Shown here: piece by piece, positions 1 to 64,000 of the stretch | How positions within the stretch are numbered: the first letter of the stretch is position 1 | Layout of the letters: the number at the start of each line of letters is the position of its first letter | Source: Candidatus Saccharimonadota bacterium | GTDB taxonomy: Bacteria > Patescibacteriota > Saccharimonadia > Saccharimonadales > Saccharimonadaceae | Assembly: GCA_017431955.1 (NCBI GenBank) | Contig: JAFRKC010000003.1 | Span: 3,299 to 67,298 of the forward strand | DNA length: 64,000 nt | Direction of reading: 5' to 3' | Notes under the pieces: model-generated | Seen by the model: the letters and a program-made list of their open reading frames with translations, nothing else | What the model was told of the DNA's origin: nothing | The model's database searches: none | Program-made: the position numbers and the translations under genes

Positions 1-2568
1 AGTTTTACCTCTCATGCCTTGGGCCCAGTCAGAGAACGATCTATTAGATTTCTTGTAGCTCGTGTCATTTGCTATACTATTGACTACTCTCGCCGTAGCA
101 GCGTTATCCATATCTAGACCACCTTTATCTAGTGCTGTGATGATTGCTTGCCTGCCGGCATCAGTGCCTTTAAGAGTATTATATAAGGCCATTGCCTTAT
201 TAGAATCTCCGCGTACAAGAGATTGTCTAAACGCCTTACCAAGATCACCAAGGTCGCCATTTTTTTCTAAGGCCTGGCTGTTGGAGCTAACTTTCTGAAT
301 ATTACCGTTTTCATCCGTATATTCAAAAGTGCCGTTTCTAAGGGCAGCTTCGGCATTTTTAACGCCTTCGTCAAACTCTTTTTCTTCCAGCGCCGCGGCC
401 CTGTTCTTCCTATATTCCTCATTATTCCATTTGCTGAGATCGCCCTGTTTATCCCTTAATTGCGCAGCGGCGAGGTTGCCTCTAGCAATTCTATTACTTA
501 GCCCCGTCTTTTTGCCGAATGTAGTGCGAGAAAGTTTATCCCTAATACCGCCTTCTTTTACGGCCGCTGAGCGAATTTTGGCGTTTTGGTAGCCTTCTGA
601 CTTACGAATTGCAGTGGTAGCTTTGCCACCGAGATTCTTGCCAAGACCAGAGAGTTTGGCGCCAACACTACCGAGGGCAGCAAATGCGCCTTTGAGAAGT
701 GTTGGGATAAAGAAAATTGGGATAATTTTAATAGCTAGAGCAGACAAGACTAGGAAAAACTTGGTTGAATCGGTAATATCGCTGGCAGCCACAGATGTAC
801 CGTTGAGTATGATTGTAGACGCAAGAGTGCCACCACCCATCACAAAGCCACAGATTGGATATAGAAGCACCATAGCTTTGAAAACTTTAAACCATTTATC
901 AAAGACTTTTTTAGTGTTTGGTAGAGCATATAATAGAAACGCTACTGGAGACACAACCACGAGAAGAATAACCAATGCTTTACGAGCAGCAAGCAAGAAG
1001 AAAGCAAAGAATATTGAAATTATCGCACTCAGTAATCCTAATAGAAGTGGAAGCAAAAGCGCCCAAATACCACCAGAGAGAATAGTAATACTTGCTACTG
1101 CAGCGCTTCCAATCCCCAACGCCCCAGCTATGCCAGCGATCATTCCTCCCATTCCTGGCACGCCAGAACCACCAGCAATGGTAGAGGCTATAGTATCTAG
1201 CAGCTCCCTGCCGCTGTTGCCAGCTATATTTGAAACATCAACTATCGCTTGGCAAATTATGTATGACAAATTGACCAACAGCGCTGTTACAATAATTTTT
1301 GGCAATGTCTTTTTAATACCATAATTGTCTATACCTACGCCGGTAAGTTGAGAGAACACTATTGCTAGTAGCAAAACAACAAATCCGATATTAGCAAGAT
1401 CCCTAAACAAACTCCACGCACCTTCAGTGCTCGCGTCTCCATTTCCTAGCAACTCTGGCTCAACTTTAAGATAGTCTTCCACCATTTTTTCATATGCTGT
1501 TTCGGTAAAGCTTTCCATAGAGTCTCCAGTTGGACAGGCTATCCATCCAAGAGAACCAGCTTCGCTGAGACAGGTTTTATCGGTGGAAGAAGAGTCAGAA
1601 TCCGTTGGGCTGCCTGGTGCGGTAGGAGACGGACTACCTGGTGCAGTGGAGCCACTGCCTTCCATGTATTCTTTAAATGCTTTTTGAGAATCGCCGTGAT
1701 CTAAAGCCTTAGCCATATATTCACAAGTTTGTGCATTGCCTTCATAAAGCCAAATGCCATCTGTAGGCTTTATGTTCGAATGTCTTTGTTGGAAATGATA
1801 TTCTTTAAAGCCTCCGCTAGCATCATCCCATAAATTGATAGTGTATACACCGCCGCTTGTTGGCTCATTGAGATCAGCACAGGCGGAAAAGAACGCATCG
1901 TGATATACAAAATACATCTCTAGATTAGTAAAGCTAGATATACTACCACCTGGTGGATTACCACCAAAAGTTTTTAGTCTGACTATGGAATCGAGGTAAT
2001 TAGTATTCGTTTTCTCTATTACATAGGCATTCCCGCTGCTATCATTAGCGTGGTCGTATATTTGCCCACAAGACCTTCCACTACCAGCTTTCGCCCTATA
2101 AAGGCCAGCTGACCCATCTACATCCAATCCACACATAAGCTCTTTTTGTGTAAAATTCATATCATGAGACATTAAAAACTCGGTTTGAGCTATCTTGCCG
2201 TGTTCAGAATCACATACGAACGACCCATTATCTGAAGTAGCTAATTTATTCTTCACTTCGTATTCAAGCCAAAAGCCGTGGGCTAAAGCCGCACTACCAG
2301 GATTATATAACGATCTCTCATTGTTAACTATATTATTTAATTCCCCAAAGCTTTTACTACCATTCAGATCACCCCAAATGGAATTATTACACCTTTTAAG
2401 AGCTAGGTAGTATACTTTCTGTCTTGCCGTGGTTTGGTTTCCTTGGCTTGCGTCAGCATTAGCAGTATTATGGGTGCAAAGACTAAAAATAACGGATGAG
2501 AGAATTAAGGTGATAACTGCGCCTACTTTGACTGTCGCTTTAAGTTTTTTGCTAAATATCTTATTCAT
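1..2568 (-). CDS. CPR-type VirB6/TrbL-like multi-pass membrane protein (T4SS/pilus-associated); 3' end runs off the window
   Basis: Absent from the ORF track because it is open to the edge. Manual translation from ATG 2568 (MNKIFSKKLKATVKVG...) gives a signal-like N-terminus, a Cys-containing extracellular part, then WSLFRDLANIGFVVLLLAIVFSQLTGVGIDNYGIKKTLPKIIVTALLVNLSYIICQAIVDVSNIAG and many TM segments. Start overlaps the upstream stop by 8 nt. Confidence 0.8.
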   Translation of the reverse strand, partial: MNKIFSKKLKATVKVGAVITLILSSVIFSLCTHNTANADASQGNQTTARQKVYYLALKRCNNSIWGDLNGSKSFGELNNIVNNERSLYNPGSAALAHGFWLEYEVKNKLATSDNGSFVCDSEHGKIAQTEFLMSHDMNFTQKELMCGLDVDGSAGLYRAKAGSGRSCGQIYDHANDSSGNAYVIEKTNTNYLDSIVRLKTFGGNPPGGSISSFTNLEMYFVYHDAFFSACADLNEPTSGGVYTINLWDDASGGFKEYHFQQRHSNIKPTDGIWLYEGNAQTCEYMAKALDHGDSQKAFKEYMEGSGSTAPGSPSPTAPGSPTDSDSSSTDKTCLSEAGSLGWIACPTGDSMESFTETAYEKMVEDYLKVEPELLGNGDASTEGAWSLFRDLANIGFVVLLLAIVFSQLTGVGIDNYGIKKTLPKIIVTALLVNLSYIICQAIVDVSNIAGNSGRELLDTIASTIAGGSGVPGMGGMIAGIAGALGIGSAAVASITILSGGIWALLLPLLLGLLSAIISIFFAFFLLAARKALVILLVVVSPVAFLLYALPNTKKVFDKWFKVFKAMVLLYPICGFVMGGGTLASTIILNGTSVAASDITDSTKFFLVLSALAIKIIPIFFIPTLLKGAFAALGSVGAKLSGLGKNLGGKATTAIRKSEGYQNAKIRSAAVKEGGIRDKLSRTTFGKKTGLSNRIARGNLAAAQLRDKQGDLSKWNNEEYRKNRAAALEEKEFDEGVKNAEAALRNGTFEYTDENGNIQKVSSNSQALEKNGDLGDLGKAFRQSLVRGDSNKAMALYNTLKGTDAGRQAIITALDKGGLDMDNAATARVVNSIANDTSYKKSNRSFSDWAQGMRGKT

Positions 2569-3526
2569 TTTTCTCGCTTTCGTTCTGTTCTTTTGGTTTT
2601 GTTTCATTCATGATATATTCGAGTTTGGTTAGGGCTTCATCTTTAGAATCGACGTTTATGGTTCCGAAATAATTAGCCAGAGAATTAGCAATATCCCTTA
2701 GGAGTTCCATGGTGGACTCGTCTACAGATTCTGGCATTTGTAATTCTCCACCTCCAAAAACAACCTGGATATCGTCTTTGCAAGCAAGCTGATTGTATTT
2801 CTGAGCAATAGAAGCAAGTTTTTTGTCTGAGCTATTTAACAATTCTTGAGTTTCTGGACTAGAAACGCAACCAATATATTGCCAATTCTCGACGCTATGA
2901 ATCGGGCTAATAAAGGCTTCGTTTAATTTGGTCATTATCTCGGAATTTTTTTTGATAGCTTCTAGATTAGCTTGGGTACTGCCGATTATGAAATCAATAT
3001 CTGATTCATATTTCCCTAATTTCTCGGCAATGTCTTTAGATTCTTGAAGTGAGTCTAATAAAAAGGCGCTGATATTGAAAGTTATGTCATATGATTCTGG
3101 GTAATAGAAAAGTATACTTTCTGGATGTTGCACCAGATTACCGCTAGTTGGGTTTAACCCAATTACGTCATTATACGAACTAATAACATATGAGTATTCG
3201 CTATGAATAGCTGATACGCTTTGATATAATTTAGTTTTTTGTTCGGAGTTTGCTTCTGGGCTTCTACTGAAAAGTGGGAGCATGACGAGCAAAGCGATAA
3301 CTGCTACAACGGCAACAATGCCGACGATGATAATCGGTTTTTTGGAGCGGGTTTTGCCGCCGGAGTAATAATCGTTACTTGGTTGCAAAACGATATCGCT
3401 ACCTCTAGAAAATGGGTTTTTAGGACCAGAGCCGGTAGGCGCTGGGGCCATTGGGGGTTCTTCGGGAGCAGGGCCGGCCGAGAAAATCGGGCCAGGCGTA
3501 CCAGATTGGTTTTGCGTTGGATCCAT
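2561..3526 (-). CDS. Hypothetical single-pass membrane protein (Pro-rich N-terminus, TM at ~aa 65-87, helical ectodomain)
   Basis: 321-aa ORF; TATAAT 9 nt before ATG; stop overlaps the start of the VirB6-like gene. Confidence 0.75.
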   Translation of the reverse strand: MDPTQNQSGTPGPIFSAGPAPEEPPMAPAPTGSGPKNPFSRGSDIVLQPSNDYYSGGKTRSKKPIIIVGIVAVVAVIALLVMLPLFSRSPEANSEQKTKLYQSVSAIHSEYSYVISSYNDVIGLNPTSGNLVQHPESILFYYPESYDITFNISAFLLDSLQESKDIAEKLGKYESDIDFIIGSTQANLEAIKKNSEIMTKLNEAFISPIHSVENWQYIGCVSSPETQELLNSSDKKLASIAQKYNQLACKDDIQVVFGGGELQMPESVDESTMELLRDIANSLANYFGTINVDSKDEALTKLEYIMNETKPKEQNESEKNE

Positions 3527-3576
3527 GTTGTTTTAATTATAACATAAGCTCTTTAAAATCAACATATTTTTGACAA

Positions 3577-3607
3577 CAAGAATCCCCACATAAAGTGGGG
3601 ATTCTTG
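3577..3607 (-). terminator. Intrinsic terminator hairpin after the DUF11 gene
   Basis: CAAGAATCCCCAC-ataaa-GTGGGGATTCTTG, perfect 13-bp stem. Confidence 0.7.
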
Positions 3608-3638
3608 CTTTGCCAACCCTTTTCGTGGAGCAGACAAA

Positions 3639-4883
3639 TTACATTAACTTTTTGCGGCTAGCAATGTAGTAACCAGCGGCAGTGGTTAGAGAACCAAAAC
3701 CGATAACGGCACCAAGCACAGAAGCAGGACCAGTAGATGGAAGTTCTTCTTGTGGGGTGACATTACTACAGGCAATGTTGACTAAAACGTCAGCAGAATC
3801 TTGGATGGTTTTGTCAGCAACGCCAACTTGTCCCCAGTTGACCAACTTATTTTGACCACAAGCAAGGTTTTTGTTGACAACTCTAGCGCTGAAGATGATA
3901 TAACCATCACCATCTTTAGCATAGCCACCGATGTTTACACCAGTAGTGGTGATAACATCATCACGGGCAATACCACTTGGGTTAGTTGCATTGTAAAGCA
4001 TAGTTGTACCTTCAACATATTCCATGTTGTTTGGCAAAATATCTTTAACCATGACATTTTCAGTTTCAGCATCAGTAGTGTTTTTGTAGTGAATACGATA
4101 TTCTACAGTATCACCAACCTTAGCATCAACAGATTCGCCCCAAGTTTTGCTACCTTTCATACGAACTTGTTTTTCTACTAGATAATCAGCAGATTTTTTA
4201 ACAAAGGTAGCTTTAACTTTGATGGTAACGTAAGAGGCATATTTGTAACAGCCAGGAATTTTACCATCTAAAGCGTCGTAACCAATTTTTACACCTTTTC
4301 TGGTGACAATGTCATCAGAAAGTTGAACACCACCATTGGCACCAATACCGTTATTTTCCAAGAGAGCAGAACCCTCGACGTAGTCAAGATAAAATTCGCT
4401 AGAGCTCTTGAAAACAACGTTGTCCCAGTAAGCGGTTGGAGTAGCGTTGGTAGAATCAATGAAACCGTTAACTTCTACAGAAGTACCAGTTTCGGTAGAA
4501 ACGTTAAATGAAGTAGTAACGTTTTCTGCAATAGCATCAGTGTCTTTTGGGTTATTGTTGTGTACGTAAAGACGTACGAGGTAGGTTTTGCCGTCTTCGA
4601 CAGTAATTTCATTACCGTTCCAGACATTGGCGGCACCGGCATTAATACCAGTGTCTTCGCGAGCGCCAACGAAGTTCTTTTCGTCACCGATCACGCTGTT
4701 TGAGATGGAGTTAAAGACGATTGTGTCGCCAAGAACACCTTGTTCAATTTGTTCGCGAGTATAACTTTCGCGACCACCCTTAGAGTTGTCGCCCCAAGCA
4801 AGAACTGCTACAGGAGCAAGATTAGCCCCGACGATAGCGGCAGCAGCAGCTATGCCGAGAGTAGTTTTAATAGCTTTTTTCAT
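3639..4883 (-). CDS. Secreted DUF11 (conserved repeat domain) surface protein with LPSTG-TM-basic C-terminal tail
   Basis: Signal peptide; VEKQV...KVGDTVEYRIHYKNT...VMVKDILPNNMEYVEGTT; ends LPSTG, hydrophobic stretch, RKK; SD AAGGAG. Confidence 0.8.
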   Translation of the reverse strand: MKKAIKTTLGIAAAAAIVGANLAPVAVLAWGDNSKGGRESYTREQIEQGVLGDTIVFNSISNSVIGDEKNFVGAREDTGINAGAANVWNGNEITVEDGKTYLVRLYVHNNNPKDTDAIAENVTTSFNVSTETGTSVEVNGFIDSTNATPTAYWDNVVFKSSSEFYLDYVEGSALLENNGIGANGGVQLSDDIVTRKGVKIGYDALDGKIPGCYKYASYVTIKVKATFVKKSADYLVEKQVRMKGSKTWGESVDAKVGDTVEYRIHYKNTTDAETENVMVKDILPNNMEYVEGTTMLYNATNPSGIARDDVITTTGVNIGGYAKDGDGYIIFSARVVNKNLACGQNKLVNWGQVGVADKTIQDSADVLVNIACSNVTPQEELPSTGPASVLGAVIGFGSLTTAAGYYIASRKKLM

Positions 4884-5020
4884 AAAAACTCCTTTTATAA
4901 TTAATATAAAAAATTATTAGGTTAATATTATTGATGCTATTTAACGTTTTTTGCTAGCCAATTTGTTAACTTTCGTCTGGGGTCCATAAAGCCGAATCAT
5001 CTCAGTTACAAAACTTGGTG

Positions 5021-5048
5021 CTCCCCAGCGGCCGAAGCCGCCGGGGGT
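5021..5048 (-). terminator. GC-rich hairpin (UUCG loop) after the 446-aa gene
   Basis: Minus strand CCCCGGCGGC-TTCG-GCCGCTGGGG; no clear U-tract. Confidence 0.55.
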
Positions 5049-5066
5049 ATTTGTTAGGTTGGGAGG

Positions 5067-6407
5067 TTAGTCCATGGAAAATGCACCATTCCCGCTACCA
5101 GCATTATTGCCGGGTTTGTCGTGGCTGTCGGTGACAGTCGGGATGGGATTGGTGGCAGGAGGAGTAGCGTTATCGAGATTGACATTGCCACCACCACTAC
5201 TAACGGTAGTATAAACTTTGGTCGTAGTGGCCTGGGTTGTGACTACGCGTTTAGTCGTCTGTTCGGGCGGACGCTGAGCTGTGGGCTGATAAGTTCCAGC
5301 ACCATCACTGGGTAGGTTCTTGCCGCCGCCAACTGGGGCGTTACCCTGATTGACAGGATCCTCTGCAGGATCTTTACGATAGGTGGTTTTTCTCTCTGTA
5401 GTTTTAGGCGTGGTATAGGTCACCGTAGGAACGGTGATCTTGGGGATAGTGATCTTGGGGATCGTAATGGTGATCTTGGGCACTGTTACCGTGCGAGTCG
5501 TGATAACCTTTTTGGTTGTTACCACCCTCTTGGTGGTGCCTTTGGTCGGAGTCGGGGTTCCACCGCTGCCACCTTTGCTGGTGGTTTTGGGCGCAGGAAC
5601 GTAATTCTTCAGGAGTTCAAAGCGACGATCGTGCATGTTAAATGCAATTTCAAAAACTTTGGTGCCATCCTTGCGGAAATACTTCAGAACAAAAGCATCC
5701 TTGTTTTCCTGTTTTTCACCCTTGATAGTACGGCGATCGTAGTCCTTCGCTTTGTCGTTCAAGCGGAAATTAAGCTCGGACTGTCTTGAGGAAATACCTA
5801 CTATGACCATGCGGTCGATAATAGTAGCGAGACCACAAGTGTACTCGCGATATTCCTCTGTTACATAATACTTGCCATCAGCACCGCATTTGAGCCATAT
5901 TTCTATGCCTCTGGTACCGATTTCAGTATTTTTGAAGGCGCGATCGGTTTTGGCAATAAAGTCATTAATCCAAGGATTAATGTCCGCCAGAGTGGTTTTG
6001 CCATCTGAGAGTTTAACCTCACAGAAGCCACGAGCGACCATGTCGCCAAAGATGGGGTTGCGTAGAATTTCCTCGCGGATTTCTGCGAGTTTCGCTTCGC
6101 CATCCTTTCCTTCTAAGGGGAAGGAAACGGCATCCGAGAAGCCGGCCGCCTTAGTGCGAGCGCGATCTTCTTTGGATAGCGAGTTCCAGAGAAGTTCCGT
6201 TGAAATGTTGTCGTATGCATGGCATTCGCCAAGATTAACAACAAATTTGGAGTCCTCCTCCTCAACGCTGAGAACAGCGTTTTGATCCGTGATAGTAGTT
6301 GTTTCAGTCACTTCGCCGCCGGCTTTTGTGTGAACAACTACGCCTGTGATACAGAGCGCAGTGACCAAAAGCGACGCGACAATGGCGATAACATTCTTTT
6401 TTGTCAT
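5067..6407 (-). CDS. Hypothetical secreted protein with Thr/Lys/Val/Pro-rich low-complexity C-terminal half
   Basis: 446-aa ORF, N-terminal signal, SD AAGGAGG, 4-nt overlap with the upstream gene; PKITITIPKITIPKITVPT repeats. Confidence 0.8.
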   Translation of the reverse strand: MTKKNVIAIVASLLVTALCITGVVVHTKAGGEVTETTTITDQNAVLSVEEEDSKFVVNLGECHAYDNISTELLWNSLSKEDRARTKAAGFSDAVSFPLEGKDGEAKLAEIREEILRNPIFGDMVARGFCEVKLSDGKTTLADINPWINDFIAKTDRAFKNTEIGTRGIEIWLKCGADGKYYVTEEYREYTCGLATIIDRMVIVGISSRQSELNFRLNDKAKDYDRRTIKGEKQENKDAFVLKYFRKDGTKVFEIAFNMHDRRFELLKNYVPAPKTTSKGGSGGTPTPTKGTTKRVVTTKKVITTRTVTVPKITITIPKITIPKITVPTVTYTTPKTTERKTTYRKDPAEDPVNQGNAPVGGGKNLPSDGAGTYQPTAQRPPEQTTKRVVTTQATTTKVYTTVSSGGGNVNLDNATPPATNPIPTVTDSHDKPGNNAGSGNGAFSMD

Positions 6408-6922
6408 TTTATCAGCACCTCCTTAACATAAATGCCTATGGCAATGACGGCCACGATAATGCAAATAACGGTGAAGATATTTGCTGCAACTTGTTTTCTT
6501 TCATCTTTAGCAGACGATCTAAGTCTGCCAATGGCGTAGATTGCTAACAGCTCCAGAATAGGAATTATTATCAACCACTTTACCTGACTCGTTCCATTGT
6601 CAATTTCCTTCGCTAAGCAAAGGATTGCAGTGACAGTAATTGGAAGAGCGGCAATGAATGCTACAATGGCTCCGTTGGCGTTAAAATTGTACACGCATAC
6701 CGCGACAATGAGACCAATTAGTATACCAATTGGGATCCAGGTCCATCCGACGAAGAGTAGGCCTAGATTCACGCCGACAAAGACGATCAAGCCGAATATC
6801 CATGATATTGGTGCTAGGGGTTGTGCCGTTTCCTCGCCCTTTGCTGGGGAGGTTGAAACGACCTCGCAGAATGCGATTCCACACACTAGCGAGAATAGAA
6901 TGTTAAAAATCGTATATCCCAT
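6404..6922 (-). CDS. Hypothetical polytopic membrane protein
   Basis: Start reassigned to ATG 6922 (MGYTIFNILF) after GGAGGG; about 6 hydrophobic segments. Confidence 0.75.
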   Translation of the reverse strand: MGYTIFNILFSLVCGIAFCEVVSTSPAKGEETAQPLAPISWIFGLIVFVGVNLGLLFVGWTWIPIGILIGLIVAVCVYNFNANGAIVAFIAALPITVTAILCLAKEIDNGTSQVKWLIIIPILELLAIYAIGRLRSSAKDERKQVAANIFTVICIIVAVIAIGIYVKEVLIK

Positions 6923-7261
6923 TTTTTCGAACCCTCCAAGTTCTCTTGTATTTTTTGAAAAATATATGAAAACAGGGGTTCGTCGGGCCCCCTGATTTAA
7001 AGAAATAAGGGGAAAACCTAAACAACCTAACAAAATTCCAGATACTGGTTTGTACCTGGGATGATTCGGTTTTTAATGACCTTTTGCATAGGTCTATAAC
7101 CACACCTATACAGACTACTTACATTGTATCATACTTTTGTAAAAATGTCAATGCTTTTATGGCAAAATCTTCTATAGTTTAACAGGGGTGGAGCCTAAAA
7201 ATCGGGTGTATTTTTGGCTATTTTTGCTCATTTTTAATGTTCTTATGCTTGATTTTTGTAT

Positions 7262-7292
7262 AAAAAATGCCCCGATATAAAATTGGGGCATT
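7262..7292 (-). terminator. Intrinsic terminator
   Basis: AATGCCCC...GGGGCATT stem with adjacent A-run (U-tract on minus), just after the 7309 stop. Confidence 0.65.
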
Positions 7293-7308
7293 CAAAGTGC
7301 GAGATGGA

Positions 7309-7689
7309 TTATCCTTTATCAGGCTGATAAGCATCAACCTGCGGGGGTGGAGGCGAAGGAATATTAGGGGGATTGTTGTGGAGTTCCCGCTTGGACGGGT
7401 AGCGTCCGAAGCCGGCTTCGAAATGCTTCTCGATATACTCTCGTGCTTCAGAGATGCTGCCTACTGTTTTTTCCACGGTACCGTGGGCGATAATAGATTT
7501 GGCAAATTCCTCGTCAAGGGAGAGTATGATGTAATCATACTCATTTTCCGGGAATTTGCACGGGATCGCCGTCGTAACAGGGGCGTTATCAAAAGCCAGC
7601 ATTTCAAACTGGCCAGTGGGGCGATGTTTCGCCATGACGATTATTTGGGGTCCGCGCATTAGTTTGCACCTCCTATTTTTGTCATACAA
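7309..7689 (-). CDS. Hypothetical protein
   Basis: 126-aa ORF overlapping the upstream zinc-ribbon gene and followed by a terminator. Confidence 0.6.
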   Translation of the reverse strand: MYDKNRRCKLMRGPQIIVMAKHRPTGQFEMLAFDNAPVTTAIPCKFPENEYDYIILSLDEEFAKSIIAHGTVEKTVGSISEAREYIEKHFEAGFGRYPSKRELHNNPPNIPSPPPPQVDAYQPDKG

Positions 7690-8177
7690 AACGGGCAGAA
7701 ATTATATCTGGACGACACGGTTTTGCCGCATGTGGGGCAAGTATACTCTGCGGGCTTGGGTTTAGGGCGACGCATGCCACAATAAGGGCAAGCAACAAAC
7801 TCTGCTGGGAGTTCTGATCTTTCCCTGCATGCTGGGTTCTTGCAAACCCAGGTTGAAGGTTTAGGCTTTTCCTTGGGTTCAGGTTTTTCTGCCGATTTCT
7901 TCTCTTCTACAGGCTTACTTTTGGGTTCGTCCTTTTTGGGCTCGTCCGGCTTTTTGTCGGGGCGTTTTTTACCACAATCGGGGCAGAATTCAGAAGTGAG
8001 CTCCTGATTGCAAGACGGGCATATCCATGAGGCACGTTCTGACATATCGAACCCGCAACGCGAGCAAAATGACGAGTCCAGGCCGATTACTTCTGCGCCA
8101 CATTTAGGACAAATGCGTATGTTTTTTGCTTCTTCCGGGTCTCTACCGAGGAAGAAATCACTGAAACTTCTGCTCAA
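7659..8177 (-). CDS. Multiple zinc-ribbon (double zinc ribbon-like) protein
   Basis: Eight CxxC-type knuckles (CPKC, CSRC, CPSC, CPDC, CKNPAC, CPYC, CPTC, CPFC) with a K/E/P linker; probable TTG start 8177 after AAGGAG; promoter TTGACT-N17-TAATAT upstream. Confidence 0.8.
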   Translation of the reverse strand: MSRSFSDFFLGRDPEEAKNIRICPKCGAEVIGLDSSFCSRCGFDMSERASWICPSCNQELTSEFCPDCGKKRPDKKPDEPKKDEPKSKPVEEKKSAEKPEPKEKPKPSTWVCKNPACRERSELPAEFVACPYCGMRRPKPKPAEYTCPTCGKTVSSRYNFCPFCMTKIGGAN

Positions 8178-8349
8178 AATGATCAACTCCTTTCAATTTT
8201 TTGAGCATAGAAATACGTACCCATTCCATCTTCTATTTATTAAGGTACTTCTTCTATATTAGCATATTTTTGCTAAAAAGTCAATATGATTTGCTAATTT
8301 TGTTTTGGAATCTGGGGAAAATATGTTATAATGGGTGACGTGGCGACAT

Positions 8350-8427
8350 GGTGGGATTAGCTCAGATGGTTAGAGCGTCTGATTGTGGTCCAGAAGGTCG
8401 TCGGTTCGATCCCGATATCCCACCCCA
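8350..8427 (+). tRNA. tRNA-His(GTG)
   Basis: G-1, acceptor GTGGGAT/ATCCCAC, anticodon loop TTGTGGT, GGTTCGATCC T-arm, encoded CCA. Confidence 0.95.
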
Positions 8428-8482
8428 CAGCATAATCGCCACTCATTAGAGATACGATATTCTCGAACCGGAGCTTCGCAAA

Positions 8483-8505
8483 CGGTTCGATCCCGATATC
8501 CCACC
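8483..8505 (+). repeat. 23-bp direct repeat of the tRNA-His 3' end (att-like)
   Basis: CGGTTCGATCCCGATATCCCACC at 8402-8424 and 8483-8505. Confidence 0.9.
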
Positions 8506-8535
8506 TCATATCGCGTTAATAAATAAGATTATTTT

Positions 8536-9489
8536 TTACCATACTACGCCGTAGAAGGCGGTGTAGCAACGGAGACGGACCATCAGGGGTCGGCTGCGGA
8601 AGTATTTGTTTTTTCGCCAATGAGGAAAATCCCGTCGCATAGTCTGACGGATTTTTTTATACCCTGGTTTCCCCTGTGGATATCTCTTAAACGCCCTGGC
8701 GGCGTCATCTAACAGATTCCAGATGTAAAAATATTCAAGTTCATCCCTGTACTCGTCGAACATTTTAGCCTTTTTAAAACGACTTCGAAGAAGTTTCAAA
8801 GCCTTAAAAATGTCGAATTCTTTCTCATTCCACTCTTTTTGATGTAACACCGAGCCCTCTCTCTGGCGATAGTAATAGCACGAATTCTGACAGAGAGCCA
8901 TTTTATCGGTATAGAGAATAAAACTAGAGAGCAGAGCCATGTCTTCGTGAATCATGCCTTCGTCGTAAAATAGCTGATTTTTGACGAGAAAAGCCTTTTT
9001 ACAGATGATGGACCAAGGGGCCATGCCGGTTTTGACGAATTTTTGGCGCCAATCTGAGTCTTTTTCCGGATCAATAGCAAACAAAGTGGTGCCAGATTGC
9101 CATTTTTCCCCGTTTTCGTTAACTTTTTGGGCTTTGATAATGATAGCGTCGGCATCCGTGCGGGCGGCAGTTTTTAGAATTTCCTCTGTTGTGCCAGATT
9201 TAACATAGTCGTCTGAGTCGACGAACCAGATGTATTTGCCTTTGGCTTTTTTGAGTCCAAAATTCCTGACCGCTGGTGCGCCCGGTTTTGAACAAGAGAG
9301 AATTTGGATATTTTTGTTCTTCTTAGCGAGTTCGTGGCAGATTTCTAAGGTGCTATCGGTGGAGTTATTGTCGATAATAAGAATTTCGTAGGTGATTTTG
9401 GCCTTTTTATCAGGGGTGATGGAGTTTATGCACTGATCTAGAAATTTGGCTACATTGTGGGCCGGGATGACTATGGACAAATCTATCAT
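8536..9489 (-). CDS. Glycosyltransferase family 2
   Basis: DLSIVIPAHN...EILIIDNNSTD...RNFGLKKAKGKYIWFVDSDD...FYDEGMIHED; leaderless TATAAT-N6-ATG. Confidence 0.92.
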   Translation of the reverse strand: MIDLSIVIPAHNVAKFLDQCINSITPDKKAKITYEILIIDNNSTDSTLEICHELAKKNKNIQILSCSKPGAPAVRNFGLKKAKGKYIWFVDSDDYVKSGTTEEILKTAARTDADAIIIKAQKVNENGEKWQSGTTLFAIDPEKDSDWRQKFVKTGMAPWSIICKKAFLVKNQLFYDEGMIHEDMALLSSFILYTDKMALCQNSCYYYRQREGSVLHQKEWNEKEFDIFKALKLLRSRFKKAKMFDEYRDELEYFYIWNLLDDAARAFKRYPQGKPGYKKIRQTMRRDFPHWRKNKYFRSRPLMVRLRCYTAFYGVVW

Positions 9490-9558
9490 ATCCCTATTAT
9501 AGCAGAGGCGCTGGCTTGCACAATTGAGAAATGGCCTGTATAATTGAATATGTTCTTT

Positions 9559-9633
9559 GCGGGTATAGTACAGTGGTTAGTATGCAAGTTTTCCAAACTT
9601 GAGATGAGAGTTCGATTCTCTCTACCCGCACCA
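9559..9633 (+). tRNA. tRNA-Gly(TCC)
   Basis: GCGGGTA/TACCCGC acceptor, CAAGT-TTTCCAA-ACTTG anticodon arm, CCA end. Confidence 0.95.
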
Positions 9634-9718
9634 GCGAAATAAAAAACGAATGCTTGCATTCGATTTTTTATTGAGCGCCAAAGAAAGCGCGAAGCGCTTA
9701 CCCGCACCAATTTAGATA

Positions 9719-9744
9719 AAAAATAGCCCCGAAGGGCTATTTTT
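9719..9744. terminator. Bidirectional terminator between tRNA-Gly and the DUF4190 gene
   Basis: AAAAATAGCCC-cgaa-GGGCTATTTTT. Confidence 0.75.
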
Positions 9745-9758
9745 AGTGGCTAATGAAA

Positions 9759-10163
9759 TTAGTCTTCGTCTAGCCAGCTCCAATCGTAATCATCGTAGTT
9801 GGTGCTGTAAGATGAAGAATTGTAATCATCGACTACACTAGAAGCGGCACTACCGGCGGCATTAATAGCGCTGCCAGCAGCGTTAAGAATAGTGGCTGCA
9901 GCTATAGCAGCGATAACGAGGACGACTACTCCTCCGACAATGCCAACGGCACCACAGACAATACCAGTGACTGCCATGCCTTTGCCATCGGCTTCGCCTT
10001 TTTTGATTTTGGAAAGAGCGACGGCGCCAAAGACGATGCCTAGAATGTCAGCGATAAATGCCAACCATGACAAAATAGGTATCCAGCAGAGCACTAGACC
10101 ACCGATGCCACAACACATTGCTGCGATTGCCAAGCCTTTTGATTTAGGTTTTGTTTCAGCCAT
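9759..10163 (-). CDS. DUF4190-like small membrane protein
   Basis: GLAIAAMCCGIGGLV...LGIVFGAVALSKIKKGEADGKGMAVTGIVCG; SD AAGGAG. Confidence 0.8.
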   Translation of the reverse strand: MAETKPKSKGLAIAAMCCGIGGLVLCWIPILSWLAFIADILGIVFGAVALSKIKKGEADGKGMAVTGIVCGAVGIVGGVVVLVIAAIAAATILNAAGSAINAAGSAASSVVDDYNSSSYSTNYDDYDWSWLDED

Positions 10164-10255
10164 TTTTAAAAACTCCTTTTATTTAAGTTGCTGTTAAGTT
10201 TAGTGTATTATAAGGAAATCATAAAGTCAATAGGGGTGAAAGCGCTTGTGGAAAA

Positions 10256-10801
10256 CTAATGTGGGAGAAGAAGATAGGCGCCTACGCCGGCGGCGGCACC
10301 GAGAAGAACGGTGATGATAATGATAATAGCGAGGCTAAGACCTTGCTTTTTTGGTGGTTCAACTACTTTAGTGGCCTTTTTGTCGGCTTTTTTGGCAGAT
10401 TTTTTGACCTTTTTGAGAGGTTTAGCAGGGGCAGAGTAAACATTTTTTTCTGGGCGAGCTGGAGCGGCGCTGTTTTTAGGAACGTATGGAGAAAGCGGGC
10501 GCTTATCTACATTAACAGAGGAGATAAATGGGTATTCTTTGCGAGTTTGACGAGGACGTGGCGTAACTGGGGCTGGCTTTTTGGCTGGCTGTGGTTTTGG
10601 AGTAGGCGCAACGCGAAATTCGAGCTCGTCGAGAGTTTCAATATTGTCGTCGATTTCTGGGTCGAAAACCTCATTGGTGACACGAGTGGCCTCAATAATA
10701 ACTGGCCTTTTAGTGGACCTAGGGGATTTTTGGGCAGGACGGATAATATCCATATATTTACCCTTTGAAGAGTTTCTAGTGGTTTTCTTCCCTGTTTGCA
10801 T
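10256..10801 (-). CDS. Hypothetical protein, basic/Pro-rich with C-terminal TM anchor
   Basis: 181-aa ORF starting 1 nt after the tpiA stop; KYMDII motif; C-terminal hydrophobic segment. Confidence 0.7.
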   Translation of the reverse strand: MQTGKKTTRNSSKGKYMDIIRPAQKSPRSTKRPVIIEATRVTNEVFDPEIDDNIETLDELEFRVAPTPKPQPAKKPAPVTPRPRQTRKEYPFISSVNVDKRPLSPYVPKNSAAPARPEKNVYSAPAKPLKKVKKSAKKADKKATKVVEPPKKQGLSLAIIIIITVLLGAAAGVGAYLLLPH

Positions 10802-10802
10802 T

Positions 10803-11573
10803 TTATGCTCTAACCTGTTTAGCTATTTCGATTATATCACTAAACTCTGGGGCTATCAAGCTGGCACCGCCGATCAAGAGACCGTCGCAGCCTGGAATGG
10901 ATAAGTAGGCTTCGGCGTTGGAAACTTTGACGCTACCACCATATAAAACAGGGGTGTCTGCGACAGTTTTTTCGCCGTAAGTTTTGGTTAGAAGCTTGTG
11001 AATTAGGTCTAGAACTTCTTTGATGTCATCTGGGGTGGCCATTTTGGCGGATTTGGTAGTGGAAATAGCCCAAACTGGCTCGTAGGCAATGATAACTTTA
11101 GAGAGATCCTCGGCAGCGATTTCGGAAAGACTGCTTAGGAGCTGATCCCTAATAACGTCGGTGGTTTCGCCGTTTTTGCGTTCTTCGGCGGTTTCGCCAA
11201 TACAAATAATAGGGGTGATGCCGTTTCTGACGGCTGCAGCGACTTTTTTGCGAACGTCTTTGTTGGTCTCGCCCAAAATGTGGCGGCGTTCGGAATGGCC
11301 GATAATACAATAATCAACTAAACTTCTGATTTGAGAAACCGAAACTTCGCCAGTGTAAGCGCCGAAATCTTGGAAATAGGCGTTTTGAGCGGCAAGTTTG
11401 ATTTTGTGACGGTCTACCTGTAAAGACAGAGGTTGTAATGCCACCAGAGATGGTGCCACGACTACCTCTATGTCGCGGTAGCTTTTGACGCGTTGTAAAA
11501 GTTTATGAAAATATAGCGATGATTCACCCACGGTGAAGTTCATCTTCCAGTTGCCCACAATATAAGTTTTCAT
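10803..11573 (-). CDS. tpiA: Triosephosphate isomerase
   Basis: IVGNWKMN, IIGHSERR, IAYEPVWAI, LYGGSV, LLIGGASL; start MKTY at 11573 (TGcTATAAT-N6-ATG). Confidence 0.97.
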   Translation of the reverse strand: MKTYIVGNWKMNFTVGESSLYFHKLLQRVKSYRDIEVVVAPSLVALQPLSLQVDRHKIKLAAQNAYFQDFGAYTGEVSVSQIRSLVDYCIIGHSERRHILGETNKDVRKKVAAAVRNGITPIICIGETAEERKNGETTDVIRDQLLSSLSEIAAEDLSKVIIAYEPVWAISTTKSAKMATPDDIKEVLDLIHKLLTKTYGEKTVADTPVLYGGSVKVSNAEAYLSIPGCDGLLIGGASLIAPEFSDIIEIAKQVRA

Positions 11574-11597
11574 ACGTTCATTATAGCACACCAAGAT

Positions 11598-11720
11598 GCT
11601 TTAAATGCAGTTTCGATCAACGGGACTTACGAACTTGTATTTTTTACAATGAATTGTAAAAAATACGTTCGTAAATCTGGTCTAAATCTCATTATGTTGC
11701 TCGAAACTGCATTTAAAAGC
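11598..11720. repeat. ~123-bp nested palindrome (MITE-like or structured RNA)
   Basis: Outer arms GCTTTAAATGCAGTTTCGA / TCGAAACTGCATTTAAAAGC; inner arms TTACGAAC..GTATTTTTTACAAT / ATTGTAAAAAATAC-GTTCGTAA. Confidence 0.8.
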
Positions 11721-11722
11721 CT

Positions 11723-11742
11723 CTCGCCCAAGCTTATGGTCC
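11723..11742 (+). repeat. Right-half copy of the palindromic repeat family
   Basis: CTCGCCCAAGCTTATGGTCC matches the 3' half of the core at 18317, 38844 and 54919. Confidence 0.75.
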
Positions 11743-11771
11743 AAGAAAGAGCTTATTTATTTTTAGTGTGA

Positions 11772-12536
11772 TTATAATACGCCTAAAATGCCCCTTAAAG
11801 CGAAGGCGGTATCTTCGTGAGAGCGGACGGTGATGGTGTCAATACCCATCTGGACAACAGGGTAATCATTGCCGCCAGGCTGAGTCATATCGCCAAAATA
11901 AAGAATATCTTCTTTTTCGACTTTTAGCTCTTCTAGGAGATGAGTCATGCCAAAGACTTTGTTCATGCCTGGAGTGACGGCGTTAATAGAGGTAGTGCCA
12001 CCAATTTCGTAATCAAATTCAGGGGCGAGCTCTTTACAGCGAGCCACGATTTTTTCGCGCTTTTTGCAATCTGGATCCCAAGCGTATTTTTCCTCGGTGC
12101 CAGCTTTTTGGCCAAGGGCGGAGAAAGTAACCTGAGAAAGGCGGTTTTCGATGATTTCATCGCCTGGCTTTAGCTTATCTTCTTCCCAAAACCCAAGCTC
12201 TTTGGCGGACTTTTCGATAGTTTCGGTGATTTTTTTGACCTGCTCGTCGGTTAGAGGATAGTTATAAACCTGGTCCCAATCCTTTTTTTCGACATTATAG
12301 CGATAATACTGGGTGCCCTGAGCGACAAATAGATGAAGATGGGTGAGTTGCTCTGGGGTGGCGCCTTTTAATCTATCCACAATTTGGACCAAGAATTGAT
12401 CGAATTTTTGGCCAGAAATTGGACAAATCTCAAAATGATCGAGACATTTAGTTAATAAATCAGCAATTTCATCTGGAATCGGCATTTTCGCCACATTAAG
12501 TGTCTGATCAACGTCAAACGCAAGAACTTTTTTCAT
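11772..12536 (-). CDS. HAD-IIB family hydrolase, eukaryotic-type phosphomannomutase-like
   Basis: LAFDVDQTL, CPISG, IENRLSQVTFSALG, IGGTTSINAV, YFGDMTQPGGNDYP. Confidence 0.88.
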   Translation of the reverse strand: MKKVLAFDVDQTLNVAKMPIPDEIADLLTKCLDHFEICPISGQKFDQFLVQIVDRLKGATPEQLTHLHLFVAQGTQYYRYNVEKKDWDQVYNYPLTDEQVKKITETIEKSAKELGFWEEDKLKPGDEIIENRLSQVTFSALGQKAGTEEKYAWDPDCKKREKIVARCKELAPEFDYEIGGTTSINAVTPGMNKVFGMTHLLEELKVEKEDILYFGDMTQPGGNDYPVVQMGIDTITVRSHEDTAFALRGILGVL

Positions 12537-12587
12537 AAAACCTCCATTTATCTTTTAATTATACATTTAAAACTGATTTTTGGACAG

Positions 12588-12612
12588 AAAAAAGCCCCGA
12601 TATTATCGGGGC
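12588..12612 (-). terminator. Intrinsic terminator
   Basis: GCCCCGA-tatta-TCGGGGC with A6 on the left (U-tract on minus). Confidence 0.7.
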
Positions 12613-12643
12613 AAAGGGTGGACGGTTCCCTAATTTACGAAAC

Positions 12644-13159
12644 TTAGTTACTCATGATTTCGATCAGCTTAAAGGCCCATTTACGGAAGTCTGGGTCTTC
12701 GTCGCTGGGGATTTGTTTGCGGATATAGCTGAAGTACTCGCTATCCGAAATCTTTTTCTGGAGGTTTCTATACCAAATTTCGGTATAGAGACTCCGCGAG
12801 ATTTCGGGAGCAAACGGACGACTCGAGTCGACGCTGAGTTGGAAAAGGTGGATGATGTCTGCTTCAGAAAAATCGGTCCAGTCGCGGCCATCATCGTCTT
12901 CGAGAGTGGTGGCGTTGGCCAGCCTGATATGGAGACTGCGTTTTGAATAATCGCCATTAGGATATGCTGGCAGAGAAGATGTCAAAATATCTTTTAAAAT
13001 GCTGTTCGGGATGTCTTCACCCTGTCTACGGATAATTTCCGCGAGCAAGGCTTTTCTGTCCTCGTCATTTTTGATTTTGACGTTCTCTATTCGCCGATGC
13101 GAGCGAACAAGCTCGATGATTTCCTCTGTAGAGAGGAGCTTCAGATCACTTTTTTTCAT
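12644..13159 (-). CDS. Hypothetical protein (orphan, monocistronic)
   Basis: 171-aa ORF; SD AAGGAG; promoter TTGACA-N17-TAATAT upstream; own terminator. Confidence 0.7.
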   Translation of the reverse strand: MKKSDLKLLSTEEIIELVRSHRRIENVKIKNDEDRKALLAEIIRRQGEDIPNSILKDILTSSLPAYPNGDYSKRSLHIRLANATTLEDDDGRDWTDFSEADIIHLFQLSVDSSRPFAPEISRSLYTEIWYRNLQKKISDSEYFSYIRKQIPSDEDPDFRKWAFKLIEIMSN

Positions 13160-13295
13160 CTATCTCCTTAATCAGCATACAAATGTCGAGGCTTCCGTCC
13201 AAACCTCTGCGGATTCCCGCGTGCTGATTTTTGCAAATGGAAAGGAACACCCTACTTAGGGAATAAGTCTATATTATCACGTTTTTGGTTTTTTG

Positions 13296-16200
13296 TCAAT
13301 GGTCTTCTCTGTTGTAGAACTCTGCCCTGAGTTTGAGCTGGCGGCGATGCTCTTCGATAACGTAGAAGAGGATGGTGACGATGACGCCGATAAGGATTGG
13401 CAAAATCGTGGTGATAACGAGAATTATGATGCTGGAATAATTAGGATCTTCTAGATTGGATTTGATAACGCCGAGCGGATCTAGATTTTCGTTTTGTAGC
13501 TCGTCTTGATCTGCTGAATCATCTGTGGATGAATTGGTAGACGGTGATGAAAAACTGTTTTGGAGCGATTGTGAACTGTTTTGCGACTGGGCTGGGGCGA
13601 CTTCGAAGTAACCCATAACGCCATTTTTATCGCCGACATGAGCATGGGCAATATCTTCGCCAGTAGTACCATTAACATAATTTGGGAGATTAGTACAGCT
13701 GAACATAGACGTTGAGCGCGTAATGGAACCTGTGCTCCAATCGCTATTGTCAAATCCCGTTTCAGAATCGATACTATCAGTGACATAAACGTGGGAAAGA
13801 TTGGTGGCACAAATAAACATATTGAAAGTGTTGGTGGTTTTTCTAGCAAATCCAGCTGGAAAAGTAAGAGTAGTAAGAGAGGACGTTTGGCAAGACGACT
13901 GGCCGCTGGTATGGTAGTTAAACATTGAAGACATATCGGTAGCCTCACTGCCGAAGCCAGCAGGAAATGCGAGTGATGTGAGAGAAGAAGTGTCAGCGAA
14001 CATAGCACCCATATCGGTAGCCTCACTGCCGAAGCCAGCAGGAAATGCGAATGATGTGAGAGAAGAAGCGCCAGCGAACATATAGGACATGTTCTTTGCA
14101 TGCGTGCCAAAGTTAGCCGGGAAAGAAAGCGATGTGAGAGAAGAAGTGTCAGCGAACATCATGCTCATATTTGTATCCTCTTCATCGCCAAAGTTATCTG
14201 GAAAAGAAAGGGTGGTGAGAGAAGAAGCGCCAGCGAACATAATAGATAAATTCTTTGCTTTATCGCCAAAGCCAGTTTGAAAAGTGATTGAAGTGAGATT
14301 ATAAGCCTGATAAAACATTTTGCTCATGCTCTCTGCTTCTTTGCCAAAATCAGCTGGGAATGAAAGCGACGTGAGGGGATGAATACGAACAAACATGCTT
14401 TCTACTTCTGTGGCATTACTACCAAATCCATCTGGGAAAGAATAACTCCCTGGAGAAGTAATGGATGATATAGAGGCGTCGGCAAACATTTCGCTCATAT
14501 ATTTTGTACTCTTACCGAAATTATTCTGAAAGACAAGGGCATCCAGAGAAACTCCATAGAACATCCGTATCATATTCTCTGCGTTTTTGCCAAAGTCTGC
14601 CGGGAAAGAGAGTGTAGTGCTAGGAGAAACAAAACCAGAGAACATTTCATCCATGTCTTGGAACTCTTCCATATGCACTTGACTACCGAAATCGACTGGG
14701 AAGGAATAACTACTGCCAGGAGATGAAATAGATGATATCTGAGCATTTTTAAACATTCCGGACATAGTTTTAGCTTTACTACCGAATTCTGCTGGAAGAC
14801 TAAGCGATGAGATGGTGGAGTTCGCGAACATGACCGCCATAGATAGTGCATCTTTTCCAAACCCGGCCGGGAAGGAAAGTGAGGATATTTGAGCATGAAT
14901 AAACATTTCACTCATGTAAATAGCCTTAATGCCAAAATTCGCTGGGAATGCAGGTGAGTTAAGGCGAGAGTGCGCAAACATACTTTGCATTTGGGTGGCA
15001 TTACTGCCAAAGTCAGCCGGAAAAGTGAGGGAGGCGAGAGCAGTAGTCTTATAGAACATAAATCGCATGTCGTCCGCATATTTACCAAAGTTGTTTGGAA
15101 GAGAAAGCGAGGAAAGAGATGTAGCCTCTCGGAACATGGAGTTCATGTCCGCATATTCTTCATCCCCAAAGCCGGTAGGAAGAGAAAGTGAGGAAAGAGA
15201 TGTGGCTTTGTAGAACATACCGTTTAGGTTTTTTGCTTTATCCCCAAAGCCGGCAGGAAGAGAAAGCGAGGAAAGAGATGTAGCCTCTTGGAACATGGAG
15301 TTCATAGATATTGTTTCTGAGGTGTTAAGGTTACTTAGATTATTCACCGCAGTGAGGCTAGAAAGTCCGTAAAACCAATAGCTTGTGCTCTTTGGTTTAG
15401 CCGTCGCGAAGGAACTGTCAAAATTTACAGTTTGAATTTCTTCCTTTTGTTTCCAAGGGGAATTGCTTGTATACGTGCCGCCGATAAGGCTGACTGGGTA
15501 CACATTCGTCACCGTGATGGTGTTGTCGCCGGTGGCGGCGCGGCGGGCGGTTTCGTAGTCGGACTTGTAGCCGTCGACGTCGTCAGTGACATTAGATACC
15601 GTGCAGTAGTCGTAGACGAAGTTAAGGAGGCCACTAGAGTCGAGAATAGCCTTGGCGGATTTGGAAGTGTTTCGCCAAATGGCGTAAAGTTTGACCTTAG
15701 GGCTGGACACGGTGATGGTTTGGCCAGGTGCAAAAATTGGTTCACGGCCATCAGTGAAGAAACTGTAGCCTAGGAAGTTACAGTCGCCATCGCCGGTGAT
15801 AGTGTCTGGTATTTGGATCTCTATTTCGTAGTCACCATCATCGTCTGTTCCATGCTCATCTCCAGGGATATTTTCTGGATCTGTTTCCCCGCTTGGGTCT
15901 TCAAACTCTACGTCGGTTTCGTCAAAATCAGCAACACAACCGTTTGGTGCTGGCCTGAGACCGTTAACAAAATCGTCGGTAGTGGTGGCTGGAGGATAGA
16001 AAATGTCTAGATTAGTGTAGTCGTTGGTTTTGGCAGGGTGCCAGCCGGTAGGGCAAGAGACAGCTGGGTTTTCTGGATCGGATGGATTTTCTTCTGGGAC
16101 TGGGTTGGTCCAACAGTTGCCATCTTTGAGCTTTCGAACTTCTTGTTTTTGGCCGAGCGCATTCGTGAATTCGTATGAGCCGCCTTCAGTAAGGGTTTCG

Positions 16201-17258
16201 CAGATTTCCGCGGTCATCTCGTCAACCGAAACGTCTACGTCTTGGCCGCCAACAACCTCATATTCGATGTTGATTTTATACGAGCCTTCGGCCGCGGTTT
16301 TGGCACGAACGCCATACCAAATAGTGACCTGTTTTTCGGCGGTAGTTTCCGCTTCGGAGTATGATTTGACGCTGATTCTATCTTGCTTTGATGATAGCGG
16401 CATAAATTTGGTGGCGTCTTGTGCTGGGTCTACCAGAGAAAAGCCCCAAGTGTTGTCGGTAAGCGCACCTGTGCTGGAGATGGTATTGATGCCGGTAGAA
16501 TCTTCGGAGCCATCAAGAATAAGTTTAGTGTTGGCATCTTGGCTAGAAATAAACAATTCATAGCCGTAGTCTGATGCCGGGATAGTGATAACGTCTTGGA
16601 TGTAGGCTGGGGTGTCTGTGCCGATAATGTCCGCATTGATGCTGATGGTGCCTAGAGTTGAGGTGTCTATGCTGACGTTATTTTGGAATTGGGTATAGCT
16701 CAGCACGGTTGAAATGGCGCCAAAGAGCAACGCAAATGAAGCCACCGCTGTAGAAATAGCTTGGAATCTGGTGAATCTGGCGTGGCTGAGACCATAGCGG
16801 AAATAGTCGCGCTTTTTGGCTTTTTTGATAATTGCAGGAAGCAAGAAAGCGAAGAAAATAGAGGCAAAAACTACGAAAGCAACTGGGATAACGTGGCTAA
16901 TTATGATTTGCGCTTGCTGCTGCTGGATATCGGAAGCGGATTGAACTTCGGTATAAAAACCAGTGTTGGCGGAGCCTAGACCGGAGCCACCCTCTGGGCC
17001 TTTGTCGGTACCAGGAACTGGCGGTTTTTCTTCTTCGGTCTTATCTCCCTCGTCACCAGGATTTTGCCCTCCATCGTCGCCTTGATGTTCGCCGTCGCTA
17101 GGGTTGTCGCCACCTCCTGGGGGATTGTCACCACCAGGTGGGTTATCATCAGGCGGGTTGTCGCCGCCTGGAGGATCGTCACCACCAGGTGGGTTATCAT
17201 CAGGCGGATTTGAATCCACCCACTCGCTAAGGTTGAAAATCAAATTAGTAGTCGACAT
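13296..17258 (-). CDS. Large surface protein: N-terminal GGDNPP repeats, 2 TM, CPR Ig-like domain, degenerate FISUMP, B-repeat, DUF285/BspA-type ~26-aa repeats, C-terminal TM
   Basis: LSNLNTSETISMNSMF and repeated FPxxFGxxAxxMxxMFxxxSSLTSL; KLKDGNCW...CPTGW; promoter TTGACC-N17-TATAAT. Confidence 0.85.
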   Translation of the reverse strand: MSTTNLIFNLSEWVDSNPPDDNPPGGDDPPGGDNPPDDNPPGGDNPPGGGDNPSDGEHQGDDGGQNPGDEGDKTEEEKPPVPGTDKGPEGGSGLGSANTGFYTEVQSASDIQQQQAQIIISHVIPVAFVVFASIFFAFLLPAIIKKAKKRDYFRYGLSHARFTRFQAISTAVASFALLFGAISTVLSYTQFQNNVSIDTSTLGTISINADIIGTDTPAYIQDVITIPASDYGYELFISSQDANTKLILDGSEDSTGINTISSTGALTDNTWGFSLVDPAQDATKFMPLSSKQDRISVKSYSEAETTAEKQVTIWYGVRAKTAAEGSYKINIEYEVVGGQDVDVSVDEMTAEICETLTEGGSYEFTNALGQKQEVRKLKDGNCWTNPVPEENPSDPENPAVSCPTGWHPAKTNDYTNLDIFYPPATTTDDFVNGLRPAPNGCVADFDETDVEFEDPSGETDPENIPGDEHGTDDDGDYEIEIQIPDTITGDGDCNFLGYSFFTDGREPIFAPGQTITVSSPKVKLYAIWRNTSKSAKAILDSSGLLNFVYDYCTVSNVTDDVDGYKSDYETARRAATGDNTITVTNVYPVSLIGGTYTSNSPWKQKEEIQTVNFDSSFATAKPKSTSYWFYGLSSLTAVNNLSNLNTSETISMNSMFQEATSLSSLSLPAGFGDKAKNLNGMFYKATSLSSLSLPTGFGDEEYADMNSMFREATSLSSLSLPNNFGKYADDMRFMFYKTTALASLTFPADFGSNATQMQSMFAHSRLNSPAFPANFGIKAIYMSEMFIHAQISSLSFPAGFGKDALSMAVMFANSTISSLSLPAEFGSKAKTMSGMFKNAQISSISSPGSSYSFPVDFGSQVHMEEFQDMDEMFSGFVSPSTTLSFPADFGKNAENMIRMFYGVSLDALVFQNNFGKSTKYMSEMFADASISSITSPGSYSFPDGFGSNATEVESMFVRIHPLTSLSFPADFGKEAESMSKMFYQAYNLTSITFQTGFGDKAKNLSIMFAGASSLTTLSFPDNFGDEEDTNMSMMFADTSSLTSLSFPANFGTHAKNMSYMFAGASSLTSFAFPAGFGSEATDMGAMFADTSSLTSLAFPAGFGSEATDMSSMFNYHTSGQSSCQTSSLTTLTFPAGFARKTTNTFNMFICATNLSHVYVTDSIDSETGFDNSDWSTGSITRSTSMFSCTNLPNYVNGTTGEDIAHAHVGDKNGVMGYFEVAPAQSQNSSQSLQNSFSSPSTNSSTDDSADQDELQNENLDPLGVIKSNLEDPNYSSIIILVITTILPILIGVIVTILFYVIEEHRRQLKLRAEFYNREDH

Positions 17259-17340
17259 TTTTTATATGACCTATTTACATTTCTGATTATGTTTTATTAT
17301 AGATAGTTTTTATGGTTTGGTCAAGAAAAGCTCAAAAAAG

Positions 17341-17359
17341 TGTTGTAATATTTACAACA
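17341..17359. promoter_or_regulatory. Palindrome TGTTGTA-N5-TACAACA (candidate operator; may double as tyrS terminator)
   Basis: 16 bp upstream of the -35 of the 1320-aa gene; same palindrome at 21901-21919. Confidence 0.5.
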
Positions 17360-17381
17360 CTTTTCTATTTGTGGTTGGTGA

Positions 17382-24867: not shown

Positions 24868-27520
24868 CAACTACTTTGATTTCGCTGGCATCTTCTGGCA
24901 GTTCGTATTCGAGACTGACAGATTCGCTGATGCTTTTACTTTCGAATGATGTGCCATTCACATAGATTGTGTACGAAGAAAGTGCTTCGCTTCCCTTATA
25001 GATATCTATGTAGGCGATGTAATCTGTCACCGAAACTTCTACAGTTGGCGCACGATAGGTGTAGCTATACGGACAGGCATCTGATTCGTCTCTTGTGTAT
25101 GGTTCTGGAACATCCCAAACTTCTTCTTTGGTCATTGGATCGATAGTTTTGCTGACTTCTACAGAAATAATGTGGGAGTCTGGAGTACAAGAGGATGCGA
25201 GTTTGTGGGTGAACTTGTTGAAATTGAGGGCGGTTTTAGTGACGCCAGAAGTTTTGCTATTGTACCAGCTTGGCCAAATGTCGGTCTTGCCATTGACGGT
25301 GAGTTTTTGAATGCCGGCTGGTTGAGCTGGGCCGTTGTTTGGCGACCATTTCCCTTCTGGTTCGTACACTTCTTTGTGGACACGTTCCATGTATGTGCCG
25401 ATGGTGTAGCGCACCACGTTGTTGGAGTTTGATGATAGGCCTGAGCCGTCGTGGTTACCGTTCCAAACGAGAGTAGACAATGCGGTGGAGTAGCTTTCCA
25501 TGAGGGAGTCTTTGGTAACGGCGGAGTTGGTAGTGGTGGTGGTACCAGTCTTGGTGGCTGTCCATACACCTGGAACTACAAAGCCTTCGTTATTAAACCA
25601 CCTTGCGCTGTGATCGCTCAAAACATTAGAAATCATGTAGGCAACTTGTTCGTCTACAACACGGACTGAAGGAGTGTCGGACCAAGTTTCGAGAATGTCA
25701 CCGGATGAGTTTTTGACTTCTAGGACATAAGAAAGATCTTTGTAGGCGCCGCCCCTAGCAAGCGAAGCGTAGGCGTTGGCGTGCTCGACCATTCTGACTC
25801 CACAACCGGAACCGATGGCGATAGACAAGCCGTAGTTACCGTCGCGATCCGCACAATAAGAAACGTCACCAAGAGCATGTGCTACTTCGAGAGAGTTTTC
25901 TATACCATTAATGTAGAGAGCTTTAACGGCGGCAATGTTCAAGGAGTGACCTAGGGAGAACCTAATAGTAACGTTGCCGTAGAATTGGCCGGTGGCGTTG
26001 GTCATAGAACAACTGCCGGAATAGCCCTTACAATACAAAGCGTTGATATTTTCGTCTTTTAAAATGGAGCCTGGGCCGAAGTTTTGGCCATCACGTTGCA
26101 TGAACAAAGGCGCGTAGTCTAGGATTGGCTTGATAGTAGAACCTGGCTCGATGAGAGAGTCGGTAGTAGCGTTAACCTCGCCATAAGTGCCGTTGAAGAA
26201 GTCGATAGAACCGACCATGGCTACAACCTGGGAAGTTTCGACATCTACAGAAACTAGAGCGATATCATCACTGTGGTTAACGTAGGTGTTAGCGGCGCCA
26301 ACTGCAACTGCGTCTTCGGCGATTTTTTGAGCGCGATAGTCGAGAGTAGTGGTGATAGTGAAGCCACCGGCGCGCATGGTTTGAATGCCGTACTTATCTT
26401 CTAGCTGTTTTCTGACTTCTAGGACAAAGTGTGGGGCTTTCATACCTTCGTATTGACTGGATTCTGGTTGGATTTGGTCGAGAATAGCAACTTCCTTAGC
26501 TTCTTCGGCTTCTTCTCTAGTGATGGCGCCGATTTCAACCATACCATCAAGTACTTTGTGTTGGCGTTCGATTAACATATCGTTGCCATAGACATTGTAT
26601 GGGTTTAGAACACCTGGGTTGTTTGGGATAGCGGCAAGAAGTGCAGACTCGGCAAGATTAAGATCGGCAGCAGACTTATTGAAATAAGTTCTGGCGGCAC
26701 TTTCTACACCGTTACGACGACCACCGTATGGCGATTCGTTGAGATACATGGTGATAATTTGCTCTTTTTCGTAGGTTTTTTCAAGTTCCATCGAAAGAAT
26801 GAGCTCCTTGATTTTACGGGCGATACCACCACGGTTCTCTGAGGAGGCTTCGTCAGAGAAATATAACTGCTTGATAAGCTGCTGAGTAAGGGTAGAACCA
26901 CCCTGCACGCCTTTGCCAGATAGAGTAGAAAGTGTAGCGCGGACAAGAGCGCCTAAGTCTACACCTGGGTGATTGTAAAAGTTTTTATCCTCGATAGCCA
27001 CTGTAGCTTGGCGCATATAGGTAGAGATTTCTGAGCCGTCGACGGCGATACGATAATCTTCATTACCGGTATCCTGCCAGAGCACTTCGCCATTACGATC
27101 TAGATAGGTGTTGACCGTATCCTGAATGTGAATGTTTGAAAGCTGCGATTCAAGATCTTTAACCTCTTTTTTATAATAGAGGAAGAGACCACCAACTGCG
27201 ATGACACCAATTAAGAAACAGGCGCAGAGAAATTTAAGGACTTTCTTGAAGCCATACCAAGAAAACCAATAATGAAAAACGCGTTTTGGATGGAAATGAG
27301 CAAAGAAGCGTTTGACCGGATCTTTTGGCAAACTGGCCAAAGATTCGGCGCGCTTTCTGGCTTGCTTGTCTTTGCGCATTTGGCGCTTGTATTTCCACTT
27401 TTGGAAGAAGCTCATATTGTCTAGTTTTACTTTGTTTGGCTTTGAATTATTTTTTTTAGGTAAAATAATTTCACTCTTAGATTTGGCCTTTTTGGTGGCC
27501 TTTCTCGCAGTTTTTTTCAT
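24821..27520 (-). CDS. Class A penicillin-binding protein (transglycosylase/transpeptidase)
   Basis: ATVAIEDKNFYNHPGVD, QGGSTLTQQLIK, RKIKE, YLNESPYG; GSTIKP (SxxK), SLNI, KTGTT. Confidence 0.95.
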   Translation of the reverse strand: MKKTARKATKKAKSKSEIILPKKNNSKPNKVKLDNMSFFQKWKYKRQMRKDKQARKRAESLASLPKDPVKRFFAHFHPKRVFHYWFSWYGFKKVLKFLCACFLIGVIAVGGLFLYYKKEVKDLESQLSNIHIQDTVNTYLDRNGEVLWQDTGNEDYRIAVDGSEISTYMRQATVAIEDKNFYNHPGVDLGALVRATLSTLSGKGVQGGSTLTQQLIKQLYFSDEASSENRGGIARKIKELILSMELEKTYEKEQIITMYLNESPYGGRRNGVESAARTYFNKSAADLNLAESALLAAIPNNPGVLNPYNVYGNDMLIERQHKVLDGMVEIGAITREEAEEAKEVAILDQIQPESSQYEGMKAPHFVLEVRKQLEDKYGIQTMRAGGFTITTTLDYRAQKIAEDAVAVGAANTYVNHSDDIALVSVDVETSQVVAMVGSIDFFNGTYGEVNATTDSLIEPGSTIKPILDYAPLFMQRDGQNFGPGSILKDENINALYCKGYSGSCSMTNATGQFYGNVTIRFSLGHSLNIAAVKALYINGIENSLEVAHALGDVSYCADRDGNYGLSIAIGSGCGVRMVEHANAYASLARGGAYKDLSYVLEVKNSSGDILETWSDTPSVRVVDEQVAYMISNVLSDHSARWFNNEGFVVPGVWTATKTGTTTTTNSAVTKDSLMESYSTALSTLVWNGNHDGSGLSSNSNNVVRYTIGTYMERVHKEVYEPEGKWSPNNGPAQPAGIQKLTVNGKTDIWPSWYNSKTSGVTKTALNFNKFTHKLASSCTPDSHIISVEVSKTIDPMTKEEVWDVPEPYTRDESDACPYSYTYRAPTVEVSVTDYIAYIDIYKGSEALSSYTIYVNGTSFESKSISESVSLEYELPEDASEIKVVATDVYGESGSDQDSF

Positions 27521-27533
27521 AAGCTAAATTATA

Positions 27534-28055
27534 TCAAACTCGTTTGACTTTGACCATAGCTGGACGCAAAATTTGGTCGGCATAAAAATAGCCTGGGCGG
27601 AGAGTTCCGGCGATAACTTCTTTGTCGCCATCGCCGTCTTCAACTAGCACGGCATCATGAAGGTCGGGATTGAATTCCGCGCCTTCTTTAGTGTCAATTT
27701 TGGTGATCTTGAGCTCTTTTAAGGCTTTCTCGAAAGATTTGGCCAGGGGTGAGAGTTCTGGATTTGAAGCAATTCCCCTTTCAATGTCGTCTAACAGAGG
27801 TAGGAGTTTCAAAAGCGTACCCTCGGTGGCCATTTCCATAGCCTGAAGGCGCTGATTGTCTACCTGTTTGCGGAAATTCTCAAAATCAGCACGAGTACGT
27901 TGCAAATCGGCGGTTAATTCGGCGATTTTAGCGGCATTTTCGTCTTGAGCTTGGTCTGATGGCTCTTCTGGGGCAACTTTCGTCTCAGGGGCTTCTAGAG
28001 GGGTTTCCTCTAAAATCTCTTCTGAATCTTCGGGTTTTTTGTGGTTTTTAATCAT
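27534..28055 (-). CDS. grpE: Nucleotide exchange factor GrpE
   Basis: LQRTRADFENFRK, LLPLLDDIERG, FNPDLHDAV, LRPGY...LRPAMVKV. Confidence 0.96.
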   Translation of the reverse strand: MIKNHKKPEDSEEILEETPLEAPETKVAPEEPSDQAQDENAAKIAELTADLQRTRADFENFRKQVDNQRLQAMEMATEGTLLKLLPLLDDIERGIASNPELSPLAKSFEKALKELKITKIDTKEGAEFNPDLHDAVLVEDGDGDKEVIAGTLRPGYFYADQILRPAMVKVKRV

Positions 28056-28777
28056 AATATCTCCTCTAACATGTTACCAGCGTGGCGGACAAGCGACATC
28101 ACGCGACTATAATTTTGACGGGTAGGGCCAAGCACCCCAATATAACTCTTATCTGAAAATGGGGAGCGGAATTTGCTAATAATCAGAGAAACGCCGGAGG
28201 TTTTGCCGATGGGGTTCTCGTGGCCAATGAAAATATTAAGAGGTTCGCCTGGGGAGGCTTCTCTGAGCCATGGTTCCAGGTTATCTAGGAGTTTAGCAAC
28301 AGATCTAACTCTAGAATTATCCATAAATTCTGGCTGAGTGAAGAGCCTGGAAATACCGGCAAGATAAAGCTGATCACCGATGGTAGCGAGGCCCAAGTTC
28401 CCTGTTAGTTCGACTAGGGAATCGACGGCACCGCGAATAGCAAAATCAGCGCGGGATTGGGAATTAACTCTTACCTCTAAGGCATGGGCACTGCGATCGA
28501 TGATTTTATCGTCAATAGTGCTGATTTGGTCATTTCCCTGTTCGGCGAGAGAGTTAACATAAAGACGATAGCCGGCATCGGTAGGGATGCGGCCAGCAGA
28601 GGTGTGAGGCTGTGCAACCAGGCCCATTTCCTCTAGTTTGCCCATTTCGGAGCGGATAGTAGCAGATGAAACGTTGAATAATTTTGCAAGAGTAACACTA
28701 CCGACAGGGGCAGCCATTTCGGCATATTCCTCTATAATAGCGAATAATATGGCCTTTTGGCGTTCAGTAATATTCAT
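28052..28777 (-). CDS. hrcA: Heat-inducible transcription repressor HrcA (short form)
   Basis: TERQKAILFAIIEEY...PVGS...SSATIRSEMGKLEEMGLVAQPHTSAGRIPTDAGYRLYV; IGVLGPTRQNY. Confidence 0.95.
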   Translation of the reverse strand: MNITERQKAILFAIIEEYAEMAAPVGSVTLAKLFNVSSATIRSEMGKLEEMGLVAQPHTSAGRIPTDAGYRLYVNSLAEQGNDQISTIDDKIIDRSAHALEVRVNSQSRADFAIRGAVDSLVELTGNLGLATIGDQLYLAGISRLFTQPEFMDNSRVRSVAKLLDNLEPWLREASPGEPLNIFIGHENPIGKTSGVSLIISKFRSPFSDKSYIGVLGPTRQNYSRVMSLVRHAGNMLEEIL

Positions 28778-28783
28778 GAGCTA

Positions 28784-28821
28784 ATTATAGTAAATTAGCA
28801 GTTTAAGGTCAAGAGTGCTAT
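28784..28821 (-). promoter_or_regulatory. CIRCE-like operator overlapping the sigma70 promoter of leaderless hrcA
   Basis: Minus strand ATAGCACTC-ttgacctta-AACTGCTAA (consensus TTAGCACTC-N9-GAGTGCTAA); TTGACC-N17-TATAAT-N6-ATG. Confidence 0.8.
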
Positions 28822-28823
28822 TT

Positions 28824-29732
28824 TTAGGCGCCGACGCGGTCTTTGCTGTTTTTGCGGGTGGCGTTGTGCTCGATATATTCGATGATTTTTTCAGCGACGT
28901 TGCGGCCGGTGATGCGTTCGATGCCAAAGCCAGGAGAAGCATTGACCTCTAGTACGAGTGGGCCACGTTCGCTACGCATAAGGTCGACACCAGCGATGTG
29001 AAGACCCATGGCTTTAGCGGCGCGAACGGCAATTTTCTTTTCTTCGTCGGTGAGTTTGATGATTTTACCTTCGCCGCCTTTGTGAAGATTGCTGCGGAAA
29101 TCATCATCTAAGGATTGTCTTTGCATACTAGCAACCACACGAGAGCCAACTACAAAAGCGCGGATATCAGTGCCAGCAGACTCTTTAATATATTCCTGAA
29201 GAAGAATGTTGGTGCCATCTTCGTTATAGAGGTAGAAAGCCTGCAAAGCAGATTTGGCAGCCTTTTTAGTGTCGGCAAGAACCACGCCATTGCCGTGAGT
29301 ACCGGTAGCGAGCTTGATAATCACTGGGAGGCCAATTTGTTCAATCAAATCATCGATATCGGCAGTGTTACGAGAAACAAGAGTCTTAGGGGTATCAACA
29401 CCGTTTTTGGTAAGAATTTGAGCAGAGCGCAACTTATCGCGAGCGCGAGTGATAGCGATAGAGCTAGAAGCCGTCCAGATGCCTTGCATCTCGAACTGGC
29501 GAACAATAGCACAGCCATAGCGGGTCATGCCATTAGAGATACGCGGCAAAATAGCGTCAAATTTACCAACTTTTTTACCTTTATAGAAGACTTCTGGATG
29601 TTTTTCGTCGAGCGAAATATAACAATTCTTGTATTTGATAACTTTTACTTCGTGACCACGTTTTTCAGCTTCTTCAACGAGGCGTTTGGTGGAGTAGTTG
29701 GCATTGCCGTTAGATAAAATTGCGATTTTCAT
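28824..29732 (-). CDS. rimK: RimK family ATP-grasp alpha-L-glutamate ligase
   Basis: MKIAILS...YSTKRLVEEAEKRGH, ARDKLRS, GTHGNGV, QEYIKES.GTDIR, FRSNLHKGG, LEVNASPG. Confidence 0.95.
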   Translation of the reverse strand: MKIAILSNGNANYSTKRLVEEAEKRGHEVKVIKYKNCYISLDEKHPEVFYKGKKVGKFDAILPRISNGMTRYGCAIVRQFEMQGIWTASSSIAITRARDKLRSAQILTKNGVDTPKTLVSRNTADIDDLIEQIGLPVIIKLATGTHGNGVVLADTKKAAKSALQAFYLYNEDGTNILLQEYIKESAGTDIRAFVVGSRVVASMQRQSLDDDFRSNLHKGGEGKIIKLTDEEKKIAVRAAKAMGLHIAGVDLMRSERGPLVLEVNASPGFGIERITGRNVAEKIIEYIEHNATRKNSKDRVGA

Positions 29733-30241
29733 TTTACGGCTCCTTTCTCTTTAGATTTTACATATTTTTGATGAAATTCATAGGGATTTTGTTGAAGTTT
29801 CTTGTTTAGACCGATGGTTTTAGTAATTTTAGCGTGCTTAATGGCTTTTTCCGAAACATCAACGATAAATTTGTTTTTAATAGTGCGTCTGCCAATTAAA
29901 ATTGGAAATTGGTTTCTACTGCGGTCGGCAAGATTAAACAATATTTTGATCTTGCGGCCGTTGATTTTGGCTGATAGTTTGGTGCGGTAGCGGATTTGTT
30001 CATCTCCGTGTGCACTGCGCACTACAGCCACCTTAAAATCTTTGGTTCTAATACTTTCACCGGTGTAAAATTCGCTTTTTGGTCCAAAAAGCTTGAATTC
30101 TAGGACATGATTTTTGGTGACATTAATGTCTGATGCCCAGATAGCAGAAGAATCAGCCCCGGTGTCAACCTTGGCTGGTACATCTTTAAAATCGGCAACA
30201 TCAATCAAAATATTGGAGCCAATGGTACTTTTGGCGCGCAT
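29729..30241 (-). CDS. RimK-associated putative protease (RimK/LysX family, aspartic-protease-like)
   Basis: PAKVDTGADSSAI, FNLADRS...FPILIGR; 4-nt overlap with rimK. Confidence 0.85.
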   Translation of the reverse strand: MRAKSTIGSNILIDVADFKDVPAKVDTGADSSAIWASDINVTKNHVLEFKLFGPKSEFYTGESIRTKDFKVAVVRSAHGDEQIRYRTKLSAKINGRKIKILFNLADRSRNQFPILIGRRTIKNKFIVDVSEKAIKHAKITKTIGLNKKLQQNPYEFHQKYVKSKEKGAVK

Positions 30242-30299
30242 GTCTTTATTATATCACGCGAGACAATTTTTGTCAATGTAGCTTACGCTTGATTTAAGA

Positions 30300-30527
30300 T
30301 TAGATTACACTGGCTTTGATGCGGGTTTCGACCAGGCCAGTGCTGGTGTTGCGGACGACGATATCGACGCCATTTGAAGAACGTTCGATGCGATGGGTGA
30401 CCCATCCGGAAGAATTACGGACTACCATAGTGTTGGTAACAAGGCTGCCCTCGATACGAGAAACAGACCCGTCTGGTTGACGCAAAATCAACCCGTTTCT
30501 AACAAGCATATCTTCAATAATGCCCAT
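30300..30527 (-). CDS. Small hypothetical protein
   Basis: 75-aa ORF with GGGGAG SD, beta-hairpin-like repeats. Confidence 0.55.
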   Translation of the reverse strand: MGIIEDMLVRNGLILRQPDGSVSRIEGSLVTNTMVVRNSSGWVTHRIERSSNGVDIVVRNTSTGLVETRIKASVI

Positions 30528-30598
30528 AATCTCCCCTAATAAATTGTACTTAAGAGAGATTGTACAGACTTTTTTTTAAATGTAAAGCATGAGTATGT

Positions 30599-31498
30599 TT
30601 AATTCCAAAAACCGCGTTTTTTATTCTTGTAACCACGGAATTCTTCAAGTAATTCCTTTTGGTGACGAGTGAGATTTTTTGGAGTTTCAACGAGAATTGT
30701 GACGATGTGTGGACCACGATCGTTGTTGGCATTCATAAGTGGGACGCCGTGGCCAGACAACTTGAATGGGGTGCCGGATTGAGTGCCAGCTGGGATTTTC
30801 ATATGGACAATGCCATCGACGGTTTCGACTTCGATTTCGGTACCAAGTGCGGCATCGACCATAGAGATGGAAGTTTCGGAAAGAATGATGCTGCCCTCGC
30901 GGGTGAGGTGTTTGTGTGGTTTGACGCGAACTTGAACGTAGAGGTCTCCCCTACTACCGCCGTTTGGTGCTTCGCCACCTTTGCCAGCGAGGCGAATAGA
31001 CATGCCGTCGTCGATACCGGCAGGAATTTTGATTTTGAAGCTTTTGCCTTCACTCGTGACCTCCCTGGTGGTGCCAAAAATAGCTTCTTCAAAACTAATA
31101 GAAACGTTAACTTGAAGATCAGCGCCGCGAGATGGACGACGGCCACGGCCGCCAAAACCAAAGATAGAACCAAGAATGTCTTCAAAACCGCCACCGCCAA
31201 AATCGAAATTGAAAGATTGGCCGTTGAAATTGAAGTTGCCATTTTGAAATGGGTTGCCGCCACCAGCGTTGCCACCAACACCGGCATGGCCGAATTGGTC
31301 GTAGCGGGCACGTTTTTGCTTATCTGACAGAACTTCGTGGGCTTCAGAAATCTCTTTGAATTTTTCTTCGGCCTCTTTGTTACCAGGATTTTTGTCGGGA
31401 TGATATTTAATGGCAAGTTTGCGGTAGGCCTTTTTAATCTCGTCATCAGAAGCGTTTTTAGAAACGCCCAAAACTTCATAATAATCTCGTTTAGACAT
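30599..31498 (-). CDS. dnaJ: DnaJ-family chaperone lacking the Cys-rich zinc finger (class B/CbpA-like)
   Basis: RDYYEVLGV...YHPDKN J-domain, G/F region, C-terminal domain; no CxxCxGxG repeats. Confidence 0.92.
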
Positions 31499-31644
31499 AG
31501 AACATATTATAGCATTTTTATGCTAAAAAATAAAACTTTAGAGTTTTGGGGTTGATTTTTGAAGGAATATTCCTTATAATTGTTACACTCTCTTCGCGCT
31601 GAGCGGAGTTGAGGAGTACATTTATAAGGAGAGTGGATAATTCC

Positions 31645-31860
31645 ATGGACAAAAGTTCAAAAGAAATTTACAGAGAGGGGTGCTGGAGCGTGGAGCTAAG
31701 AGAGCGCAACAACCACCTCGGCAAAAAACCTTGGATATTGTTCCAAGGTAACGAAATGTTCAGCTGGAATGGAGAAAAATTAAGGCAACGTGGTTGCCTA
31801 AGTGAGCTAATGATACCACCGAATGTTTTAAAAGCGGCTAAGAATGCTCTCTCGGTTTGA
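31645..31860 (+). CDS. Small hypothetical protein (~71 aa, MDKSSKEIY...)
   Basis: AAGGAG upstream, TATAAT promoter at ~31575, strong terminator 31893-31920. Confidence 0.55.
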   Translation: MDKSSKEIYREGCWSVELRERNNHLGKKPWILFQGNEMFSWNGEKLRQRGCLSELMIPPNVLKAAKNALSV

Positions 31861-31892
31861 CCGAGTTTCTTCATTATATTTTCACTTTTCGC

Positions 31893-31920
31893 ACCCCACA
31901 GCTTTGGCTGTGGGGTTTTT
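31893..31920 (+). terminator. Intrinsic terminator
   Basis: ACCCCACAGC-tttg-GCTGTGGGGT-TTTT. Confidence 0.75.
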
Positions 31921-31941
31921 AATTTGTGCTATGATATTTAT

Positions 31942-32577
31942 ATGAATATAGAAGAAAAAATTGAAGCTATTAAATATTGGCTAAGGACTGGTTCGATTAA
32001 TATTTTTGGTTTGCCGATGAGCGGCAAAGATACGGTGGGCGTGAGGCTCGCCGAGGTTTTGGGCGGCAAATTTTTGTCATCAGGGATGATTATCCGCGCA
32101 ATGGAAAAAGAAACTAACCAGAAATTAACCGACGAAGGCAAGTTGATTGAAACGAACGTGTTTTATGATTGGGTTTTGCCATATTTTGAAAGGCAAGATT
32201 TGGCAGATTTTCCGCTAGTTTTGTCGTCGGTAGGGCGCTGGAGCGGCGAAGAAAATCAGGTGCTAAGTGTAGCAGAATCGGCCGGGCATCCAATCAAGGC
32301 TGTGATACTATTAAATATTTCTGAAGGCGACGTAATGTCGCGTTGGGAAGCGGCGCAAATTTTGAATGATCGTGGAGAACGCGCTGACGATAAAGAATTA
32401 GCGGTTTTTAAAACCAGAATTAATGAGTTCGTAGAAAAAACTATCCCGGTGCTTAAACATTACAGGGAGATGGGTTTACTCGTAGAGGTGAAGGCTGACA
32501 TGGATAGAGAGTCAGTGTTTAATGAAGCAATTGAACAGTTGTATCGGTTTGCCGAAAATTCCCGCGTGGTAGTTTAG
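31942..32577 (+). CDS. adk: Adenylate/nucleoside monophosphate kinase
   Basis: P-loop GLPMSGKDT, SSGMIIR, GERADD...RINEFVEKTIPV; start MNIEEK after TGcTATGAT-N6. Confidence 0.85.
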   Translation: MNIEEKIEAIKYWLRTGSINIFGLPMSGKDTVGVRLAEVLGGKFLSSGMIIRAMEKETNQKLTDEGKLIETNVFYDWVLPYFERQDLADFPLVLSSVGRWSGEENQVLSVAESAGHPIKAVILLNISEGDVMSRWEAAQILNDRGERADDKELAVFKTRINEFVEKTIPVLKHYREMGLLVEVKADMDRESVFNEAIEQLYRFAENSRVVV

Positions 32578-33797
32578 TCGCGTTTGAGCATCACGGTAAA
32601 GGCATCAGACGGGATGTCGATTTTGCCGAAGCGTTTCATGCGGGCTTTGCCACGCTTTTGTTTTTCGAGAAGTTTGGCTTTGCGGTCGCGATCGCCGGTG
32701 TGAATTTTGACGGTAACATCTTTACGGTAGGCGCCGATGGTCTCGCGGGCGATAATGCGAGCGCCGATAGCAGCCTGCAGAGCAACTTCAAAGTTTTGGC
32801 GCGGAATGATTTCTTTAAGTTTTTTGGTGATTTCTCGGCCAATACGATCGGCTTCGCTGCGGTGGCACATCACGGAAAGTGCATCGTTTTTGTTGCCGGC
32901 GATAAGAAAATCGACGCGCACCAAATCTTCGACACGATAGTCGGCGAGTTCGTAGTTAAACGAGGCATAGCCAGAAGTGAGAGATTTGAGTTGGTCGTAA
33001 AAATCGGTAAGTAGATTGGCCATTGGGGCTTCAAAATCGATGATGGCGCGATCTTCTAAGTAGCTGAGATTCTTTTGAATTCCGCGCTTTTCGACAATCA
33101 GATTTAAGACGTTGCCGATCATGGATTTTGGTAGGATGATTTCACCTTTTACCCATGGTTCGCGAATTTCTTTTACTTCGCTAGGATCAGGAAGATCAGA
33201 AGCGGATTTGATTTCGATTTCTTCGCCGGAGTTTAATACCACTTCGTAGTTGGTGGAAGGGTTGGTGACCACAAGATCAAGATTAAACTCGCGCTCTAAA
33301 CGCTCGCGAATGATGTCCATGTGAAGAAGTCCTAAGAAACCAATGCGCAGGCCAAAGCCGAGAATCGGAGAATTTTCGGGCTCAAATTTGAGCGCAGAGT
33401 CGGAAAGCGAAAGTTTTTCGACGGCTTCTTTTAAGGTTTTGTAATCTTCGTTTGACACTGGGAAAAAGCCAGCATAGACAAACGGCAAGACATTTTTGTA
33501 ACCCGGGAGTGGTTTGGCGGCAGGATTTTTAGCTAAAGTGACAGTATCGCCAACTTTGGCATCGCTGGTGGTTTTGAGGTTGGTAACAATGTAGCCAATT
33601 TCGCCTTCGGTGAGTTCTGGCTTTGGCGACATGTTGGGATTAAGAATACCGACTTCTAGAGCGAGGCCGGTTTTCTCAGCAGCCATCATTTTGATTTCGG
33701 AGTTCTTTGGCAGACTACCTTCGAAAATCCGGACGTAGAGGATAACTCCGCGGTAGTCATCAAAGTAGGAATCGAAAATTAGGGCTTTTAAATGCAT
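32574..33797 (-). CDS. lepA: Elongation factor 4 (LepA), domains II-III-V-CTD, as a separate gene
   Basis: LKALIFDSYFDDYRGV, VKVGDT-like AKVGDTVT, GLRIGFLGLLHMDIIRERLEREF, GYASFNY, IPRQNFEVALQA, LLEKQKRGKARMK; own TGtTATAAT-N7-ATG. Confidence 0.95.
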   Translation of the reverse strand: MHLKALIFDSYFDDYRGVILYVRIFEGSLPKNSEIKMMAAEKTGLALEVGILNPNMSPKPELTEGEIGYIVTNLKTTSDAKVGDTVTLAKNPAAKPLPGYKNVLPFVYAGFFPVSNEDYKTLKEAVEKLSLSDSALKFEPENSPILGFGLRIGFLGLLHMDIIRERLEREFNLDLVVTNPSTNYEVVLNSGEEIEIKSASDLPDPSEVKEIREPWVKGEIILPKSMIGNVLNLIVEKRGIQKNLSYLEDRAIIDFEAPMANLLTDFYDQLKSLTSGYASFNYELADYRVEDLVRVDFLIAGNKNDALSVMCHRSEADRIGREITKKLKEIIPRQNFEVALQAAIGARIIARETIGAYRKDVTVKIHTGDRDRKAKLLEKQKRGKARMKRFGKIDIPSDAFTVMLKRD

Positions 33798-33834
33798 TAA
33801 TATTATTATAACATTTTTTCTGAAAAATGGAATG

Positions 33835-36408
33835 TTAGAACTTCATGATTCTGCGGCGCCTGTAGAAGCGATAGGCGGCGGCTGCAGAAGCGGTGGTGAA
33901 GATGCCAGCGATAGCGATGATGATGGTGGTATTATTGCCGTTTGCACCACCAAGGGTTTCGCCAAGACCAGTGTTTGGCACATCTTCTACACATTCTTTG
34001 GTGTAGGTGGCTTTGTATGTGGCCGGGCCGGTAACAACGGCGAATTCTGGAGTCCATTTGCTGAAGGTATAGGCGCAGTTGTCGACTTTTTTATCTGGTG
34101 CCTTGTCGTGGCTTGGAGTCTGGCCATATTCTACTTCTGCTTCGTCAATCGGCGTGCCGTCATCGTCAACAAAAGAGATTTTGTATTTCCTGATTACTGG
34201 GGTGAATACAGCATAGTAGTTGTAGTCACTGGTAACGGCGGTGGTGCCGACAACTAATTCTGGTGTATTGGCATCCATCGGTAGATAGTCGCTGAGGACG
34301 TATTCGTATTGCTCTGTAGAAGCCTTAGTTGCTGTTGGAACGGAAGTGATTTTGTTATTATACTCATAAGTTTTTGTTTCCACGAGAGTGGTTTTGTCTT
34401 CGTTGTAGAATTTGACAACGTAGTCAATACCTTCTCTCTTATATTGAGCAGTATAGACAGCATTACCAGTTACGGTCGTGACTGCTGGATCCCAGCCAAT
34501 AAATTCGTAGGTATAAGTGCCGTCTGATGGCTTGGTTGGAGTTGCACCGTTGTACTGAGGGACAGAGCCGTAAGCTACATTAGTATCGGTTTCTAGAGTA
34601 GTGCCATCATCGTTTTTCCAGGTGATGGTGTAACTTCTAGTTGTCTGAGTATATGTGGCTGTGTAGGTTTTATCGCCGGTAACAGTTGAAATTGTTGGAG
34701 TCCAACCTGCGAAGGTGTAGTTGTATTGTGCGGTTGAAGCTTTGGTTGGGGTGGTACCGTTGTACTGAGGGACAGAGCCGTAAGCTACATTAGTATCGGT
34801 TTCTAGAGTAGTGCCATCATCGTTTTTCCAAGTGATGGTATAGTCGCTTCTGGTGACAAGGTGAGCGGTGAAGGTGTAGTCGTCGGTAATCCCGACCCCG
34901 GTGTCTCCGCTATCAACAATACCTGCCATAAGGCCTGGAGGAATAATTGTTTGAGTGGTGATGTTAGTACCATCTATATCTTTATCTACGGTCCAATGGG
35001 CGATAGTGTATTTCGCCGAAGGATTTTCGTCGGTTGACTCAGGGTCTTCGTTAGTGTAAAGATATGGGAGGTTTTCGATGCCGATTGTTTCTCCTTCATA
35101 AATGCTGTCTGTAGCGGATTCGTTAATTCTTGTGCCGTTACGACCTAGCACATTAGCGATACTAACGCCGTTGTTGCTATCATCGACGGCATTCCAGGTG
35201 ATATTGTAGGCTTCGGTGAGAAATTCCCAACGAGAAAGTGCAGTGCTCCTAAAACCATAGGTAACTTCTACGTCTTTATTAGATATTGAACCTAATTCAC
35301 CTTCATCTATTTCGTCGCTAAATTTAATGTAAATATTGGCCTTATCTGGATTAGCAAAAACTTCTTTTTGGCTCTCTGCTGTGCCCTCTTTGTAAGAAGA
35401 GAAGACCGAAACATTATCGTTATCGTAATATATATAATTTTGCTGATCATTAGCATTAGTATTAGTGGAAAATTGAGCAGCATCAGCAGGGTTAACGTAA
35501 ATATTGCATGAACCACCAGCGTGATTAACGATTGGAATGCTATTATCACAAACATTACTGTTTGGAAAACGATAGGATTGAGCGGCGTCGATATCGTCTA
35601 TTTTGAGATAGAATGTGTCTGGTGCGTGAGTGATGGTATATTTTAATTTAATAAAAATAGCTGCCTGATTCCCATAACTATCCGTGGAATATTTTTGATA
35701 ATAACCAGCTGGCATGTCGGCTGATAGTTGATTTATGTTGGTAATAACCCATTCAGTGTCACATTTTATATCGGTGTTCGTATTACTGTCGTGATAATAA
35801 GCTCCGTCAGATTTCCATATAGTACATGAATCAGCATAAACGTTTTGAGCCGAAAAATAATTGTGCGTTTCGCCGATAAGGAATGGCTCGTAGTGGCTAC
35901 TCGCGCTATAGGTCTCTAGAACTGTAGCCTTGATTTCGTAATCACCTGAAGTTACAGTCCACGACACCTCTCCGTTTGTTGTCCAATCGTGTGAACCGCT
36001 TGGGACTTCGAGATATTTAACTGGTCGCATGATTTGAGGACCCTCGCCTGCTTCATAGCCAGACGTTGTTGGACCTCTTAATCTACCCTCTTTCCATATG
36101 CCACCAGTGAAATTCTTGATGCTGGAATTTTCTGTCGTCCTGGTATCATTGACATTGGACCAGGATTTTAACCGAGTAAAAAGATCGTCTTCTGGAACGC
36201 TAAGGATAGTATTGAGGTTGTCTTCTGGATTTCCCAAAGCTTTTACTCCTCCATCCGTAGTATCGTAGCTGATTTCTATGCTAGTGCTATCAGCGTTGGT
36301 TTCGTTATCGTTGATAAAGAATTGGTTGGAGAAAAATCCTACGGCACCAAGAACCGCTACTATAAAAGTAGAGATCAGGATTTTCTTTCTGGTTCGTTTT
36401 AGTTTCAT
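33835..36408 (-). CDS. Surface protein with Listeria-Bacteroides (InlB B/Flg_new-like) repeats and VPNTG-TM-basic tail
   Basis: YTITWKNDDGTTLET...YTFAGW...TYTATY repeats; VPNTGLG, TM, RRRR; own TTGACA promoter at ~36495. Confidence 0.85.
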   Translation of the reverse strand: MKLKRTRKKILISTFIVAVLGAVGFFSNQFFINDNETNADSTSIEISYDTTDGGVKALGNPEDNLNTILSVPEDDLFTRLKSWSNVNDTRTTENSSIKNFTGGIWKEGRLRGPTTSGYEAGEGPQIMRPVKYLEVPSGSHDWTTNGEVSWTVTSGDYEIKATVLETYSASSHYEPFLIGETHNYFSAQNVYADSCTIWKSDGAYYHDSNTNTDIKCDTEWVITNINQLSADMPAGYYQKYSTDSYGNQAAIFIKLKYTITHAPDTFYLKIDDIDAAQSYRFPNSNVCDNSIPIVNHAGGSCNIYVNPADAAQFSTNTNANDQQNYIYYDNDNVSVFSSYKEGTAESQKEVFANPDKANIYIKFSDEIDEGELGSISNKDVEVTYGFRSTALSRWEFLTEAYNITWNAVDDSNNGVSIANVLGRNGTRINESATDSIYEGETIGIENLPYLYTNEDPESTDENPSAKYTIAHWTVDKDIDGTNITTQTIIPPGLMAGIVDSGDTGVGITDDYTFTAHLVTRSDYTITWKNDDGTTLETDTNVAYGSVPQYNGTTPTKASTAQYNYTFAGWTPTISTVTGDKTYTATYTQTTRSYTITWKNDDGTTLETDTNVAYGSVPQYNGATPTKPSDGTYTYEFIGWDPAVTTVTGNAVYTAQYKREGIDYVVKFYNEDKTTLVETKTYEYNNKITSVPTATKASTEQYEYVLSDYLPMDANTPELVVGTTAVTSDYNYYAVFTPVIRKYKISFVDDDGTPIDEAEVEYGQTPSHDKAPDKKVDNCAYTFSKWTPEFAVVTGPATYKATYTKECVEDVPNTGLGETLGGANGNNTTIIIAIAGIFTTASAAAAYRFYRRRRIMKF
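34546..34830. repeat. 75-bp identical intragenic direct repeat, 210-bp period
   Basis: ACCGTTGTACTGAGGGACAGAGCC...TCGTTTTTCCA at 34546-34620 and 34756-34830. Confidence 0.85.
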
Positions 36409-36519
36409 GTGACCTACTTTTTTTGTTTTTATTTTCGTGCCTAAACCTAGGCATAATGACCTTTATGTCCTTATAATAGCTAGTGTTTACAATTTGTCAA
36501 GAAGATTTTTGAACTTTTT

Positions 36520-37071
36520 TTAGATTTTTCGTGGAGCAGGGGCGGTTTCGATAATAGCATCTAGAACTTGTTCGACGTTTTTGCCGGTTTTGGCGGAAAC
36601 ACCGATGATTTCACTTTCTTTGCAGCCCAGAAGATTAACGATTTCTTTTTTAACCTTTTCCACATCCGCAGCCGGGAGATCAATTTTGTTGATAACTGGG
36701 ATAATATATAGATCCTGCTCTAGGGCCAAATAGACATTGGCGAGAGTTTGGGCCTGAATGCCCTGAGTGGCGTCAACAACCAACACGGCAGTTTCGACAG
36801 CCTGAAGCGAACGGCTAACTTCGTAAGAAAAATCCACGTGGCCGGGAGTATCAATAAGATTGAGTTCAAAGCCTTTATAGTGCATCTGAACAGGGGTGAG
36901 TTTAATGGTAATGCCCTTTTCACGCTCGAGTTCCATAGAGTCCAAAAGCTGAGCTTTCATCTCGCGCTTTTCGACGGTGCCGGTGATTTCCATCATGCGA
37001 TCGGCAAGAGTGGATTTACCGTGATCGATATGGGCAATAATACAGAAATTGCGGATTTTATCGGTGTTCAT
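36520..37071 (-). CDS. lepA: Elongation factor 4 (LepA), GTPase domain only, as a separate gene
   Basis: [63 protein letters not shown]; stops after APAPRKI. Confidence 0.95.
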
Positions 37072-37090
37072 TGTGATATAATTATATAAT

Positions 37091-37945
37091 ATGAAGCGAG
37101 TTTTGGCAATTTCTGGCGGGGTGGACTCCATGGCTTTGCTTGATTTTTGTGTGAAAAAATATCCCTTAGATTCACTCTTAGTAGCGCATTTTGACCACGG
37201 TACCAGGCCGTCGGCAAAAGATGATTATTTGTTTGTAGAAAAAAAATGCCAGGAACTTGGCGTAGAGTTTTGTGGATTTCACGCTAAACTTGGGGCGGGT
37301 GTATCGGAAGAGCGCGCAAGAAATGCGCGGTACGAGTTTTTTTATAGCCTGCTTTCTGATGATGATAAGCTGGTGGTGGCGCATCATTTGGATGATTTGG
37401 TGGAATCAGTGGTGATTAATTTTTTGCGCGGAACAGGATGGCGTGGGCTCGCGGTGATGAATGCCGAAAAAATCGAGCGTCCATTTTTAGATTGGACTAA
37501 AAAAGATATTTTAAAATACGCGCGTGATAATAACGTGGTTTTTCGCGAAGATCCTACTAATTCGTCTGATGAATATCTAAGGAACCGCGTGCGCTTTAAA
37601 GTGCGGGGGCTGGCGCGAGAAAAGAAACTTGAAATTTTGAAATTGAGAAATCGCCAAATCGAGATTGGTGCAGAAATTGAAAAAGTTGTAGCGGAAATTA
37701 TTGATAAAAATAAGATCAAAGTGAGTGAGGGTAAATTTATTTTTCCGCGCGCAATGTTTGACGACATGGACGAGGACGTGGCGGTGGAAATTCTGAAGAA
37801 AATTTTGAGCGCAGAAAATATTGCCTGCACTAGGCCGCAACTTTTAAATTTTTATCAAGCAATTTTAAAATATCAGCCGGGGAAATTTTTCAATTTACCA
37901 GGCGACAAGCTGGCCAGAATTGATAAAAAAACTTTTATGATATAA
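37091..37945 (+). CDS. tilS: tRNA(Ile)-lysidine synthetase (short form)
   Basis: [47 protein letters not shown]...YLRNRVR. Confidence 0.95.
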
Positions 37946-37952
37946 TAAGGTT

Positions 37953-38564
37953 ATGCTAATAAATGGGTCTAAGTTAAACAGCGCCAAGGTGCTGAGTTTG
38001 CATGTTGGCGGAACGATTGCATCGGTTAAAAGGGCGGTGATAGACCCAAATAGTTTGAAAATTATTGCTTTTGAAGTGAGCGGGCCTCTGATCCGCGGCG
38101 ACGTAGGAAATATTTTGGACGTAACCGACATCCGCGAGGTGGCGAATATCGGAATGATTATTGACTCGACCGACGATTTAATGCAGCCGGACGACGTCAT
38201 AAGAATCAGCAAAATTATGGAGCTGGGATTTAATTTGATTGGGCTGAAGGTTCGCACCAAAAAGGGAGAGAAGCTCGGCAAAGTAATGGATTATGTGCTG
38301 GACACCGAAACTTTTACGATTCATCAGCTGATTGTGCATCGCCCGGCAGCAAAGGCGCTGCTTGACCCGGAGCTAACTATTCCACGTAGTGAAATTGTGG
38401 AAATTAACGATTACGAAGTAATTGTAAAAGACGAGAAAAAGACCGTCAAAAAGAAGGCTAGCGTACCGGCAAAAGATTTTGTGCCTAATTTTGTGAATCC
38501 GTTTCGAGAACCAACTTTTTCGACAATGCGTAATCGAACCCCTGGCGAACGAGATACTGAATAA
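37953..38564 (+). CDS. Tandem PRC-barrel domain protein
   Basis: VLSLHVGGTIASV...IDPNSLKIIAFEV; LIGLKVRTKKGEKLGKVMDYVLD. Confidence 0.85.
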   Translation: MLINGSKLNSAKVLSLHVGGTIASVKRAVIDPNSLKIIAFEVSGPLIRGDVGNILDVTDIREVANIGMIIDSTDDLMQPDDVIRISKIMELGFNLIGLKVRTKKGEKLGKVMDYVLDTETFTIHQLIVHRPAAKALLDPELTIPRSEIVEINDYEVIVKDEKKTVKKKASVPAKDFVPNFVNPFREPTFSTMRNRTPGERDTE

Positions 38565-39333
38565 GTTTATCATCATCATATCTAGCACGTTTTTTGGCGA
38601 TGATTTTTTGGATTTCTTCTTCGTCATTTCTGGCGGTGGATTCTAGTGTATCGTCGATGATGGATTTATCTACGCCTTTCTTGATAAGCTCCATTCTTAG
38701 CCTCTTTTGGCTGATTCCCTTTTTGACGAAGCGGTTTTCGACATAATATTCTGCGAATTTTTGATCGTCTAAGTAGCCCTTTTCCACTAGGCGCGAAATA
38801 ACTTCTTGAATAATATCCTCGCCAAAACTAGAAGATTCTTTCTCGGACACGCTCAAGGGCGCTCGTCCGGGCTTATGGTCCGAGAAAGAACTTCTTGTTT
38901 TGGTCCGATCATCATCGGCCAAGCTTATGGTCCTCAAAGAAGCTTGTGATTTCGGATTTTGCCCAGGCTTATGGTCCGAGGAGGAACTTATAGCCCTTTT
39001 TACAGACTTCCTATATAAGTAGTCCTTGGTTTCGCGGACTGAGTGGGGGCGGGTAAGGACCCACTCGAGGGTTCTTTGATAGAGCTTGCCAAATTCGGAA
39101 GCTTTTTTATATTCGGCGAGTTTCTCGGGTGTAAGGGTTTGGCCTTTTTTCAGACCAAAATCTACCACCTGTGCAATGTCTAAAGAAAAGCTATATTTGC
39201 CGTCGACAAAAACATTCACCCGGTTTGGATTTTTAACGGCTTGTTTAATGTCTGAAACTAAGAAAGAATTGGCTGCGCTACCAGCACTTGTGGTTATATT
39301 ATCACACTTATGCTTATTTGTCAAGATTTCCAT
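38485..39333 (-). CDS. recX: Regulatory protein RecX (with repeat-derived insertion)
   Basis: VSDIKQAVKNPNRVNVFVDGKYSFSL, RPHSVRET, LVEKGYLDDQKFA, LRMELIKKGV, LIQYLVRQGF; downstream of recA. Confidence 0.9.
   Translation of the reverse strand: MEILTNKHKCDNITTSAGSAANSFLVSDIKQAVKNPNRVNVFVDGKYSFSLDIAQVVDFGLKKGQTLTPEKLAEYKKASEFGKLYQRTLEWVLTRPHSVRETKDYLYRKSVKRAISSSSDHKPGQNPKSQASLRTISLADDDRTKTRSSFSDHKPGRAPLSVSEKESSSFGEDIIQEVISRLVEKGYLDDQKFAEYYVENRFVKKGISQKRLRMELIKKGVDKSIIDDTLESTARNDEEEIQKIIAKKRARYDDDKLIQYLVRQGFDYALSKKLVLETDSQN
38830..38987 (+). repeat. One full plus two half copies of the palindromic repeat, in frame within recX
   Basis: Core 38844-38882 with arms AGAAGATTCTTTCT/AGAAAGAACTTCT; half copies 38915-38933 and 38961-38980. 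Confidence 0.85.
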
Positions 39334-39880
39334 CGGTGGGGAGCTTCTTTTCAAGGTATTGGAAGAATGTTTCGGAAGTGGTGCTGTCTTTGGCGAGCGG
39401 AGCTTTGCCGTATTTTTTGCGGAAATAATCGTAATCTTCTAGCGGGACCCATTTAACTTCGTCGACTTCGCCATCAGAAAAAGTGAAGTTTTGTTTGTGG
39501 TCGGTATAGTCTGCAACGAAGATAGAGTAGATGCCGATATCGCCCTTAAAACTTACTACAAATTCTAGGTTTTCTTTCCCTAGGTCGTGCACGCCGATTT
39601 CTTCTTTTAGCTCACGGATGCCGGCTTCAGCGAAAGTTTCACCGTAATTAACGTGGCCGCCAACTGAACAATCCCATTTACCTGGATAGCGATCAACTTT
39701 TTCACTACGCTTTTGGAATAGAATTTCAAAGTTGCCGTTATTTACACGATACAGCCAGACAATTGACCCGCCATAGTAATCTCGACCCTCGGCGTGGTTG
39801 CCAAGGTGAGATGGGCGGCCGCCATTTGCTAGCGGCTCGCCGTTTTTACCGTATTCTTGCCAAACCTCTTCGCGGTGCAT
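39314..39880 (-). CDS. NUDIX hydrolase (IPP isomerase-like)
   Basis: LFQKRS...YPGKWD.SVGGH...GETFAEAGIRELKEEIG Nudix box. Confidence 0.9.
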   Translation of the reverse strand: MHREEVWQEYGKNGEPLANGGRPSHLGNHAEGRDYYGGSIVWLYRVNNGNFEILFQKRSEKVDRYPGKWDCSVGGHVNYGETFAEAGIRELKEEIGVHDLGKENLEFVVSFKGDIGIYSIFVADYTDHKQNFTFSDGEVDEVKWVPLEDYDYFRKKYGKAPLAKDSTTSETFFQYLEKKLPTDGNLDK

Positions 39881-40911
39881 TAGGCCTCTTCTTGGTCCTT
39901 GGCTTTGGCGCGAACTTCTTTTTCGATTTTAGCCATAAAGTCTGGTTTTTCTTTAAATAATTTTTTAACGGCTTCGCGACCTTGGCCTATAGTGTCACCG
40001 TTGTATTTGAGAAAGGCGCCGGACTTTTCGATGACGCCAAATTGGACGGCGAGATCTAGAATATCGCCGGTTTTAGAAATGCCTTCATTGTACATGATGT
40101 CGAACTCGGCAGTACGGAATGGTGCAGCAATTTTGTTTTTAACGACTTTAATTTTAGTACGGTTGCCAGAGATATTATCGCCGTCTTTGATTTGGCCGAT
40201 ACGACGAATATCGATGCGGACTGAAGCGTAGAATTTGAGGGCGTTGCCACCGGTGGTGGTTTCTGGGTTGCCGAACATGACACCGATTTTCATACGGATC
40301 TGATTGATGAAGATGACGGTGGCTTTGGATTTGCTGATAATACCAGTGAGCTTGCGCATAGCTTGAGACATCAAGCGAGCCTGGAGGCCCATTTGGGCAT
40401 CGCCCATGTCGCCGTCGATTTCGGCTTGAGGAACGAGGGCAGCGACGGAGTCGACCACGATAAGATCAACTGCGTTGGAACGAACGAGAGTTTCGCAGAT
40501 TTCAAGGGCTTGTTCCCCATTGTCCGGTTGAGAAATCAAGAGATTGCTGGTGTCTACGCCGATACGTTTGGCATAGGCTGGGTCGAGCGCGTGCTCGGCA
40601 TCGATAAAGGCTGCTTGGCCGCCTTGTTTTTGAATTTCGGCAATAGCGTGAAGAGCGAGAGTGGTTTTGCCGGAAGATTCTGGGCCATAGATTTCGATGA
40701 TGCGGCCTTTTGGATAGCCGCCGCCAAGGGCGAGATCAAGAGAAAGAGAGCCAGATGGCAAAAGTTCGACGTCAATTTTTTGCGTGTCGCCGAGTTTCAT
40801 AATTGAGCCATCGCCAAATTGCTTAGTGATTTGGGCGATTGCGAGATCTAGGGCTTGTGATTTGCCGTCAGATTTTTTTGCTGGTTCTGCTGGTGCTGAT
40901 TTTTTGGTCAT
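39880..40911 (-). CDS. recA: Recombinase A
   Basis: [62 protein letters not shown]. Confidence 0.99.
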
Positions 40912-40978
40912 TGTATTACCTTCCTGTTAGTTATTAATATTATACCACATGGGTTGGCTCGAGATTAGCAAGACAAAA

Positions 40979-41011
40979 ACACTGTCGCAAACATAAGCGT
41001 TGCGACAGTGT
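40979..41011 (-). terminator. Hairpin terminator after the LRR gene
   Basis: ACACTGTCGCAA-N9-TTGCGACAGTGT with flanking A runs. Confidence 0.7.
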
Positions 41012-41027
41012 AAAAGGAACAGTATTT

Positions 41028-42377
41028 TTAGCGAGAGAATCGAACTTTGTTGGATTGGCGTTTGACAATTCGCTTGCTGATAACAGCCAAAATTAAGATG
41101 GCTGGCAAGACGACAATAGCGGCATATTTAGCTGCCTCGGCGATGGCGCCAATACCGGTGTTTGGGACCTTGAGCTTGCCGTATTGAATGATGACGTCTT
41201 TTTGGTTCTCGTCTAGACCGAGCATTCCGCGAATTTGTTCTTCGGTGTATTTGCCTTCCCAGGACGCAGGAACGGCAACGATCTTAAGGTTTTTGTTGTT
41301 GTAAAGTTCCCCACTAAAGGATTCGAGATCTTCGCTGGCCTGCGATAAATCAATATATTGAATATCGTTGTCATTGAAGTATGCAAGTGTTAATTTTTCT
41401 TCTGGGTTTTCACTGAAAGTTACTTTAGTTAACTGGTTATAATCAGCTACAACTCTTGTTATTTTTTTGTTATTTGATAAATCTAATTCTTTTAAAGAAT
41501 TTCCCGAGATATACAAGTTGGTTAATTCGGTGAGTTTAGAAACATCAATTTTTGAAAGACCACAATAATCGAGAGAGACGCTCGTAAGCTTTGTATTATT
41601 GGAGAGATCGATATTAGAAAGGATCGTGGATCCTATAGTAAGCATTTCTAGATTTGTATTTTTTGAGAGATCGATTACGGAAATATCGCTGTTATAAAGC
41701 CAAAGTTCGGCGAGATTCTGATTGGCTGAAAAATCTAGAGCTTCATTCTGGACACCAGTTACCGAAAGCCTTTTGAGACCAGTTAGTTTGTCTAGGCTAT
41801 GGATATAGAAGGCTGAATCGTAGTGGCATTGTAGGGTTTCGATCTGAGCAATTTGCGCATCGGTGAGTTGGCTTAGCTCAGTGTCGTAAGCCACGTTATA
41901 ATTCTCGACCATGCATTCTGTAAAGTTGTTTCGAAAAGTTTGCTCGGCGTTATAAATTTGAGTGTACAAACCGCAGCCTGACGTGCCGAGGCTAACTGTA
42001 ACAGTGCCATCGAGAATTTCTGCTGGGGTATTTTGTAGACAAACAATAGGGTTTGTAGTGCTGGTTGGGATCTCAAAAACATATAGGCCACTGGGGGTTT
42101 CCGCTTCTTGATAGCCAGATTCGCATGATTCGTTCGCCTGGACGTAATAAATCGTTTCCGAGTAATGATTCACACAGACTTTGTATTCGTTGTCAGCGTA
42201 GTTGGTGGCTGCTGCGTAGCTTGATGGGGCCACCACTGTTGCAGTTGCACTAGAGCTGTTGGAAACCACCACCTCGGCAGCGAAAGCTGGGGCGGCTAGG
42301 CTTGCGCTAGTGGCAGATAAAACGCCTAAGGTAAGTAGCATTTTGCCGATGCTAATTTTGTGTTTTTGTTGTGTCAT
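41028..42377 (-). CDS. Leucine-rich-repeat (internalin-like) surface protein with VPNTG-TM-basic tail
   Basis: Signal peptide; LDKLTGLKRL, IDLSKNTNLEML, IDLSNNTKLTSV, LDLSNNKKI repeats; KVPNTGIG, TM, KR; start MTQQKH after AAAGGAA. Confidence 0.85.
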   Translation of the reverse strand: MTQQKHKISIGKMLLTLGVLSATSASLAAPAFAAEVVVSNSSSATATVVAPSSYAAATNYADNEYKVCVNHYSETIYYVQANESCESGYQEAETPSGLYVFEIPTSTTNPIVCLQNTPAEILDGTVTVSLGTSGCGLYTQIYNAEQTFRNNFTECMVENYNVAYDTELSQLTDAQIAQIETLQCHYDSAFYIHSLDKLTGLKRLSVTGVQNEALDFSANQNLAELWLYNSDISVIDLSKNTNLEMLTIGSTILSNIDLSNNTKLTSVSLDYCGLSKIDVSKLTELTNLYISGNSLKELDLSNNKKITRVVADYNQLTKVTFSENPEEKLTLAYFNDNDIQYIDLSQASEDLESFSGELYNNKNLKIVAVPASWEGKYTEEQIRGMLGLDENQKDVIIQYGKLKVPNTGIGAIAEAAKYAAIVVLPAILILAVISKRIVKRQSNKVRFSR

Positions 42378-42439
42378 TTTTGTTCCTTTTTTATTTTTAT
42401 TATAATGTCTCAATAATATATGACTTCGCTTATGCCTTT

Positions 42440-42471
42440 AATATACCCCCCCCCCCCATGGATTTTGTCAA
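42440..42471 (-). promoter_or_regulatory. Sigma70 promoter with G12 homopolymer in the spacer (putative phase-variable)
   Basis: TTGACA-aaatccat-G12-TATATT; spacer 20 nt. Confidence 0.7.
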
Positions 42472-42618
42472 GAAAATTGTTATGTTTTTTGTGTAGACTA
42501 GCCGCTTGCAAAAAACTTGCATTTTTGGTAAAATATGCCTAAGGTCTCGTAAGCCTTTGGCTTTCGATCCCTCGCTCGGATTAAATACGAAAACGAGTTT
42601 TTGTATTTATCCTCGCTC

Positions 42619-42693
42619 GGTCTCGTAGTATAACGGTTAGTACATCGGGTTTTCATCCCGACAATAGGAGTTCGACTCTCCTCGAGATCACCA
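42619..42693 (+). tRNA. tRNA-Glu(TTC)
   Basis: GGTCTCG/CGAGATC acceptor, TCGGG-TTTTCAT-CCCGA anticodon arm, CCA. Confidence 0.95.
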
Positions 42694-42908
42694 CACCGGA
42701 GTTGCTGCCATCGCAGGACTCTTTTTTGTTGTAAATAACGGAGAAGAGTGGGCTTAAATCGTCCGTTCCAAAAATTTTCTGTTTTATATCAAAAACTCTA
42801 GCTATTATTCATAGCTAAGCATTAGTCTTCGCTTGAGCTTTTTCCTCACGCTCAAAAGCGTCAGCGATAAGTTGCTGGATCTTCTTTATGTTCATTGCTT
42901 TAATTTTA

Positions 42909-43913
42909 TTACTTTTTGTTAGCTTTTTCAAGTATGAAATTGATTGTGCTTATAAAACCCATCAAGTCCATGTAGTAATTTGGATAAATCTCTCTAATCT
43001 TATTGATCTGGCTAACAGCCACTAATACGGTTTGGCTTGTTCGGGTATTATTTCGTTCACGCAAATTATATTCTTTAAAGGCTAAGTGGTACTCCGTTTC
43101 TTTGAAACCGACGGCATCTACTTTTTTATCTTCGAGGTTTAAAGTTATAACTACATAATAGGCTTTTTTTGCATTTTCGCTATTAACAATTGGATCAGTA
43201 ACTATGTAGCTACCGATTGTTTGGAGTATCTTATTATTAATAATATTATCAACTAGAGTCGAACGAATTTTAGAAAGGCTCAAACCATCATATGCCCTAA
43301 TGACGGGAGTCTCTTCGGCAATTGCGAAAATTGATGAAACTTGGCAGAAAAAATCATGCCAATATGAAGCATCATCTTTTTCTTTTAATGAAGTACCTCG
43401 GAAGGCATCAATGGTTTCGAGTGATGTTGCCCATAAATGTTGCATTTGGGTTCGCAATTGAATCTCAACATACATCTCATCCTTCTCGAAAATGAAATGT
43501 TTCCCACGATAACCACTATCTTTGGGGTTTTGGATATAGTCTTTAGTACGTGCACGTTTAAGGTGCTTCCATCTCAGCAATGACTTCTCGACAACCTTTA
43601 GTTGATTCATATCGTCCACGATAATTCTAACACCAGCAACGTCCTGCATGCTAGAAAGTCTCATATTCTCAAAACGATTCAGTTTGTTAATTATAGTTGG
43701 AAGCCTTTTTAATCTTTGTGCAACAACTATATTATTCTTATTGATTCTTTTGGCCAATCTAACACACTTATCATAATAATTATCAAGGATCTTCCCATGT
43801 GATTCACGCCAAATGTTCAAAACATTTACCGCGTCCTGGTATTTAGGATCCATTTTTTGCTGGCGTATAATGTCACCAACTTTATCTAGTGCGCTATTAG
43901 ACATCTTTTTCAT
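42909..43913 (-). CDS. RelA/SpoT-domain protein (small alarmone synthetase-like nucleotidyltransferase)
   Basis: AQRLKRLPTIINKL, MQDVAGVRII, DYIQNPKDSGYRGKH, VEIQLRTQMQHLWA; AT-rich; leaderless start. Confidence 0.88.
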   Translation of the reverse strand: MKKMSNSALDKVGDIIRQQKMDPKYQDAVNVLNIWRESHGKILDNYYDKCVRLAKRINKNNIVVAQRLKRLPTIINKLNRFENMRLSSMQDVAGVRIIVDDMNQLKVVEKSLLRWKHLKRARTKDYIQNPKDSGYRGKHFIFEKDEMYVEIQLRTQMQHLWATSLETIDAFRGTSLKEKDDASYWHDFFCQVSSIFAIAEETPVIRAYDGLSLSKIRSTLVDNIINNKILQTIGSYIVTDPIVNSENAKKAYYVVITLNLEDKKVDAVGFKETEYHLAFKEYNLRERNNTRTSQTVLVAVSQINKIREIYPNYYMDLMGFISTINFILEKANKK

Positions 43914-44057
43914 ATGCCTATTATATCATCACAATTATATCGGCTTTATTGTCGTTCGGGTTGCTTGCTAATTTTTCTATATTTTTTATGGTTTTTAAAA
44001 AGAATTTATGGTAAAATAAGGATAAGAAGAGTTGCATATAAAAAAGAGAGGTAATAC

Positions 44058-47000
44058 ATGAAAAAATATTTGAAAAGATGTGCTGCTATGCTGCTTTTAG
44101 TGGCGCTGGCCGGAGTTGGAGTATTTGCTATCTTGTCTAAAGATGCTTCAGCCGATAACGAAGTTACGCTCCTGTGGACGCAGCCGAATGATGCAAACGA
44201 TCCGCTGTCTAATACCACAGGGATCTTCAAGGCGCAGGATGGCGGATATTTTGTTACTGGACAAGACTCCAGTAATGTTGCCATGGTGGTCAAGTTGGAT
44301 GCGAACGGCAACAAACTGTGGTCCGCAAAGTCTAGCGATGCTAGTAGTATGTATACCTCGGTAGTGGAGACCTCCGCAAGTGAATTTGTAGCGGTCGGGT
44401 ACAGCACTGATGGCGAAGCTTATGCAATCTTGAATAAATTCCAAATTTCAAATAACACAGCCGTAATGACAGAAGAACTCTCTTATGATGTTGGGGATAA
44501 TTTGGAAACTACGTTTGGGACCATACTGATTGATGACGATGACAATTTTGTTATTGCTGGAGCCTCACAAAACTCTAATGGTAACAATAGGGTTGTTTTT
44601 GTGATGAAGCTTGCTAGAAACCATTCTTGCACAGTAGATGCAAATAACTCTAGCAACCGCACTTTTTGCGATGAGGATGTTGTTTATAAAGTAGAAGGAT
44701 CGTCGACAAAAGGTTGGGGAGCTTATATATATTGGACGATAACAAAAATGGTCAAGTTAAATGATGATACTTATCTTATTCCTACTGGATCAACCTCTTC
44801 TAGAGATAATGGTTTAATAAAAGTAGAAGAATCTAACAACTCTGAGGCGCGTATCGTTTTTGAAGGTGGTGGGATGAACCAAACCTCTACGGCTGGCAGT
44901 ATGAGCGTGGCTTCTGCGGCAGATGGAGAATATATGTTAGCGAAGCGACTGCTTGGTGGTTACATGCCGATAACCGTATATTCAGAAATGACTAACGGTG
45001 ACAATCATTTCTTATGGATAAACGGTGGAATTTGGGGAGATTTTATGAGTACTGCACAGCCACGTTATGTTGTAGACCAGATTAATTACGCATCATATTA
45101 TCAAAGTATCGGAATAATTCCAACCAATGATGGTGAATATTTAGTTTATGGTGGTATAACCGATACTAATGCTACATATTCAAATAGTACATTAACAAAA
45201 GTAAATGGTGCTACCTATGAAGTCATTTGGGAAACAACCGGCGATATTGGAATTAAAAATGAAGGAAATTATTTATTCATTGGGGTAGTTGCAGACGGAA
45301 ATGGAATTTATACGGCAGTAGATAATAAAGGCGTCGTTAGGCAATATCAAGACAACACCTCGTATCATCATATCAGCTACCATATCGTAGGTAATAGTCC
45401 TTTTGGTGAGGATTATGATAATACTAGCAGTTATTGCCACCAAAAAGTTAGAACTAGCGCAGCAGCGGGCACTACTTTTGGCGAATTAGAAAATTATAGC
45501 GAGTGCATGCAAACGATATATTCAAGCAACTATACTGCTCTCGATTCCGCAAACTATATTGCAGGCTATACATTTGACGGGTGGTATACTGATGATACCT
45601 TTACTACCAAATTCACAGAGGAAAATATTATCGCGGACAGAGACATAAATCTTTATGGTAGATACACGAAAAAATCTTATGAAATTCCGTTCTATATAGC
45701 AACTTATGATAGTGCTGATTCTGACCCGGAGTATACTTTAATAAGCACGCAGACTGCTAGTGTAGGAGACGCAATAGAATTTCCTAGTAATGTTACTCCG
45801 GAAGGCGATGGTTGGGAGGAACCTGACGGTTGGTATGGTGTTGTAATTGATGGCGATTCAAAAACTATAAATACTGCCATAAAAACCGATGAAAATCAGA
45901 ACCCTATTTTGGCTTCTGCTAATATTATGCTGAAGGAAAAAGCAAAAATTAATCCTGATGCCCTTGTTGGACAAGAAGGCGGTGGAACACCGATTCAGGA
46001 ACATTATTATGATGGTTTAGTAATGAAATTTGTAAGACAAACAAACACTGTGAGTTATAATTTCACGGGCAATGGTTGCTATCCTAGCGGTAATTATATT
46101 AGGTCTGGTACAGAGACGGTTGCTTATGGTGGCACGTTTGATGTTGGGCCGGTAATTACGGAGGACAAGCAATGCTATTTAACTAATCTCCAAAGTTCTA
46201 CTGATGGGACAAACTGGATAGGCTTTAACCCGGCCACGCCAATCACTGAAGATACACAGGTCAAAGGTGAATGGATGCAAAATTATTTGGTAGTGAAAGA
46301 TGATGAACTGCAGTATGCAGATGGGACCGCGTTTAACACTAGCGATGCTGGTGGGATCGAATACAATCCAAGTACTAATACATTGGCGCTCAATAATTAT
46401 GTATCGGAAATTGGCAGTAGCTACTGTGCTTCTGGCGCCTACGAAGTTGAATTTAGCTGTTTCTTGCCAGTGAAAATTGAAAATGGTGATGATCCAGTGA
46501 CGGTTATCTTTAATGGTGTCAACAATGATTTATCTAAGGGCGGGCTACATTCTACTTCGCCACTCATACTCGATGGGGATGGAGAACTATCAACTCTTAA
46601 TAGTTATACTCGGGACATAACTTCTACATCTAGTATTGTGATTGAGGGCGGAAAATATTACTGTTATGAAATGGTTGCTGTAGGAAACTTAATAGTGAAT
46701 GGTGGGGAATATGATTGTTCAAGAACCGTTGTTGAACCAAATAATAATGGAGTAGCAAATCTGGTAATTAAAGATGGAGATTTTGACTCTTCCTATATAT
46801 CTATGAATGGCTCGGAGAATAACTTTACTGTAGACGATGGGCATGTTGAATTAGAAGAAATTAGGCTAGAAGGCGAGGGAGATAATAAGGACTTAAATGT
46901 TCTGGTTGAGGATGGCGAAGTTTTTATAACAGGCGTCGAAGATACGCTTAGGACAAAGAACTTTATTATAGATGGAGGGGAAGTTTATGCAATGGGGTAT

Positions 47001-48053
47001 GTCAAAGCTGAACATTTGGAAGTAAATGATGGCGAATTGACGATATCTCCTATTTACCCGATGGAAGCAGCCCTAGAAATCACTGGCACTGCCGAATTTA
47101 ATGGTGGCACAACGACAATTTCTGGAGGCAGAACTCCTATAATGGTAGAGCCAGAAGGAGAGATCGATGGCCCATTAGTCTCATTTAATGGTGGTGATGT
47201 GACTATCAAAGTACTGAAAGACACCGATGCGGTACTTAGCTATATCGTAGATTCTCAAATAGAAATGTTTAGGCCTGAAATAGAAGAGGAAATGCATATT
47301 CAAGAGCAGAAGGATGCTGTTGCCGCCATGAGTGACGAAGAAATTAGCCAGGGCTGTAGCGCTAGCCTTAGTGATATAAATGAGATGCGCACTGCGGTCG
47401 GGATGGACCCATACGAAAACGCCGATGAGTGCGCAGCAAACTTAAAAGCCGATTATCCAGCAATGATGGATGGTATGTTAGAGGCTCAGCTTGAATATTA
47501 TCGCCAAATGCTAGAACAAGAAGTCGAAAACATGAGGCCACAAATTGAATCAATGATGGCGCAGGTTACTCCTGCACCAATAGCTATTCTTGCGGATGAT
47601 GAATCCGCAATTAGTATTGCTGAATATATGGAAAGAGATGCCTTTGATACCATAGATGGTGAAAGTGAGAGAAAACCACTGACGGTTGCAAAGGGGAGCA
47701 TGAGAATGGGTGGTCAAAGTATGGCGTTTATTACGTTTAGTAATGGTGATGGTGATCCTTCTATTGACGCAGTATTCGATGAGGATACTGGAGAATTTGC
47801 TGGTTACAATGCAACCAATATCCCACTAATGGCGCATATCTACGCAAAAGAAACTCCGCCAGTGCCAGACACTGATCCGGATGATGCCGGTGATGAAGAG
47901 AGCGACGATGAGAGCAATCCAGGTGCCAGCGATACTGGGCTCCCTCAATTTGATTCTTCAGCGGTAATTGGTAGTTCCCTGATTAGTGTTGCAGTGATGG
48001 GTATAGCCGGAATCATGCTTATCGTTTATCGAAGAAATCGCCAAAGTAAATAA
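44058..48053 (+). CDS. Giant surface protein (propeller-like N-terminus, B-repeats, beta-helix-like GG repeats, PGASDTG-TM-basic tail)
   Basis: 1331 aa; signal peptide; QDGGYFVTG; GYTFDGWY...LYGRY; YNPSTNTLALNNY; repeated xIxGGx; C-terminal TM plus RRNRQSK. Confidence 0.8.
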   Translation: MKKYLKRCAAMLLLVALAGVGVFAILSKDASADNEVTLLWTQPNDANDPLSNTTGIFKAQDGGYFVTGQDSSNVAMVVKLDANGNKLWSAKSSDASSMYTSVVETSASEFVAVGYSTDGEAYAILNKFQISNNTAVMTEELSYDVGDNLETTFGTILIDDDDNFVIAGASQNSNGNNRVVFVMKLARNHSCTVDANNSSNRTFCDEDVVYKVEGSSTKGWGAYIYWTITKMVKLNDDTYLIPTGSTSSRDNGLIKVEESNNSEARIVFEGGGMNQTSTAGSMSVASAADGEYMLAKRLLGGYMPITVYSEMTNGDNHFLWINGGIWGDFMSTAQPRYVVDQINYASYYQSIGIIPTNDGEYLVYGGITDTNATYSNSTLTKVNGATYEVIWETTGDIGIKNEGNYLFIGVVADGNGIYTAVDNKGVVRQYQDNTSYHHISYHIVGNSPFGEDYDNTSSYCHQKVRTSAAAGTTFGELENYSECMQTIYSSNYTALDSANYIAGYTFDGWYTDDTFTTKFTEENIIADRDINLYGRYTKKSYEIPFYIATYDSADSDPEYTLISTQTASVGDAIEFPSNVTPEGDGWEEPDGWYGVVIDGDSKTINTAIKTDENQNPILASANIMLKEKAKINPDALVGQEGGGTPIQEHYYDGLVMKFVRQTNTVSYNFTGNGCYPSGNYIRSGTETVAYGGTFDVGPVITEDKQCYLTNLQSSTDGTNWIGFNPATPITEDTQVKGEWMQNYLVVKDDELQYADGTAFNTSDAGGIEYNPSTNTLALNNYVSEIGSSYCASGAYEVEFSCFLPVKIENGDDPVTVIFNGVNNDLSKGGLHSTSPLILDGDGELSTLNSYTRDITSTSSIVIEGGKYYCYEMVAVGNLIVNGGEYDCSRTVVEPNNNGVANLVIKDGDFDSSYISMNGSENNFTVDDGHVELEEIRLEGEGDNKDLNVLVEDGEVFITGVEDTLRTKNFIIDGGEVYAMGYVKAEHLEVNDGELTISPIYPMEAALEITGTAEFNGGTTTISGGRTPIMVEPEGEIDGPLVSFNGGDVTIKVLKDTDAVLSYIVDSQIEMFRPEIEEEMHIQEQKDAVAAMSDEEISQGCSASLSDINEMRTAVGMDPYENADECAANLKADYPAMMDGMLEAQLEYYRQMLEQEVENMRPQIESMMAQVTPAPIAILADDESAISIAEYMERDAFDTIDGESERKPLTVAKGSMRMGGQSMAFITFSNGDGDPSIDAVFDEDTGEFAGYNATNIPLMAHIYAKETPPVPDTDPDDAGDEESDDESNPGASDTGLPQFDSSAVIGSSLISVAVMGIAGIMLIVYRRNRQSK

Positions 48054-48150
48054 GCTTGCTATTTTAGCCATAGTATGTAACAATACCTGCACGAGCTGGT
48101 AGGGGCTTTGTACTTTGATCGCTAAGACACATCACTTGCGGGGAGGTTTG

Positions 48151-48456
48151 ATGATGCAAAAACATTTTGCACTAGGCAAAGTTAATGATAGTCTTGTGTT
48201 TGTAGTTATAGATACTGAGGCCAATGTTGTAAAATTCAAAACCCGTGGACGCAGAATCGTGTTCGAAGATATCTTCGGAAACGACAACATCTTTAGTGAA
48301 TTGATAAACTGCTGCTATGGGTTGGGCGACGGCTCGGAATGCCACATTGGGCTTCACGATCATATCGAATACTACCACACTATCGAAATTCCAATCATTG
48401 CGAATTTGATTCAAGAACACTATGATCAGATTCTTAAAGAAGAAGGCTGGTCGTAA
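48151..48456 (+). CDS. Small hypothetical protein
   Basis: GGAGG SD before ATGATG; terminator AGGCGACT...AGTCGCCT at 48461-48483. Confidence 0.6.
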   Translation: MMQKHFALGKVNDSLVFVVIDTEANVVKFKTRGRRIVFEDIFGNDNIFSELINCCYGLGDGSECHIGLHDHIEYYHTIEIPIIANLIQEHYDQILKEEGWS

Positions 48457-48509
48457 GTTTAGGCGACTCCTACCAAGTCGCCTATTTTCATGGTATAATA
48501 TATATATTC

Positions 48510-48584
48510 GGGGCAGTCGTTCAACGGATAGGACATATCCCCTCTAAGGATACAATGCTGGTTCGATTCCAACCTGCCCTACCA
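48510..48584 (+). tRNA. tRNA-Arg(TCT)
   Basis: GGGGCAG/CTGCCCT acceptor, TATCC-CCTCTAA-GGATA anticodon arm, CCA. Confidence 0.93.
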
Positions 48585-48598
48585 AATTTAAATTGAAT

Positions 48599-49252
48599 AT
48601 GATTATAGGTATTTTAGATTCTGGAATTGGTGGAAAAACCGTTCTAAAAGAAATTAAAAAACTTCTTCCAGACGAAGAATTTGTTTACTTTGCAGATTAT
48701 GAAAATTGTCCTTATGGCACTAAATCGTTAGATGAGCTGAAAAAAATTGTGTCTAGTGGTGTTGAGTATTTATTATCTAAGGGTGCAAAAATTATTGTGC
48801 TGGCTTGTAATACCGCCACCACGCAAACAGTAAATTTTTTGCGAGAAAGATATCCTACGGTGCCGTTTGTGGGGACAGAACCAGCGATTAAAAAAGCCTG
48901 CAGCGAAAGTTCTGACGCAGCTAAAATCCTGTTGCTTGTTACAGAGGGCACAGCGCGAGCAGAAAGAACACGTGAGCTAATTGATTCAAATAAAAAACCA
49001 GAACAAAAAGTAGAAGTTGTGGCCTGTCCGGGGCTAGCGAAAGCGATTGAGGATGGAGATGATGCAAAGATCGAGGTGGTGCTTTCGGAAATTGAAATTG
49101 CCGAAAAGTTTGAAACCGTAGTTCTTGGCTGTACTCATTATCCAATTATCCGCGACAAAATTCAGCGAAAGTTCCCTGCCGCAAAATTAATTGACGGTAG
49201 CGAGGGTGTGGCGAAAGAAGTCTTGCGTGTTTATCAAGAAATTAATTCTTAG
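48599..49252 (+). CDS. murI: Glutamate racemase
   Basis: IGILDSGIGG, YFADYENCPYG, IVLACNTAT, GTEPAIK, VVLGCTHYP, LIDGS. Confidence 0.96.
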   Translation: MIIGILDSGIGGKTVLKEIKKLLPDEEFVYFADYENCPYGTKSLDELKKIVSSGVEYLLSKGAKIIVLACNTATTQTVNFLRERYPTVPFVGTEPAIKKACSESSDAAKILLLVTEGTARAERTRELIDSNKKPEQKVEVVACPGLAKAIEDGDDAKIEVVLSEIEIAEKFETVVLGCTHYPIIRDKIQRKFPAAKLIDGSEGVAKEVLRVYQEINS

Positions 49253-50018
49253 GTTTTTCGAGCTGATAATAAATTGATGGGGCAAAGCGAACTGGTGCGA
49301 GTGTTACCTGGGCGCTTTTTTCTAGCCTAACAAGAACTTTGGTGCCAAAAATTTTTTTAAGTTTAGTGCTGCGGAAGTTGGAAACGGAACGTACTTTTTT
49401 GATTTTGAAACCAGATTTTTTGAAAACTTCTTCGATGTATTTTGGATGATAGTTGTAAAAACCATCTTTGTTTAAATCTTTAAGATGGGATGGTTTGCGA
49501 TCGAAAGGATTAACGTCGGATTTTTTAAACCAATATCTAAACATCTTTGGCAAAGTCTTTTTGTTGGCAACTTCAATCACGGCAATGCCGCCAGGTGCAA
49601 GCACGCGATAAAGTTCGTTTGAGACTTTTTGCATTTCTTTGAAATGATGGGTGGCACGGACCATAAGGAGCGAATCGAATTCGTTGTCTTTGAATGGAAG
49701 CGCGTAAATATCACCGGCCTTGGTGTTAATTTTGTCGCCATATTTATCTTTGGCTTGTTTTAACTCGGTTTTGGAATAATCAAAAATGGTGGATTTTTTG
49801 GCGCGATGAATGTATTCGTCGGCTAAGCGGCCATAGCCACCAGCGATGTCGACAAAGTTTTCCATTTTTTCTGGCAAAAGTTTGCGAATAGCAATGCGGT
49901 CTGCCATGTCTTCGTATTTGCGATCAGCATCTTCCCAAAAAATCTTTTTATAATCGTAGCCATTGTAATCAGAAATTACTTTTTCTGATTTTTGTTTAGT
50001 ATTCTTTGCAGTTGTCAT
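49242..50018 (-). CDS. Class I SAM-dependent methyltransferase
   Basis: FVDIAGGYGRL, IFDYS, GDIYALPFKDNEFD, LYRVLAPGG. Confidence 0.9.
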   Translation of the reverse strand: MTTAKNTKQKSEKVISDYNGYDYKKIFWEDADRKYEDMADRIAIRKLLPEKMENFVDIAGGYGRLADEYIHRAKKSTIFDYSKTELKQAKDKYGDKINTKAGDIYALPFKDNEFDSLLMVRATHHFKEMQKVSNELYRVLAPGGIAVIEVANKKTLPKMFRYWFKKSDVNPFDRKPSHLKDLNKDGFYNYHPKYIEEVFKKSGFKIKKVRSVSNFRSTKLKKIFGTKVLVRLEKSAQVTLAPVRFAPSIYYQLEKPKN

Positions 50019-50026
50019 AGAATATA

Positions 50027-51634
50027 TTATATCACGCGGGATACTTCTTCGAGAGAAGTTTCACCACTGATCGCAGCAAGTAGGCCTTTTTGCGTGAGAG
50101 TGAGCATGCCGTTTTTCTTGGCGGCTTTTTCAATGGCTTCGGTGTGAATATCTTCGATATCACCACGGATAAATGATTGAATGTCTTCGGTAACAACTAG
50201 TTGCTCCATAATGACCGTACGGCCTTTATAGCCAAATGGATTATCCTCAGTTGGAACTGGGCGGTAAAGTACCAGATTGTCCCAATCGATTCCCTCGACG
50301 CCATCGAGCTCTTTTCTGAGATAATTCATGGTGGCTTCATCTGGAGCGTAGGCTTCTTTGGAATCGGAGAGTTTGCGCACGAGACGCTGAGCAATGATGA
50401 GACGAATTGAGCTGGCAAAAATTGGATTCGTGCCGATAAGGTCAATCATGCGAGAAAAGGCCGCGGAGGTAGAATTGGCGTGGAATGAGCTAAGCACTAG
50501 ATGTCCAGTGATAGAAGCCTGGATGGCGGTTTTGGCAGTATCGGCATCGCGAATCTCGCCGACCATCACGACATCTGGGTCGAGACGAAGCACGGATCTT
50601 AAGCCCTCGGCAAAAGAACCACCGCTGTTGGTATTGATTGGAATTTGCGAGATGCCCGTAATGCCGTATTCGATTGGATCCTCTAGAGTGATGATTTTTC
50701 TTTCGGTAGTGTTTAAAGCGTTGATAATGGAATAAAGCGTGGTGGATTTACCAGAACCGGTAGGGCCAACCATCAAAACGAGCCCGCGTGGATGCGAAAT
50801 GATTTCGGAAATTTCTTTCATTTCCTTTTCTTTAAGGCCAAGGAGATCAAGTTTTAATAATGTTTCGTCGAAGTTAAAAAGGCGAAGCACGGCGTCTTGG
50901 CCATACATGGTCGGAATAGTTTCTACACGGATATTTAGAAGATGCGTAGCGCCATTGCGATGAATTTCGGTTTGCATGTGGCCGGATTGCGGTTTGTTGG
51001 ATGCGGTAGAGACATTAGCACGAGATGAAAGCTCGCCCATAAAGACACGGTAGTGGTTTTTGTCGATGTTGGCCACTGGGTGGAGAATACCATCGACACG
51101 CATACGAATGCGAATCTCGTTTCTGAGATTTTCGATATGAATATCTGATGCACCGAGTTTGTCGGCTTGGTCTAAAAGAAAATCAAATACTTTTTCGGTA
51201 GAAACAGAATTAAGGGTGTTGCTAACCGAAGCGATGGTTTCGGAATCACCTTCGTCGCTGATTTTGATGTCGTCATAATGTACGGTTTTTGGTGGGTCAT
51301 AACGCAACATAAAAACTTGATAAGCAGAGTGGGAAATTAGGAAAAAGTCGATGCGTTCGCCCTTATCGGAATACTCCTGGCGCATGTTGTCTATAACAGA
51401 ACGTGGAGTTTGACTGGTGACCATAAATTGATAATGGTCTTCGCCGCCACCGTCTTGTAAAGGAATGATATAGTTTTGATGCATCTCAGAGATATCAAGT
51501 AGACCCCTGGTGAGATCGATGTTATTTTCGAATTCACGGGTGTCTAGATACGGAAAGCCCAAGATTCTGGCACGCCTTTCGGTGGCCTGTTCTTCATTAT
51601 CTCTGCGTTTGCGCTGAACTTCCTGTTCGTCCAT
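50027..51634 (-). CDS. GspE/PulE/PilB-family secretion/pilus assembly ATPase
   Basis: ASDIHIE, IRMRVDGIL, GPTGSGKSTTLY, ITLEDPIEY, LRLDPDVVMVGEIRD, TGHLVLSSFHAN. Confidence 0.95.
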   Translation of the reverse strand: MDEQEVQRKRRDNEEQATERRARILGFPYLDTREFENNIDLTRGLLDISEMHQNYIIPLQDGGGEDHYQFMVTSQTPRSVIDNMRQEYSDKGERIDFFLISHSAYQVFMLRYDPPKTVHYDDIKISDEGDSETIASVSNTLNSVSTEKVFDFLLDQADKLGASDIHIENLRNEIRIRMRVDGILHPVANIDKNHYRVFMGELSSRANVSTASNKPQSGHMQTEIHRNGATHLLNIRVETIPTMYGQDAVLRLFNFDETLLKLDLLGLKEKEMKEISEIISHPRGLVLMVGPTGSGKSTTLYSIINALNTTERKIITLEDPIEYGITGISQIPINTNSGGSFAEGLRSVLRLDPDVVMVGEIRDADTAKTAIQASITGHLVLSSFHANSTSAAFSRMIDLIGTNPIFASSIRLIIAQRLVRKLSDSKEAYAPDEATMNYLRKELDGVEGIDWDNLVLYRPVPTEDNPFGYKGRTVIMEQLVVTEDIQSFIRGDIEDIHTEAIEKAAKKNGMLTLTQKGLLAAISGETSLEEVSRVI

Positions 51635-51671
51635 GGTATTATTATAACACCATAACGCTTATGTTTATAGG

Positions 51672-52370
51672 CTACTCGGCAAGTTTTTCGTCGATTTTCT
51701 TACGCATGAAGTCTAGGAAGCTAACCTGAGAACTATTGTCGTACCAATCTAGCATTTCACCATCCATATAGAAGGCTGGGGTGGCAGTGATCTCTACTTT
51801 TTGGGCTAAAGCAACATCAAAGTCGATTTTTGCGGATACTGCGTCGCTGATCATGTCTGTTTTGAATTTTTCTAGATCGCCTTTGCCGTCGGTGACTTCA
51901 TTGAAATATTTGACGAAATAGTTCCCTCTTTCGGATGCGCTGGCATATTCCCATTCTGATTGGTTAGAAAAGAGGAAATCGGCGTATTTCTTCCAATATC
52001 CTTGCAAGCCAGCTGCTTCGGCGGCAGCGGCGGCGGCATGAGCGTTGGCGTGGTAACTCAAAAGAAAGCTGCGGTAGACGATACCGATTTTATCGCCGTA
52101 TTCTTCTACGAGCTTGTTTACCCATGGGTTAACCGAAGCACAGCCTGGACACTGGTAGTCGGCATATTCGTAAATGATAACCTTGGCATCTTTGTTGCCT
52201 TTGACGTGGTCGGCAATGCCGCCATTGGCGTCGTTTGGTTCCATGATGGAATACTCGTCATAGTTAGTAAAATCTGTTGCATTTTCTTTTTTCTCGGCAG
52301 TAGTCCAAATAGCAAAGACCACAAATGCTGCGACAATCACACCGATGATAATACCTGTAACTCTATTCAT
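51672..52370 (-). CDS. DsbA-like thioredoxin-fold membrane-anchored oxidoreductase
   Basis: YADYQCPGC, AAAAAEAAGLQG.YW, TATPAFY; start MNRVTG at 52370. Confidence 0.9.
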   Translation of the reverse strand: MNRVTGIIIGVIVAAFVVFAIWTTAEKKENATDFTNYDEYSIMEPNDANGGIADHVKGNKDAKVIIYEYADYQCPGCASVNPWVNKLVEEYGDKIGIVYRSFLLSYHANAHAAAAAAEAAGLQGYWKKYADFLFSNQSEWEYASASERGNYFVKYFNEVTDGKGDLEKFKTDMISDAVSAKIDFDVALAQKVEITATPAFYMDGEMLDWYDNSSQVSFLDFMRKKIDEKLAE

Positions 52371-52389
52371 GCTATAATTATAGCATGAA
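52366..52389. promoter_or_regulatory. Perfect 24-bp palindrome acting as a bidirectional leaderless promoter
   Basis: TTCATGCTATAATTATAGCATGAA; TGcTATAAT-N6-ATG on both strands. Confidence 0.8.
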
Positions 52390-53017
52390 ACCAACTCTGA
52401 ACAAGATGATAAAACGCTTTGTAAAGTGGGTTGATCCTAAGCTCGAAAAGTATCGTAAAAAAGAAAGCGCCAAGCCTTACACTCCGAAAGATTTAGAGGA
52501 TTTGCTAGGAATTTTAAAAAGAACCCCAAAGGATGTTTTAACTTCTAAACAGCGCAGAATAATTTCTAATGTGATGTCTTTTGATGCGCGAAAAGTAAAA
52601 GAAATAATGATAAAAAAAGATGAGATTGTTTTTGTGCACGACCACGACATGCTTGGCCCGTTGATGTTGGACCGTTTGTATCGTTCTGGGCACTCACATT
52701 TTCCGGTACTCGATAAAACTAAGGATGTGGTAGGGATTTTGCATACTGATTCTTTTAATAGTTTGGAAAATAAAAATACCGATCGCGTAGAAAAATATTT
52801 GGACAGAAACGTTTATTACGTAAATGAAAATTATTCGCTTGAGCAGGCCCTAGCGGCATTTGTAAGAACAAATTGTTATTTCTTTATTGTGATAAATAAA
52901 TTTGAAGAAATCACGGGGCTTCTGCCGTTTGAGGCGTTGATTGAATATTTGCTAGGCAATATGCCAGACGATAGTTTCGCACAAGACACTGATAAACGCA
53001 TGGTAGCAAAGCGATAA
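52385..53017 (+). CDS. CBS-domain protein (CorC/HlyC-like CBS pair)
   Basis: KVKEIMIKK, SGHSHFPV...VVGILH, ALAAF...FFIVINKFEEITGLL. Confidence 0.85.
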   Translation: MKPTLNKMIKRFVKWVDPKLEKYRKKESAKPYTPKDLEDLLGILKRTPKDVLTSKQRRIISNVMSFDARKVKEIMIKKDEIVFVHDHDMLGPLMLDRLYRSGHSHFPVLDKTKDVVGILHTDSFNSLENKNTDRVEKYLDRNVYYVNENYSLEQALAAFVRTNCYFFIVINKFEEITGLLPFEALIEYLLGNMPDDSFAQDTDKRMVAKR

Positions 53018-53042
53018 AAAAGAATCCCCTTTCAGGGATTCT
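53016..53042. terminator. Terminator between the convergent CBS gene and the 27-aa ORF
   Basis: AGAATCCC-ctttca-GGGATTCT with A6 on the left. Confidence 0.7.
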
Positions 53043-53059
53043 AACGCATTTTTATCATC

Positions 53060-53143
53060 TTAGATTTCGATGAACTCTTGCCAGGCGGCAGGAGGAATTT
53101 GCGACTTTTTGCGTGTGTGAGAGCGCTTAAGCCTGATACGCAT
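53060..53143 (-). CDS. Small basic protein, 27 aa (MRIRLKRSHTRKKSQIPPAAWQEFIEI)
   Basis: Below the ORF-track cutoff; AAGGAG 8 nt before ATG, TTGCCA-N17-TATTAT promoter, terminator downstream. Confidence 0.6.
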   Translation of the reverse strand: MRIRLKRSHTRKKSQIPPAAWQEFIEI

Positions 53144-53229
53144 TAAATAACAACTCCTTTATTTGTTTATCGCTTTACGACAAAAGCGACGATTCCTATA
53201 ATAGCAAAAAATTTTTGATATGGCAAATT

Positions 53230-54858
53230 TTATTTAAGATTTCTGAAAACAATCTTTTTGACTTTTTCGACAAATGGACGAACTTCGGAAAGTTTAAGTA
53301 TGTAGCTGAAAATTAGATAGGTCAATGTGCTAACTGCTGTAATAATACAGAACTTCGGGAAGGTTGAAAGGAAGGAATTATCAGTGGCACGGAGTGGAAG
53401 AAGCTTGGTCATTAAATAAGCAACTACGCCAGTAACGGCCGTGGTTATGAGCATGCGGAATAAACCAATCCAAAAGCTTCTGTTTAAAACTTTGCCTTTT
53501 GATTGGAATTGCAAAATAGCGAGCAAGATGATGATTTCTAGAACTGCGCCGATAGACTGGGCCCAACCTAGGCCAGTGACGCCGAGATTCATGTTGTAGA
53601 ACAAAACTGAAAGAGCAATGGTCGCGCCGATGGAAAAGATAGAAACGATGAGCGGAGTTTTGGTGTTTTGTTTGGCATAAAATCCGCGAGTAGCAATATG
53701 GAAAATTGAGTGAGCAAAAATTGCAACAATCAAAGTGCCAAGAATGTCAGCAATGCGGCGATCACCACCGTTTTTAATGAAGTTAACGACATAACCACGA
53801 CCAAAGTAGGCAATGGTTACTACTGGCAAAGTAATCCACGTGATGGTTCTGAGTGCAGTGCGGAAAGTATCATAGAATTTTTCGTCATCTCCGCTGCCGG
53901 TTTCTTCGGTCATTTTTGGGAAGAAAGCGGTAGAAATAGCAACGCCGATGAGGCTAACTGGCATTTGATGCAAACTTGATGCTTGCTGGAAAGACCTCAA
54001 AGCGCCGGTGCCCATTCTAGAAGATAGGTTAGTGCTAACAAGGCCGTTGACGTAATCGATTCCCTGGTCGAGCGAGCGGGCTGGGAGAAGTTTTAACACG
54101 GATCTAAAGCCTTGGTTTTTCCAATTAATTTTGAAATCGTAATCAAAACCTAAACCAAACAAACCAATCAGGCTGATAATCAATTGCAGAACGGCGCCAA
54201 ATACTACACCAAGAGCAACGCCCATGATCCCACCTTCAAAGAGTTGCAAACCAAAAATATTGATGCCGCCAGTAAATACTGTGATACCAACTAGAATGCC
54301 GATATTGTAAAGTGCTGGAGCGAGCGCATAAAATACAAAACGCCCAACGGCTTGTTGAATGGAGCATAAAATAGTGGAGATAGAAAACAGGAACGGGTTA
54401 ATAGCAATCACGCGCATCATGTTGATGGCGAGAATAGTACCAGATTCGTCGAGACCTGGGCTAACCACATAACGCACGAGTGGATCGGCAAAAATCATAA
54501 TCAAAACCGAAGCAACTAAAGTGACCATAGCCATTAGATTTAAAATTCCAGAAGAAAGTTCCCAGGCGGATTTTTTGTTGCCAGTGATAAGGCGTTGGTT
54601 AAAAACCGGAATAAACGAAACGGCGAGGGCGCCAGATGTGAGAATGAAAAACATGAAATCTGGAATGGTGAAGGCGGCAGTATAGGCATCAATGCCGGCT
54701 GGATAAGTATCTAAATAGTAAGAGTTTAAAAGACGGTCGCGGAAGATGCCAAGAAGCGCAGAAGCAAGAGTGGAGCTAGCAAGAATAATGGCGGCGGATT
54801 TGATAGAAAGTTTGGAGTTTACGAGAGTAACAACCGATTTAAACTTGAAATGCTTCAT
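53230..54858 (-). CDS. murJ: Lipid II flippase MurJ (MviN)
   Basis: LGIFRDRLL, AAFTIPDF, GALAVSFIPVF, PVSLIGVAISTAFFP, FYAKQNTKTP; multi-TM. Confidence 0.95.
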   Translation of the reverse strand: MKHFKFKSVVTLVNSKLSIKSAAIILASSTLASALLGIFRDRLLNSYYLDTYPAGIDAYTAAFTIPDFMFFILTSGALAVSFIPVFNQRLITGNKKSAWELSSGILNLMAMVTLVASVLIMIFADPLVRYVVSPGLDESGTILAINMMRVIAINPFLFSISTILCSIQQAVGRFVFYALAPALYNIGILVGITVFTGGINIFGLQLFEGGIMGVALGVVFGAVLQLIISLIGLFGLGFDYDFKINWKNQGFRSVLKLLPARSLDQGIDYVNGLVSTNLSSRMGTGALRSFQQASSLHQMPVSLIGVAISTAFFPKMTEETGSGDDEKFYDTFRTALRTITWITLPVVTIAYFGRGYVVNFIKNGGDRRIADILGTLIVAIFAHSIFHIATRGFYAKQNTKTPLIVSIFSIGATIALSVLFYNMNLGVTGLGWAQSIGAVLEIIILLAILQFQSKGKVLNRSFWIGLFRMLITTAVTGVVAYLMTKLLPLRATDNSFLSTFPKFCIITAVSTLTYLIFSYILKLSEVRPFVEKVKKIVFRNLK

Positions 54859-54905
54859 TACTTAATTATACCATAGACCACCTGTCTAAAATATTATAAA
54901 GTAAT

Positions 54906-54970
54906 CAAAAAACTATCTGGGACACGCTTGAGGCCGCTCGGCCAAGCTTATGGTACCAGATAGTATTTTG
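54906..54970 (+). repeat. Intergenic full copy of the palindromic repeat (between ftsH and murJ)
   Basis: Core GGGACACGCTTGAGGCCGCTCGGCCAAGCTTATGGTACC (54919-54957); arms CAAAAAACTATCTGG/CCAGATAGTATTTTG (14/15 paired). Confidence 0.85.
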
Positions 54971-54978
54971 ATCACTTA

Positions 54979-56889
54979 TTAGTGCAGTTTTGCGGCGGCT
55001 GGGAGAGTGGCCTCTTTTAAAATTGGGGCGAGATCTTTTTCTTCTAACGTCTCATGGTCTAGAAGGGCTTGAGCTAATCGATCTAGAACTTTGGTATTTG
55101 CTTTTAGGACTGCCTCAGCGCGCGTAGCAGCTTCGTCAGTAAGAGCTTTGATTTCTTGATCGATAATTTCGGCGGTTTTTTCAGAATATGGCTTGCCAGT
55201 ACTGATAGTGTAGTAGCCGGTGTCTTGATCTGGAAAAACGCGGTTTCTGGTGGTTTTACCCATACCTTCTTCAATAATCATGCTTTTAGATAGTTCGGCA
55301 ACATTCTTAAGATCGGAGCTGGCGCCAGTAGTAATATTATCAACGCCAAAAGTAATTTTTTCGGCAACGCGGCCACCCATAGCGCGAGCAAGGACGTCTT
55401 TGAGCTCGAACACGCTCTTGTAGCTGCGATCTTCTGGTGGAATAAACCAAGTAACACCACCGGTTTGGCCACGTGGAATAATGGTGACCTTGTGAACTGG
55501 ATCAGAGTTTGGCAAAACATGACCAACAATAGCGTGGCCAGCTTCATGATAGGCAGTGATTTTGCGTTCTTCATCATTCATAACTTTAGATTTGCGTTCT
55601 GGGCCAATAGCAACGCGTTCGAAGGCTTCGGTAACGTCGGCGTTGGTGATTTCTTTGTGACTCTCGCGAGCGGCGGTGATAGCGGCTTCGTTGGCGATGT
55701 TGGCGAGATCGGCACCAGAGCTACCGGCAGTTTTGGCAGCGAGAGAATCTAAGTTAACATCTTTCGCGACTGGTTTATTCTTGAAGTGAACTTTAAGAAT
55801 TGCGAGACGATCTTTGCGCTCTGGTAAAGTGACGTTGATATGACGATCGAAACGGCCTGGGCGAAGAAGAGCTTTATCAAGCATATCAACGCGGTTGGTA
55901 GCGGCGATGACAATCACGCCAGATTCGTTGTCGAAACCATCCATCTCGACCAAGATTTGGTTTAGAGTTTGTTCGTCTTCGCGGCCGGCGCCACCACGAG
56001 CATCACGTTTGTGGGCGACGGCATCAATTTCATCGATAAAGATAATACTTGGAGCGTTTTTCTTGGCTTTGTTAAATAAGTCGCGCACGCGGGAAGCGCC
56101 AACACCAACAAACATCTCGGCAAATTCAGAGCCGGAAATTGAGAAGAATGGAACGTTGGCTTCGCCAGCAACAGCGCGAGCCATCAAAGTTTTACCAGTA
56201 CCTGGATCGCCGGCTAGAAGTACTCCGCGAGGGATTTTGGCACCGAGGGTTTCGTATTTTTTAGGTTTTTTAAGGAAGTCTACAATTTCGGCCAAGTCTT
56301 GTTTGGCAGATTCGTTGCCAGCAACATCATCAAAGACAACTTTCTTTTTGTCTGGGCCATAAAGTTTAGCCTTGGCTTTGCCGAAGCCGATGGATTGGTT
56401 GTTGATGTTTTGAGCTTGTTTCATCATGCGACCAAAGAAGAAAATAATAATAATGATCGGTACGGCGATAAGGGCGATGTCAAAAACGATACCCCAAACG
56501 TCGGTTTCTTCTACGTATTCAATGGTAGGATATTTTGCTTGGCAGGTGGTTAACATTTCGCCACTATAACCAGCGCATTGATCGATTAGGCCTTGGTCGT
56601 AAAGAGTGCCATGAGGATCTTTGCGAGAAGATTGAGTTGGGTAATCTTGACCTTTTAAAGTGATTTCTAGGTTGCTGCCGATAACGGTGATTTTTTCGAT
56701 GTCGCCATTTTCGTCGTTAGCTCTGGCGATAACGTCAGAGATTGGCTTTTCTTCTAGTTGAATATTGGTGTTGAGTGAAGCAAACAAGGCGAGACAGCAA
56801 AAGATTGCAAGGGTAGCAAATAAAATACTACGAATAGTGTTGCTGGCGCTTTTGTTTGAATTTTTCTTAGCTGCTTGAGGTGATGTCAC
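54979..56889 (-). CDS. ftsH: ATP-dependent zinc metalloprotease FtsH
   Basis: [42 protein letters not shown]; probable GTG start 56889 after AAGGAG (the ORF-track extension runs into the tRNA). Confidence 0.97.
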
Positions 56890-57090
56890 GATGAAAAACT
56901 CCTTAAATAGTATATCTATTGTAGCATAAAAACAAAAAACTTGCCTTACGGCAAGTTCCGATTCCGTGGTAAATTTGCCTCGCGCGCATTCGCGCATGAG
57001 TTTGCCTTTCCATAATTTGTTTGTGGTAGAGCTTCCTTGCTCGCTAAGCTCGCAAGACTGCTCTTCCAAAACAATCCGCAGGGATTGTTT

Positions 57091-57166
57091 TGGTCGGGGT
57101 GACAGGACTCGAACCTGCGACCTCAACTTCCCAAAAGTTGCGCGCTACCAACTGTGCTACACCCCG
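57091..57166 (-). tRNA. tRNA-Pro(TGG)
   Basis: CGGGGTG/CACCCCG acceptor, CAACT-TTTGGGA-AGTTG anticodon arm, CCA. Confidence 0.95.
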
Positions 57167-57222
57167 TGTAGTATTATTATATCACAAGCGCGCAACTTTT
57201 ACAATTTAAAGAAGTTGACAGA

Positions 57223-60200
57223 TTATTTTCTTGATTTAATCTTTTTGTAGGTGAATGCTCCGGCTAGTGAAGCGACTAGGGCCAAGGAAATCGTGGCTAT
57301 TGCAGCAGATGAGCCGAAGTGACCGAAGCCGTGGTTCCCCGCTCCAGGCTTGTTATCAGTAGGGCCACCATCTGAGCCAGGAACGCTAGGAGTGTCTTCT
57401 TTACTGCCTGGTTCGTCGGTACCACCGTTTGGATCAGTCGGATTATCAGGATCGTCGGTGCCACCATTTGGATCGGTTGGATCATCTGGACTATCGTTGT
57501 TCCCGCCTGGGTTATTCGGGTCATCTGGGTTGCCCATGTTGCCTGGATCGTCTGGATCATCGTTACCACCAGACCTTGTAACGGCGAATACGCTAGGTAC
57601 AACCACATCTTCATCTTCGGTTGGTTCGTCGAAATAAACATCTATGGTATGTGGTCCAACTGACAAGGTGTCAAGATAAGAATCTTGAAGCGTGACAATA
57701 GTGCTGCCTGAAGTAATAACATAATCGGTATCTTCGGTGATTGCTTCACCGTCAACCTTCACTACGTGGTTAAAGTAATTAACGTTGACGTCAATAATAA
57801 GGGAAAGCTTGTCGTCATCTGCGCCAATCTCATATGTGTCTTTGTCCTCATGCCATGCGTAGTCAATAGTATACTCTTGTTGATTAAAGACTGGAGTATA
57901 AGTTACATCGCCCGATGCATTAGGAATCTCGTCGCTGGCGTAGGTGTTTTCGCCATCCGTCCAACCGACAAACTCATATTGATACTTTGGAGTAGTCTCC
58001 TTAGTTGGGGTGATTTCTGGCGCCAACACCTCGTCGCCATCGTGATAGGTGGTGGGCTCGCCGATAGGAGTATTATCTTCATTGCTAAAGGAGATAGTCC
58101 AGTCTTTTTGCTCGAAGATGCGAATCTTTTTCAAGGCATTTGCGTAACGTTGCATCTGATAAGGCTCACCAGTTTCTTCATTTATGACTGGCTCGCCAGT
58201 TTCCGGATCAATATAGTCATAGCTTTCAACGATTAGATCGCCGTCACTTAATGTGGCCATTGATGAATTTTCTTCACCAAACATTGCTCCGGAAATTTCG
58301 GACACTTTTAAGTTTTCTGGATCTATATAAACGGTGCCGTTTTCTCCTTCATAGGTAACAACCATTTTACTGGTGTCGACATAGATTGCTGATTCGCTAT
58401 ATTCCACCGCACCTTCATCGCCCATCTTGGCGACCATAATTGCCGATGGCATGTTTTCAACCATGACTCCTGCTTCCTCCATCATTTCGCCTAGGTAACC
58501 TATTGTCATTGCAGTCTTCATAAGCTTCGGGTAATCTCTGGAAAGACGTGATTTACAATCAGTACCATCATCATCGGTTGCAAACGGAGCTATTGTGTAT
58601 GTATATGGTTCTAATCCAGAAGCTTCGCGTTCGGAATTTATACTTTCTAGAACATCTGCGAACGACTCCAATCCGGAATTTGTAGCTGTTATTGTTGAAT
58701 TAATGCTCGGTATACCCTCTGCTGAACAGCTAGCATTCACCCATGCTTCTTCTGTTTCGTACTCTCCTATTGTTTGTGACATTGTTTCTTGTACCTGAGC
58801 ATCTATCATTGAGCCATACATAGATAAGTATATGCCTATAAAACTTTCCACGGTTGGAGCGGAGAGTGTAACATCGCCGCCATTGAATGCCACTCCTGCC
58901 TCAGTTGGAAGCATGTCTAAGCTAACTCCATATCTTTCTTCAACATAGCTAGAGAAATTATTATGAAATAGTTCAGTATAATCGTTTATTAATTTATCTT
59001 TACATTCATCTACGCTTTCGTAAGAGAATGCGGGGCCATTTTGATATTGGCTAATATCACTATAATAATTAGCGCAGATAGTATCTTTATAGTTATTTAA
59101 TGAACTGATAGCACTACTGAGTTGTTGTGCTTCAAAATCTTCAAGAGTACCAGGATACATCACGATGAGTGGATAACCTCCGCCGATATCGGCTATACCA
59201 CCATTAAAGACTACGTAGCCGCCTCTGCCATACATTCCCTGTACCATTAACATAGCCGTATTGACCGTACCACCATTTTGGATAAATACCATATCTGGCA
59301 CAAGTTGCGGCGCATTAAGTTCGCCGTCATTAACAATAATAGATCTGGCCGACACGCCACTTTTTACGTTAACTTCGCCGCCATTCATGGTAAAGATTTC
59401 AAAGCTTTCACTTTCGCCGTTATCTCCTCCGATATTGACTGTCCCTCCTTCTATCGTTATGTCGTTTGAAGAACTGTACATGTCCAAGATTGCGATGTTG
59501 CCATCTTTTATGATTGCGGCACCATCTCCAGGAAGAGATAGTTCACTAATATTAAGCGTGCCGCCATTTACTGTAAGTTCTCCGGGATTGTCATAGGTCC
59601 CGGAGCAAATTGCAGCGTCAATATATATATTGCCGTTGTCTACCTCTTCGCGTCCAATAATTATTGCGGAATTCGAATTAATGTCCCCATATGAGTCATT
59701 ACTATTCCCTATAAAAGTGCCGCCCTCGATCGTAAGGTTGGCCCCCTTGACGTTTATGAGATAGGAGTTCTCATTACTCTTGCTTAAGCTTCCGTCGCCG
59801 GAGATAATGATTGGAGTATTAGAGCTGTTAATATTTGAAACGTTATCACCTTGCAAAACTATAGTTACTGGAAATTCGCCATTTTTGACTTCAATATCTA
59901 GATAGTTATAGTTGTTTAGAGTTAAAGTTTTGGTGGGGGCATACCAACTTATCCCCTCAACATCTCCGACCGCTTCTCCGTTGGCATAATATAGGCTATC
60001 ATTTTCGACAATAATGGAATTTTTGATGTACCCACCATAAACATATATATCGCTAGTAACTGGAGTATTTAAATCAAAACCTTCTATTTGGGCATAATTA
60101 CTATATGTTCTGGCTGACAGATTCGTTAACACGCAACTTTTGCTTTGGTTAGTGGATTTTAGATTGATAGTATTACCATAAGCAAGTATTTCTCGGCTAT

Positions 60201-62211
60201 AAAGAGTGCCATTTTGTTCAAGTTGAGGTATCACCGTATTATCTACGCCGCACGTATTGCTATCATAGTTAACATCATAATAAACTGTATATTGCTGATG
60301 TTGCATCTTTGCCCATAGGAAATCGAATGTACCGACTTGTTCTGGCTCGAGAGTGAAGCCTGGTGCGAGTTTAGTGGTAGTGCTATAAACTCTTTCACCA
60401 TTTTCAATAGTACCAGTATACCAGCCGTCAAAAACGTACCCGCTTTCGCTAATCGCAGGGGTGTTGGTGGCTTCGTCAACAAAGAGTGCTACTGTACCAC
60501 GATCCTGAGGTTCCCCGATTTGGGTCTCACCTTCATAAGCAATGGTGTAAATTGGGGTGTCGTATTGGATTTTAGTATAAGCGCCATAATAGTCCCAATC
60601 TCTGTCAGACGACGGACTTGCATCTGCTGGCGGTATTTGCGTAAGTTCTTCATCTAAATACCAGCCGTTGAAATTATACCCGACAAACGTGTTATAATCC
60701 TCTATACTTCCGAAGACTTCATTCTTGGCAGCAATGGTTCTATTGGCTTTATCGGTTTCATAATTATTTGGATACTGTGTATTCGAATGGACTAATTTCT
60801 TTGGTTTAACATCGGAGACTATATGGTAATTAATGTTGTGGTATTCCGTGTTGTCTTTATATTCATAAAAATTACCATAAAAATCGGAAAAGATATAGGT
60901 GCCTGAAATAGTGCCCGGTACGGACGTGACGAGCTCTTTCCAGGGCGATGAATCAATATGGGTCCAAATTACATTACCGTCGCCATCCATCTTTTGGATA
61001 AAATGTCTATATCTAGAATAGGTAAAAATCCAACTTTCATTATCGCTGCCGTCACCTATGATAAATGCTCTACCATAAAAGAGATATTGGTTATCTGAAG
61101 TGCTAATCACTCTCGTGCAAAATCTATTTTGTTGGTTAGCTAAATTAAGATCCGTGCTGCCATTGTTCCAAGTTCCGGAACCAACATTCCAGCCACTACC
61201 TCCATTCGTATAAGCATTCACGAAATTTTCGCCATAATCATATTCTAACGTTTTAAATGGTTTATAACTTATAACGTCGCGCATGGTACTATAAGTACAT
61301 TTAGATACTCCCACATACTCGCCAGCAACAGCTTGTGCAACAGTACCGTCGCTACTAATTAAGCCGGCACCCTCAATAGTTTTAATCCCGCCATTTTCAA
61401 GGTCGAGTTCAAATAGTTTATAGGCACTAATAACATATCTATTATCGAGCGTCTTAAATATTGTGCCGGCGATAGAGCCTGTGTTTGTTTGGAAATTTTG
61501 GACTATGTTTTCTGAACAGAGCTTTTCTCCTGATTGGCAATTAGATTCAGCCGAATAGTTTAGTTCCAATGCAAAGGATTTGCCCTCCAAATGGCCCGTG
61601 GTTTGCGTGCCTCGATACTTATCATAGTGGCCCACGATAAATACTCGGCCGCTGTCTGTCATAATTAAATCATCGAGCACGGTCTGGTGGGCATTACTAT
61701 CACTCATGTACCCTGCATATTCGAATAACATGCTCTCTGTCTCAACGAAATCATCATTTTCGTCCTTTTCAAAACGAGAAATAAAACCCTGGTATTTGTT
61801 GGTGCCATTAGCGGAAGATCCATATATACGGCGCCCTACGGCAAGCAATTCACTATCCGATACTTCTACAACAGACCAGAAGACGGTCCTGGCTGTCTGC
61901 GAGAAAACAACCCAATCCTTTTCCATTCCACCTTCAACTTCCCTGAATTTTTCTATGGCGGCATGATTTTGGTTGCTCCCGTTGCTGCCGTATCCATTAC
62001 GGATATAACCCCCGTCCTGGGTTTGTACCATCTTATTCGGGATTATAGCGTCGGTCGCATTTTCATTATAGCTTTGCGTCCACACAAGTTCGTAGAGTGG
62101 ATCCCCACCTTCGGCGCGGACGTTCAAAAAGACGCCAAAAAACAGGGCGACGGCGCCAAGTATTGGCAAGATTTTTATTAGTTTACGATAGTGCTTTTTT
62201 GGAAGTTCCAT
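57223..62211 (-). CDS. Giant surface protein, paralog of 44058-48053, with PGAGNHG-TM-basic tail
   Basis: LVWTQ...QDGGY, GYNFNGWY/GYVFDGWY repeats, WYAPTKTLTLNNY, xxxGG beta-helix repeats, Ig-like YVITSGSTIVTL...LSVGPHTIDVYF, DP/GG linker; start MELPKK after TATAAC-N6. Confidence 0.8.
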   Translation of the reverse strand: MELPKKHYRKLIKILPILGAVALFFGVFLNVRAEGGDPLYELVWTQSYNENATDAIIPNKMVQTQDGGYIRNGYGSNGSNQNHAAIEKFREVEGGMEKDWVVFSQTARTVFWSVVEVSDSELLAVGRRIYGSSANGTNKYQGFISRFEKDENDDFVETESMLFEYAGYMSDSNAHQTVLDDLIMTDSGRVFIVGHYDKYRGTQTTGHLEGKSFALELNYSAESNCQSGEKLCSENIVQNFQTNTGSIAGTIFKTLDNRYVISAYKLFELDLENGGIKTIEGAGLISSDGTVAQAVAGEYVGVSKCTYSTMRDVISYKPFKTLEYDYGENFVNAYTNGGSGWNVGSGTWNNGSTDLNLANQQNRFCTRVISTSDNQYLFYGRAFIIGDGSDNESWIFTYSRYRHFIQKMDGDGNVIWTHIDSSPWKELVTSVPGTISGTYIFSDFYGNFYEYKDNTEYHNINYHIVSDVKPKKLVHSNTQYPNNYETDKANRTIAAKNEVFGSIEDYNTFVGYNFNGWYLDEELTQIPPADASPSSDRDWDYYGAYTKIQYDTPIYTIAYEGETQIGEPQDRGTVALFVDEATNTPAISESGYVFDGWYTGTIENGERVYSTTTKLAPGFTLEPEQVGTFDFLWAKMQHQQYTVYYDVNYDSNTCGVDNTVIPQLEQNGTLYSREILAYGNTINLKSTNQSKSCVLTNLSARTYSNYAQIEGFDLNTPVTSDIYVYGGYIKNSIIVENDSLYYANGEAVGDVEGISWYAPTKTLTLNNYNYLDIEVKNGEFPVTIVLQGDNVSNINSSNTPIIISGDGSLSKSNENSYLINVKGANLTIEGGTFIGNSNDSYGDINSNSAIIIGREEVDNGNIYIDAAICSGTYDNPGELTVNGGTLNISELSLPGDGAAIIKDGNIAILDMYSSSNDITIEGGTVNIGGDNGESESFEIFTMNGGEVNVKSGVSARSIIVNDGELNAPQLVPDMVFIQNGGTVNTAMLMVQGMYGRGGYVVFNGGIADIGGGYPLIVMYPGTLEDFEAQQLSSAISSLNNYKDTICANYYSDISQYQNGPAFSYESVDECKDKLINDYTELFHNNFSSYVEERYGVSLDMLPTEAGVAFNGGDVTLSAPTVESFIGIYLSMYGSMIDAQVQETMSQTIGEYETEEAWVNASCSAEGIPSINSTITATNSGLESFADVLESINSEREASGLEPYTYTIAPFATDDDGTDCKSRLSRDYPKLMKTAMTIGYLGEMMEEAGVMVENMPSAIMVAKMGDEGAVEYSESAIYVDTSKMVVTYEGENGTVYIDPENLKVSEISGAMFGEENSSMATLSDGDLIVESYDYIDPETGEPVINEETGEPYQMQRYANALKKIRIFEQKDWTISFSNEDNTPIGEPTTYHDGDEVLAPEITPTKETTPKYQYEFVGWTDGENTYASDEIPNASGDVTYTPVFNQQEYTIDYAWHEDKDTYEIGADDDKLSLIIDVNVNYFNHVVKVDGEAITEDTDYVITSGSTIVTLQDSYLDTLSVGPHTIDVYFDEPTEDEDVVVPSVFAVTRSGGNDDPDDPGNMGNPDDPNNPGGNNDSPDDPTDPNGGTDDPDNPTDPNGGTDEPGSKEDTPSVPGSDGGPTDNKPGAGNHGFGHFGSSAAIATISLALVASLAGAFTYKKIKSRK

Positions 62212-62388
62212 GGGAGAGTTATACCTCAAAAATTAAAAATTGATATACTCCAAATTCTCTTGAGTTTATATTAACATAAGGTTTTTGCAATAGCAAGCTT
62301 ATTTGCAACTTTTTTTGCGAAAAGCAAGTAGGGCGGAGGCTGACGCTGGAGTTTTGGGGGAGTTTTTGGTAAAATAAAGTGGTTATTT

Positions 62389-62464
62389 CTGGGTGTGGCG
62401 CAGTTGGTAGCGCGCAGCGTTCGGGACGCTGAGGTCGCCCGTTCAAGTCGGGTCACCCAGACCA
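62389..62464 (+). tRNA. tRNA-Pro(CGG)
   Basis: CTGGGTG/CACCCAG acceptor, CAGCG-TTCGGGA-CGCTG anticodon arm, CCA. Confidence 0.95.
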
Positions 62465-62476
62465 TTTTTTATGTTT

Positions 62477-62941
62477 TTAGTCTGATTCTTCTTTGATGTA
62501 GGTTTTTTCGGTATTAAATTGGGTTTTAACGATGAGTTTGTTGTCTTCGATGCGATATTCTAGTTCGGTTGTGGTACCACTTTTGTCGCGAGTAATGGCA
62601 ACTGAGCTTCCGTTGTCTTTGTAGTGGAACGATATCGGTGTACCGATGCCAATGCCATAGGTGCCGGTGCCGTCTTCTTTAAATTCATAAACCCAAATAT
62701 CGTTTTCCTGAGTCCAGGTGCCGATAAGTTTACTTCTAAAAGAAAAGATAAGAACCGCGATAGAAAGGCCAGCAACAATACCAACAATAGCAGCAATAGG
62801 AATAATTATCTTAAGTGGAGCTTTGCGACGACGCTTGGTGACTTTTTTATTTGATTTTTTATCTGAAGCTTTATCTGGAATTTCGCTGTTTGGCTCTTTG
62901 ATGTTTTTACCGGTATATTTGTCTTTGACTTCGATCTGCAT
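62477..62941 (-). CDS. Hypothetical membrane-anchored protein with small beta-barrel (lipocalin-like) domain
   Basis: TM at ~aa 43-66; LIGTW...YEFKEDGTGTY...YRIEDNKLIV; GGAGG SD. Confidence 0.7.
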   Translation of the reverse strand: MQIEVKDKYTGKNIKEPNSEIPDKASDKKSNKKVTKRRRKAPLKIIIPIAAIVGIVAGLSIAVLIFSFRSKLIGTWTQENDIWVYEFKEDGTGTYGIGIGTPISFHYKDNGSSVAITRDKSGTTTELEYRIEDNKLIVKTQFNTEKTYIKEESD

Positions 62942-62997
62942 TTAAAAAATAACCTCCGTAATATATAAGAAATTATACATAAGAAATTTTGAAAAGT

Positions 62998-63729
62998 CTA
63001 TTTTTTGGTGGGCTTGGGCTGATTTTCGGATTTCGACTTGAGATAATTGATGATTTTTTCGCGATAAATCCAAGCGAAGATGAAGATGGCTACCATAGCG
63101 ACGCTAGCGACAACCACTGGCACGAGATTTTCCCTACCAAAACCGGCGCCGACATAGTTAGTGGCGACAATAGACGGCAGGCGACCGATCAAAATTAAAA
63201 CCATGAGTTTTTTGAGTGGAATGGAAGTAAGGCCGGCAAGGTAACAGACCATGTCGTCTGGCAGGCCCGGCAAAAGGAAAATCATAAAGAGCGCAAAAGA
63301 GGCATGCTTACTGGTGGTGAGAAAATCAAATCTTTTTAAAGCATCCTTTTTGAAGAATTTTTCGAGTAGTGGGCGGCCGAAACGACGAGCCAAAAATAGC
63401 ACGATGATGTAGCCGATGGCGCTACCAATAAAAGTCCACAAGATTCCCCACCAGCCAAAAATGTAACCGCCGACCGTACCGGTGACTTGGCCAGGAATTG
63501 GCGCAAAGACGGTTTGGAGAGTTTGGATAAGAATAAAGACGAGCGGGCCAAAAACGCCAAGTGAGTTGACGGTATCAATGATTTCTTCGCGGTTGCTAAG
63601 GAAGGAAGTGATTGGGCCATTTAAGGCGATGTCCAAAACAATATACAAAAAGAGCAACGCAACCAAAGTTATAACAATTACTGCTTTAACTTTGGTTTTG
63701 GTTGCTACTTTTTGCTTGAATAGTTTCAT
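62998..63729 (-). CDS. TVP38/TMEM64 (DedA/VTT) family membrane protein
   Basis: LGVFGPLVFILIQTLQTVFAPIPGQ, FGRPLL, FLLPGLPDDMVCYLAGLT, GRLPSI. Confidence 0.9.
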   Translation of the reverse strand: MKLFKQKVATKTKVKAVIVITLVALLFLYIVLDIALNGPITSFLSNREEIIDTVNSLGVFGPLVFILIQTLQTVFAPIPGQVTGTVGGYIFGWWGILWTFIGSAIGYIIVLFLARRFGRPLLEKFFKKDALKRFDFLTTSKHASFALFMIFLLPGLPDDMVCYLAGLTSIPLKKLMVLILIGRLPSIVATNYVGAGFGRENLVPVVVASVAMVAIFIFAWIYREKIINYLKSKSENQPKPTKK

Positions 63730-64000
63730 TATTTAGCGTATTCAACTGCTCTAGTTTCGCGAATGACATTAACCTTGATGACACCAGGATAGCTCATGGT
63801 GGCTTCGATCTTGTTAGCAATATCACGGGCAAGTTTCAAGGCGGTGAGATCGTCGACTTGTTTTGGTTCGACGATAACGCGAATTTCACGGCCGGCGGAA
63901 ATAGCGTAGGCTTTGTCGATGCCTTGGAATGAGGTGGCGATATTTTCGAGATCTTTCATGCGTTCAGCAAAGTTCTCGGCGGAAATGTTGCGGGCACCTG
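63729..64000 (-). CDS. rny: Ribonuclease Y, C-terminal part (5' end outside the window)
   Basis: PGARNISAENFAERMKDLENIATSFQGIDKAYAISAGREIRVIV...YPGVIKVNVIRETRAVEYAK. Confidence 0.95.
   Translation of the reverse strand, partial: GARNISAENFAERMKDLENIATSFQGIDKAYAISAGREIRVIVEPKQVDDLTALKLARDIANKIEATMSYPGVIKVNVIRETRAVEYAK

Follow-up and report, generated by a model that had tools for sequence, protein, structure and literature searches.

Core-conserved hairpin elements: a family of dispersed palindromes found in one Saccharibacteria genus and in Bifidobacterium

Short palindromic repeats that are read within genes were reportedly described by Ogata and colleagues in 2000 as Rickettsia palindromic elements (RPE), which are said to be ~100-150 nt long and to lie in frame in genes of a reduced genome. 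The element that we describe here resembles RPE in several respects, as both are short hairpin repeats of a reduced genome that occur in frame in essential genes as well as in non-coding DNA, the reading of neither is confined to one frame or orientation and both add surface loops to proteins. It differs from RPE in being shorter (65-90 nt), in having a conserved apical centre with arms that are free in sequence, in spanning two phyla (with copies in Saccharibacteria and in Bifidobacterium) and in combining in-place inversion with a strong orientation bias relative to GC skew. A transposase is, to our knowledge, known for neither, and we know of no sequence relation between the element and RPE; homology is not expected because the taxa are unrelated. 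Additional likenesses exist to three other groups. As with REP/REPIN sequences, the copies are short imperfect palindromes that lie mostly just downstream of genes (45% of the Saccharibacteria copies being intragenic), inverted doublets are common in Bifidobacterium, and a single-strand hairpin biology is plausible. With MITEs and Correia (NEMIS) elements they share the build of small, non-autonomous inverted repeats and presence/absence polymorphism, and some copies of both are found at the ends of genes, with a possible effect on transcripts. With PATEs, which are derived from IS200/IS605, they share dependence on a hairpin and an orientation that goes with the replication strand, and in neither is a target duplication obvious.

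The earlier note on this DNA had proposed that the repeats belong to an undescribed family. Our searches agree with this, as comparison of the window (the whole 64-kb stretch that was analyzed) with Rfam returned tRNAs alone above threshold, comparison of Bifidobacterium and long-core copies with Rfam at permissive thresholds returned only sub-threshold, generic microRNA-precursor-like hairpins, and no description of the element was found in the literature searched by topic and by sequence string. Judged by that literature, no RPE-like element seems to have been reported before from the Candidate Phyla Radiation. Copies found in the window, and elsewhere in the same genome, are as follows.

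18291..18380, minus strand: full element in tyrS, a 90-nt palindrome with arms of ~26 nt that contain a few mismatches; core at 18318-18354
38828..38899, plus strand: full element in recX, core at 38845-38881; covariance-model (CM) R1 match of 81.8 bits
54903..54974, plus strand: full intergenic element, core at 54920-54956; CM R1 match of 83.5 bits
38915..38933, plus strand: half copy in recX, the 3' core half CGGCCAAGCTTATGGTCC followed by an arm-like tail; nhmmer E = 0.13, blastn 17/17
38961..38977, plus strand: second half copy in recX, GCCCAGGCTTATGGTCC; nhmmer E = 1.5, blastn 12/12
11717..11742, plus strand: decayed intergenic half copy, CTCGCCCAAGCTTATGGTCC followed by the arm-like tail AAGAAAGAGCTT; nhmmer E = 0.0076, blastn 19/20
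C4:127992, C1:34722, C6:50279 and C4:114505: additional genomic copies outside of the window, with a weak one at C4:22237

A search with a 37-nt IUPAC core pattern recovered all three full copies claimed at the outset, with 0 (tyrS), 0 (recX) and 1 (intergenic) mismatches, as compared with an expectation of 0 (none in 100 dinucleotide shuffles). Direct comparison of the tyrS core with either the recX or the intergenic core gave 32/37 identical positions. The half copies that had been claimed at 11723, 38915 and 38961 were also found; each is weak when taken individually, and all three have in common a 3' core half and an arm-like tail. No long reading frame crosses the half copy at 11717..11742.

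The tyrS copy is located inside of ORF 17382..18710 (minus strand), where it reads SSSDTLEGARPSLRSSEED; the in-frame peptide of element 18291..18380, which scores 87.2 bits with CM R1, is TEAAESSSSDTLEGARPSLRSSEEDSSSSS. The closest TyrRS homologue, P0002, is 92% identical over the aligned part and lacks exactly 30 amino acids that correspond to the 90-nt palindrome, this empty allele being known from the protein alone. The strain that encodes P0002 was not among 369 genomes of the genus searched, and no same-strain empty allele was found among metagenome contigs aligned to tyrS. These contigs do exhibit a spike in depth at the core. The recX copy is located inside of ORF 38485..39354 (minus strand), so that the element and the gene lie on opposite strands; the opposite-strand reading is SDHKPGRAPLSVSEKE and the gene-strand peptide of element 38828..38899 is KTRSSFSDHKPGRAPLSVSEKESSS. 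The half copy at 38961..38977 encodes SSSDHKPGQ on the gene strand, and the segment matching the half copy at 38915..38933 is also present in RecX homologues P0122 and P0126. Homologues of RecX with as little as 76% identity retain the full element, which is absent from the more distant P0132, P0181 and P0199; judged by this distribution the recX insertion is old. The intergenic copy is located between ORFs 53230..54858 and 54979..57126 (both minus strand), 5 nt past the stop codon of ftsH (the latter ORF) and upstream of a murJ-like gene. With an A-run and a T-rich tail on its flanks, it has a terminator-like arrangement; it folds with -31.1 kcal/mol (z = -6.6), and shares its arms with the copy at C1:34722.

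A single unit is one long hairpin composed of a GC-rich, near-invariant apical core of 35-37 nt and paired arms of 12-26 bp, the arms being longer than the 11-15 bp first assigned to them. The core consensus, GGACAC-GCUC-RA-GGSC-GYUC-GSCC-AAGC-UUAYG-GUCC, forms two short helices with a 2-nt purine bulge and a 2x5 internal loop. Total length varies between ~65 and 90 nt in Saccharibacteria as opposed to a very uniform 87 nt in Bifidobacterium, and all full copies fold into hairpins with z-scores of -3.6 to -8.1. The initial observation that the arms are unlike between copies and yet self-complementary holds across 105 copies, in which 92.3% of cells are paired and 14 of the 17 arm pairs exhibit double changes; none of 500 shuffles reached the observed covariation score of 0.626 (0.137 in shuffles). 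An artefact from a polylinker of restriction sites was rejected, as the XhoI and HindIII sites vary from copy to copy.

The arms also define what moves. One could argue that the core alone is mobile and that the arms are either pre-existing hairpins (terminators, for instance) whose loop the core has entered or inverted target duplications, as many copies combine near-identical cores with seemingly unrelated arms. However, the tyrS insert is the whole 90-nt palindrome with neither arm present in the 92%-identical homologue, and copies at unrelated loci (flank identity of ~0.47-0.5) have common arms (identity 0.77-0.96); these two observations largely refute the idea. Further against it are the fixed length of 87 nt in Bifidobacterium and the arms of orthologous copies, which drift stepwise through compensated changes, so that we regard core-only mobility as very improbable. 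The homologue comparisons instead show that the mobile unit is the whole hairpin with its arms. The earlier note had offered both conservation of the hairpin and its generation by insertion; the arms are inserted with the unit and are not made from the target.

The family is far larger than the three window copies first noticed. Scanning this genome and other Saccharibacteria with the covariance model gave 8 matches in the 713-kb genome (5-8 core copies) and many in relatives. Among genomes of the same genus, 15/25 carry the element in 1-23 copies each and 10/25 do not, and it was found in 0/16 other genera of the order that were sampled. Class-wide, 13/301 genomes are positive, all from this one genus out of 160 Saccharimonadia genera sampled, a gut/rumen genus of tiny parasitic cells. 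The genome with 23 copies (G009) was considered as a transposition burst, which was rejected since its copies sit in the members of a duplicated gene family, with long flanks in common. Of 151 Bifidobacterium species, 76 carry the element too, with at least 35, at least 32 and at least 16 copies per genome in three of them, and convergent pairs spaced 120-200 nt apart are common there. A plasmid collection contained no match to the element. In a phage collection, one putative, unannotated 9-kb faecal record contains a Bifidobacterium-type copy.

The GC content of the core (~62%) is Bifidobacterium-like and unlike that of this genome (42%), which could be taken to mean that Bifidobacterium DNA contaminates the Saccharibacteria bins, if the resemblance is not simply due to chance. 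Contamination is refuted by copies that are in frame within Saccharibacteria genes, by the AT-rich arms of these copies and by the fact that the Bifidobacterium records are from cultured isolates. Additionally, oddly labelled contigs prove to be Saccharibacteria by protein identity and no shuffle gave a match, so that the probability of an artefact is close to negligible. The occurrence of the core in Bifidobacterium and in one Saccharibacteria genus points to DNA exchange across distant phyla, with Bifidobacterium the likely reservoir to judge from core GC content and from the breadth of occurrence there.

Counting coding against intergenic copies indicated that 42 of 94 Saccharibacteria copies (45%) are read in frame within genes, as dispersed hairpins in essential genes, which upholds the parallel to RPE that the earlier note had drawn. 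Reading in both orientations, seen initially in the window, extends to many housekeeping genes with 24 sense and 18 antisense copies that form four peptide families. Of the six possible frames the element keeps four open, and the inserts add ~21-31 amino acids to TyrRS, RecX, the class-I tRNA synthetases LeuRS and ArgRS, LigA, TopA, PriA, LepA, Der and MnmA, as well as to a UvrD/AddA-like protein. At most of these host-gene sites the orthologues from this genome do not contain the 21-31 amino acids, and for many genes the element occupies an orthologous site in some genomes but not in others. An intron was rejected, as was translational bypass, since each of the 42 coding copies keeps an open frame in register with its gene. 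The inserts are tolerated surface loops; that the element is driving protein innovation, as had been suggested, is unproven.

A different reading is that the hairpin is a cis element useful to the host, such as a terminator, a 3'-end stabiliser or a site on RNA or single-stranded DNA to which a conserved protein binds, its core maintained by selection on the host and its spread and coding copies being side effects. The non-coding Saccharibacteria copies occupy the very short spacers between genes, mostly directly past stop codons, and many non-coding copies begin 0-15 nt past a stop codon, which is consistent with such a role, as is the frequent occurrence of Bifidobacterium copies as convergent pairs. 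For example, at a B. adolescentis-like locus (L187) two convergent genes enclose the element, a T-run follows it, and RNA contigs from both genes enter or end at the hairpin. At orthologous sites the core is also conserved (identity 0.85-1.0) above the coding flanks (0.7-0.83) and the arms (0.54-0.8), and retention of the core in place above its coding flanks hints at a host-level function or gene conversion. This degree of conservation is at odds with a purely selfish, decaying insert. However, the 45% of Saccharibacteria copies in essential genes are in either orientation, where a terminator would be harmful, and no copy is carried by ~40% of congeners or by half of the Bifidobacterium species. 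T-tracts are also not detectably enriched, with a frequency in non-coding copies that does not exceed that in coding ones (a test that used unreliable MFE-based boundaries), and orientation tracks GC skew and not the direction of transcription. Thus, while a cis-acting function is possible, we consider it unlikely as the primary explanation.

The orientation of the Saccharibacteria copies is highly asymmetric, with the plus strand of the element on the G-rich strand in 82 of 93 copies (88%, p = 1e-14). This follows the GC skew, which is strong, replication-linked and contig-wide, whatever the strand of the host gene. Orientation in Bifidobacterium is unbiased (23 versus 27). The minus strand of the element folds better by ~4.5 kcal/mol, part of which is given by the fixed core, and mismatches in the arms are more often A.C (53) than G.T (24; p = 0.001), an asymmetry of only ~2:1. 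Comparison of homologues additionally shows that copies are able to invert in place, since the recX element is inverted in P0129 relative to P0121 and the tyrS element is inverted in L210 with its arms the same.

Palindromes, convergent doublets in Bifidobacterium and a replication-strand bias recall REP/RAYT and IS200/605, which raises the alternative that the copies belong to a larger mobile system already known, as its ends, its targets or its by-products (REP/REPIN-RAYT, PATEs, targets of IS110 type or a MITE). The junctions of 31 aligned Bifidobacterium copies, which are conserved as ..C|G...C|TCC with no flanking direct repeat, would also fit. However, the HUH/RAYT or IS200/605 transposase that had been anticipated was not found when the Y1/HUH family PF01797 (Y1_Tnp), the one family that the transposase search covered, was looked for in this genome and 10 high-copy genomes (five Bifidobacterium, five Saccharibacteria), even though control genomes were positive. 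No larger element or parent insertion sequence was present beside the copies examined. Each of the described systems also differs in construction. Unlike REP/REPIN-RAYT, the element has no RAYT gene in these 11 genomes, occurs in tens and not hundreds of copies per genome and is intragenic in nearly half of its Saccharibacteria copies. Unlike MITEs and Correia elements, its conserved part is the centre and not the termini, the arm ends being weakly conserved; no target-site duplication was seen at the 31 Bifidobacterium junctions, and a single hairpin is the whole unit. Unlike PATEs, it occurs without a TnpA in the genomes searched, has one central hairpin in place of separate left-end and right-end hairpins, and has its better-folding strand in the nascent-lagging orientation and not on the lagging-strand template. 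We regard derivation from a larger known system as improbable.

We favor the interpretation that these copies are probably selfish DNA, forming one family of small palindromes that are non-autonomous, and we term them core-conserved hairpin elements. Between near-identical strains, no transposition event was seen at the DNA level. At the replication fork, a hairpin of single-stranded DNA would be what is inserted or retained; the complement of GGACAC...GGTCC, which has the nascent-lagging-strand orientation, would be the favored hairpin strand. Two processes may keep the arms complementary, selection for the hairpin or else template-switch correction of quasi-palindromes, and horizontal transfer would have occurred between Bifidobacterium and one gut/rumen Saccharibacteria genus. 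A more speculative version, which we hold to be doubtful, is that of a transposase-free "hairpin parasite" that passes between a Bifidobacterium host and its Saccharibacteria epibiont by DNA uptake and is built into the nascent lagging strand. If true, the element would be the first genomic marker that names a Bifidobacterium host for this uncultured Saccharibacteria genus, and a conserved protein of replication or repair would recognize the invariant core.

For annotation, the element accounts for odd Ser/Glu-rich inserts in conserved proteins, and it is at its core that metagenome assemblies break. Genomes of 0.7 Mb evidently tolerate selfish DNA within tRNA synthetases, ligase, topoisomerase and recombination genes. 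The architecture is opposite to the usual logic of a transposon, with an invariant centre, arms that are free yet paired, in-place flipping and an orientation that follows the replication strand. Together with the lack of a Y1/HUH transposase in the genomes searched, this reversal points to a mode of moving or keeping hairpin DNA that has not been described. Finally, a core common to Bifidobacterium and a single Saccharibacteria genus constitutes a concrete signal of cross-phylum transfer, one that could help to assign hosts to gut and rumen Saccharibacteria.

The degenerate 37-nt core that the earlier note had claimed is present at three sites in the window, and it did not arise in any of 100 dinucleotide-preserving shuffles.

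Full copies of the element in the window (core coordinates; genes from the ORF listing) and predicted insert peptides
18318-18354, minus strand: core with 0 mismatches, inside the gene for a 442-aa tyrosyl-tRNA synthetase (tyrS; 17382..18710, minus strand)
38845-38881, plus strand: core with 0 mismatches, inside the gene for a 289-aa RecX (38485..39354, minus strand)
54920-54956, plus strand: core with 1 mismatch, within a spacer of 120 nt that separates a murJ-like gene from ftsH
Predicted insert peptides: SDTLKGARPSLRSS, EDHKLGRAPLSVSE, LGHTQGRSAELMVL

As proposed, the core is read in both orientations, with tyrS reading it forwards (SSSDTLEGARPSLRSSEED) and recX reading its reverse complement (SDHKPGRAPLSVSEKE). 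Half copies were likewise confirmed at 11717-11742, 38915-38933 and 38961-38977, each of them weak singly. Two very large minus-strand ORFs of 1320 and 1022 aa (13296-17258 and 18718-21786) flank tyrS; they have hydrophobic segments at their N- and C-termini and many tandem repeats of ~25 aa (FG..A..M..MF......L.SL.FP), and are probably surface proteins. Across window positions 17950-18750, contig word depth in three metagenome runs (X2, X4 and X5) jumps more than tenfold at core positions 18328-18354 and contigs break there, indicating that the core is abundant in these gut communities and causes short-read assemblies to fragment.

Within a collection of 5.8 billion proteins, the nearest TyrRS (P0002) has 92% identity in the aligned part but is shorter by 30 aa and is without exactly TEAAESSSSDTLEGARPSLRSSEEDSSSSS, for which the corresponding 90 nt are the complete palindrome at 18291-18380. 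Because P0002 is without this whole palindrome, the arms are neither a hairpin that existed beforehand nor a duplicated target, and both of these readings are very unlikely. Arms are also common to copies at unrelated loci, with three such pairs (L064/L116, L122/L125 and L110/L086) exhibiting an arm identity of 0.77-0.96 next to a flank identity of ~0.47-0.5. Since these flanks are unrelated, the whole hairpin moves as one unit. The earlier note had considered that distant relatives might already carry the same sequence in tyrS and recX. Most tyrS genes of the same genus have no insert at that loop. The recX insertion is common to homologues down to 76% identity and absent from more distant ones. 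The tyrS gene of another species (G021, L023) carries a different GC-rich palindromic insert (containing SLGPRPAGPSPWVAGASPRAAALRIPSSKP) in the loop equivalent to 18291-18380. Short variable inserts were additionally seen in this loop in several other tyrS orthologues, and the loop is an insertion hotspot. At the same insert position, tyrS of G042 (L022) contains a short palindrome without mismatches, CCGAGGA-A-TCCTCGG, and GATACTGAT after it; this palindrome could be what is left of a copy that decayed or lost part of its sequence.

Every copy of the element forms one long hairpin, with fold z-scores of -3.6 to -8.1 relative to shuffles. The constant apical part consists, in order, of a GGAC/GUCC helix, a 2x5 internal loop, a GCU/AGC helix, a two-purine bulge, a GGSC/GSCC helix that exhibits a compensated swap of C-G to G-C, and a GYUC tetraloop. 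The claim that the arms differ in sequence yet remain paired holds, while the proposed arm length of 11-15 bp does not, as arms are 12-26 bp. In an alignment of 105 copies to the covariance model, 92.3% of pair cells are canonical, both-sided changes occur at 14 of 17 arm pairs, and most arm positions feature all four Watson-Crick pair types. The covariation score of 0.626 (0.137 in shuffles) was reached by 0 of 500 shuffles, and sliding the partners by one column reduces pairing to 45-53%. Between orthologous copies, identity is higher in the core (0.85-1.0) than in flanking coding DNA (0.7-0.83) and is lowest in the arms (0.54-0.8), where differences are mirrored in the partner arm (L156/L128, and C4:128009 of the window's own genome/L017). 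The element is inverted in one RecX homologue (P0129) and, between the same arms, in the tyrS gene of a relative (L210); these flipped copies at two loci suggest that the element inverts in place, as inverted repeats can. Long-core variants (L211, L212, L215) have ~30 extra nt in place of the tetraloop, forming an extra apical domain with a CGCGTCCCAAGGGGCG segment in common, while L213, L214 and L216 have quite different GC-rich cores between similar, AT-rich arms. No match to Rfam was obtained for any of these six, and together the variants suggest a superfamily of hairpins.

Of 94 copies from Saccharibacteria, 42 reside in open frames (24 sense, 18 antisense). A frame counted as open if it continued for 50 codons or more on each side of the copy, or for 15 or more where it reached the end of the locus. 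Four frames are in use and yield four recurrent peptides, S-DTLKGARPSLRSS, LGHTQGRSAELMVL, THSRPFGQAYGP and, from the antisense, EDHKLGRAPLSVSE. Ten hosts checked against Pfam are LepA, a class-I tRNA synthetase, LeuRS, topoisomerase I, NAD-dependent DNA ligase, a UvrD/AddA-like helicase-nuclease, ArgRS, PriA, Der/EngA and MnmA. At most of the sites concerned, their counterparts in the window's genome are missing 21-31 aa, so presence/absence polymorphism is general. Of the 52 non-coding copies, many start 0-15 nt past a long ORF's stop codon.

Copies beyond the window, which the earlier note had anticipated, do exist: its genome (713 kb, 7 contigs, 42% GC) contains five clean, two diverged and one weak copy in total. 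Among 40 relatives, there are 1-23 copies in 15 of 25 genomes of the same genus and none in 16 other genera of the order. Likewise, all 13 positives among 301 sampled genomes of the class (160 genera) are from this genus. When 185,579 species genomes were scanned with the core pattern, the matches listed included MAGs of Ca. Nanosyncoccus and Ca. Saccharibacteria that originate from the gut, the rumen and oral sources and, unexpectedly, many cultured Bifidobacterium species. The covariance model detects the element in 76 of 151 Bifidobacterium species, with at least 35 copies in B. callitrichos, at least 32 in B. rousetti and at least 16 in B. goeldii; convergent pairs spaced 120-200 nt apart are frequent in these three. 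The core is near-identical between the two phyla. The Bifidobacterium element is very uniform in length (usually 87 nt), with 26-bp arms, G-rich 5' arms, a conserved junction (..C|G...C|TCC) and no evident direct repeat at its junctions.

Several other carriers were observed. A few public MAG contigs that bear the names Bulleidia sp., Clostridiales bacterium or "bacterium" (L059, L095, L052, L069, L080, L092, L119) encode proteins 60-90% identical to those of the window's genome; they derive from Saccharibacteria and are probably mis-binned or mislabelled. In G009 (L190-L206) the element is carried by a multi-copy family of genes that contain AAATCCACTAGCATT-type repeats internally; these copies have GGAG/CUCC-like pairs instead of the GGAC/GTCC helix, and the assembly is fragmented around them. 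An unannotated 9-kb record from human faeces (L209, MT837054.1, "UNVERIFIED: Bacteriophage sp.", 56% GC), either phage or a chromosomal fragment, has near one end a typical Bifidobacterium-type copy, with 26-bp arms followed by TCGTTTTT.

GC skew in the window's genome, where the window is C2:3299-67298, is very strong and extends over whole contigs, at +0.1 to +0.33 for C2-C5 and about -0.24 for C6, with weakly negative values for C1 and C7. It is independent of how local ORFs are oriented, and the C-rich strand of C2 and C4 bears most long ORFs. The GGACAC...GGTCC strand of the element is the G-rich strand in 82 of 93 Saccharibacteria copies (binomial p = 1e-14), whichever strand carries the host gene, and there is no orientation bias of copies in Bifidobacterium. 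In both phyla the complementary strand folds better by ~4.5 kcal/mol. Additionally, arm mismatches that are G.T wobbles on the complementary strand outnumber the converse by 53 to 24 in Saccharibacteria (p = 0.001) and by 23 to 12 in Bifidobacterium. We infer that selection or a mechanism acts, in a manner coupled to replication, on a single-stranded hairpin.

A RAYT or IS200/605 transposase had been suspected as the mobiliser. The family to which these belong (Y1/HUH, the transposase family searched) was not found in the window's genome or in ten high-copy genomes from both phyla, while control genomes do score. Membership in REP/RAYT, PATE or MITE families was rejected, as defining features that were tested are lacking. 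In a complete B. adolescentis-like genome, one copy followed by a T-run is located between convergent genes, and RNA-seq contigs from both genes enter or end at the hairpin. The intergenic copy in the window resembles this one. In a comparison across copies, with hairpin boundaries that were unreliable, T-runs were no commoner at non-coding copies than at coding ones. A terminator-like side role is plausible for some copies, but it cannot account for those in essential genes. The proposed parallel with Rickettsia palindromic elements is apt, as these are the closest analogue in behaviour, being in-frame selfish hairpins of a reduced genome. No Rfam family reached threshold for the window, the Bifidobacterium copies or the long-core variants, and no description of the element was found in Rfam or the searched literature, in keeping with the suggestion that the family is new to CPR. 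Known hosts of cultured Saccharibacteria are from the phylum of Bifidobacterium. Three traits make this element unusual: a conserved centre with free arms, an orientation apparently linked to replication together with flipping in place, and its sharing across phyla with Bifidobacterium.

Follow-up and report, generated by a model that had tools for sequence, protein, structure and literature searches.

Elongation factor 4 (EF4, the product of lepA), a ribosomal GTPase found almost universally, is encoded in this Saccharibacteria genome from the gut by two separate genes instead of one. Fission of lepA has probably produced a functional two-chain EF4, the halves of which would most likely reassemble non-covalently. 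Such two-chain working seems the likeliest reading because the locus consists of two distinct genes, both strongly conserved, and the cut lies between domains; we infer that the halves associate physically and that together they have ribosome-dependent GTPase activity. The window, that is, the whole stretch of 64,000 nucleotides that was analysed, contains the following features around lepA.

37072..37109, (-) strand: putative N-half promoter, a consensus match only, with TTGCCA at 37109-37104, a 17-nt spacer, TATAAT at 37086-37081 and 9 nt to the ATG
36520..37071, (-) strand: lepA N-half (EF4 G domain, 183 aa), from ORF reading, Pfam and TIGR01393
36409..36519, (-) strand: spacer 3' of the N-half stop, containing the cargo-gene promoter together with a weak AGG ribosome-binding site
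36500-36495 and 36478-36473, (-) strand: surface-protein promoter, TTGACA, N16/17 and TATTAT, from sequence reading
33835..36408, (-) strand: cargo gene for an 857-aa sortase-type surface protein, from ORF reading
33798..33813, (-) strand: element with the C-half extended -10 promoter TGTTATAAT at 33813-33805, then 7 nt to the ATG (33797)
32574..33797, (-) strand: lepA C-half (EF4 domains II, III and V and the LepA-specific C-terminal domain, 407 aa), from ORF reading and Pfam
31924..32577, (+) strand: adenylate-kinase-like gene, a conserved convergent downstream neighbour of lepA in the genus; context, not EF4

The N-half (MNTDKIRNF...APAPRKI*) ends at a TAA stop within the linker that joins the G domain to domain II. 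It matches Pfam GTP_EFTU at 5e-59, and the GTPase motifs G1 to G5 are all intact, including G3 (DTPGH), G4 (NKID) and G5 (SAK). The C-half starts with MHLKALIFDSYF (MHLKALIFDSY...), matches GTP_EFTU_D2, EFG_C and LepA_C (1e-41), and aligns with residues 191-592 of 3CB4; its stop and the adenylate-kinase-like gene overlap by 4 nt. In the TIGR01393 profile the halves match positions 2-183 (300.7 bits) and 189-594 (540.1 bits). The sum, about 841 bits, is the score of a fused ortholog, and the C-half alone already exceeds the equivalog cut-off of 533.9 bits. The cut falls at E. coli LepA residues 184-190, in the G/II linker. EF4 is not encoded as one polypeptide, since a stop codon and 2.7 kb with a further gene lie between its two ORFs. 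Domains, GTPase motifs and near-full profile coverage are shared with canonical EF4 (E. coli; PDB 3CB4, 3DEG, 3JCD; TIGR01393), but the latter is a single chain, whereas here there are two genes with separate promoters and unrelated genes between. An earlier, sequence-only reading had described an intact 183-aa G-domain gene ending in APAPRKI* at the G/II boundary, an intact 407-aa gene for domain II to the C-terminal domain beginning MHLKALIFDSY, and an intact 857-aa surface-protein gene between them. All three are borne out, the first by the ORF and the E. coli alignment, the second by the ORF and Pfam, and the third by the ORF 36408..33835.

The surface protein has a membrane or signal segment at its N-terminus, 70-aa repeats, and a C-terminal sorting signal made up of VPNTG, a hydrophobic stretch and RRRR. 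It has no family match in Pfam or NCBIfam, and shares only 33% identity with its ortholog in G172; its gene contains a 210-nt internal repeat. A foreign composition of the cargo was rejected, as its GC content (0.36-0.47) does not differ distinctively from that of the halves (0.40-0.51). A transposon-like insertion was likewise discarded: neither terminal inverted repeats, direct repeats or a target-site duplication nor mobility genes (transposase, integrase) were found flanking or within the 2.7-kb insert.

From TGTTATAAT and the 7 nt before the C-half ATG, a leaderless mRNA is predicted. A TGnTATAAT-N6-8-ATG leaderless promoter stands immediately 5' of the C-half in 27 of the 28 split loci examined. 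Of the TGnTATAAT-N5-8-ATG sites in the genome (n=110), 86% begin an ORF of 100 aa or longer, versus 17% for all ATGs. The leader of the N-half mRNA is predicted to be very short or absent. The locus did not occur in any of the RNA runs searched. The separate promoters that had been proposed for the C-half (33813-33805) and for the surface-protein gene (TTGACA-N16/17-TATTAT, 36500-36473) are thus both present, the former in a layout kept across the split loci.

As the genome is a metagenome assembly, it could be imagined that the split is an assembly artefact or stems from a chimeric bin. The chance of this is practically negligible. Four metagenome runs yield Logan contigs that match 32400-34575 and 34801-37300 with 0 differences and span both junctions, the sole break in coverage being the 210-nt repeat within the surface-protein gene; furthermore, the sister species G172 has the same architecture, as have another 28 species. 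No second lepA, full-length or otherwise, was found in the 98.4%-complete genome (7 contigs). Misassembly and a full-length copy elsewhere had been named at the outset as dangers to the two-gene interpretation; the four run assemblies and the 29 other split species speak against the one, and the search of the genome against the other.

A survey of lepA in Saccharibacteria confirmed the split, but also showed that it is not unique to the window genome. Of 201 species genomes in the genus (Ca. Nanosyncoccus-like), 30 have a split lepA, 55 an in-frame insert and 103 a plain gene, while four are without lepA and nine are ambiguous. The frames in this census were re-read from DNA; G190, G137 and G117 are counted as split, and G046 is unclassified owing to masked N runs. 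The split N-halves are all 179-185 aa long and end in ..(G/A)PxP(R/K)x0-5*; the C-halves are all 406-429 aa and start with M-x0-4-(R/K)ALIFDSYF. Both halves are present in 30/30 split genomes. Open frames and start codons were seen at all 29 split loci of which the ORFs were read, the thirtieth (G111) being spread over two contigs. The census contains no clear case of a genome keeping just one half: in each of the three single-half genomes (G174, G181, G201), the break lies at a contig end. lepA is apparently absent from G080, a 92%-complete genus member, and the halves are frameshifted in the low-quality genome G082. In a second Saccharibacteria lineage, lepA is split at the II/III linker, and a TGTTATAAT-N7-ATG start is seen there again.

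The adhesin gene noted between the halves is indeed there in the window, but it is one cargo among many across the split species, and the linker of relatives often carries in-frame palindromic inserts. Depending on the species, the cargo is His_Phos_1, MIP, a Y-family polymerase (IMS), HD, TsaE, ORF6N, DUF3137 or ADK. Cargo surface proteins range from 845 to 2795 aa across split species, and cargo-free loci have inter-half gaps of 55 and 78 nt. In three species (G009, G048, G079) the halves are convergent on opposite strands, with the kinase gene between them because the segment made up of C-half and kinase is inverted; in other split species the gene order around the halves has changed. The two halves have in this way moved apart, each as a gene in its own right.

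One might suppose that, after transcription or translation, a single chain is restored, whether through a split intein, through trans-splicing introns or through bypass by the ribosome. There is no positive sign of this, and it was considered since split inteins occur in the "fractured genes" already described (Dassa et al. 2009, PMC2677866). In these, too, an inserted ORF parts the two halves of a conserved gene, but the split ends of lepA have neither intein fragments nor an endonuclease gene. The halves total 590 aa against 592-593 aa in plain orthologs, so that there is no room for intein pieces. Moreover, a conserved ATG and a conserved promoter belong to the C-half itself, the opposite-strand arrangement exists in three species, and the gap (2.7 kb in the window, up to 8.6 kb in relatives) contains expressed-looking genes. 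A Hint/intein domain was not found at the split locus with Pfam, an Rfam E-value search of 31500-37600 for introns and ribozymes returned only three sub-threshold sRNA-like chance matches, and no homing endonuclease gene occurs between the halves in the window or in the relatives' cargoes examined. Restoration of one chain is therefore extremely improbable, and the initial impression that intein and intron signatures are lacking is upheld.

Selection bears on whether lepA is in decay, an insertion having killed the gene while the pieces are not yet eroded. In favour of decay, model bacteria do not depend on lepA for survival, a member of the genus is apparently without it, and G082 has its frameshifted halves. 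However, the median dN/dS for split-split pairs is 0.058 (N) and 0.039 (C), compared with 0.071 and 0.066 for fused-fused pairs, and between the window and its nearest split relative, G172, omega is 0.023 on both halves with dS about 1.25; these omega values are approximate, because dS is near saturation. The split predates divergences between species for which synonymous sites are saturated (dS above 1), yet amino-acid identity is still 80-97%. Purifying selection on both halves is as strong as in single-chain orthologs, and the relaxed selection that had been envisaged as a counter-argument is contradicted (omega 0.02-0.06 on both halves). Together with the 29/29 open frames and start codons and the promoters in 27/28 loci, this makes decay very unlikely. 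The split is neither accident nor decay.

A different possibility is that both halves are functional but uncoupled, for example one as a GTPase consisting of a free G domain, and the other as a ribosome-binding protein that lacks the GTPase and comprises domain II to the C-terminal domain. Separate promoters, and halves on opposite strands or kilobases apart in several species, would suit this. On the other hand, 30 of 30 split genomes have both halves, and the single-half cases all end at a contig edge. Omega is as low as in fused orthologs, without a burst of change signalling a new function, and the G1-G5 motifs and the LepA C-terminal domain are unchanged. Uncoupled halves are consequently an unlikely, though not a far-fetched, alternative.

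For the preferred reading, a two-chain EF4, the following course can be proposed. The cut in lepA would have fallen in the flexible G/II linker; the C-half would be expressed as a leaderless mRNA from the TGnTATAAT box 6-8 nt 5' of its ATG, and the N-half from a separate promoter of its own. The two would then reassemble through the native domain I/II interface and joint ribosome binding into an active factor. The halves have no added dimerisation segment, so that nothing but the ribosome and the native surface between the domains would serve to join them. The linker seems to tolerate long disordered additions, as the 24-66 aa inserts in 55 species suggest, and in a genus with leaderless translation one short motif may suffice to create a new gene start. 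If so, the cut costs little and may have arisen, or been undone, on several occasions. E. coli can dispense with lepA (PMC4245954), which together with the apparent absence of the gene from G080 indicates that the need for EF4 in the genus is not absolute.

Genes divided with both pieces retained are found in phages. The nrdA gene of Aeromonas phage Aeh1 is reportedly split by the homing-endonuclease gene mobE ("genes in pieces"), and T4 topoisomerase gp39/gp60 is another such case. As in lepA, an inserted gene cuts a conserved enzyme gene, both pieces are kept, and non-covalent reassembly is expected without splicing. The split lepA differs in residing in a cellular host, in having no homing endonuclease or mobility gene between its halves, and in being old and present in many species with changing cargo. 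Nanoarchaeum equitans, with its reduced genome, is said to have split genes as well (reverse gyrase, AlaRS and others). These resemble lepA in the domain-boundary fission of essential or conserved genes and the dispersal of the pieces in the ultra-small genome of an episymbiont, but concern different proteins and are fixed in a phylum, while lepA fission is recurrent and polymorphic in one genus. A literature search found no report of a split lepA/EF4 or of a split translational GTPase, in agreement with the earlier reading, which had seen no two-chain translational GTPase described.

The 55 species with an insert have a single lepA ORF in which a GC-rich palindromic element is translated in frame at the G/II linker. 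The inserts comprise 24-66 aa, are palindromic with 60-68% GC, and were checked as open ORFs in 55/55 cases. Copies of the element occur at at least nine other sites in G000, mostly within ORFs of 294-1054 aa; at the ten G000 sites examined the folding energy is -24 to -77 kcal/mol, and the core motif has 15 occurrences versus 0.9 in shuffles. Rickettsia palindromic elements, reportedly described in 2000, are dispersed palindromic repeats of about 100-200 nt that sit in frame within protein genes, where their translation yields a surface loop or a linker. The elements in the lepA linkers of the 55 relatives, and those in other genes of the window genome, are alike in this respect, but differ in phylum and sequence family, and the window's own lepA is without one: at its split no element was found, the spacers 36409-36519 and 33798-33834 being AT-rich promoter sequence. 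Rickettsia palindromic elements are mentioned in PMC1458961 and PMC10969869. In the literature search, nothing relevant was found on in-frame palindromic elements in Saccharibacteria.

The link between element and fission is circumstantial, consisting of the same site and an interleaved distribution on the tree. A single origin of the split was rejected, an AU test excluding one split clade (delta lnL 236, p 8e-16). On a tree of 95 rows, 10 changes of state (split or one-chain) are required, at least five of them forced by well-supported branches; the trees are quick and FastTree trees. It was also considered that the split state had spread horizontally, the lepA halves serving as homology arms. 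This is not supported in the window, where sliding-window nucleotide identity revealed no junction-proximal similarity to the large split clade, but only some mosaicism in domain II relative to G008. As a bolder and rather doubtful extension, EF4 may be an obligate non-covalent heterodimer, with the G/II linker (II/III in another lineage) as a landing pad where palindromic elements, promoters and whole genes come and go, and the gene flipping repeatedly among one-chain, long-linker and two-chain forms. The separate promoters would then let the supply of one half set EF4 activity.

In translational GTPases, the GTP-dependent movements of the G domain are commonly assumed to reach the remaining domains through a single continuous chain. 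If selection maintains a natural two-chain EF4, this would show that the G domain and domain II can do without a covalent link. Such a factor would furthermore offer a ready-made split site for engineering EF-G-family factors, and a handle on the disputed function of EF4, since either half could be expressed, depleted or tagged by itself. The case is also a record of how easily genes undergo fission in a minimal genome that is leaderless-translating and rich in palindromic elements. For annotation, stubs of about 183 aa labelled "GTP-binding protein" in Saccharibacteria are half of lepA, and public databases contain many N-halves of 179-186 aa, on contigs of up to 250 kb.

The sequence-only reading described a lepA gene, encoding elongation factor 4 (EF4), as two open reading frames (ORFs) around a surface-protein gene, and this observation is confirmed. 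Three complete ORFs lie on the minus strand, with domains assigned by Pfam and by TIGR01393, the NCBIfam lepA equivalog profile:

37071..36520, minus strand: lepA N-half (G domain), 183 aa, complete; Pfam GTP_EFTU 5e-59
36408..33835, minus strand: middle surface-protein ORF, 857 aa, complete; no Pfam match
33797..32574, minus strand: lepA C-half (domains II to CTD), 407 aa, complete; Pfam GTP_EFTU_D2, EFG_C and LepA_C (1e-41)

The N-half covers TIGR01393 positions 2-183 (300.7 bits) and the C-half 189-594 (540.1 bits); all GTPase motifs are intact, and together the halves amount to 590 aa versus 592-593 aa in plain orthologs. In a comparison with solved structures, they can be aligned to E. 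coli LepA 3-183 and to residues 191-592 of the E. coli LepA structure 3CB4, respectively. The cut therefore costs only a few residues of the I/II linker. Both junctions read as first described. The N-half, with its own promoter (TTGCCA-N17-TATAAT, 9 nt before the ATG), ends in APAPRKI-TAA, and 3' of this end lies the promoter of the middle gene, TTGACA-N16/17-TATTAT. The middle gene stops at TAA; 21 nt further begins TGTTATAAT, followed by 7 nt and the ATG of the C-half, so that the extended -10 leaderless promoter claimed for this gene is indeed present. The middle product is a surface protein, with a membrane segment at its N terminus, repeats of 70 aa and a sorting signal of the type VPNTG-hydrophobic-RRRR. 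At its other end, the C-half shares 4 nt at the stop codons (32574-32577) with a convergent adenylate-kinase-like gene, which leaves no space for terminators between both.

Misassembly is excluded. The stretch is present in four gut-metagenome runs, all of one study, and contigs assembled independently from these runs match 32400-34575 and 34801-37300 without a difference, thereby spanning both lepA/cargo junctions ("cargo" being whatever sits between the halves); the sole break falls in a 210-nt internal repeat of the surface-protein gene. The assembly, 713 kb in 7 contigs and 98.4% complete, contains no second lepA; its remaining TIGR01393 matches are TypA, EF-G, EF-Tu and IF2-type genes. 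As had been read from the sequence, there is no sign of an intein domain in the halves (Pfam) or of an intron or ribozyme across 31500-37600 (Rfam). Ribosomal bypassing is ruled out, since in some species the halves are up to 8.6 kb apart or on opposite strands. A search of RNA runs found the locus in none of them.

The proposed survey of this junction shows that relatives carry the split as well. These are named Candidatus Nanosyncoccus or Candidatus Saccharibacteria and come mostly from the guts of goat, sheep, buffalo and other animals. A total of 201 species genomes of the genus were searched with TIGR01393, and 88 lepA loci of relatives were retrieved and their frames re-read from the DNA.

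State of lepA in the 201 genomes
Plain, about 590-605 aa: 103 genomes
One ORF, lengthened in frame by 24-66 aa precisely at the G/II linker: 55 genomes, all 55 verified open
Split at the G/II linker into two ORFs: 30 genomes
No lepA: 4 genomes, including one that is 92% complete
Not assignable to a state, owing to contig ends, masked bases or, in one case, a frameshifted bin of low quality: 9 genomes

Split N-halves are all 179-185 aa long and end in ..(G/A)PxP(R/K) plus 0-5 residues; the C-halves (all 406-429 aa) start with M, 0-4 residues and (R/K)ALIFDSYF. N-halves of 179-186 aa are numerous in public protein collections, on contigs up to 250 kb, labelled only 'GTP-binding protein' or 'LepA'. 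In genome G087, a fused lepA with an insert coexists with an additional C-half that stands alone on another contig (L065, G087:C4:2432-3697; L066, G087:C2), which may reflect a strain mixture or a duplicate. In G080 (92% complete; G052 is listed alongside), lepA is apparently missing, the best TIGR01393 match being TypA, and EF4 would therefore not be indispensable in this genus.

Long after the split, strong purifying selection has clearly continued to act on both halves, which excludes decay of lepA; the relaxed selection envisaged as a refutation is not seen. Median dN/dS (Nei-Gojobori, codon alignments) is 0.058 for the N-half and 0.039 for the C-half in split-split pairs, against 0.071 and 0.066 for the corresponding parts in pairs of single-chain species. 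The window and its sister species G172 have the split and an orthologous surface-protein cargo in common, with dS about 1.25, dN 0.03 and omega 0.023 for each half, values that are approximate because synonymous sites are near saturation. A functional two-chain EF4, with predicted association and activity, is the most likely explanation and a probable one, and the first reading is thus supported; its main rival is that the halves have separate functions. The two-chain EF4 could be held together by the domain interface and the ribosome, in keeping with the tolerated linker inserts.

The remark that such an arrangement had not been seen described agrees with full-text literature searches, which found neither a split lepA/EF4 nor any translational GTPase encoded by two genes. 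The closest analogues comprise the 'genes in pieces' of phages (Aeh1 nrdA with mobE), whose defining endonuclease gene is absent from the lepA cargo, the split-intein 'fractured genes' (PMC2677866), whose defining intein fragments are absent from the lepA halves, and split genes in Nanoarchaeum.

Each half behaves as a gene of its own, and the cargo changes with the species: histidine phosphatase (12 loci), aquaporin, Y-family polymerase, HD protein, TsaE, an ORF6N phage-type protein with phosphatase, membrane proteins, or surface proteins of 845, 857, 898, 1353 and 2795 aa. It is lacking in G114 (55-nt gap) and G178 (78-nt gap). No homing endonuclease, integrase or transposase occurs among the cargo genes, and no repeats flank the 2.7-kb insert of the window. 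In G009, G048 and G079, the C-half lies convergently on the opposite strand and the adenylate-kinase-like gene, a conserved convergent downstream neighbour of lepA in the genus, is placed between the halves, an arrangement expected from an inversion of C-half plus kinase that had one of its breakpoints in the linker. Elsewhere, the N-half has changed places with the phosphatase or with tsaE. The cargo proteins of the window (33835-36408) and G172 (L054:2288-4984) are 33% identical, versus 97% for the flanking lepA halves; their N-terminal signal and C-terminal sorting tail are conserved, pointing to a hypervariable exposed middle part.

A TATAAT-like box, mostly TGnTATAAT and often directly past the terminator of the cargo gene, precedes the C-half start (ATG; GTG in G090) at 6-8 nt in 27 of 28 split loci; G146 alone differs, with an AGGAG ribosome-binding site located behind tsaE. 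Such a box close upstream of the ATG is a general gene-start design of this genome: 86% of its 110 TGnTATAAT-N5-8-ATG sites open an ORF of at least 100 aa, against 17% for any ATG and 28% for TATAAT-N12-15-ATG. Thus, one short motif gives both transcription and translation starts, and a new internal gene start might be mutationally cheap.

The three forms (split, insert-bearing and plain) are intermingled on a LepA tree of 95 rows, built after the linker columns had been taken out. This tree requires 10 changes of the split state, and branches with an SH-aLRT of at least 95 force five or more of these; a 51-row tree already required seven. A single split clade is rejected (AU test, p 8e-16). 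The window groups with G172 with good support, and the relatives nearest to this pair have one-chain forms: G008 is plain, and G019 and G066 carry inserts. This mosaic may reflect repeated fission, re-fusion or recombination; a sliding-window comparison gave no sign that the junction region of the window was imported from the large split clade.

Tolerance of a long linker in 55 species shows that there is little constraint on the covalent link between the G domain and domain II. The inserts of these species are richer in GC (60-68%) than the genome (roughly 45%) and form extended, imperfect palindromes around cores such as CCCGT-GACG-ACGGG, which occur in both orientations and in more than one reading frame. 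The family to which they belong is dispersed: copies stand at nine or more further sites of the window's own genome, mostly within ORFs of 294-1054 aa, and are translated in frame (peptides such as EPRNDG.E and SPVTTGA). Sites are C4:23752-23820; C1:55372, 69043, 72335 and 76520; C6:77327 and 92872; C2:73651; and, in the window, 18290-18390 and 38820-38990 (-53.6 and -68 kcal/mol). Folding energies at ten sites examined range from -24 to -77 kcal/mol, and the genome has 15 occurrences of the core motif, versus 0.9 in shuffled sequence. As GC-rich dispersed palindromes in frame in ORFs, the copies are similar to the palindromic elements of Rickettsia. Since the split site in the window lacks the element, the link between element and fission is circumstantial. 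The sister species G113 (L074) and G044 (L075) share an 82-nt element at an identical position in lepA; the two copies are 97.6% identical and oppositely oriented, which points to in-place inversion or independent palindrome insertion. A 259-aa NCBI/ENA protein, P0084, joins a lepA G domain and an element peptide to a tail with a tRNA_Me_trans_C (MnmA C-terminal) Pfam match, and may be a chimeric ORF arisen at the same linker.

A second split point exists at the II/III linker. About 20 database clusters of 276-284-aa proteins comprise the G domain and domain II, all ending in ...VGDTVTL(R/A)KYF. On a 160-kb ENA contig of another Saccharibacteria lineage (L077:5001-9627), three unrelated genes separate a 277-aa G+II protein, ending in ..VGDTVSLKKYFD*, from a downstream 320-aa ORF that encodes domains III to CTD and whose start reads TGTTATAAT-N7-ATG. 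Within Saccharibacteria, lepA is thus split at one or the other of two linkers between domains. In a single-chain lepA (L164, G047:C29:18144-19985; TIGR01393 positions 2-287 and 282-594), about 20 aa are inserted in frame at the II/III linker, where lepA is split in that other lineage.

Follow-up and report, generated by a model that had tools for sequence, protein, structure and literature searches.

The locus studied here raises the question of whether a run of twelve G residues, located in the -35/-10 spacer of a promoter, may work as a reversible expression switch for the surface protein gene that follows. The run lies in a stretch of 64,000 nucleotides, which was analysed as a whole and is hereafter called the window. 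The plus strand at positions 42440-42471 reads AATATA CCCCCCCCCCCC ATGGATTT TGTCAA, with a C12 run at 42446-42457 that is G12 on the minus strand. On the latter, a perfect consensus -35 hexamer TTGACA (42466..42471) is followed by an 8-nt non-repetitive spacer part recognized by sequence reading, AAATCCAT (42458..42465), by the G12 homopolymer, which is the proposed hypermutable element (42446..42457), and by the -10 hexamer TATATT (42440..42445), which the homopolymer adjoins without a gap. The spacer (42465..42446, minus strand) is composed of AAATCCAT plus G12 and measures 20 nt. Reading of the minus strand confirmed in this way the original prediction that TTGACA and TATATT are 20 nt apart and that 12 of these are G. 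The same prediction considered G12 the longest homopolymer in the window, which it is, the next ones being A/T runs of 8.

The ATG of the downstream gene is at 42377 on the minus strand, and 62 nt separate it from the promoter. The 5' leader (~55 nt, within 42378..42439, minus strand) contains a ribosome binding site, AAGGAA, at 42388..42383. A second TATAAT is found on the same strand 21 nt 5' of the ATG (42404..42399) and could be a weak proximal promoter. It has no -35 box, as no TTGACA-like hexamer was present 16-18 nt 5' of it, and no TG extension either. On the other side, the plus strand carries a divergent promoter-like sequence, TTGCAA-N17-TAAAAT (42506-42534), which lies ahead of tRNA-Glu(UUC) (42619-42693), a conserved synteny landmark; the whole neighbouring feature spans 42506..42693. 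Two other roles for the tracts were considered and rejected. One was that G12 could serve the divergent tRNA-Glu promoter as an upstream element, which was dismissed because the run is located ~84-95 nt upstream of the expected start. The other was a known RNA element covering the tracts, which was dismissed because the Rfam matches nearby were tRNAs, RNase P RNA and the 16S end only.

The gene controlled by this promoter (41028..42377, minus strand, defined by its translation) has an intact ORF of 449 aa. The translated protein starts with a signal-peptide-like N-terminus, which is followed by leucine-rich repeats (LRRs) of ~21 residues and by a C-terminal VPNTG, a hydrophobic stretch and a KRIVKRQ tail. 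VPNTG, the hydrophobic segment and the K/R tail form a predicted sortase-type sorting signal, with a motif that departs from LPXTG, and the genome has two sortase-like ORFs with TLxTC motifs (TLITC and TLSTC). The protein matched LRR_4 in Pfam (E 3.9e-9), and its closest solved structure was that of Listeria internalin J (InlJ; 3bz5, E 4.1e-24, residues ~230-347). The NCBIfam internalin_J model gave 58 bits, far under its cut-off of 1700. Judged from these matches, the protein is similar to InlJ in its LRRs, yet it is not an InlJ equivalog. With the class 1 internalins of Listeria it would share a predicted signal peptide, ~21-residue LRRs and a putative C-terminal cell-wall sorting signal; unlike InlJ, it has VPNTG instead of LPXTG and an unrelated N-terminal region of ~200 residues. 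The prediction that the gene product is an LRR surface protein was supported by the signal-peptide-like start, the LRRs and the putative sortase-type anchor read from its sequence. The terms "adhesin" for this protein and "CPR epibiont" for the organism, CPR being the Candidate Phyla Radiation, describe what we infer about them.

We have searched for the LRR gene and its promoter in other genomes. Four full-length homologues of the protein were present in public assemblies, with 34-49% identity, and the gene order tRNA-Glu / LRR gene / recA was found in three other assemblies (L065, L067 and L068), in which the proteins were 35-49% identical. The position of the LRR gene upstream of recA was confirmed in at least two homologous loci, and L065, L067 and L068 all displayed, upstream of the LRR gene, the antisense tRNA-Glu with its own conserved promoter. 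No orthologue of the protein was detected among 40 relatives, and a search of the genome contigs with the LRR protein returned a single Alistipes LRR match, which was discarded as unrelated. The contigs that were located via the neighbouring RelA/SpoT-like protein stop at the tRNA, short of the tract. The slot of the LRR gene, from tRNA-Glu to recA (39880-42377 in the window), is conserved, and most congeners gave no match to the gene. Because identity is 35-49% in a conserved slot and most congeners lack a match, the LRR gene would seem either to evolve very fast or to be replaced in a fixed location.

The syntenic LRR promoters read TTGACA-N17-TACCAT, TTGACA-N17-TACAAT and TTGACA-N18-TATGAT, and a G run was present in none of them. 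When aligned with the window, L065 and L067 had their -35 and -10 boxes in register with it, their TTGACA occupying the columns of the window TTGACA and their TACCAT/TACAAT those of TATATT, with the window spacer being 3 bases longer. For L068, the automatic alignment left the -35 and -10 boxes out of register. The distal -35 and -10 boxes are kept in the orthologous leaders, and the proximal TATAAT (42404..42399) is not. We take TTGACA-N8-G12-TATATT, as read from these alignments, to be the real promoter of the LRR gene. Since the syntenic promoters are free of tracts and of the N17 type, the ancestral promoter would have had a normal 17-nt spacer, whose 3' half has turned into a G run here.

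The spacing rule was derived from the 713-kb genome itself, by recording the gap, within 10-26 nt, between each perfect TTGACA and a TA[TA]A[ACT]T downstream of it. The gap was of 17 nt in 35 of 53 cases, of 18 nt in four and of 16 nt in two, whereas reversed sequence, used as control for the peak in gap length, gave a flat distribution. The 20-nt and 23-nt gap classes were mainly made of G-tract promoters. It had been proposed that contraction to G9 would give an optimal spacer of 17 nt, and the sharp peak of the genome's own promoters at 17 nt confirmed this value.

We have then compared the length of the tract between samples, using the metagenome-assembled genome (MAG), ENA assemblies and Logan contigs of X1-X4, four runs of one gut-metagenome study that carry the strain. 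At the LRR promoter, the MAG, run X1 (SRR12529035) and the ENA assembly ERZ27256819 have a tract of G12, and runs X2 and X3 one of G11; the X4 contig ends within the tract. The 12/12/12/11/11 lengths, which are those of consensus contigs from one study, whose samples may be non-independent populations and where the Illumina consensus of G12-G14 may err by one, were accompanied by 0 substitutions over 1101 nt (41900-43000, strain's own contigs). None of the 19 shorter homopolymers taken as control (A/T of 6-7 and G/C of 5; 3805 bases compared) varied. Hence, the variation in tract length between samples that was expected from the original prediction was observed (12 vs. 11, with identical flanks), and a fixed length was not. 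The lengths come from assembler contigs, whose breaks at the tracts hint at length heterogeneity within a sample. A scan of JGI metagenome contigs for the exact flanks of the LRR promoter, with any tract length in between, produced no match. Considering their names (of the type "XIEF21-1_SAMN158299xx"), the samples appear to come from the survey of ruminant guts by Xie et al. 2021, in which PCR-free libraries were sequenced on NovaSeq (PMC8199421). The observed G11 and G12 alleles correspond to spacers of 19-20 nt, with a 17-18 nt allele not being among the assemblies seen. Because every observed allele gives a 19-20 nt spacer, expression of the LRR gene is probably low or off.

The G12 run is one of a small number of long G/C tracts. 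The counts of G/C runs in the 713-kb genome drop ~6-fold per base down to a single 7-mer, and are followed by runs of 9, 10, 10, 10, 12, 14 and 14, whereas A/T runs end at 8-9 in the same genome, which is 58% A+T. Seven G/C runs of at least 9 were observed for 0.14-1.3 expected, and three of at least 12 for 0.0006 (extrapolation of run-length decay) or 0.0125 (first-order Markov) expected. No other class of simple sequence repeats (SSRs) was enriched in the genome. The scan thus added six tracts to the G12 run, two of them in promoter spacers and two in the starts of surface-protein genes, so that the seven contexts are three promoter spacers, two surface-gene starts, one PhoH-like gene and one terminator-like hairpin. 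Three tracts are linked to surface proteins: one lies in the LRR promoter, and two beta-helix-like paralogues each have one in their coding sequence. Long SSRs in this genome are over-represented and tied to surface genes, as in Moxon-type contingency loci. As a separate observation, TA directly follows the run in six of the seven G/C runs of at least 9.

Each of the three promoter-spacer tracts has a perfect TTGACA and a G run touching a TAnnnT box, with spacers of 18-23 nt. The tract at C4:816 (L002:801-835) has a G14 run in a 23-nt spacer (TTGACA-N-G14-TAAACT) right after a terminator hairpin, and precedes a 92-aa ORF, a gene for a SpoU-type RNA methyltransferase and a polysaccharide-deacetylase-like gene with a TFDDGP motif. 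Its length was 14 in the MAG, 13 in X3 and ERZ28655079, and 12 in SRR12529396, and the contigs of X1, X2 and X4 break at it. An ENA scaffold from another sample starts with C48 (L058:1-48) exactly at this tract; this start is an artefact of assembly or of two-colour chemistry, and such tracts derail assemblers. The tract at C6:13923 (L006:2418-2449, minus strand) has a G14 run in a 20-nt spacer (TTGACA-N-G14-TAAACT), right after the RNase P RNA terminator; the ORF that comes next encodes 66 aa and matched no family. Its length was 14 in the MAG and X1, and 12 in X2, X3, ERZ28655079 and SRR12529042, where the SRR12529042 and X2 contigs are probably the same data because both are 2067 nt long. 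The 92-aa and 66-aa proteins had neither a signal peptide nor a Pfam match. Located right after intrinsic terminators, the C4:816 and C6:13923 promoters are the sole promoter candidates for their genes.

The two tracts in surface-gene starts are a coding G9 in codons 10-13 of a surface-protein paralogue of 449 aa (G000 C4:103300-103308; L004:1001-1009) and a coding G10 in the same codons of another paralogue (G000 C2:71323-71332; L001:1824-1833), just past the end of the window. Both proteins have an N-terminus of the form MS..TKLSSRGG, a signal peptide and a C-terminal PNT[IL]D with a transmembrane anchor. Their match to Pfam was weak (Cthe_2159), one Pfam search of a beta-helix-like paralogue giving nothing. 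The paralogue coding tract is in frame as G9, whereas G10 leads to a stop after 15 codons. At C4:103300, G9 with its 449-aa ORF was found in the MAG and in three assemblies, and G10 in X1-X4; the 2550-nt flank was 100% identical between the three G9 contigs compared. In-frame and out-of-frame alleles of a single intragenic tract therefore both occur in nature. At C2:71323, all the assemblies seen had the out-of-frame G10. Two more paralogues, at C4:74736 and C4:75995, have no tract. Right 3' of the C2 paralogue, a 130-aa gene (L053:1977-2369) matched Pfam CdiA_C (PF18451), a C-terminal domain of contact-dependent-inhibition toxins.

In the PhoH-like gene, a C10 run encoding Pro (G000 C4:54981-54990; L003:1982-1991) is placed between a 260-aa N-terminal domain and the PhoH ATPase domain (Pfam E 2e-35). 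The assembled C10 truncates the product, and C9 or C12 would restore one protein of 478-479 aa. This PhoH2-type cytoplasmic protein may be phase variable and not the product of a pseudogene, as far as its reading frames indicate. When such genomes are annotated, the frameshifted copies of the surface-protein and PhoH-like genes should probably be read as phase-OFF alleles and not as pseudogenes. The last tract, a G10 (G000 C4:158281-158290; L005:982-991), lies upstream of rpmE, between this gene and one labelled ClpP-like from a reading of its C-terminal sequence. It is the 5' arm of a terminator-like hairpin, pairing with a downstream C5 that is followed by a T-rich tail (z = -1.6), with five of the ten G's being surplus to the stem. 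As a hairpin arm, it was not counted as a switch.

The same promoter design was found across the genus. Of 25 genomes belonging to the genus, 12 contained the pattern TTGACA-N3-12-G9+; it was absent from all 16 genomes taken from other genera in the order, and its reversed-pattern control gave 0 matches. The 15 distinct sites have G runs of 9-17, which are mostly followed directly by TATAAT, TATATT, TAATAT, TAAACT, TACACT or TATGCT. The longer the non-G part, the shorter the G run tended to be (r = -0.67, permutation p = 0.004), a test that is weakened and a p-value that is optimistic because some of the 15 sites may be orthologous. The total spacer measured 19.0 ± 1.9 nt, with a variance of 3.6 vs. 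10.2 expected if the two parts were independent; at a few sites these counts are approximate, since the -10 box there is offset by 1-3 nt. With the two parts offsetting each other in length, the total spacing appears to be under constraint. By reading of the translations, 10 of the 14 assessable genes located 3' of G-tract promoters encode secreted or anchored products. The products include a papain-like protease, a GNAT and two small proteins, and sorting signals of the xPN[TS]G or PDTG type were read in several; Pfam searches with several of these downstream proteins of relatives returned no match.

We have also looked for mismatch repair in the genome carrying the tract. With the Escherichia coli MutS and MutL as queries, tblastn gave best E values of 1.2-9.7 and phmmer retrieved nothing at E ≤1, and the signature motifs of both proteins were absent from the genome. 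Ribosomal protein L30 gave no match either, the S5 and L15 genes being adjacent (C4:85905-86411) with no room between them. Absence of L30 was reportedly described by Brown and colleagues in 2015 as a trait of CPR bacteria. Assignment to a CPR-type taxon is supported by the 0.71-Mb genome size at 98% completeness and by the lack of L30, MutS and MutL.

We consider it likely that G12 is a slippage-prone repeat in the spacer of the true LRR promoter, acting as a reversible expression switch. Replication slippage would add or remove G's, and these changes would be left uncorrected with no MutS/MutL. Each change would shift the spacer, G9 corresponding to the 17-nt optimum and G11-G12 to 19-20 nt, and the spacer length would set the contact of RNA polymerase with both boxes. 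Because a change in spacer would alter this contact, lineages could switch heritably and reversibly among high, low and no expression, with G9-G10 expected to give high expression and G11-G12 low or none. The reversibility of the device, its effect on transcription and the selection that would maintain it are parts that we infer. Its benefit could be a varied surface toward the bacterial host, phages or host immunity. The LRR locus would then belong to a small contingency set, comprising three poly-G spacers, two poly-G first-codon tracts and one poly-C tract in the PhoH-like gene. Both the mean spacer in the genus and the alleles seen here exceed 17 nt by 1-3 nt. This excess may mean that the loci are mostly OFF, as in many contingency systems; alternatively, the geometry of oligo(dG) may shift the effective optimum, or small errors may affect the consensus lengths obtained for long G runs.

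Other explanations of the G run were weighed against this switch. The run could be a neutral by-product of lost mismatch repair, that is, a hypermutable run in a decaying promoter whose length changes have no selected role. We find this unlikely, even if MutS and MutL are absent and if G11/G12, as well as most G-tract promoters of the genus, exceed the 17-nt optimum. Under neutral decay A/T runs should expand too, yet they end at 8-9 in a 58% A+T genome, while the long runs are of G/C only and either directly adjoin a -10 box that has a perfect TTGACA ahead of it or occupy codons 10-13 of secreted proteins. The compensation in length between the non-G spacer and the G run, the intact 449-aa LRR ORF, and a paralogue coding tract seen both in and out of frame argue in the same direction. 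A sequencing or assembly artefact, in which the tract would have one fixed length and 11 vs. 12 would be an Illumina homopolymer error, appears very improbable to us: differences of 2 (14 vs. 12) agree across several samples, G9/G10 at a short and easily sequenced tract splits four assemblies from four runs, and every assembly, as well as 12 congeners, has the tract itself. In addition, the libraries were PCR-free if the samples are those of the Xie et al. 2021 study (PMC8199421). In favour of such an artefact, two-colour Illumina sequencing is prone to errors in long poly-G, the tracts are places where contigs break, one scaffold opens with C48, and the lengths were read from consensus contigs.

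The tract could also be truly variable while mattering little, if the LRR gene were mainly transcribed from the proximal TATAAT or by read-through from the RelA/SpoT-like gene. The perfect TATAAT 21 nt 5' of the ATG would suit this, as would the fact that no minus-strand terminator was detected between the RelA/SpoT-like gene and the promoter (42909 to 42472). However, the proximal TATAAT has no -35 box or TG extension and is not conserved, whereas the distal boxes are, and the two other G-tract promoters are the only candidates for their genes, after intrinsic terminators. We thus hold such a source of transcription to be highly improbable. Oligo(dG) tracts have an unusual helical geometry, and the run could in principle be a protein-binding or structural element, such as a site for a regulator or a stiff, A-form-like spacer that suits an alternative sigma factor, with no stochastic switching. 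The G run always adjoins the -10 box, the mean spacer is 19 and not 17 nt, and a G at -14 makes up one half of the TG motif in an extended -10, all of which would fit. A binding site would nevertheless keep its length, while here lengths of 9 to 17 occur within the genus and even identical strains differ in length, and the orthologous promoters do without any G run; we see hardly any chance that this explanation holds. The slippage-driven switch is thus the reading that we retain.

The mechanism is a known one, since the layout is that of porA/opc/fetA, TP0126/tpr and vlp, and the genome signature is that of the Campylobacter and Helicobacter phasomes. In Neisseria meningitidis, a homopolymer between -35 and -10, poly-G in porA and poly-C in opc and fetA, determines through its length the spacing of the boxes and with it the level of expression (PMC2791445, citing Sarkari 1994 and van der Ende 1995). 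These promoters share with the present one an unstable homopolymer in the spacer of a surface-protein gene, with similar lengths (~9-14). They differ in phylum and envelope, and porA encodes an outer-membrane porin where a sortase-anchored LRR protein is predicted here. Compared with Neisseria, the G run here adjoins the -10 box, its lengths are 2-3 nt above the optimum, MutS/MutL are absent, and the switch is deduced from DNA sequence. In Treponema pallidum, Giacani and colleagues are said to have found in 2007 and 2015 that a longer poly-G in the promoters of TP0126 and of subfamily II tpr genes lowers transcription. This species also has poly-G at promoters of surface genes and is a small-genome, uncultivable, host-associated bacterium; its tract lengths vary within and between strains, and here they vary between samples. 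Unlike the putative epibiont of gut bacteria considered here, T. pallidum is a spirochaete pathogen, and the genes are unrelated.

The vlp genes of Mycoplasma hyorhinis reportedly have a poly-A in the promoter spacer, as described by Yogev and colleagues in 1991. The resemblance lies in a tiny, repair-poor genome with surface genes that carry a homopolymer in the -35/-10 spacer; each vlp gene having its own tract, surface variation becomes combinatorial. In contrast with the poly-A and lipoproteins of that species, poly-G and putative sortase substrates are found here, alongside coding tracts. The Vlp system is also cited in PMC11868660. Regarding the genome signature, Campylobacter jejuni NCTC11168 has 29 G/C tracts of at least 7 (PMC4965091), and a survey of the genus is available (PMC6321876). 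The Campylobacter and Helicobacter phasomes have in common with the present genome the bimodal lengths of G/C runs, the involvement of surface-structure genes, frameshift ON/OFF switching and the lack of functional MutS/MutL. Their tracts are mostly intragenic, unlike here, where 3 of 7 are in promoter spacers, and the loci here are far fewer (seven) in a far smaller genome (0.71 Mb).

The novelty lies in the lineage and in the target, namely an internalin-like protein, predicted to be sortase-anchored, of a putative epibiont. Saccharibacteria, like other CPR bacteria, have few regulators and spend their life attached to other bacteria. To our knowledge, how they choose or change host and how they escape phages and immunity is largely unknown. 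Our full-text literature search retrieved no paper linking Saccharibacteria, Patescibacteria or CPR with simple-sequence phase variation; a Saccharibacteria paper using phase-variation terms concerns the host and the phages of Saccharibacteria. If surface proteins carry mutational switches, a "clonal" epibiont population would be a mixture of surface types, and this would bear on how host range, co-culture success and strain-level metagenomics are interpreted. The seven tracts with their predicted ON lengths provide concrete handles that can be tested. A wider and more tentative proposal, which we put forward as possible and would not yet favour, is that this MutS/MutL-less genus of the ruminant gut runs a complete contingency-locus system, in which poly-G promoter "dimmers" and frameshift switches in signal-peptide codons would shuffle the surface coat as bet-hedging for host attachment and against phages and immunity. 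The PhoH-like ATPase and the operon of the SpoU-type methyltransferase and polysaccharide deacetylase would also be controlled, possibly in a phasevarion-like manner. If so, this would be the first contingency-locus system described in the Candidate Phyla Radiation, with a surface coat composed of the internalin-like LRR protein and the beta-helix-like paralogues.

A further observation concerns the leaders of these genes. A short leader, (GC)ATAAAGGT(C/T)A, starts a few bases 3' of the -10 box in several surface-protein genes. It was located at 42412-42439 (minus strand) in the window, where the copy reads GCATAAGCGAAGTCA, at ~933-942 in L004, at C4:74707, C3:18280 and C2:39764 in G000, and at ~142-153 in L065, being kept in this genome and in relatives. 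The (GC)ATAAAGGT(C/T)A sequence could represent an initial transcribed or leader element common to these genes, or it may be a sign of whole promoter-leader cassettes copied between surface genes.
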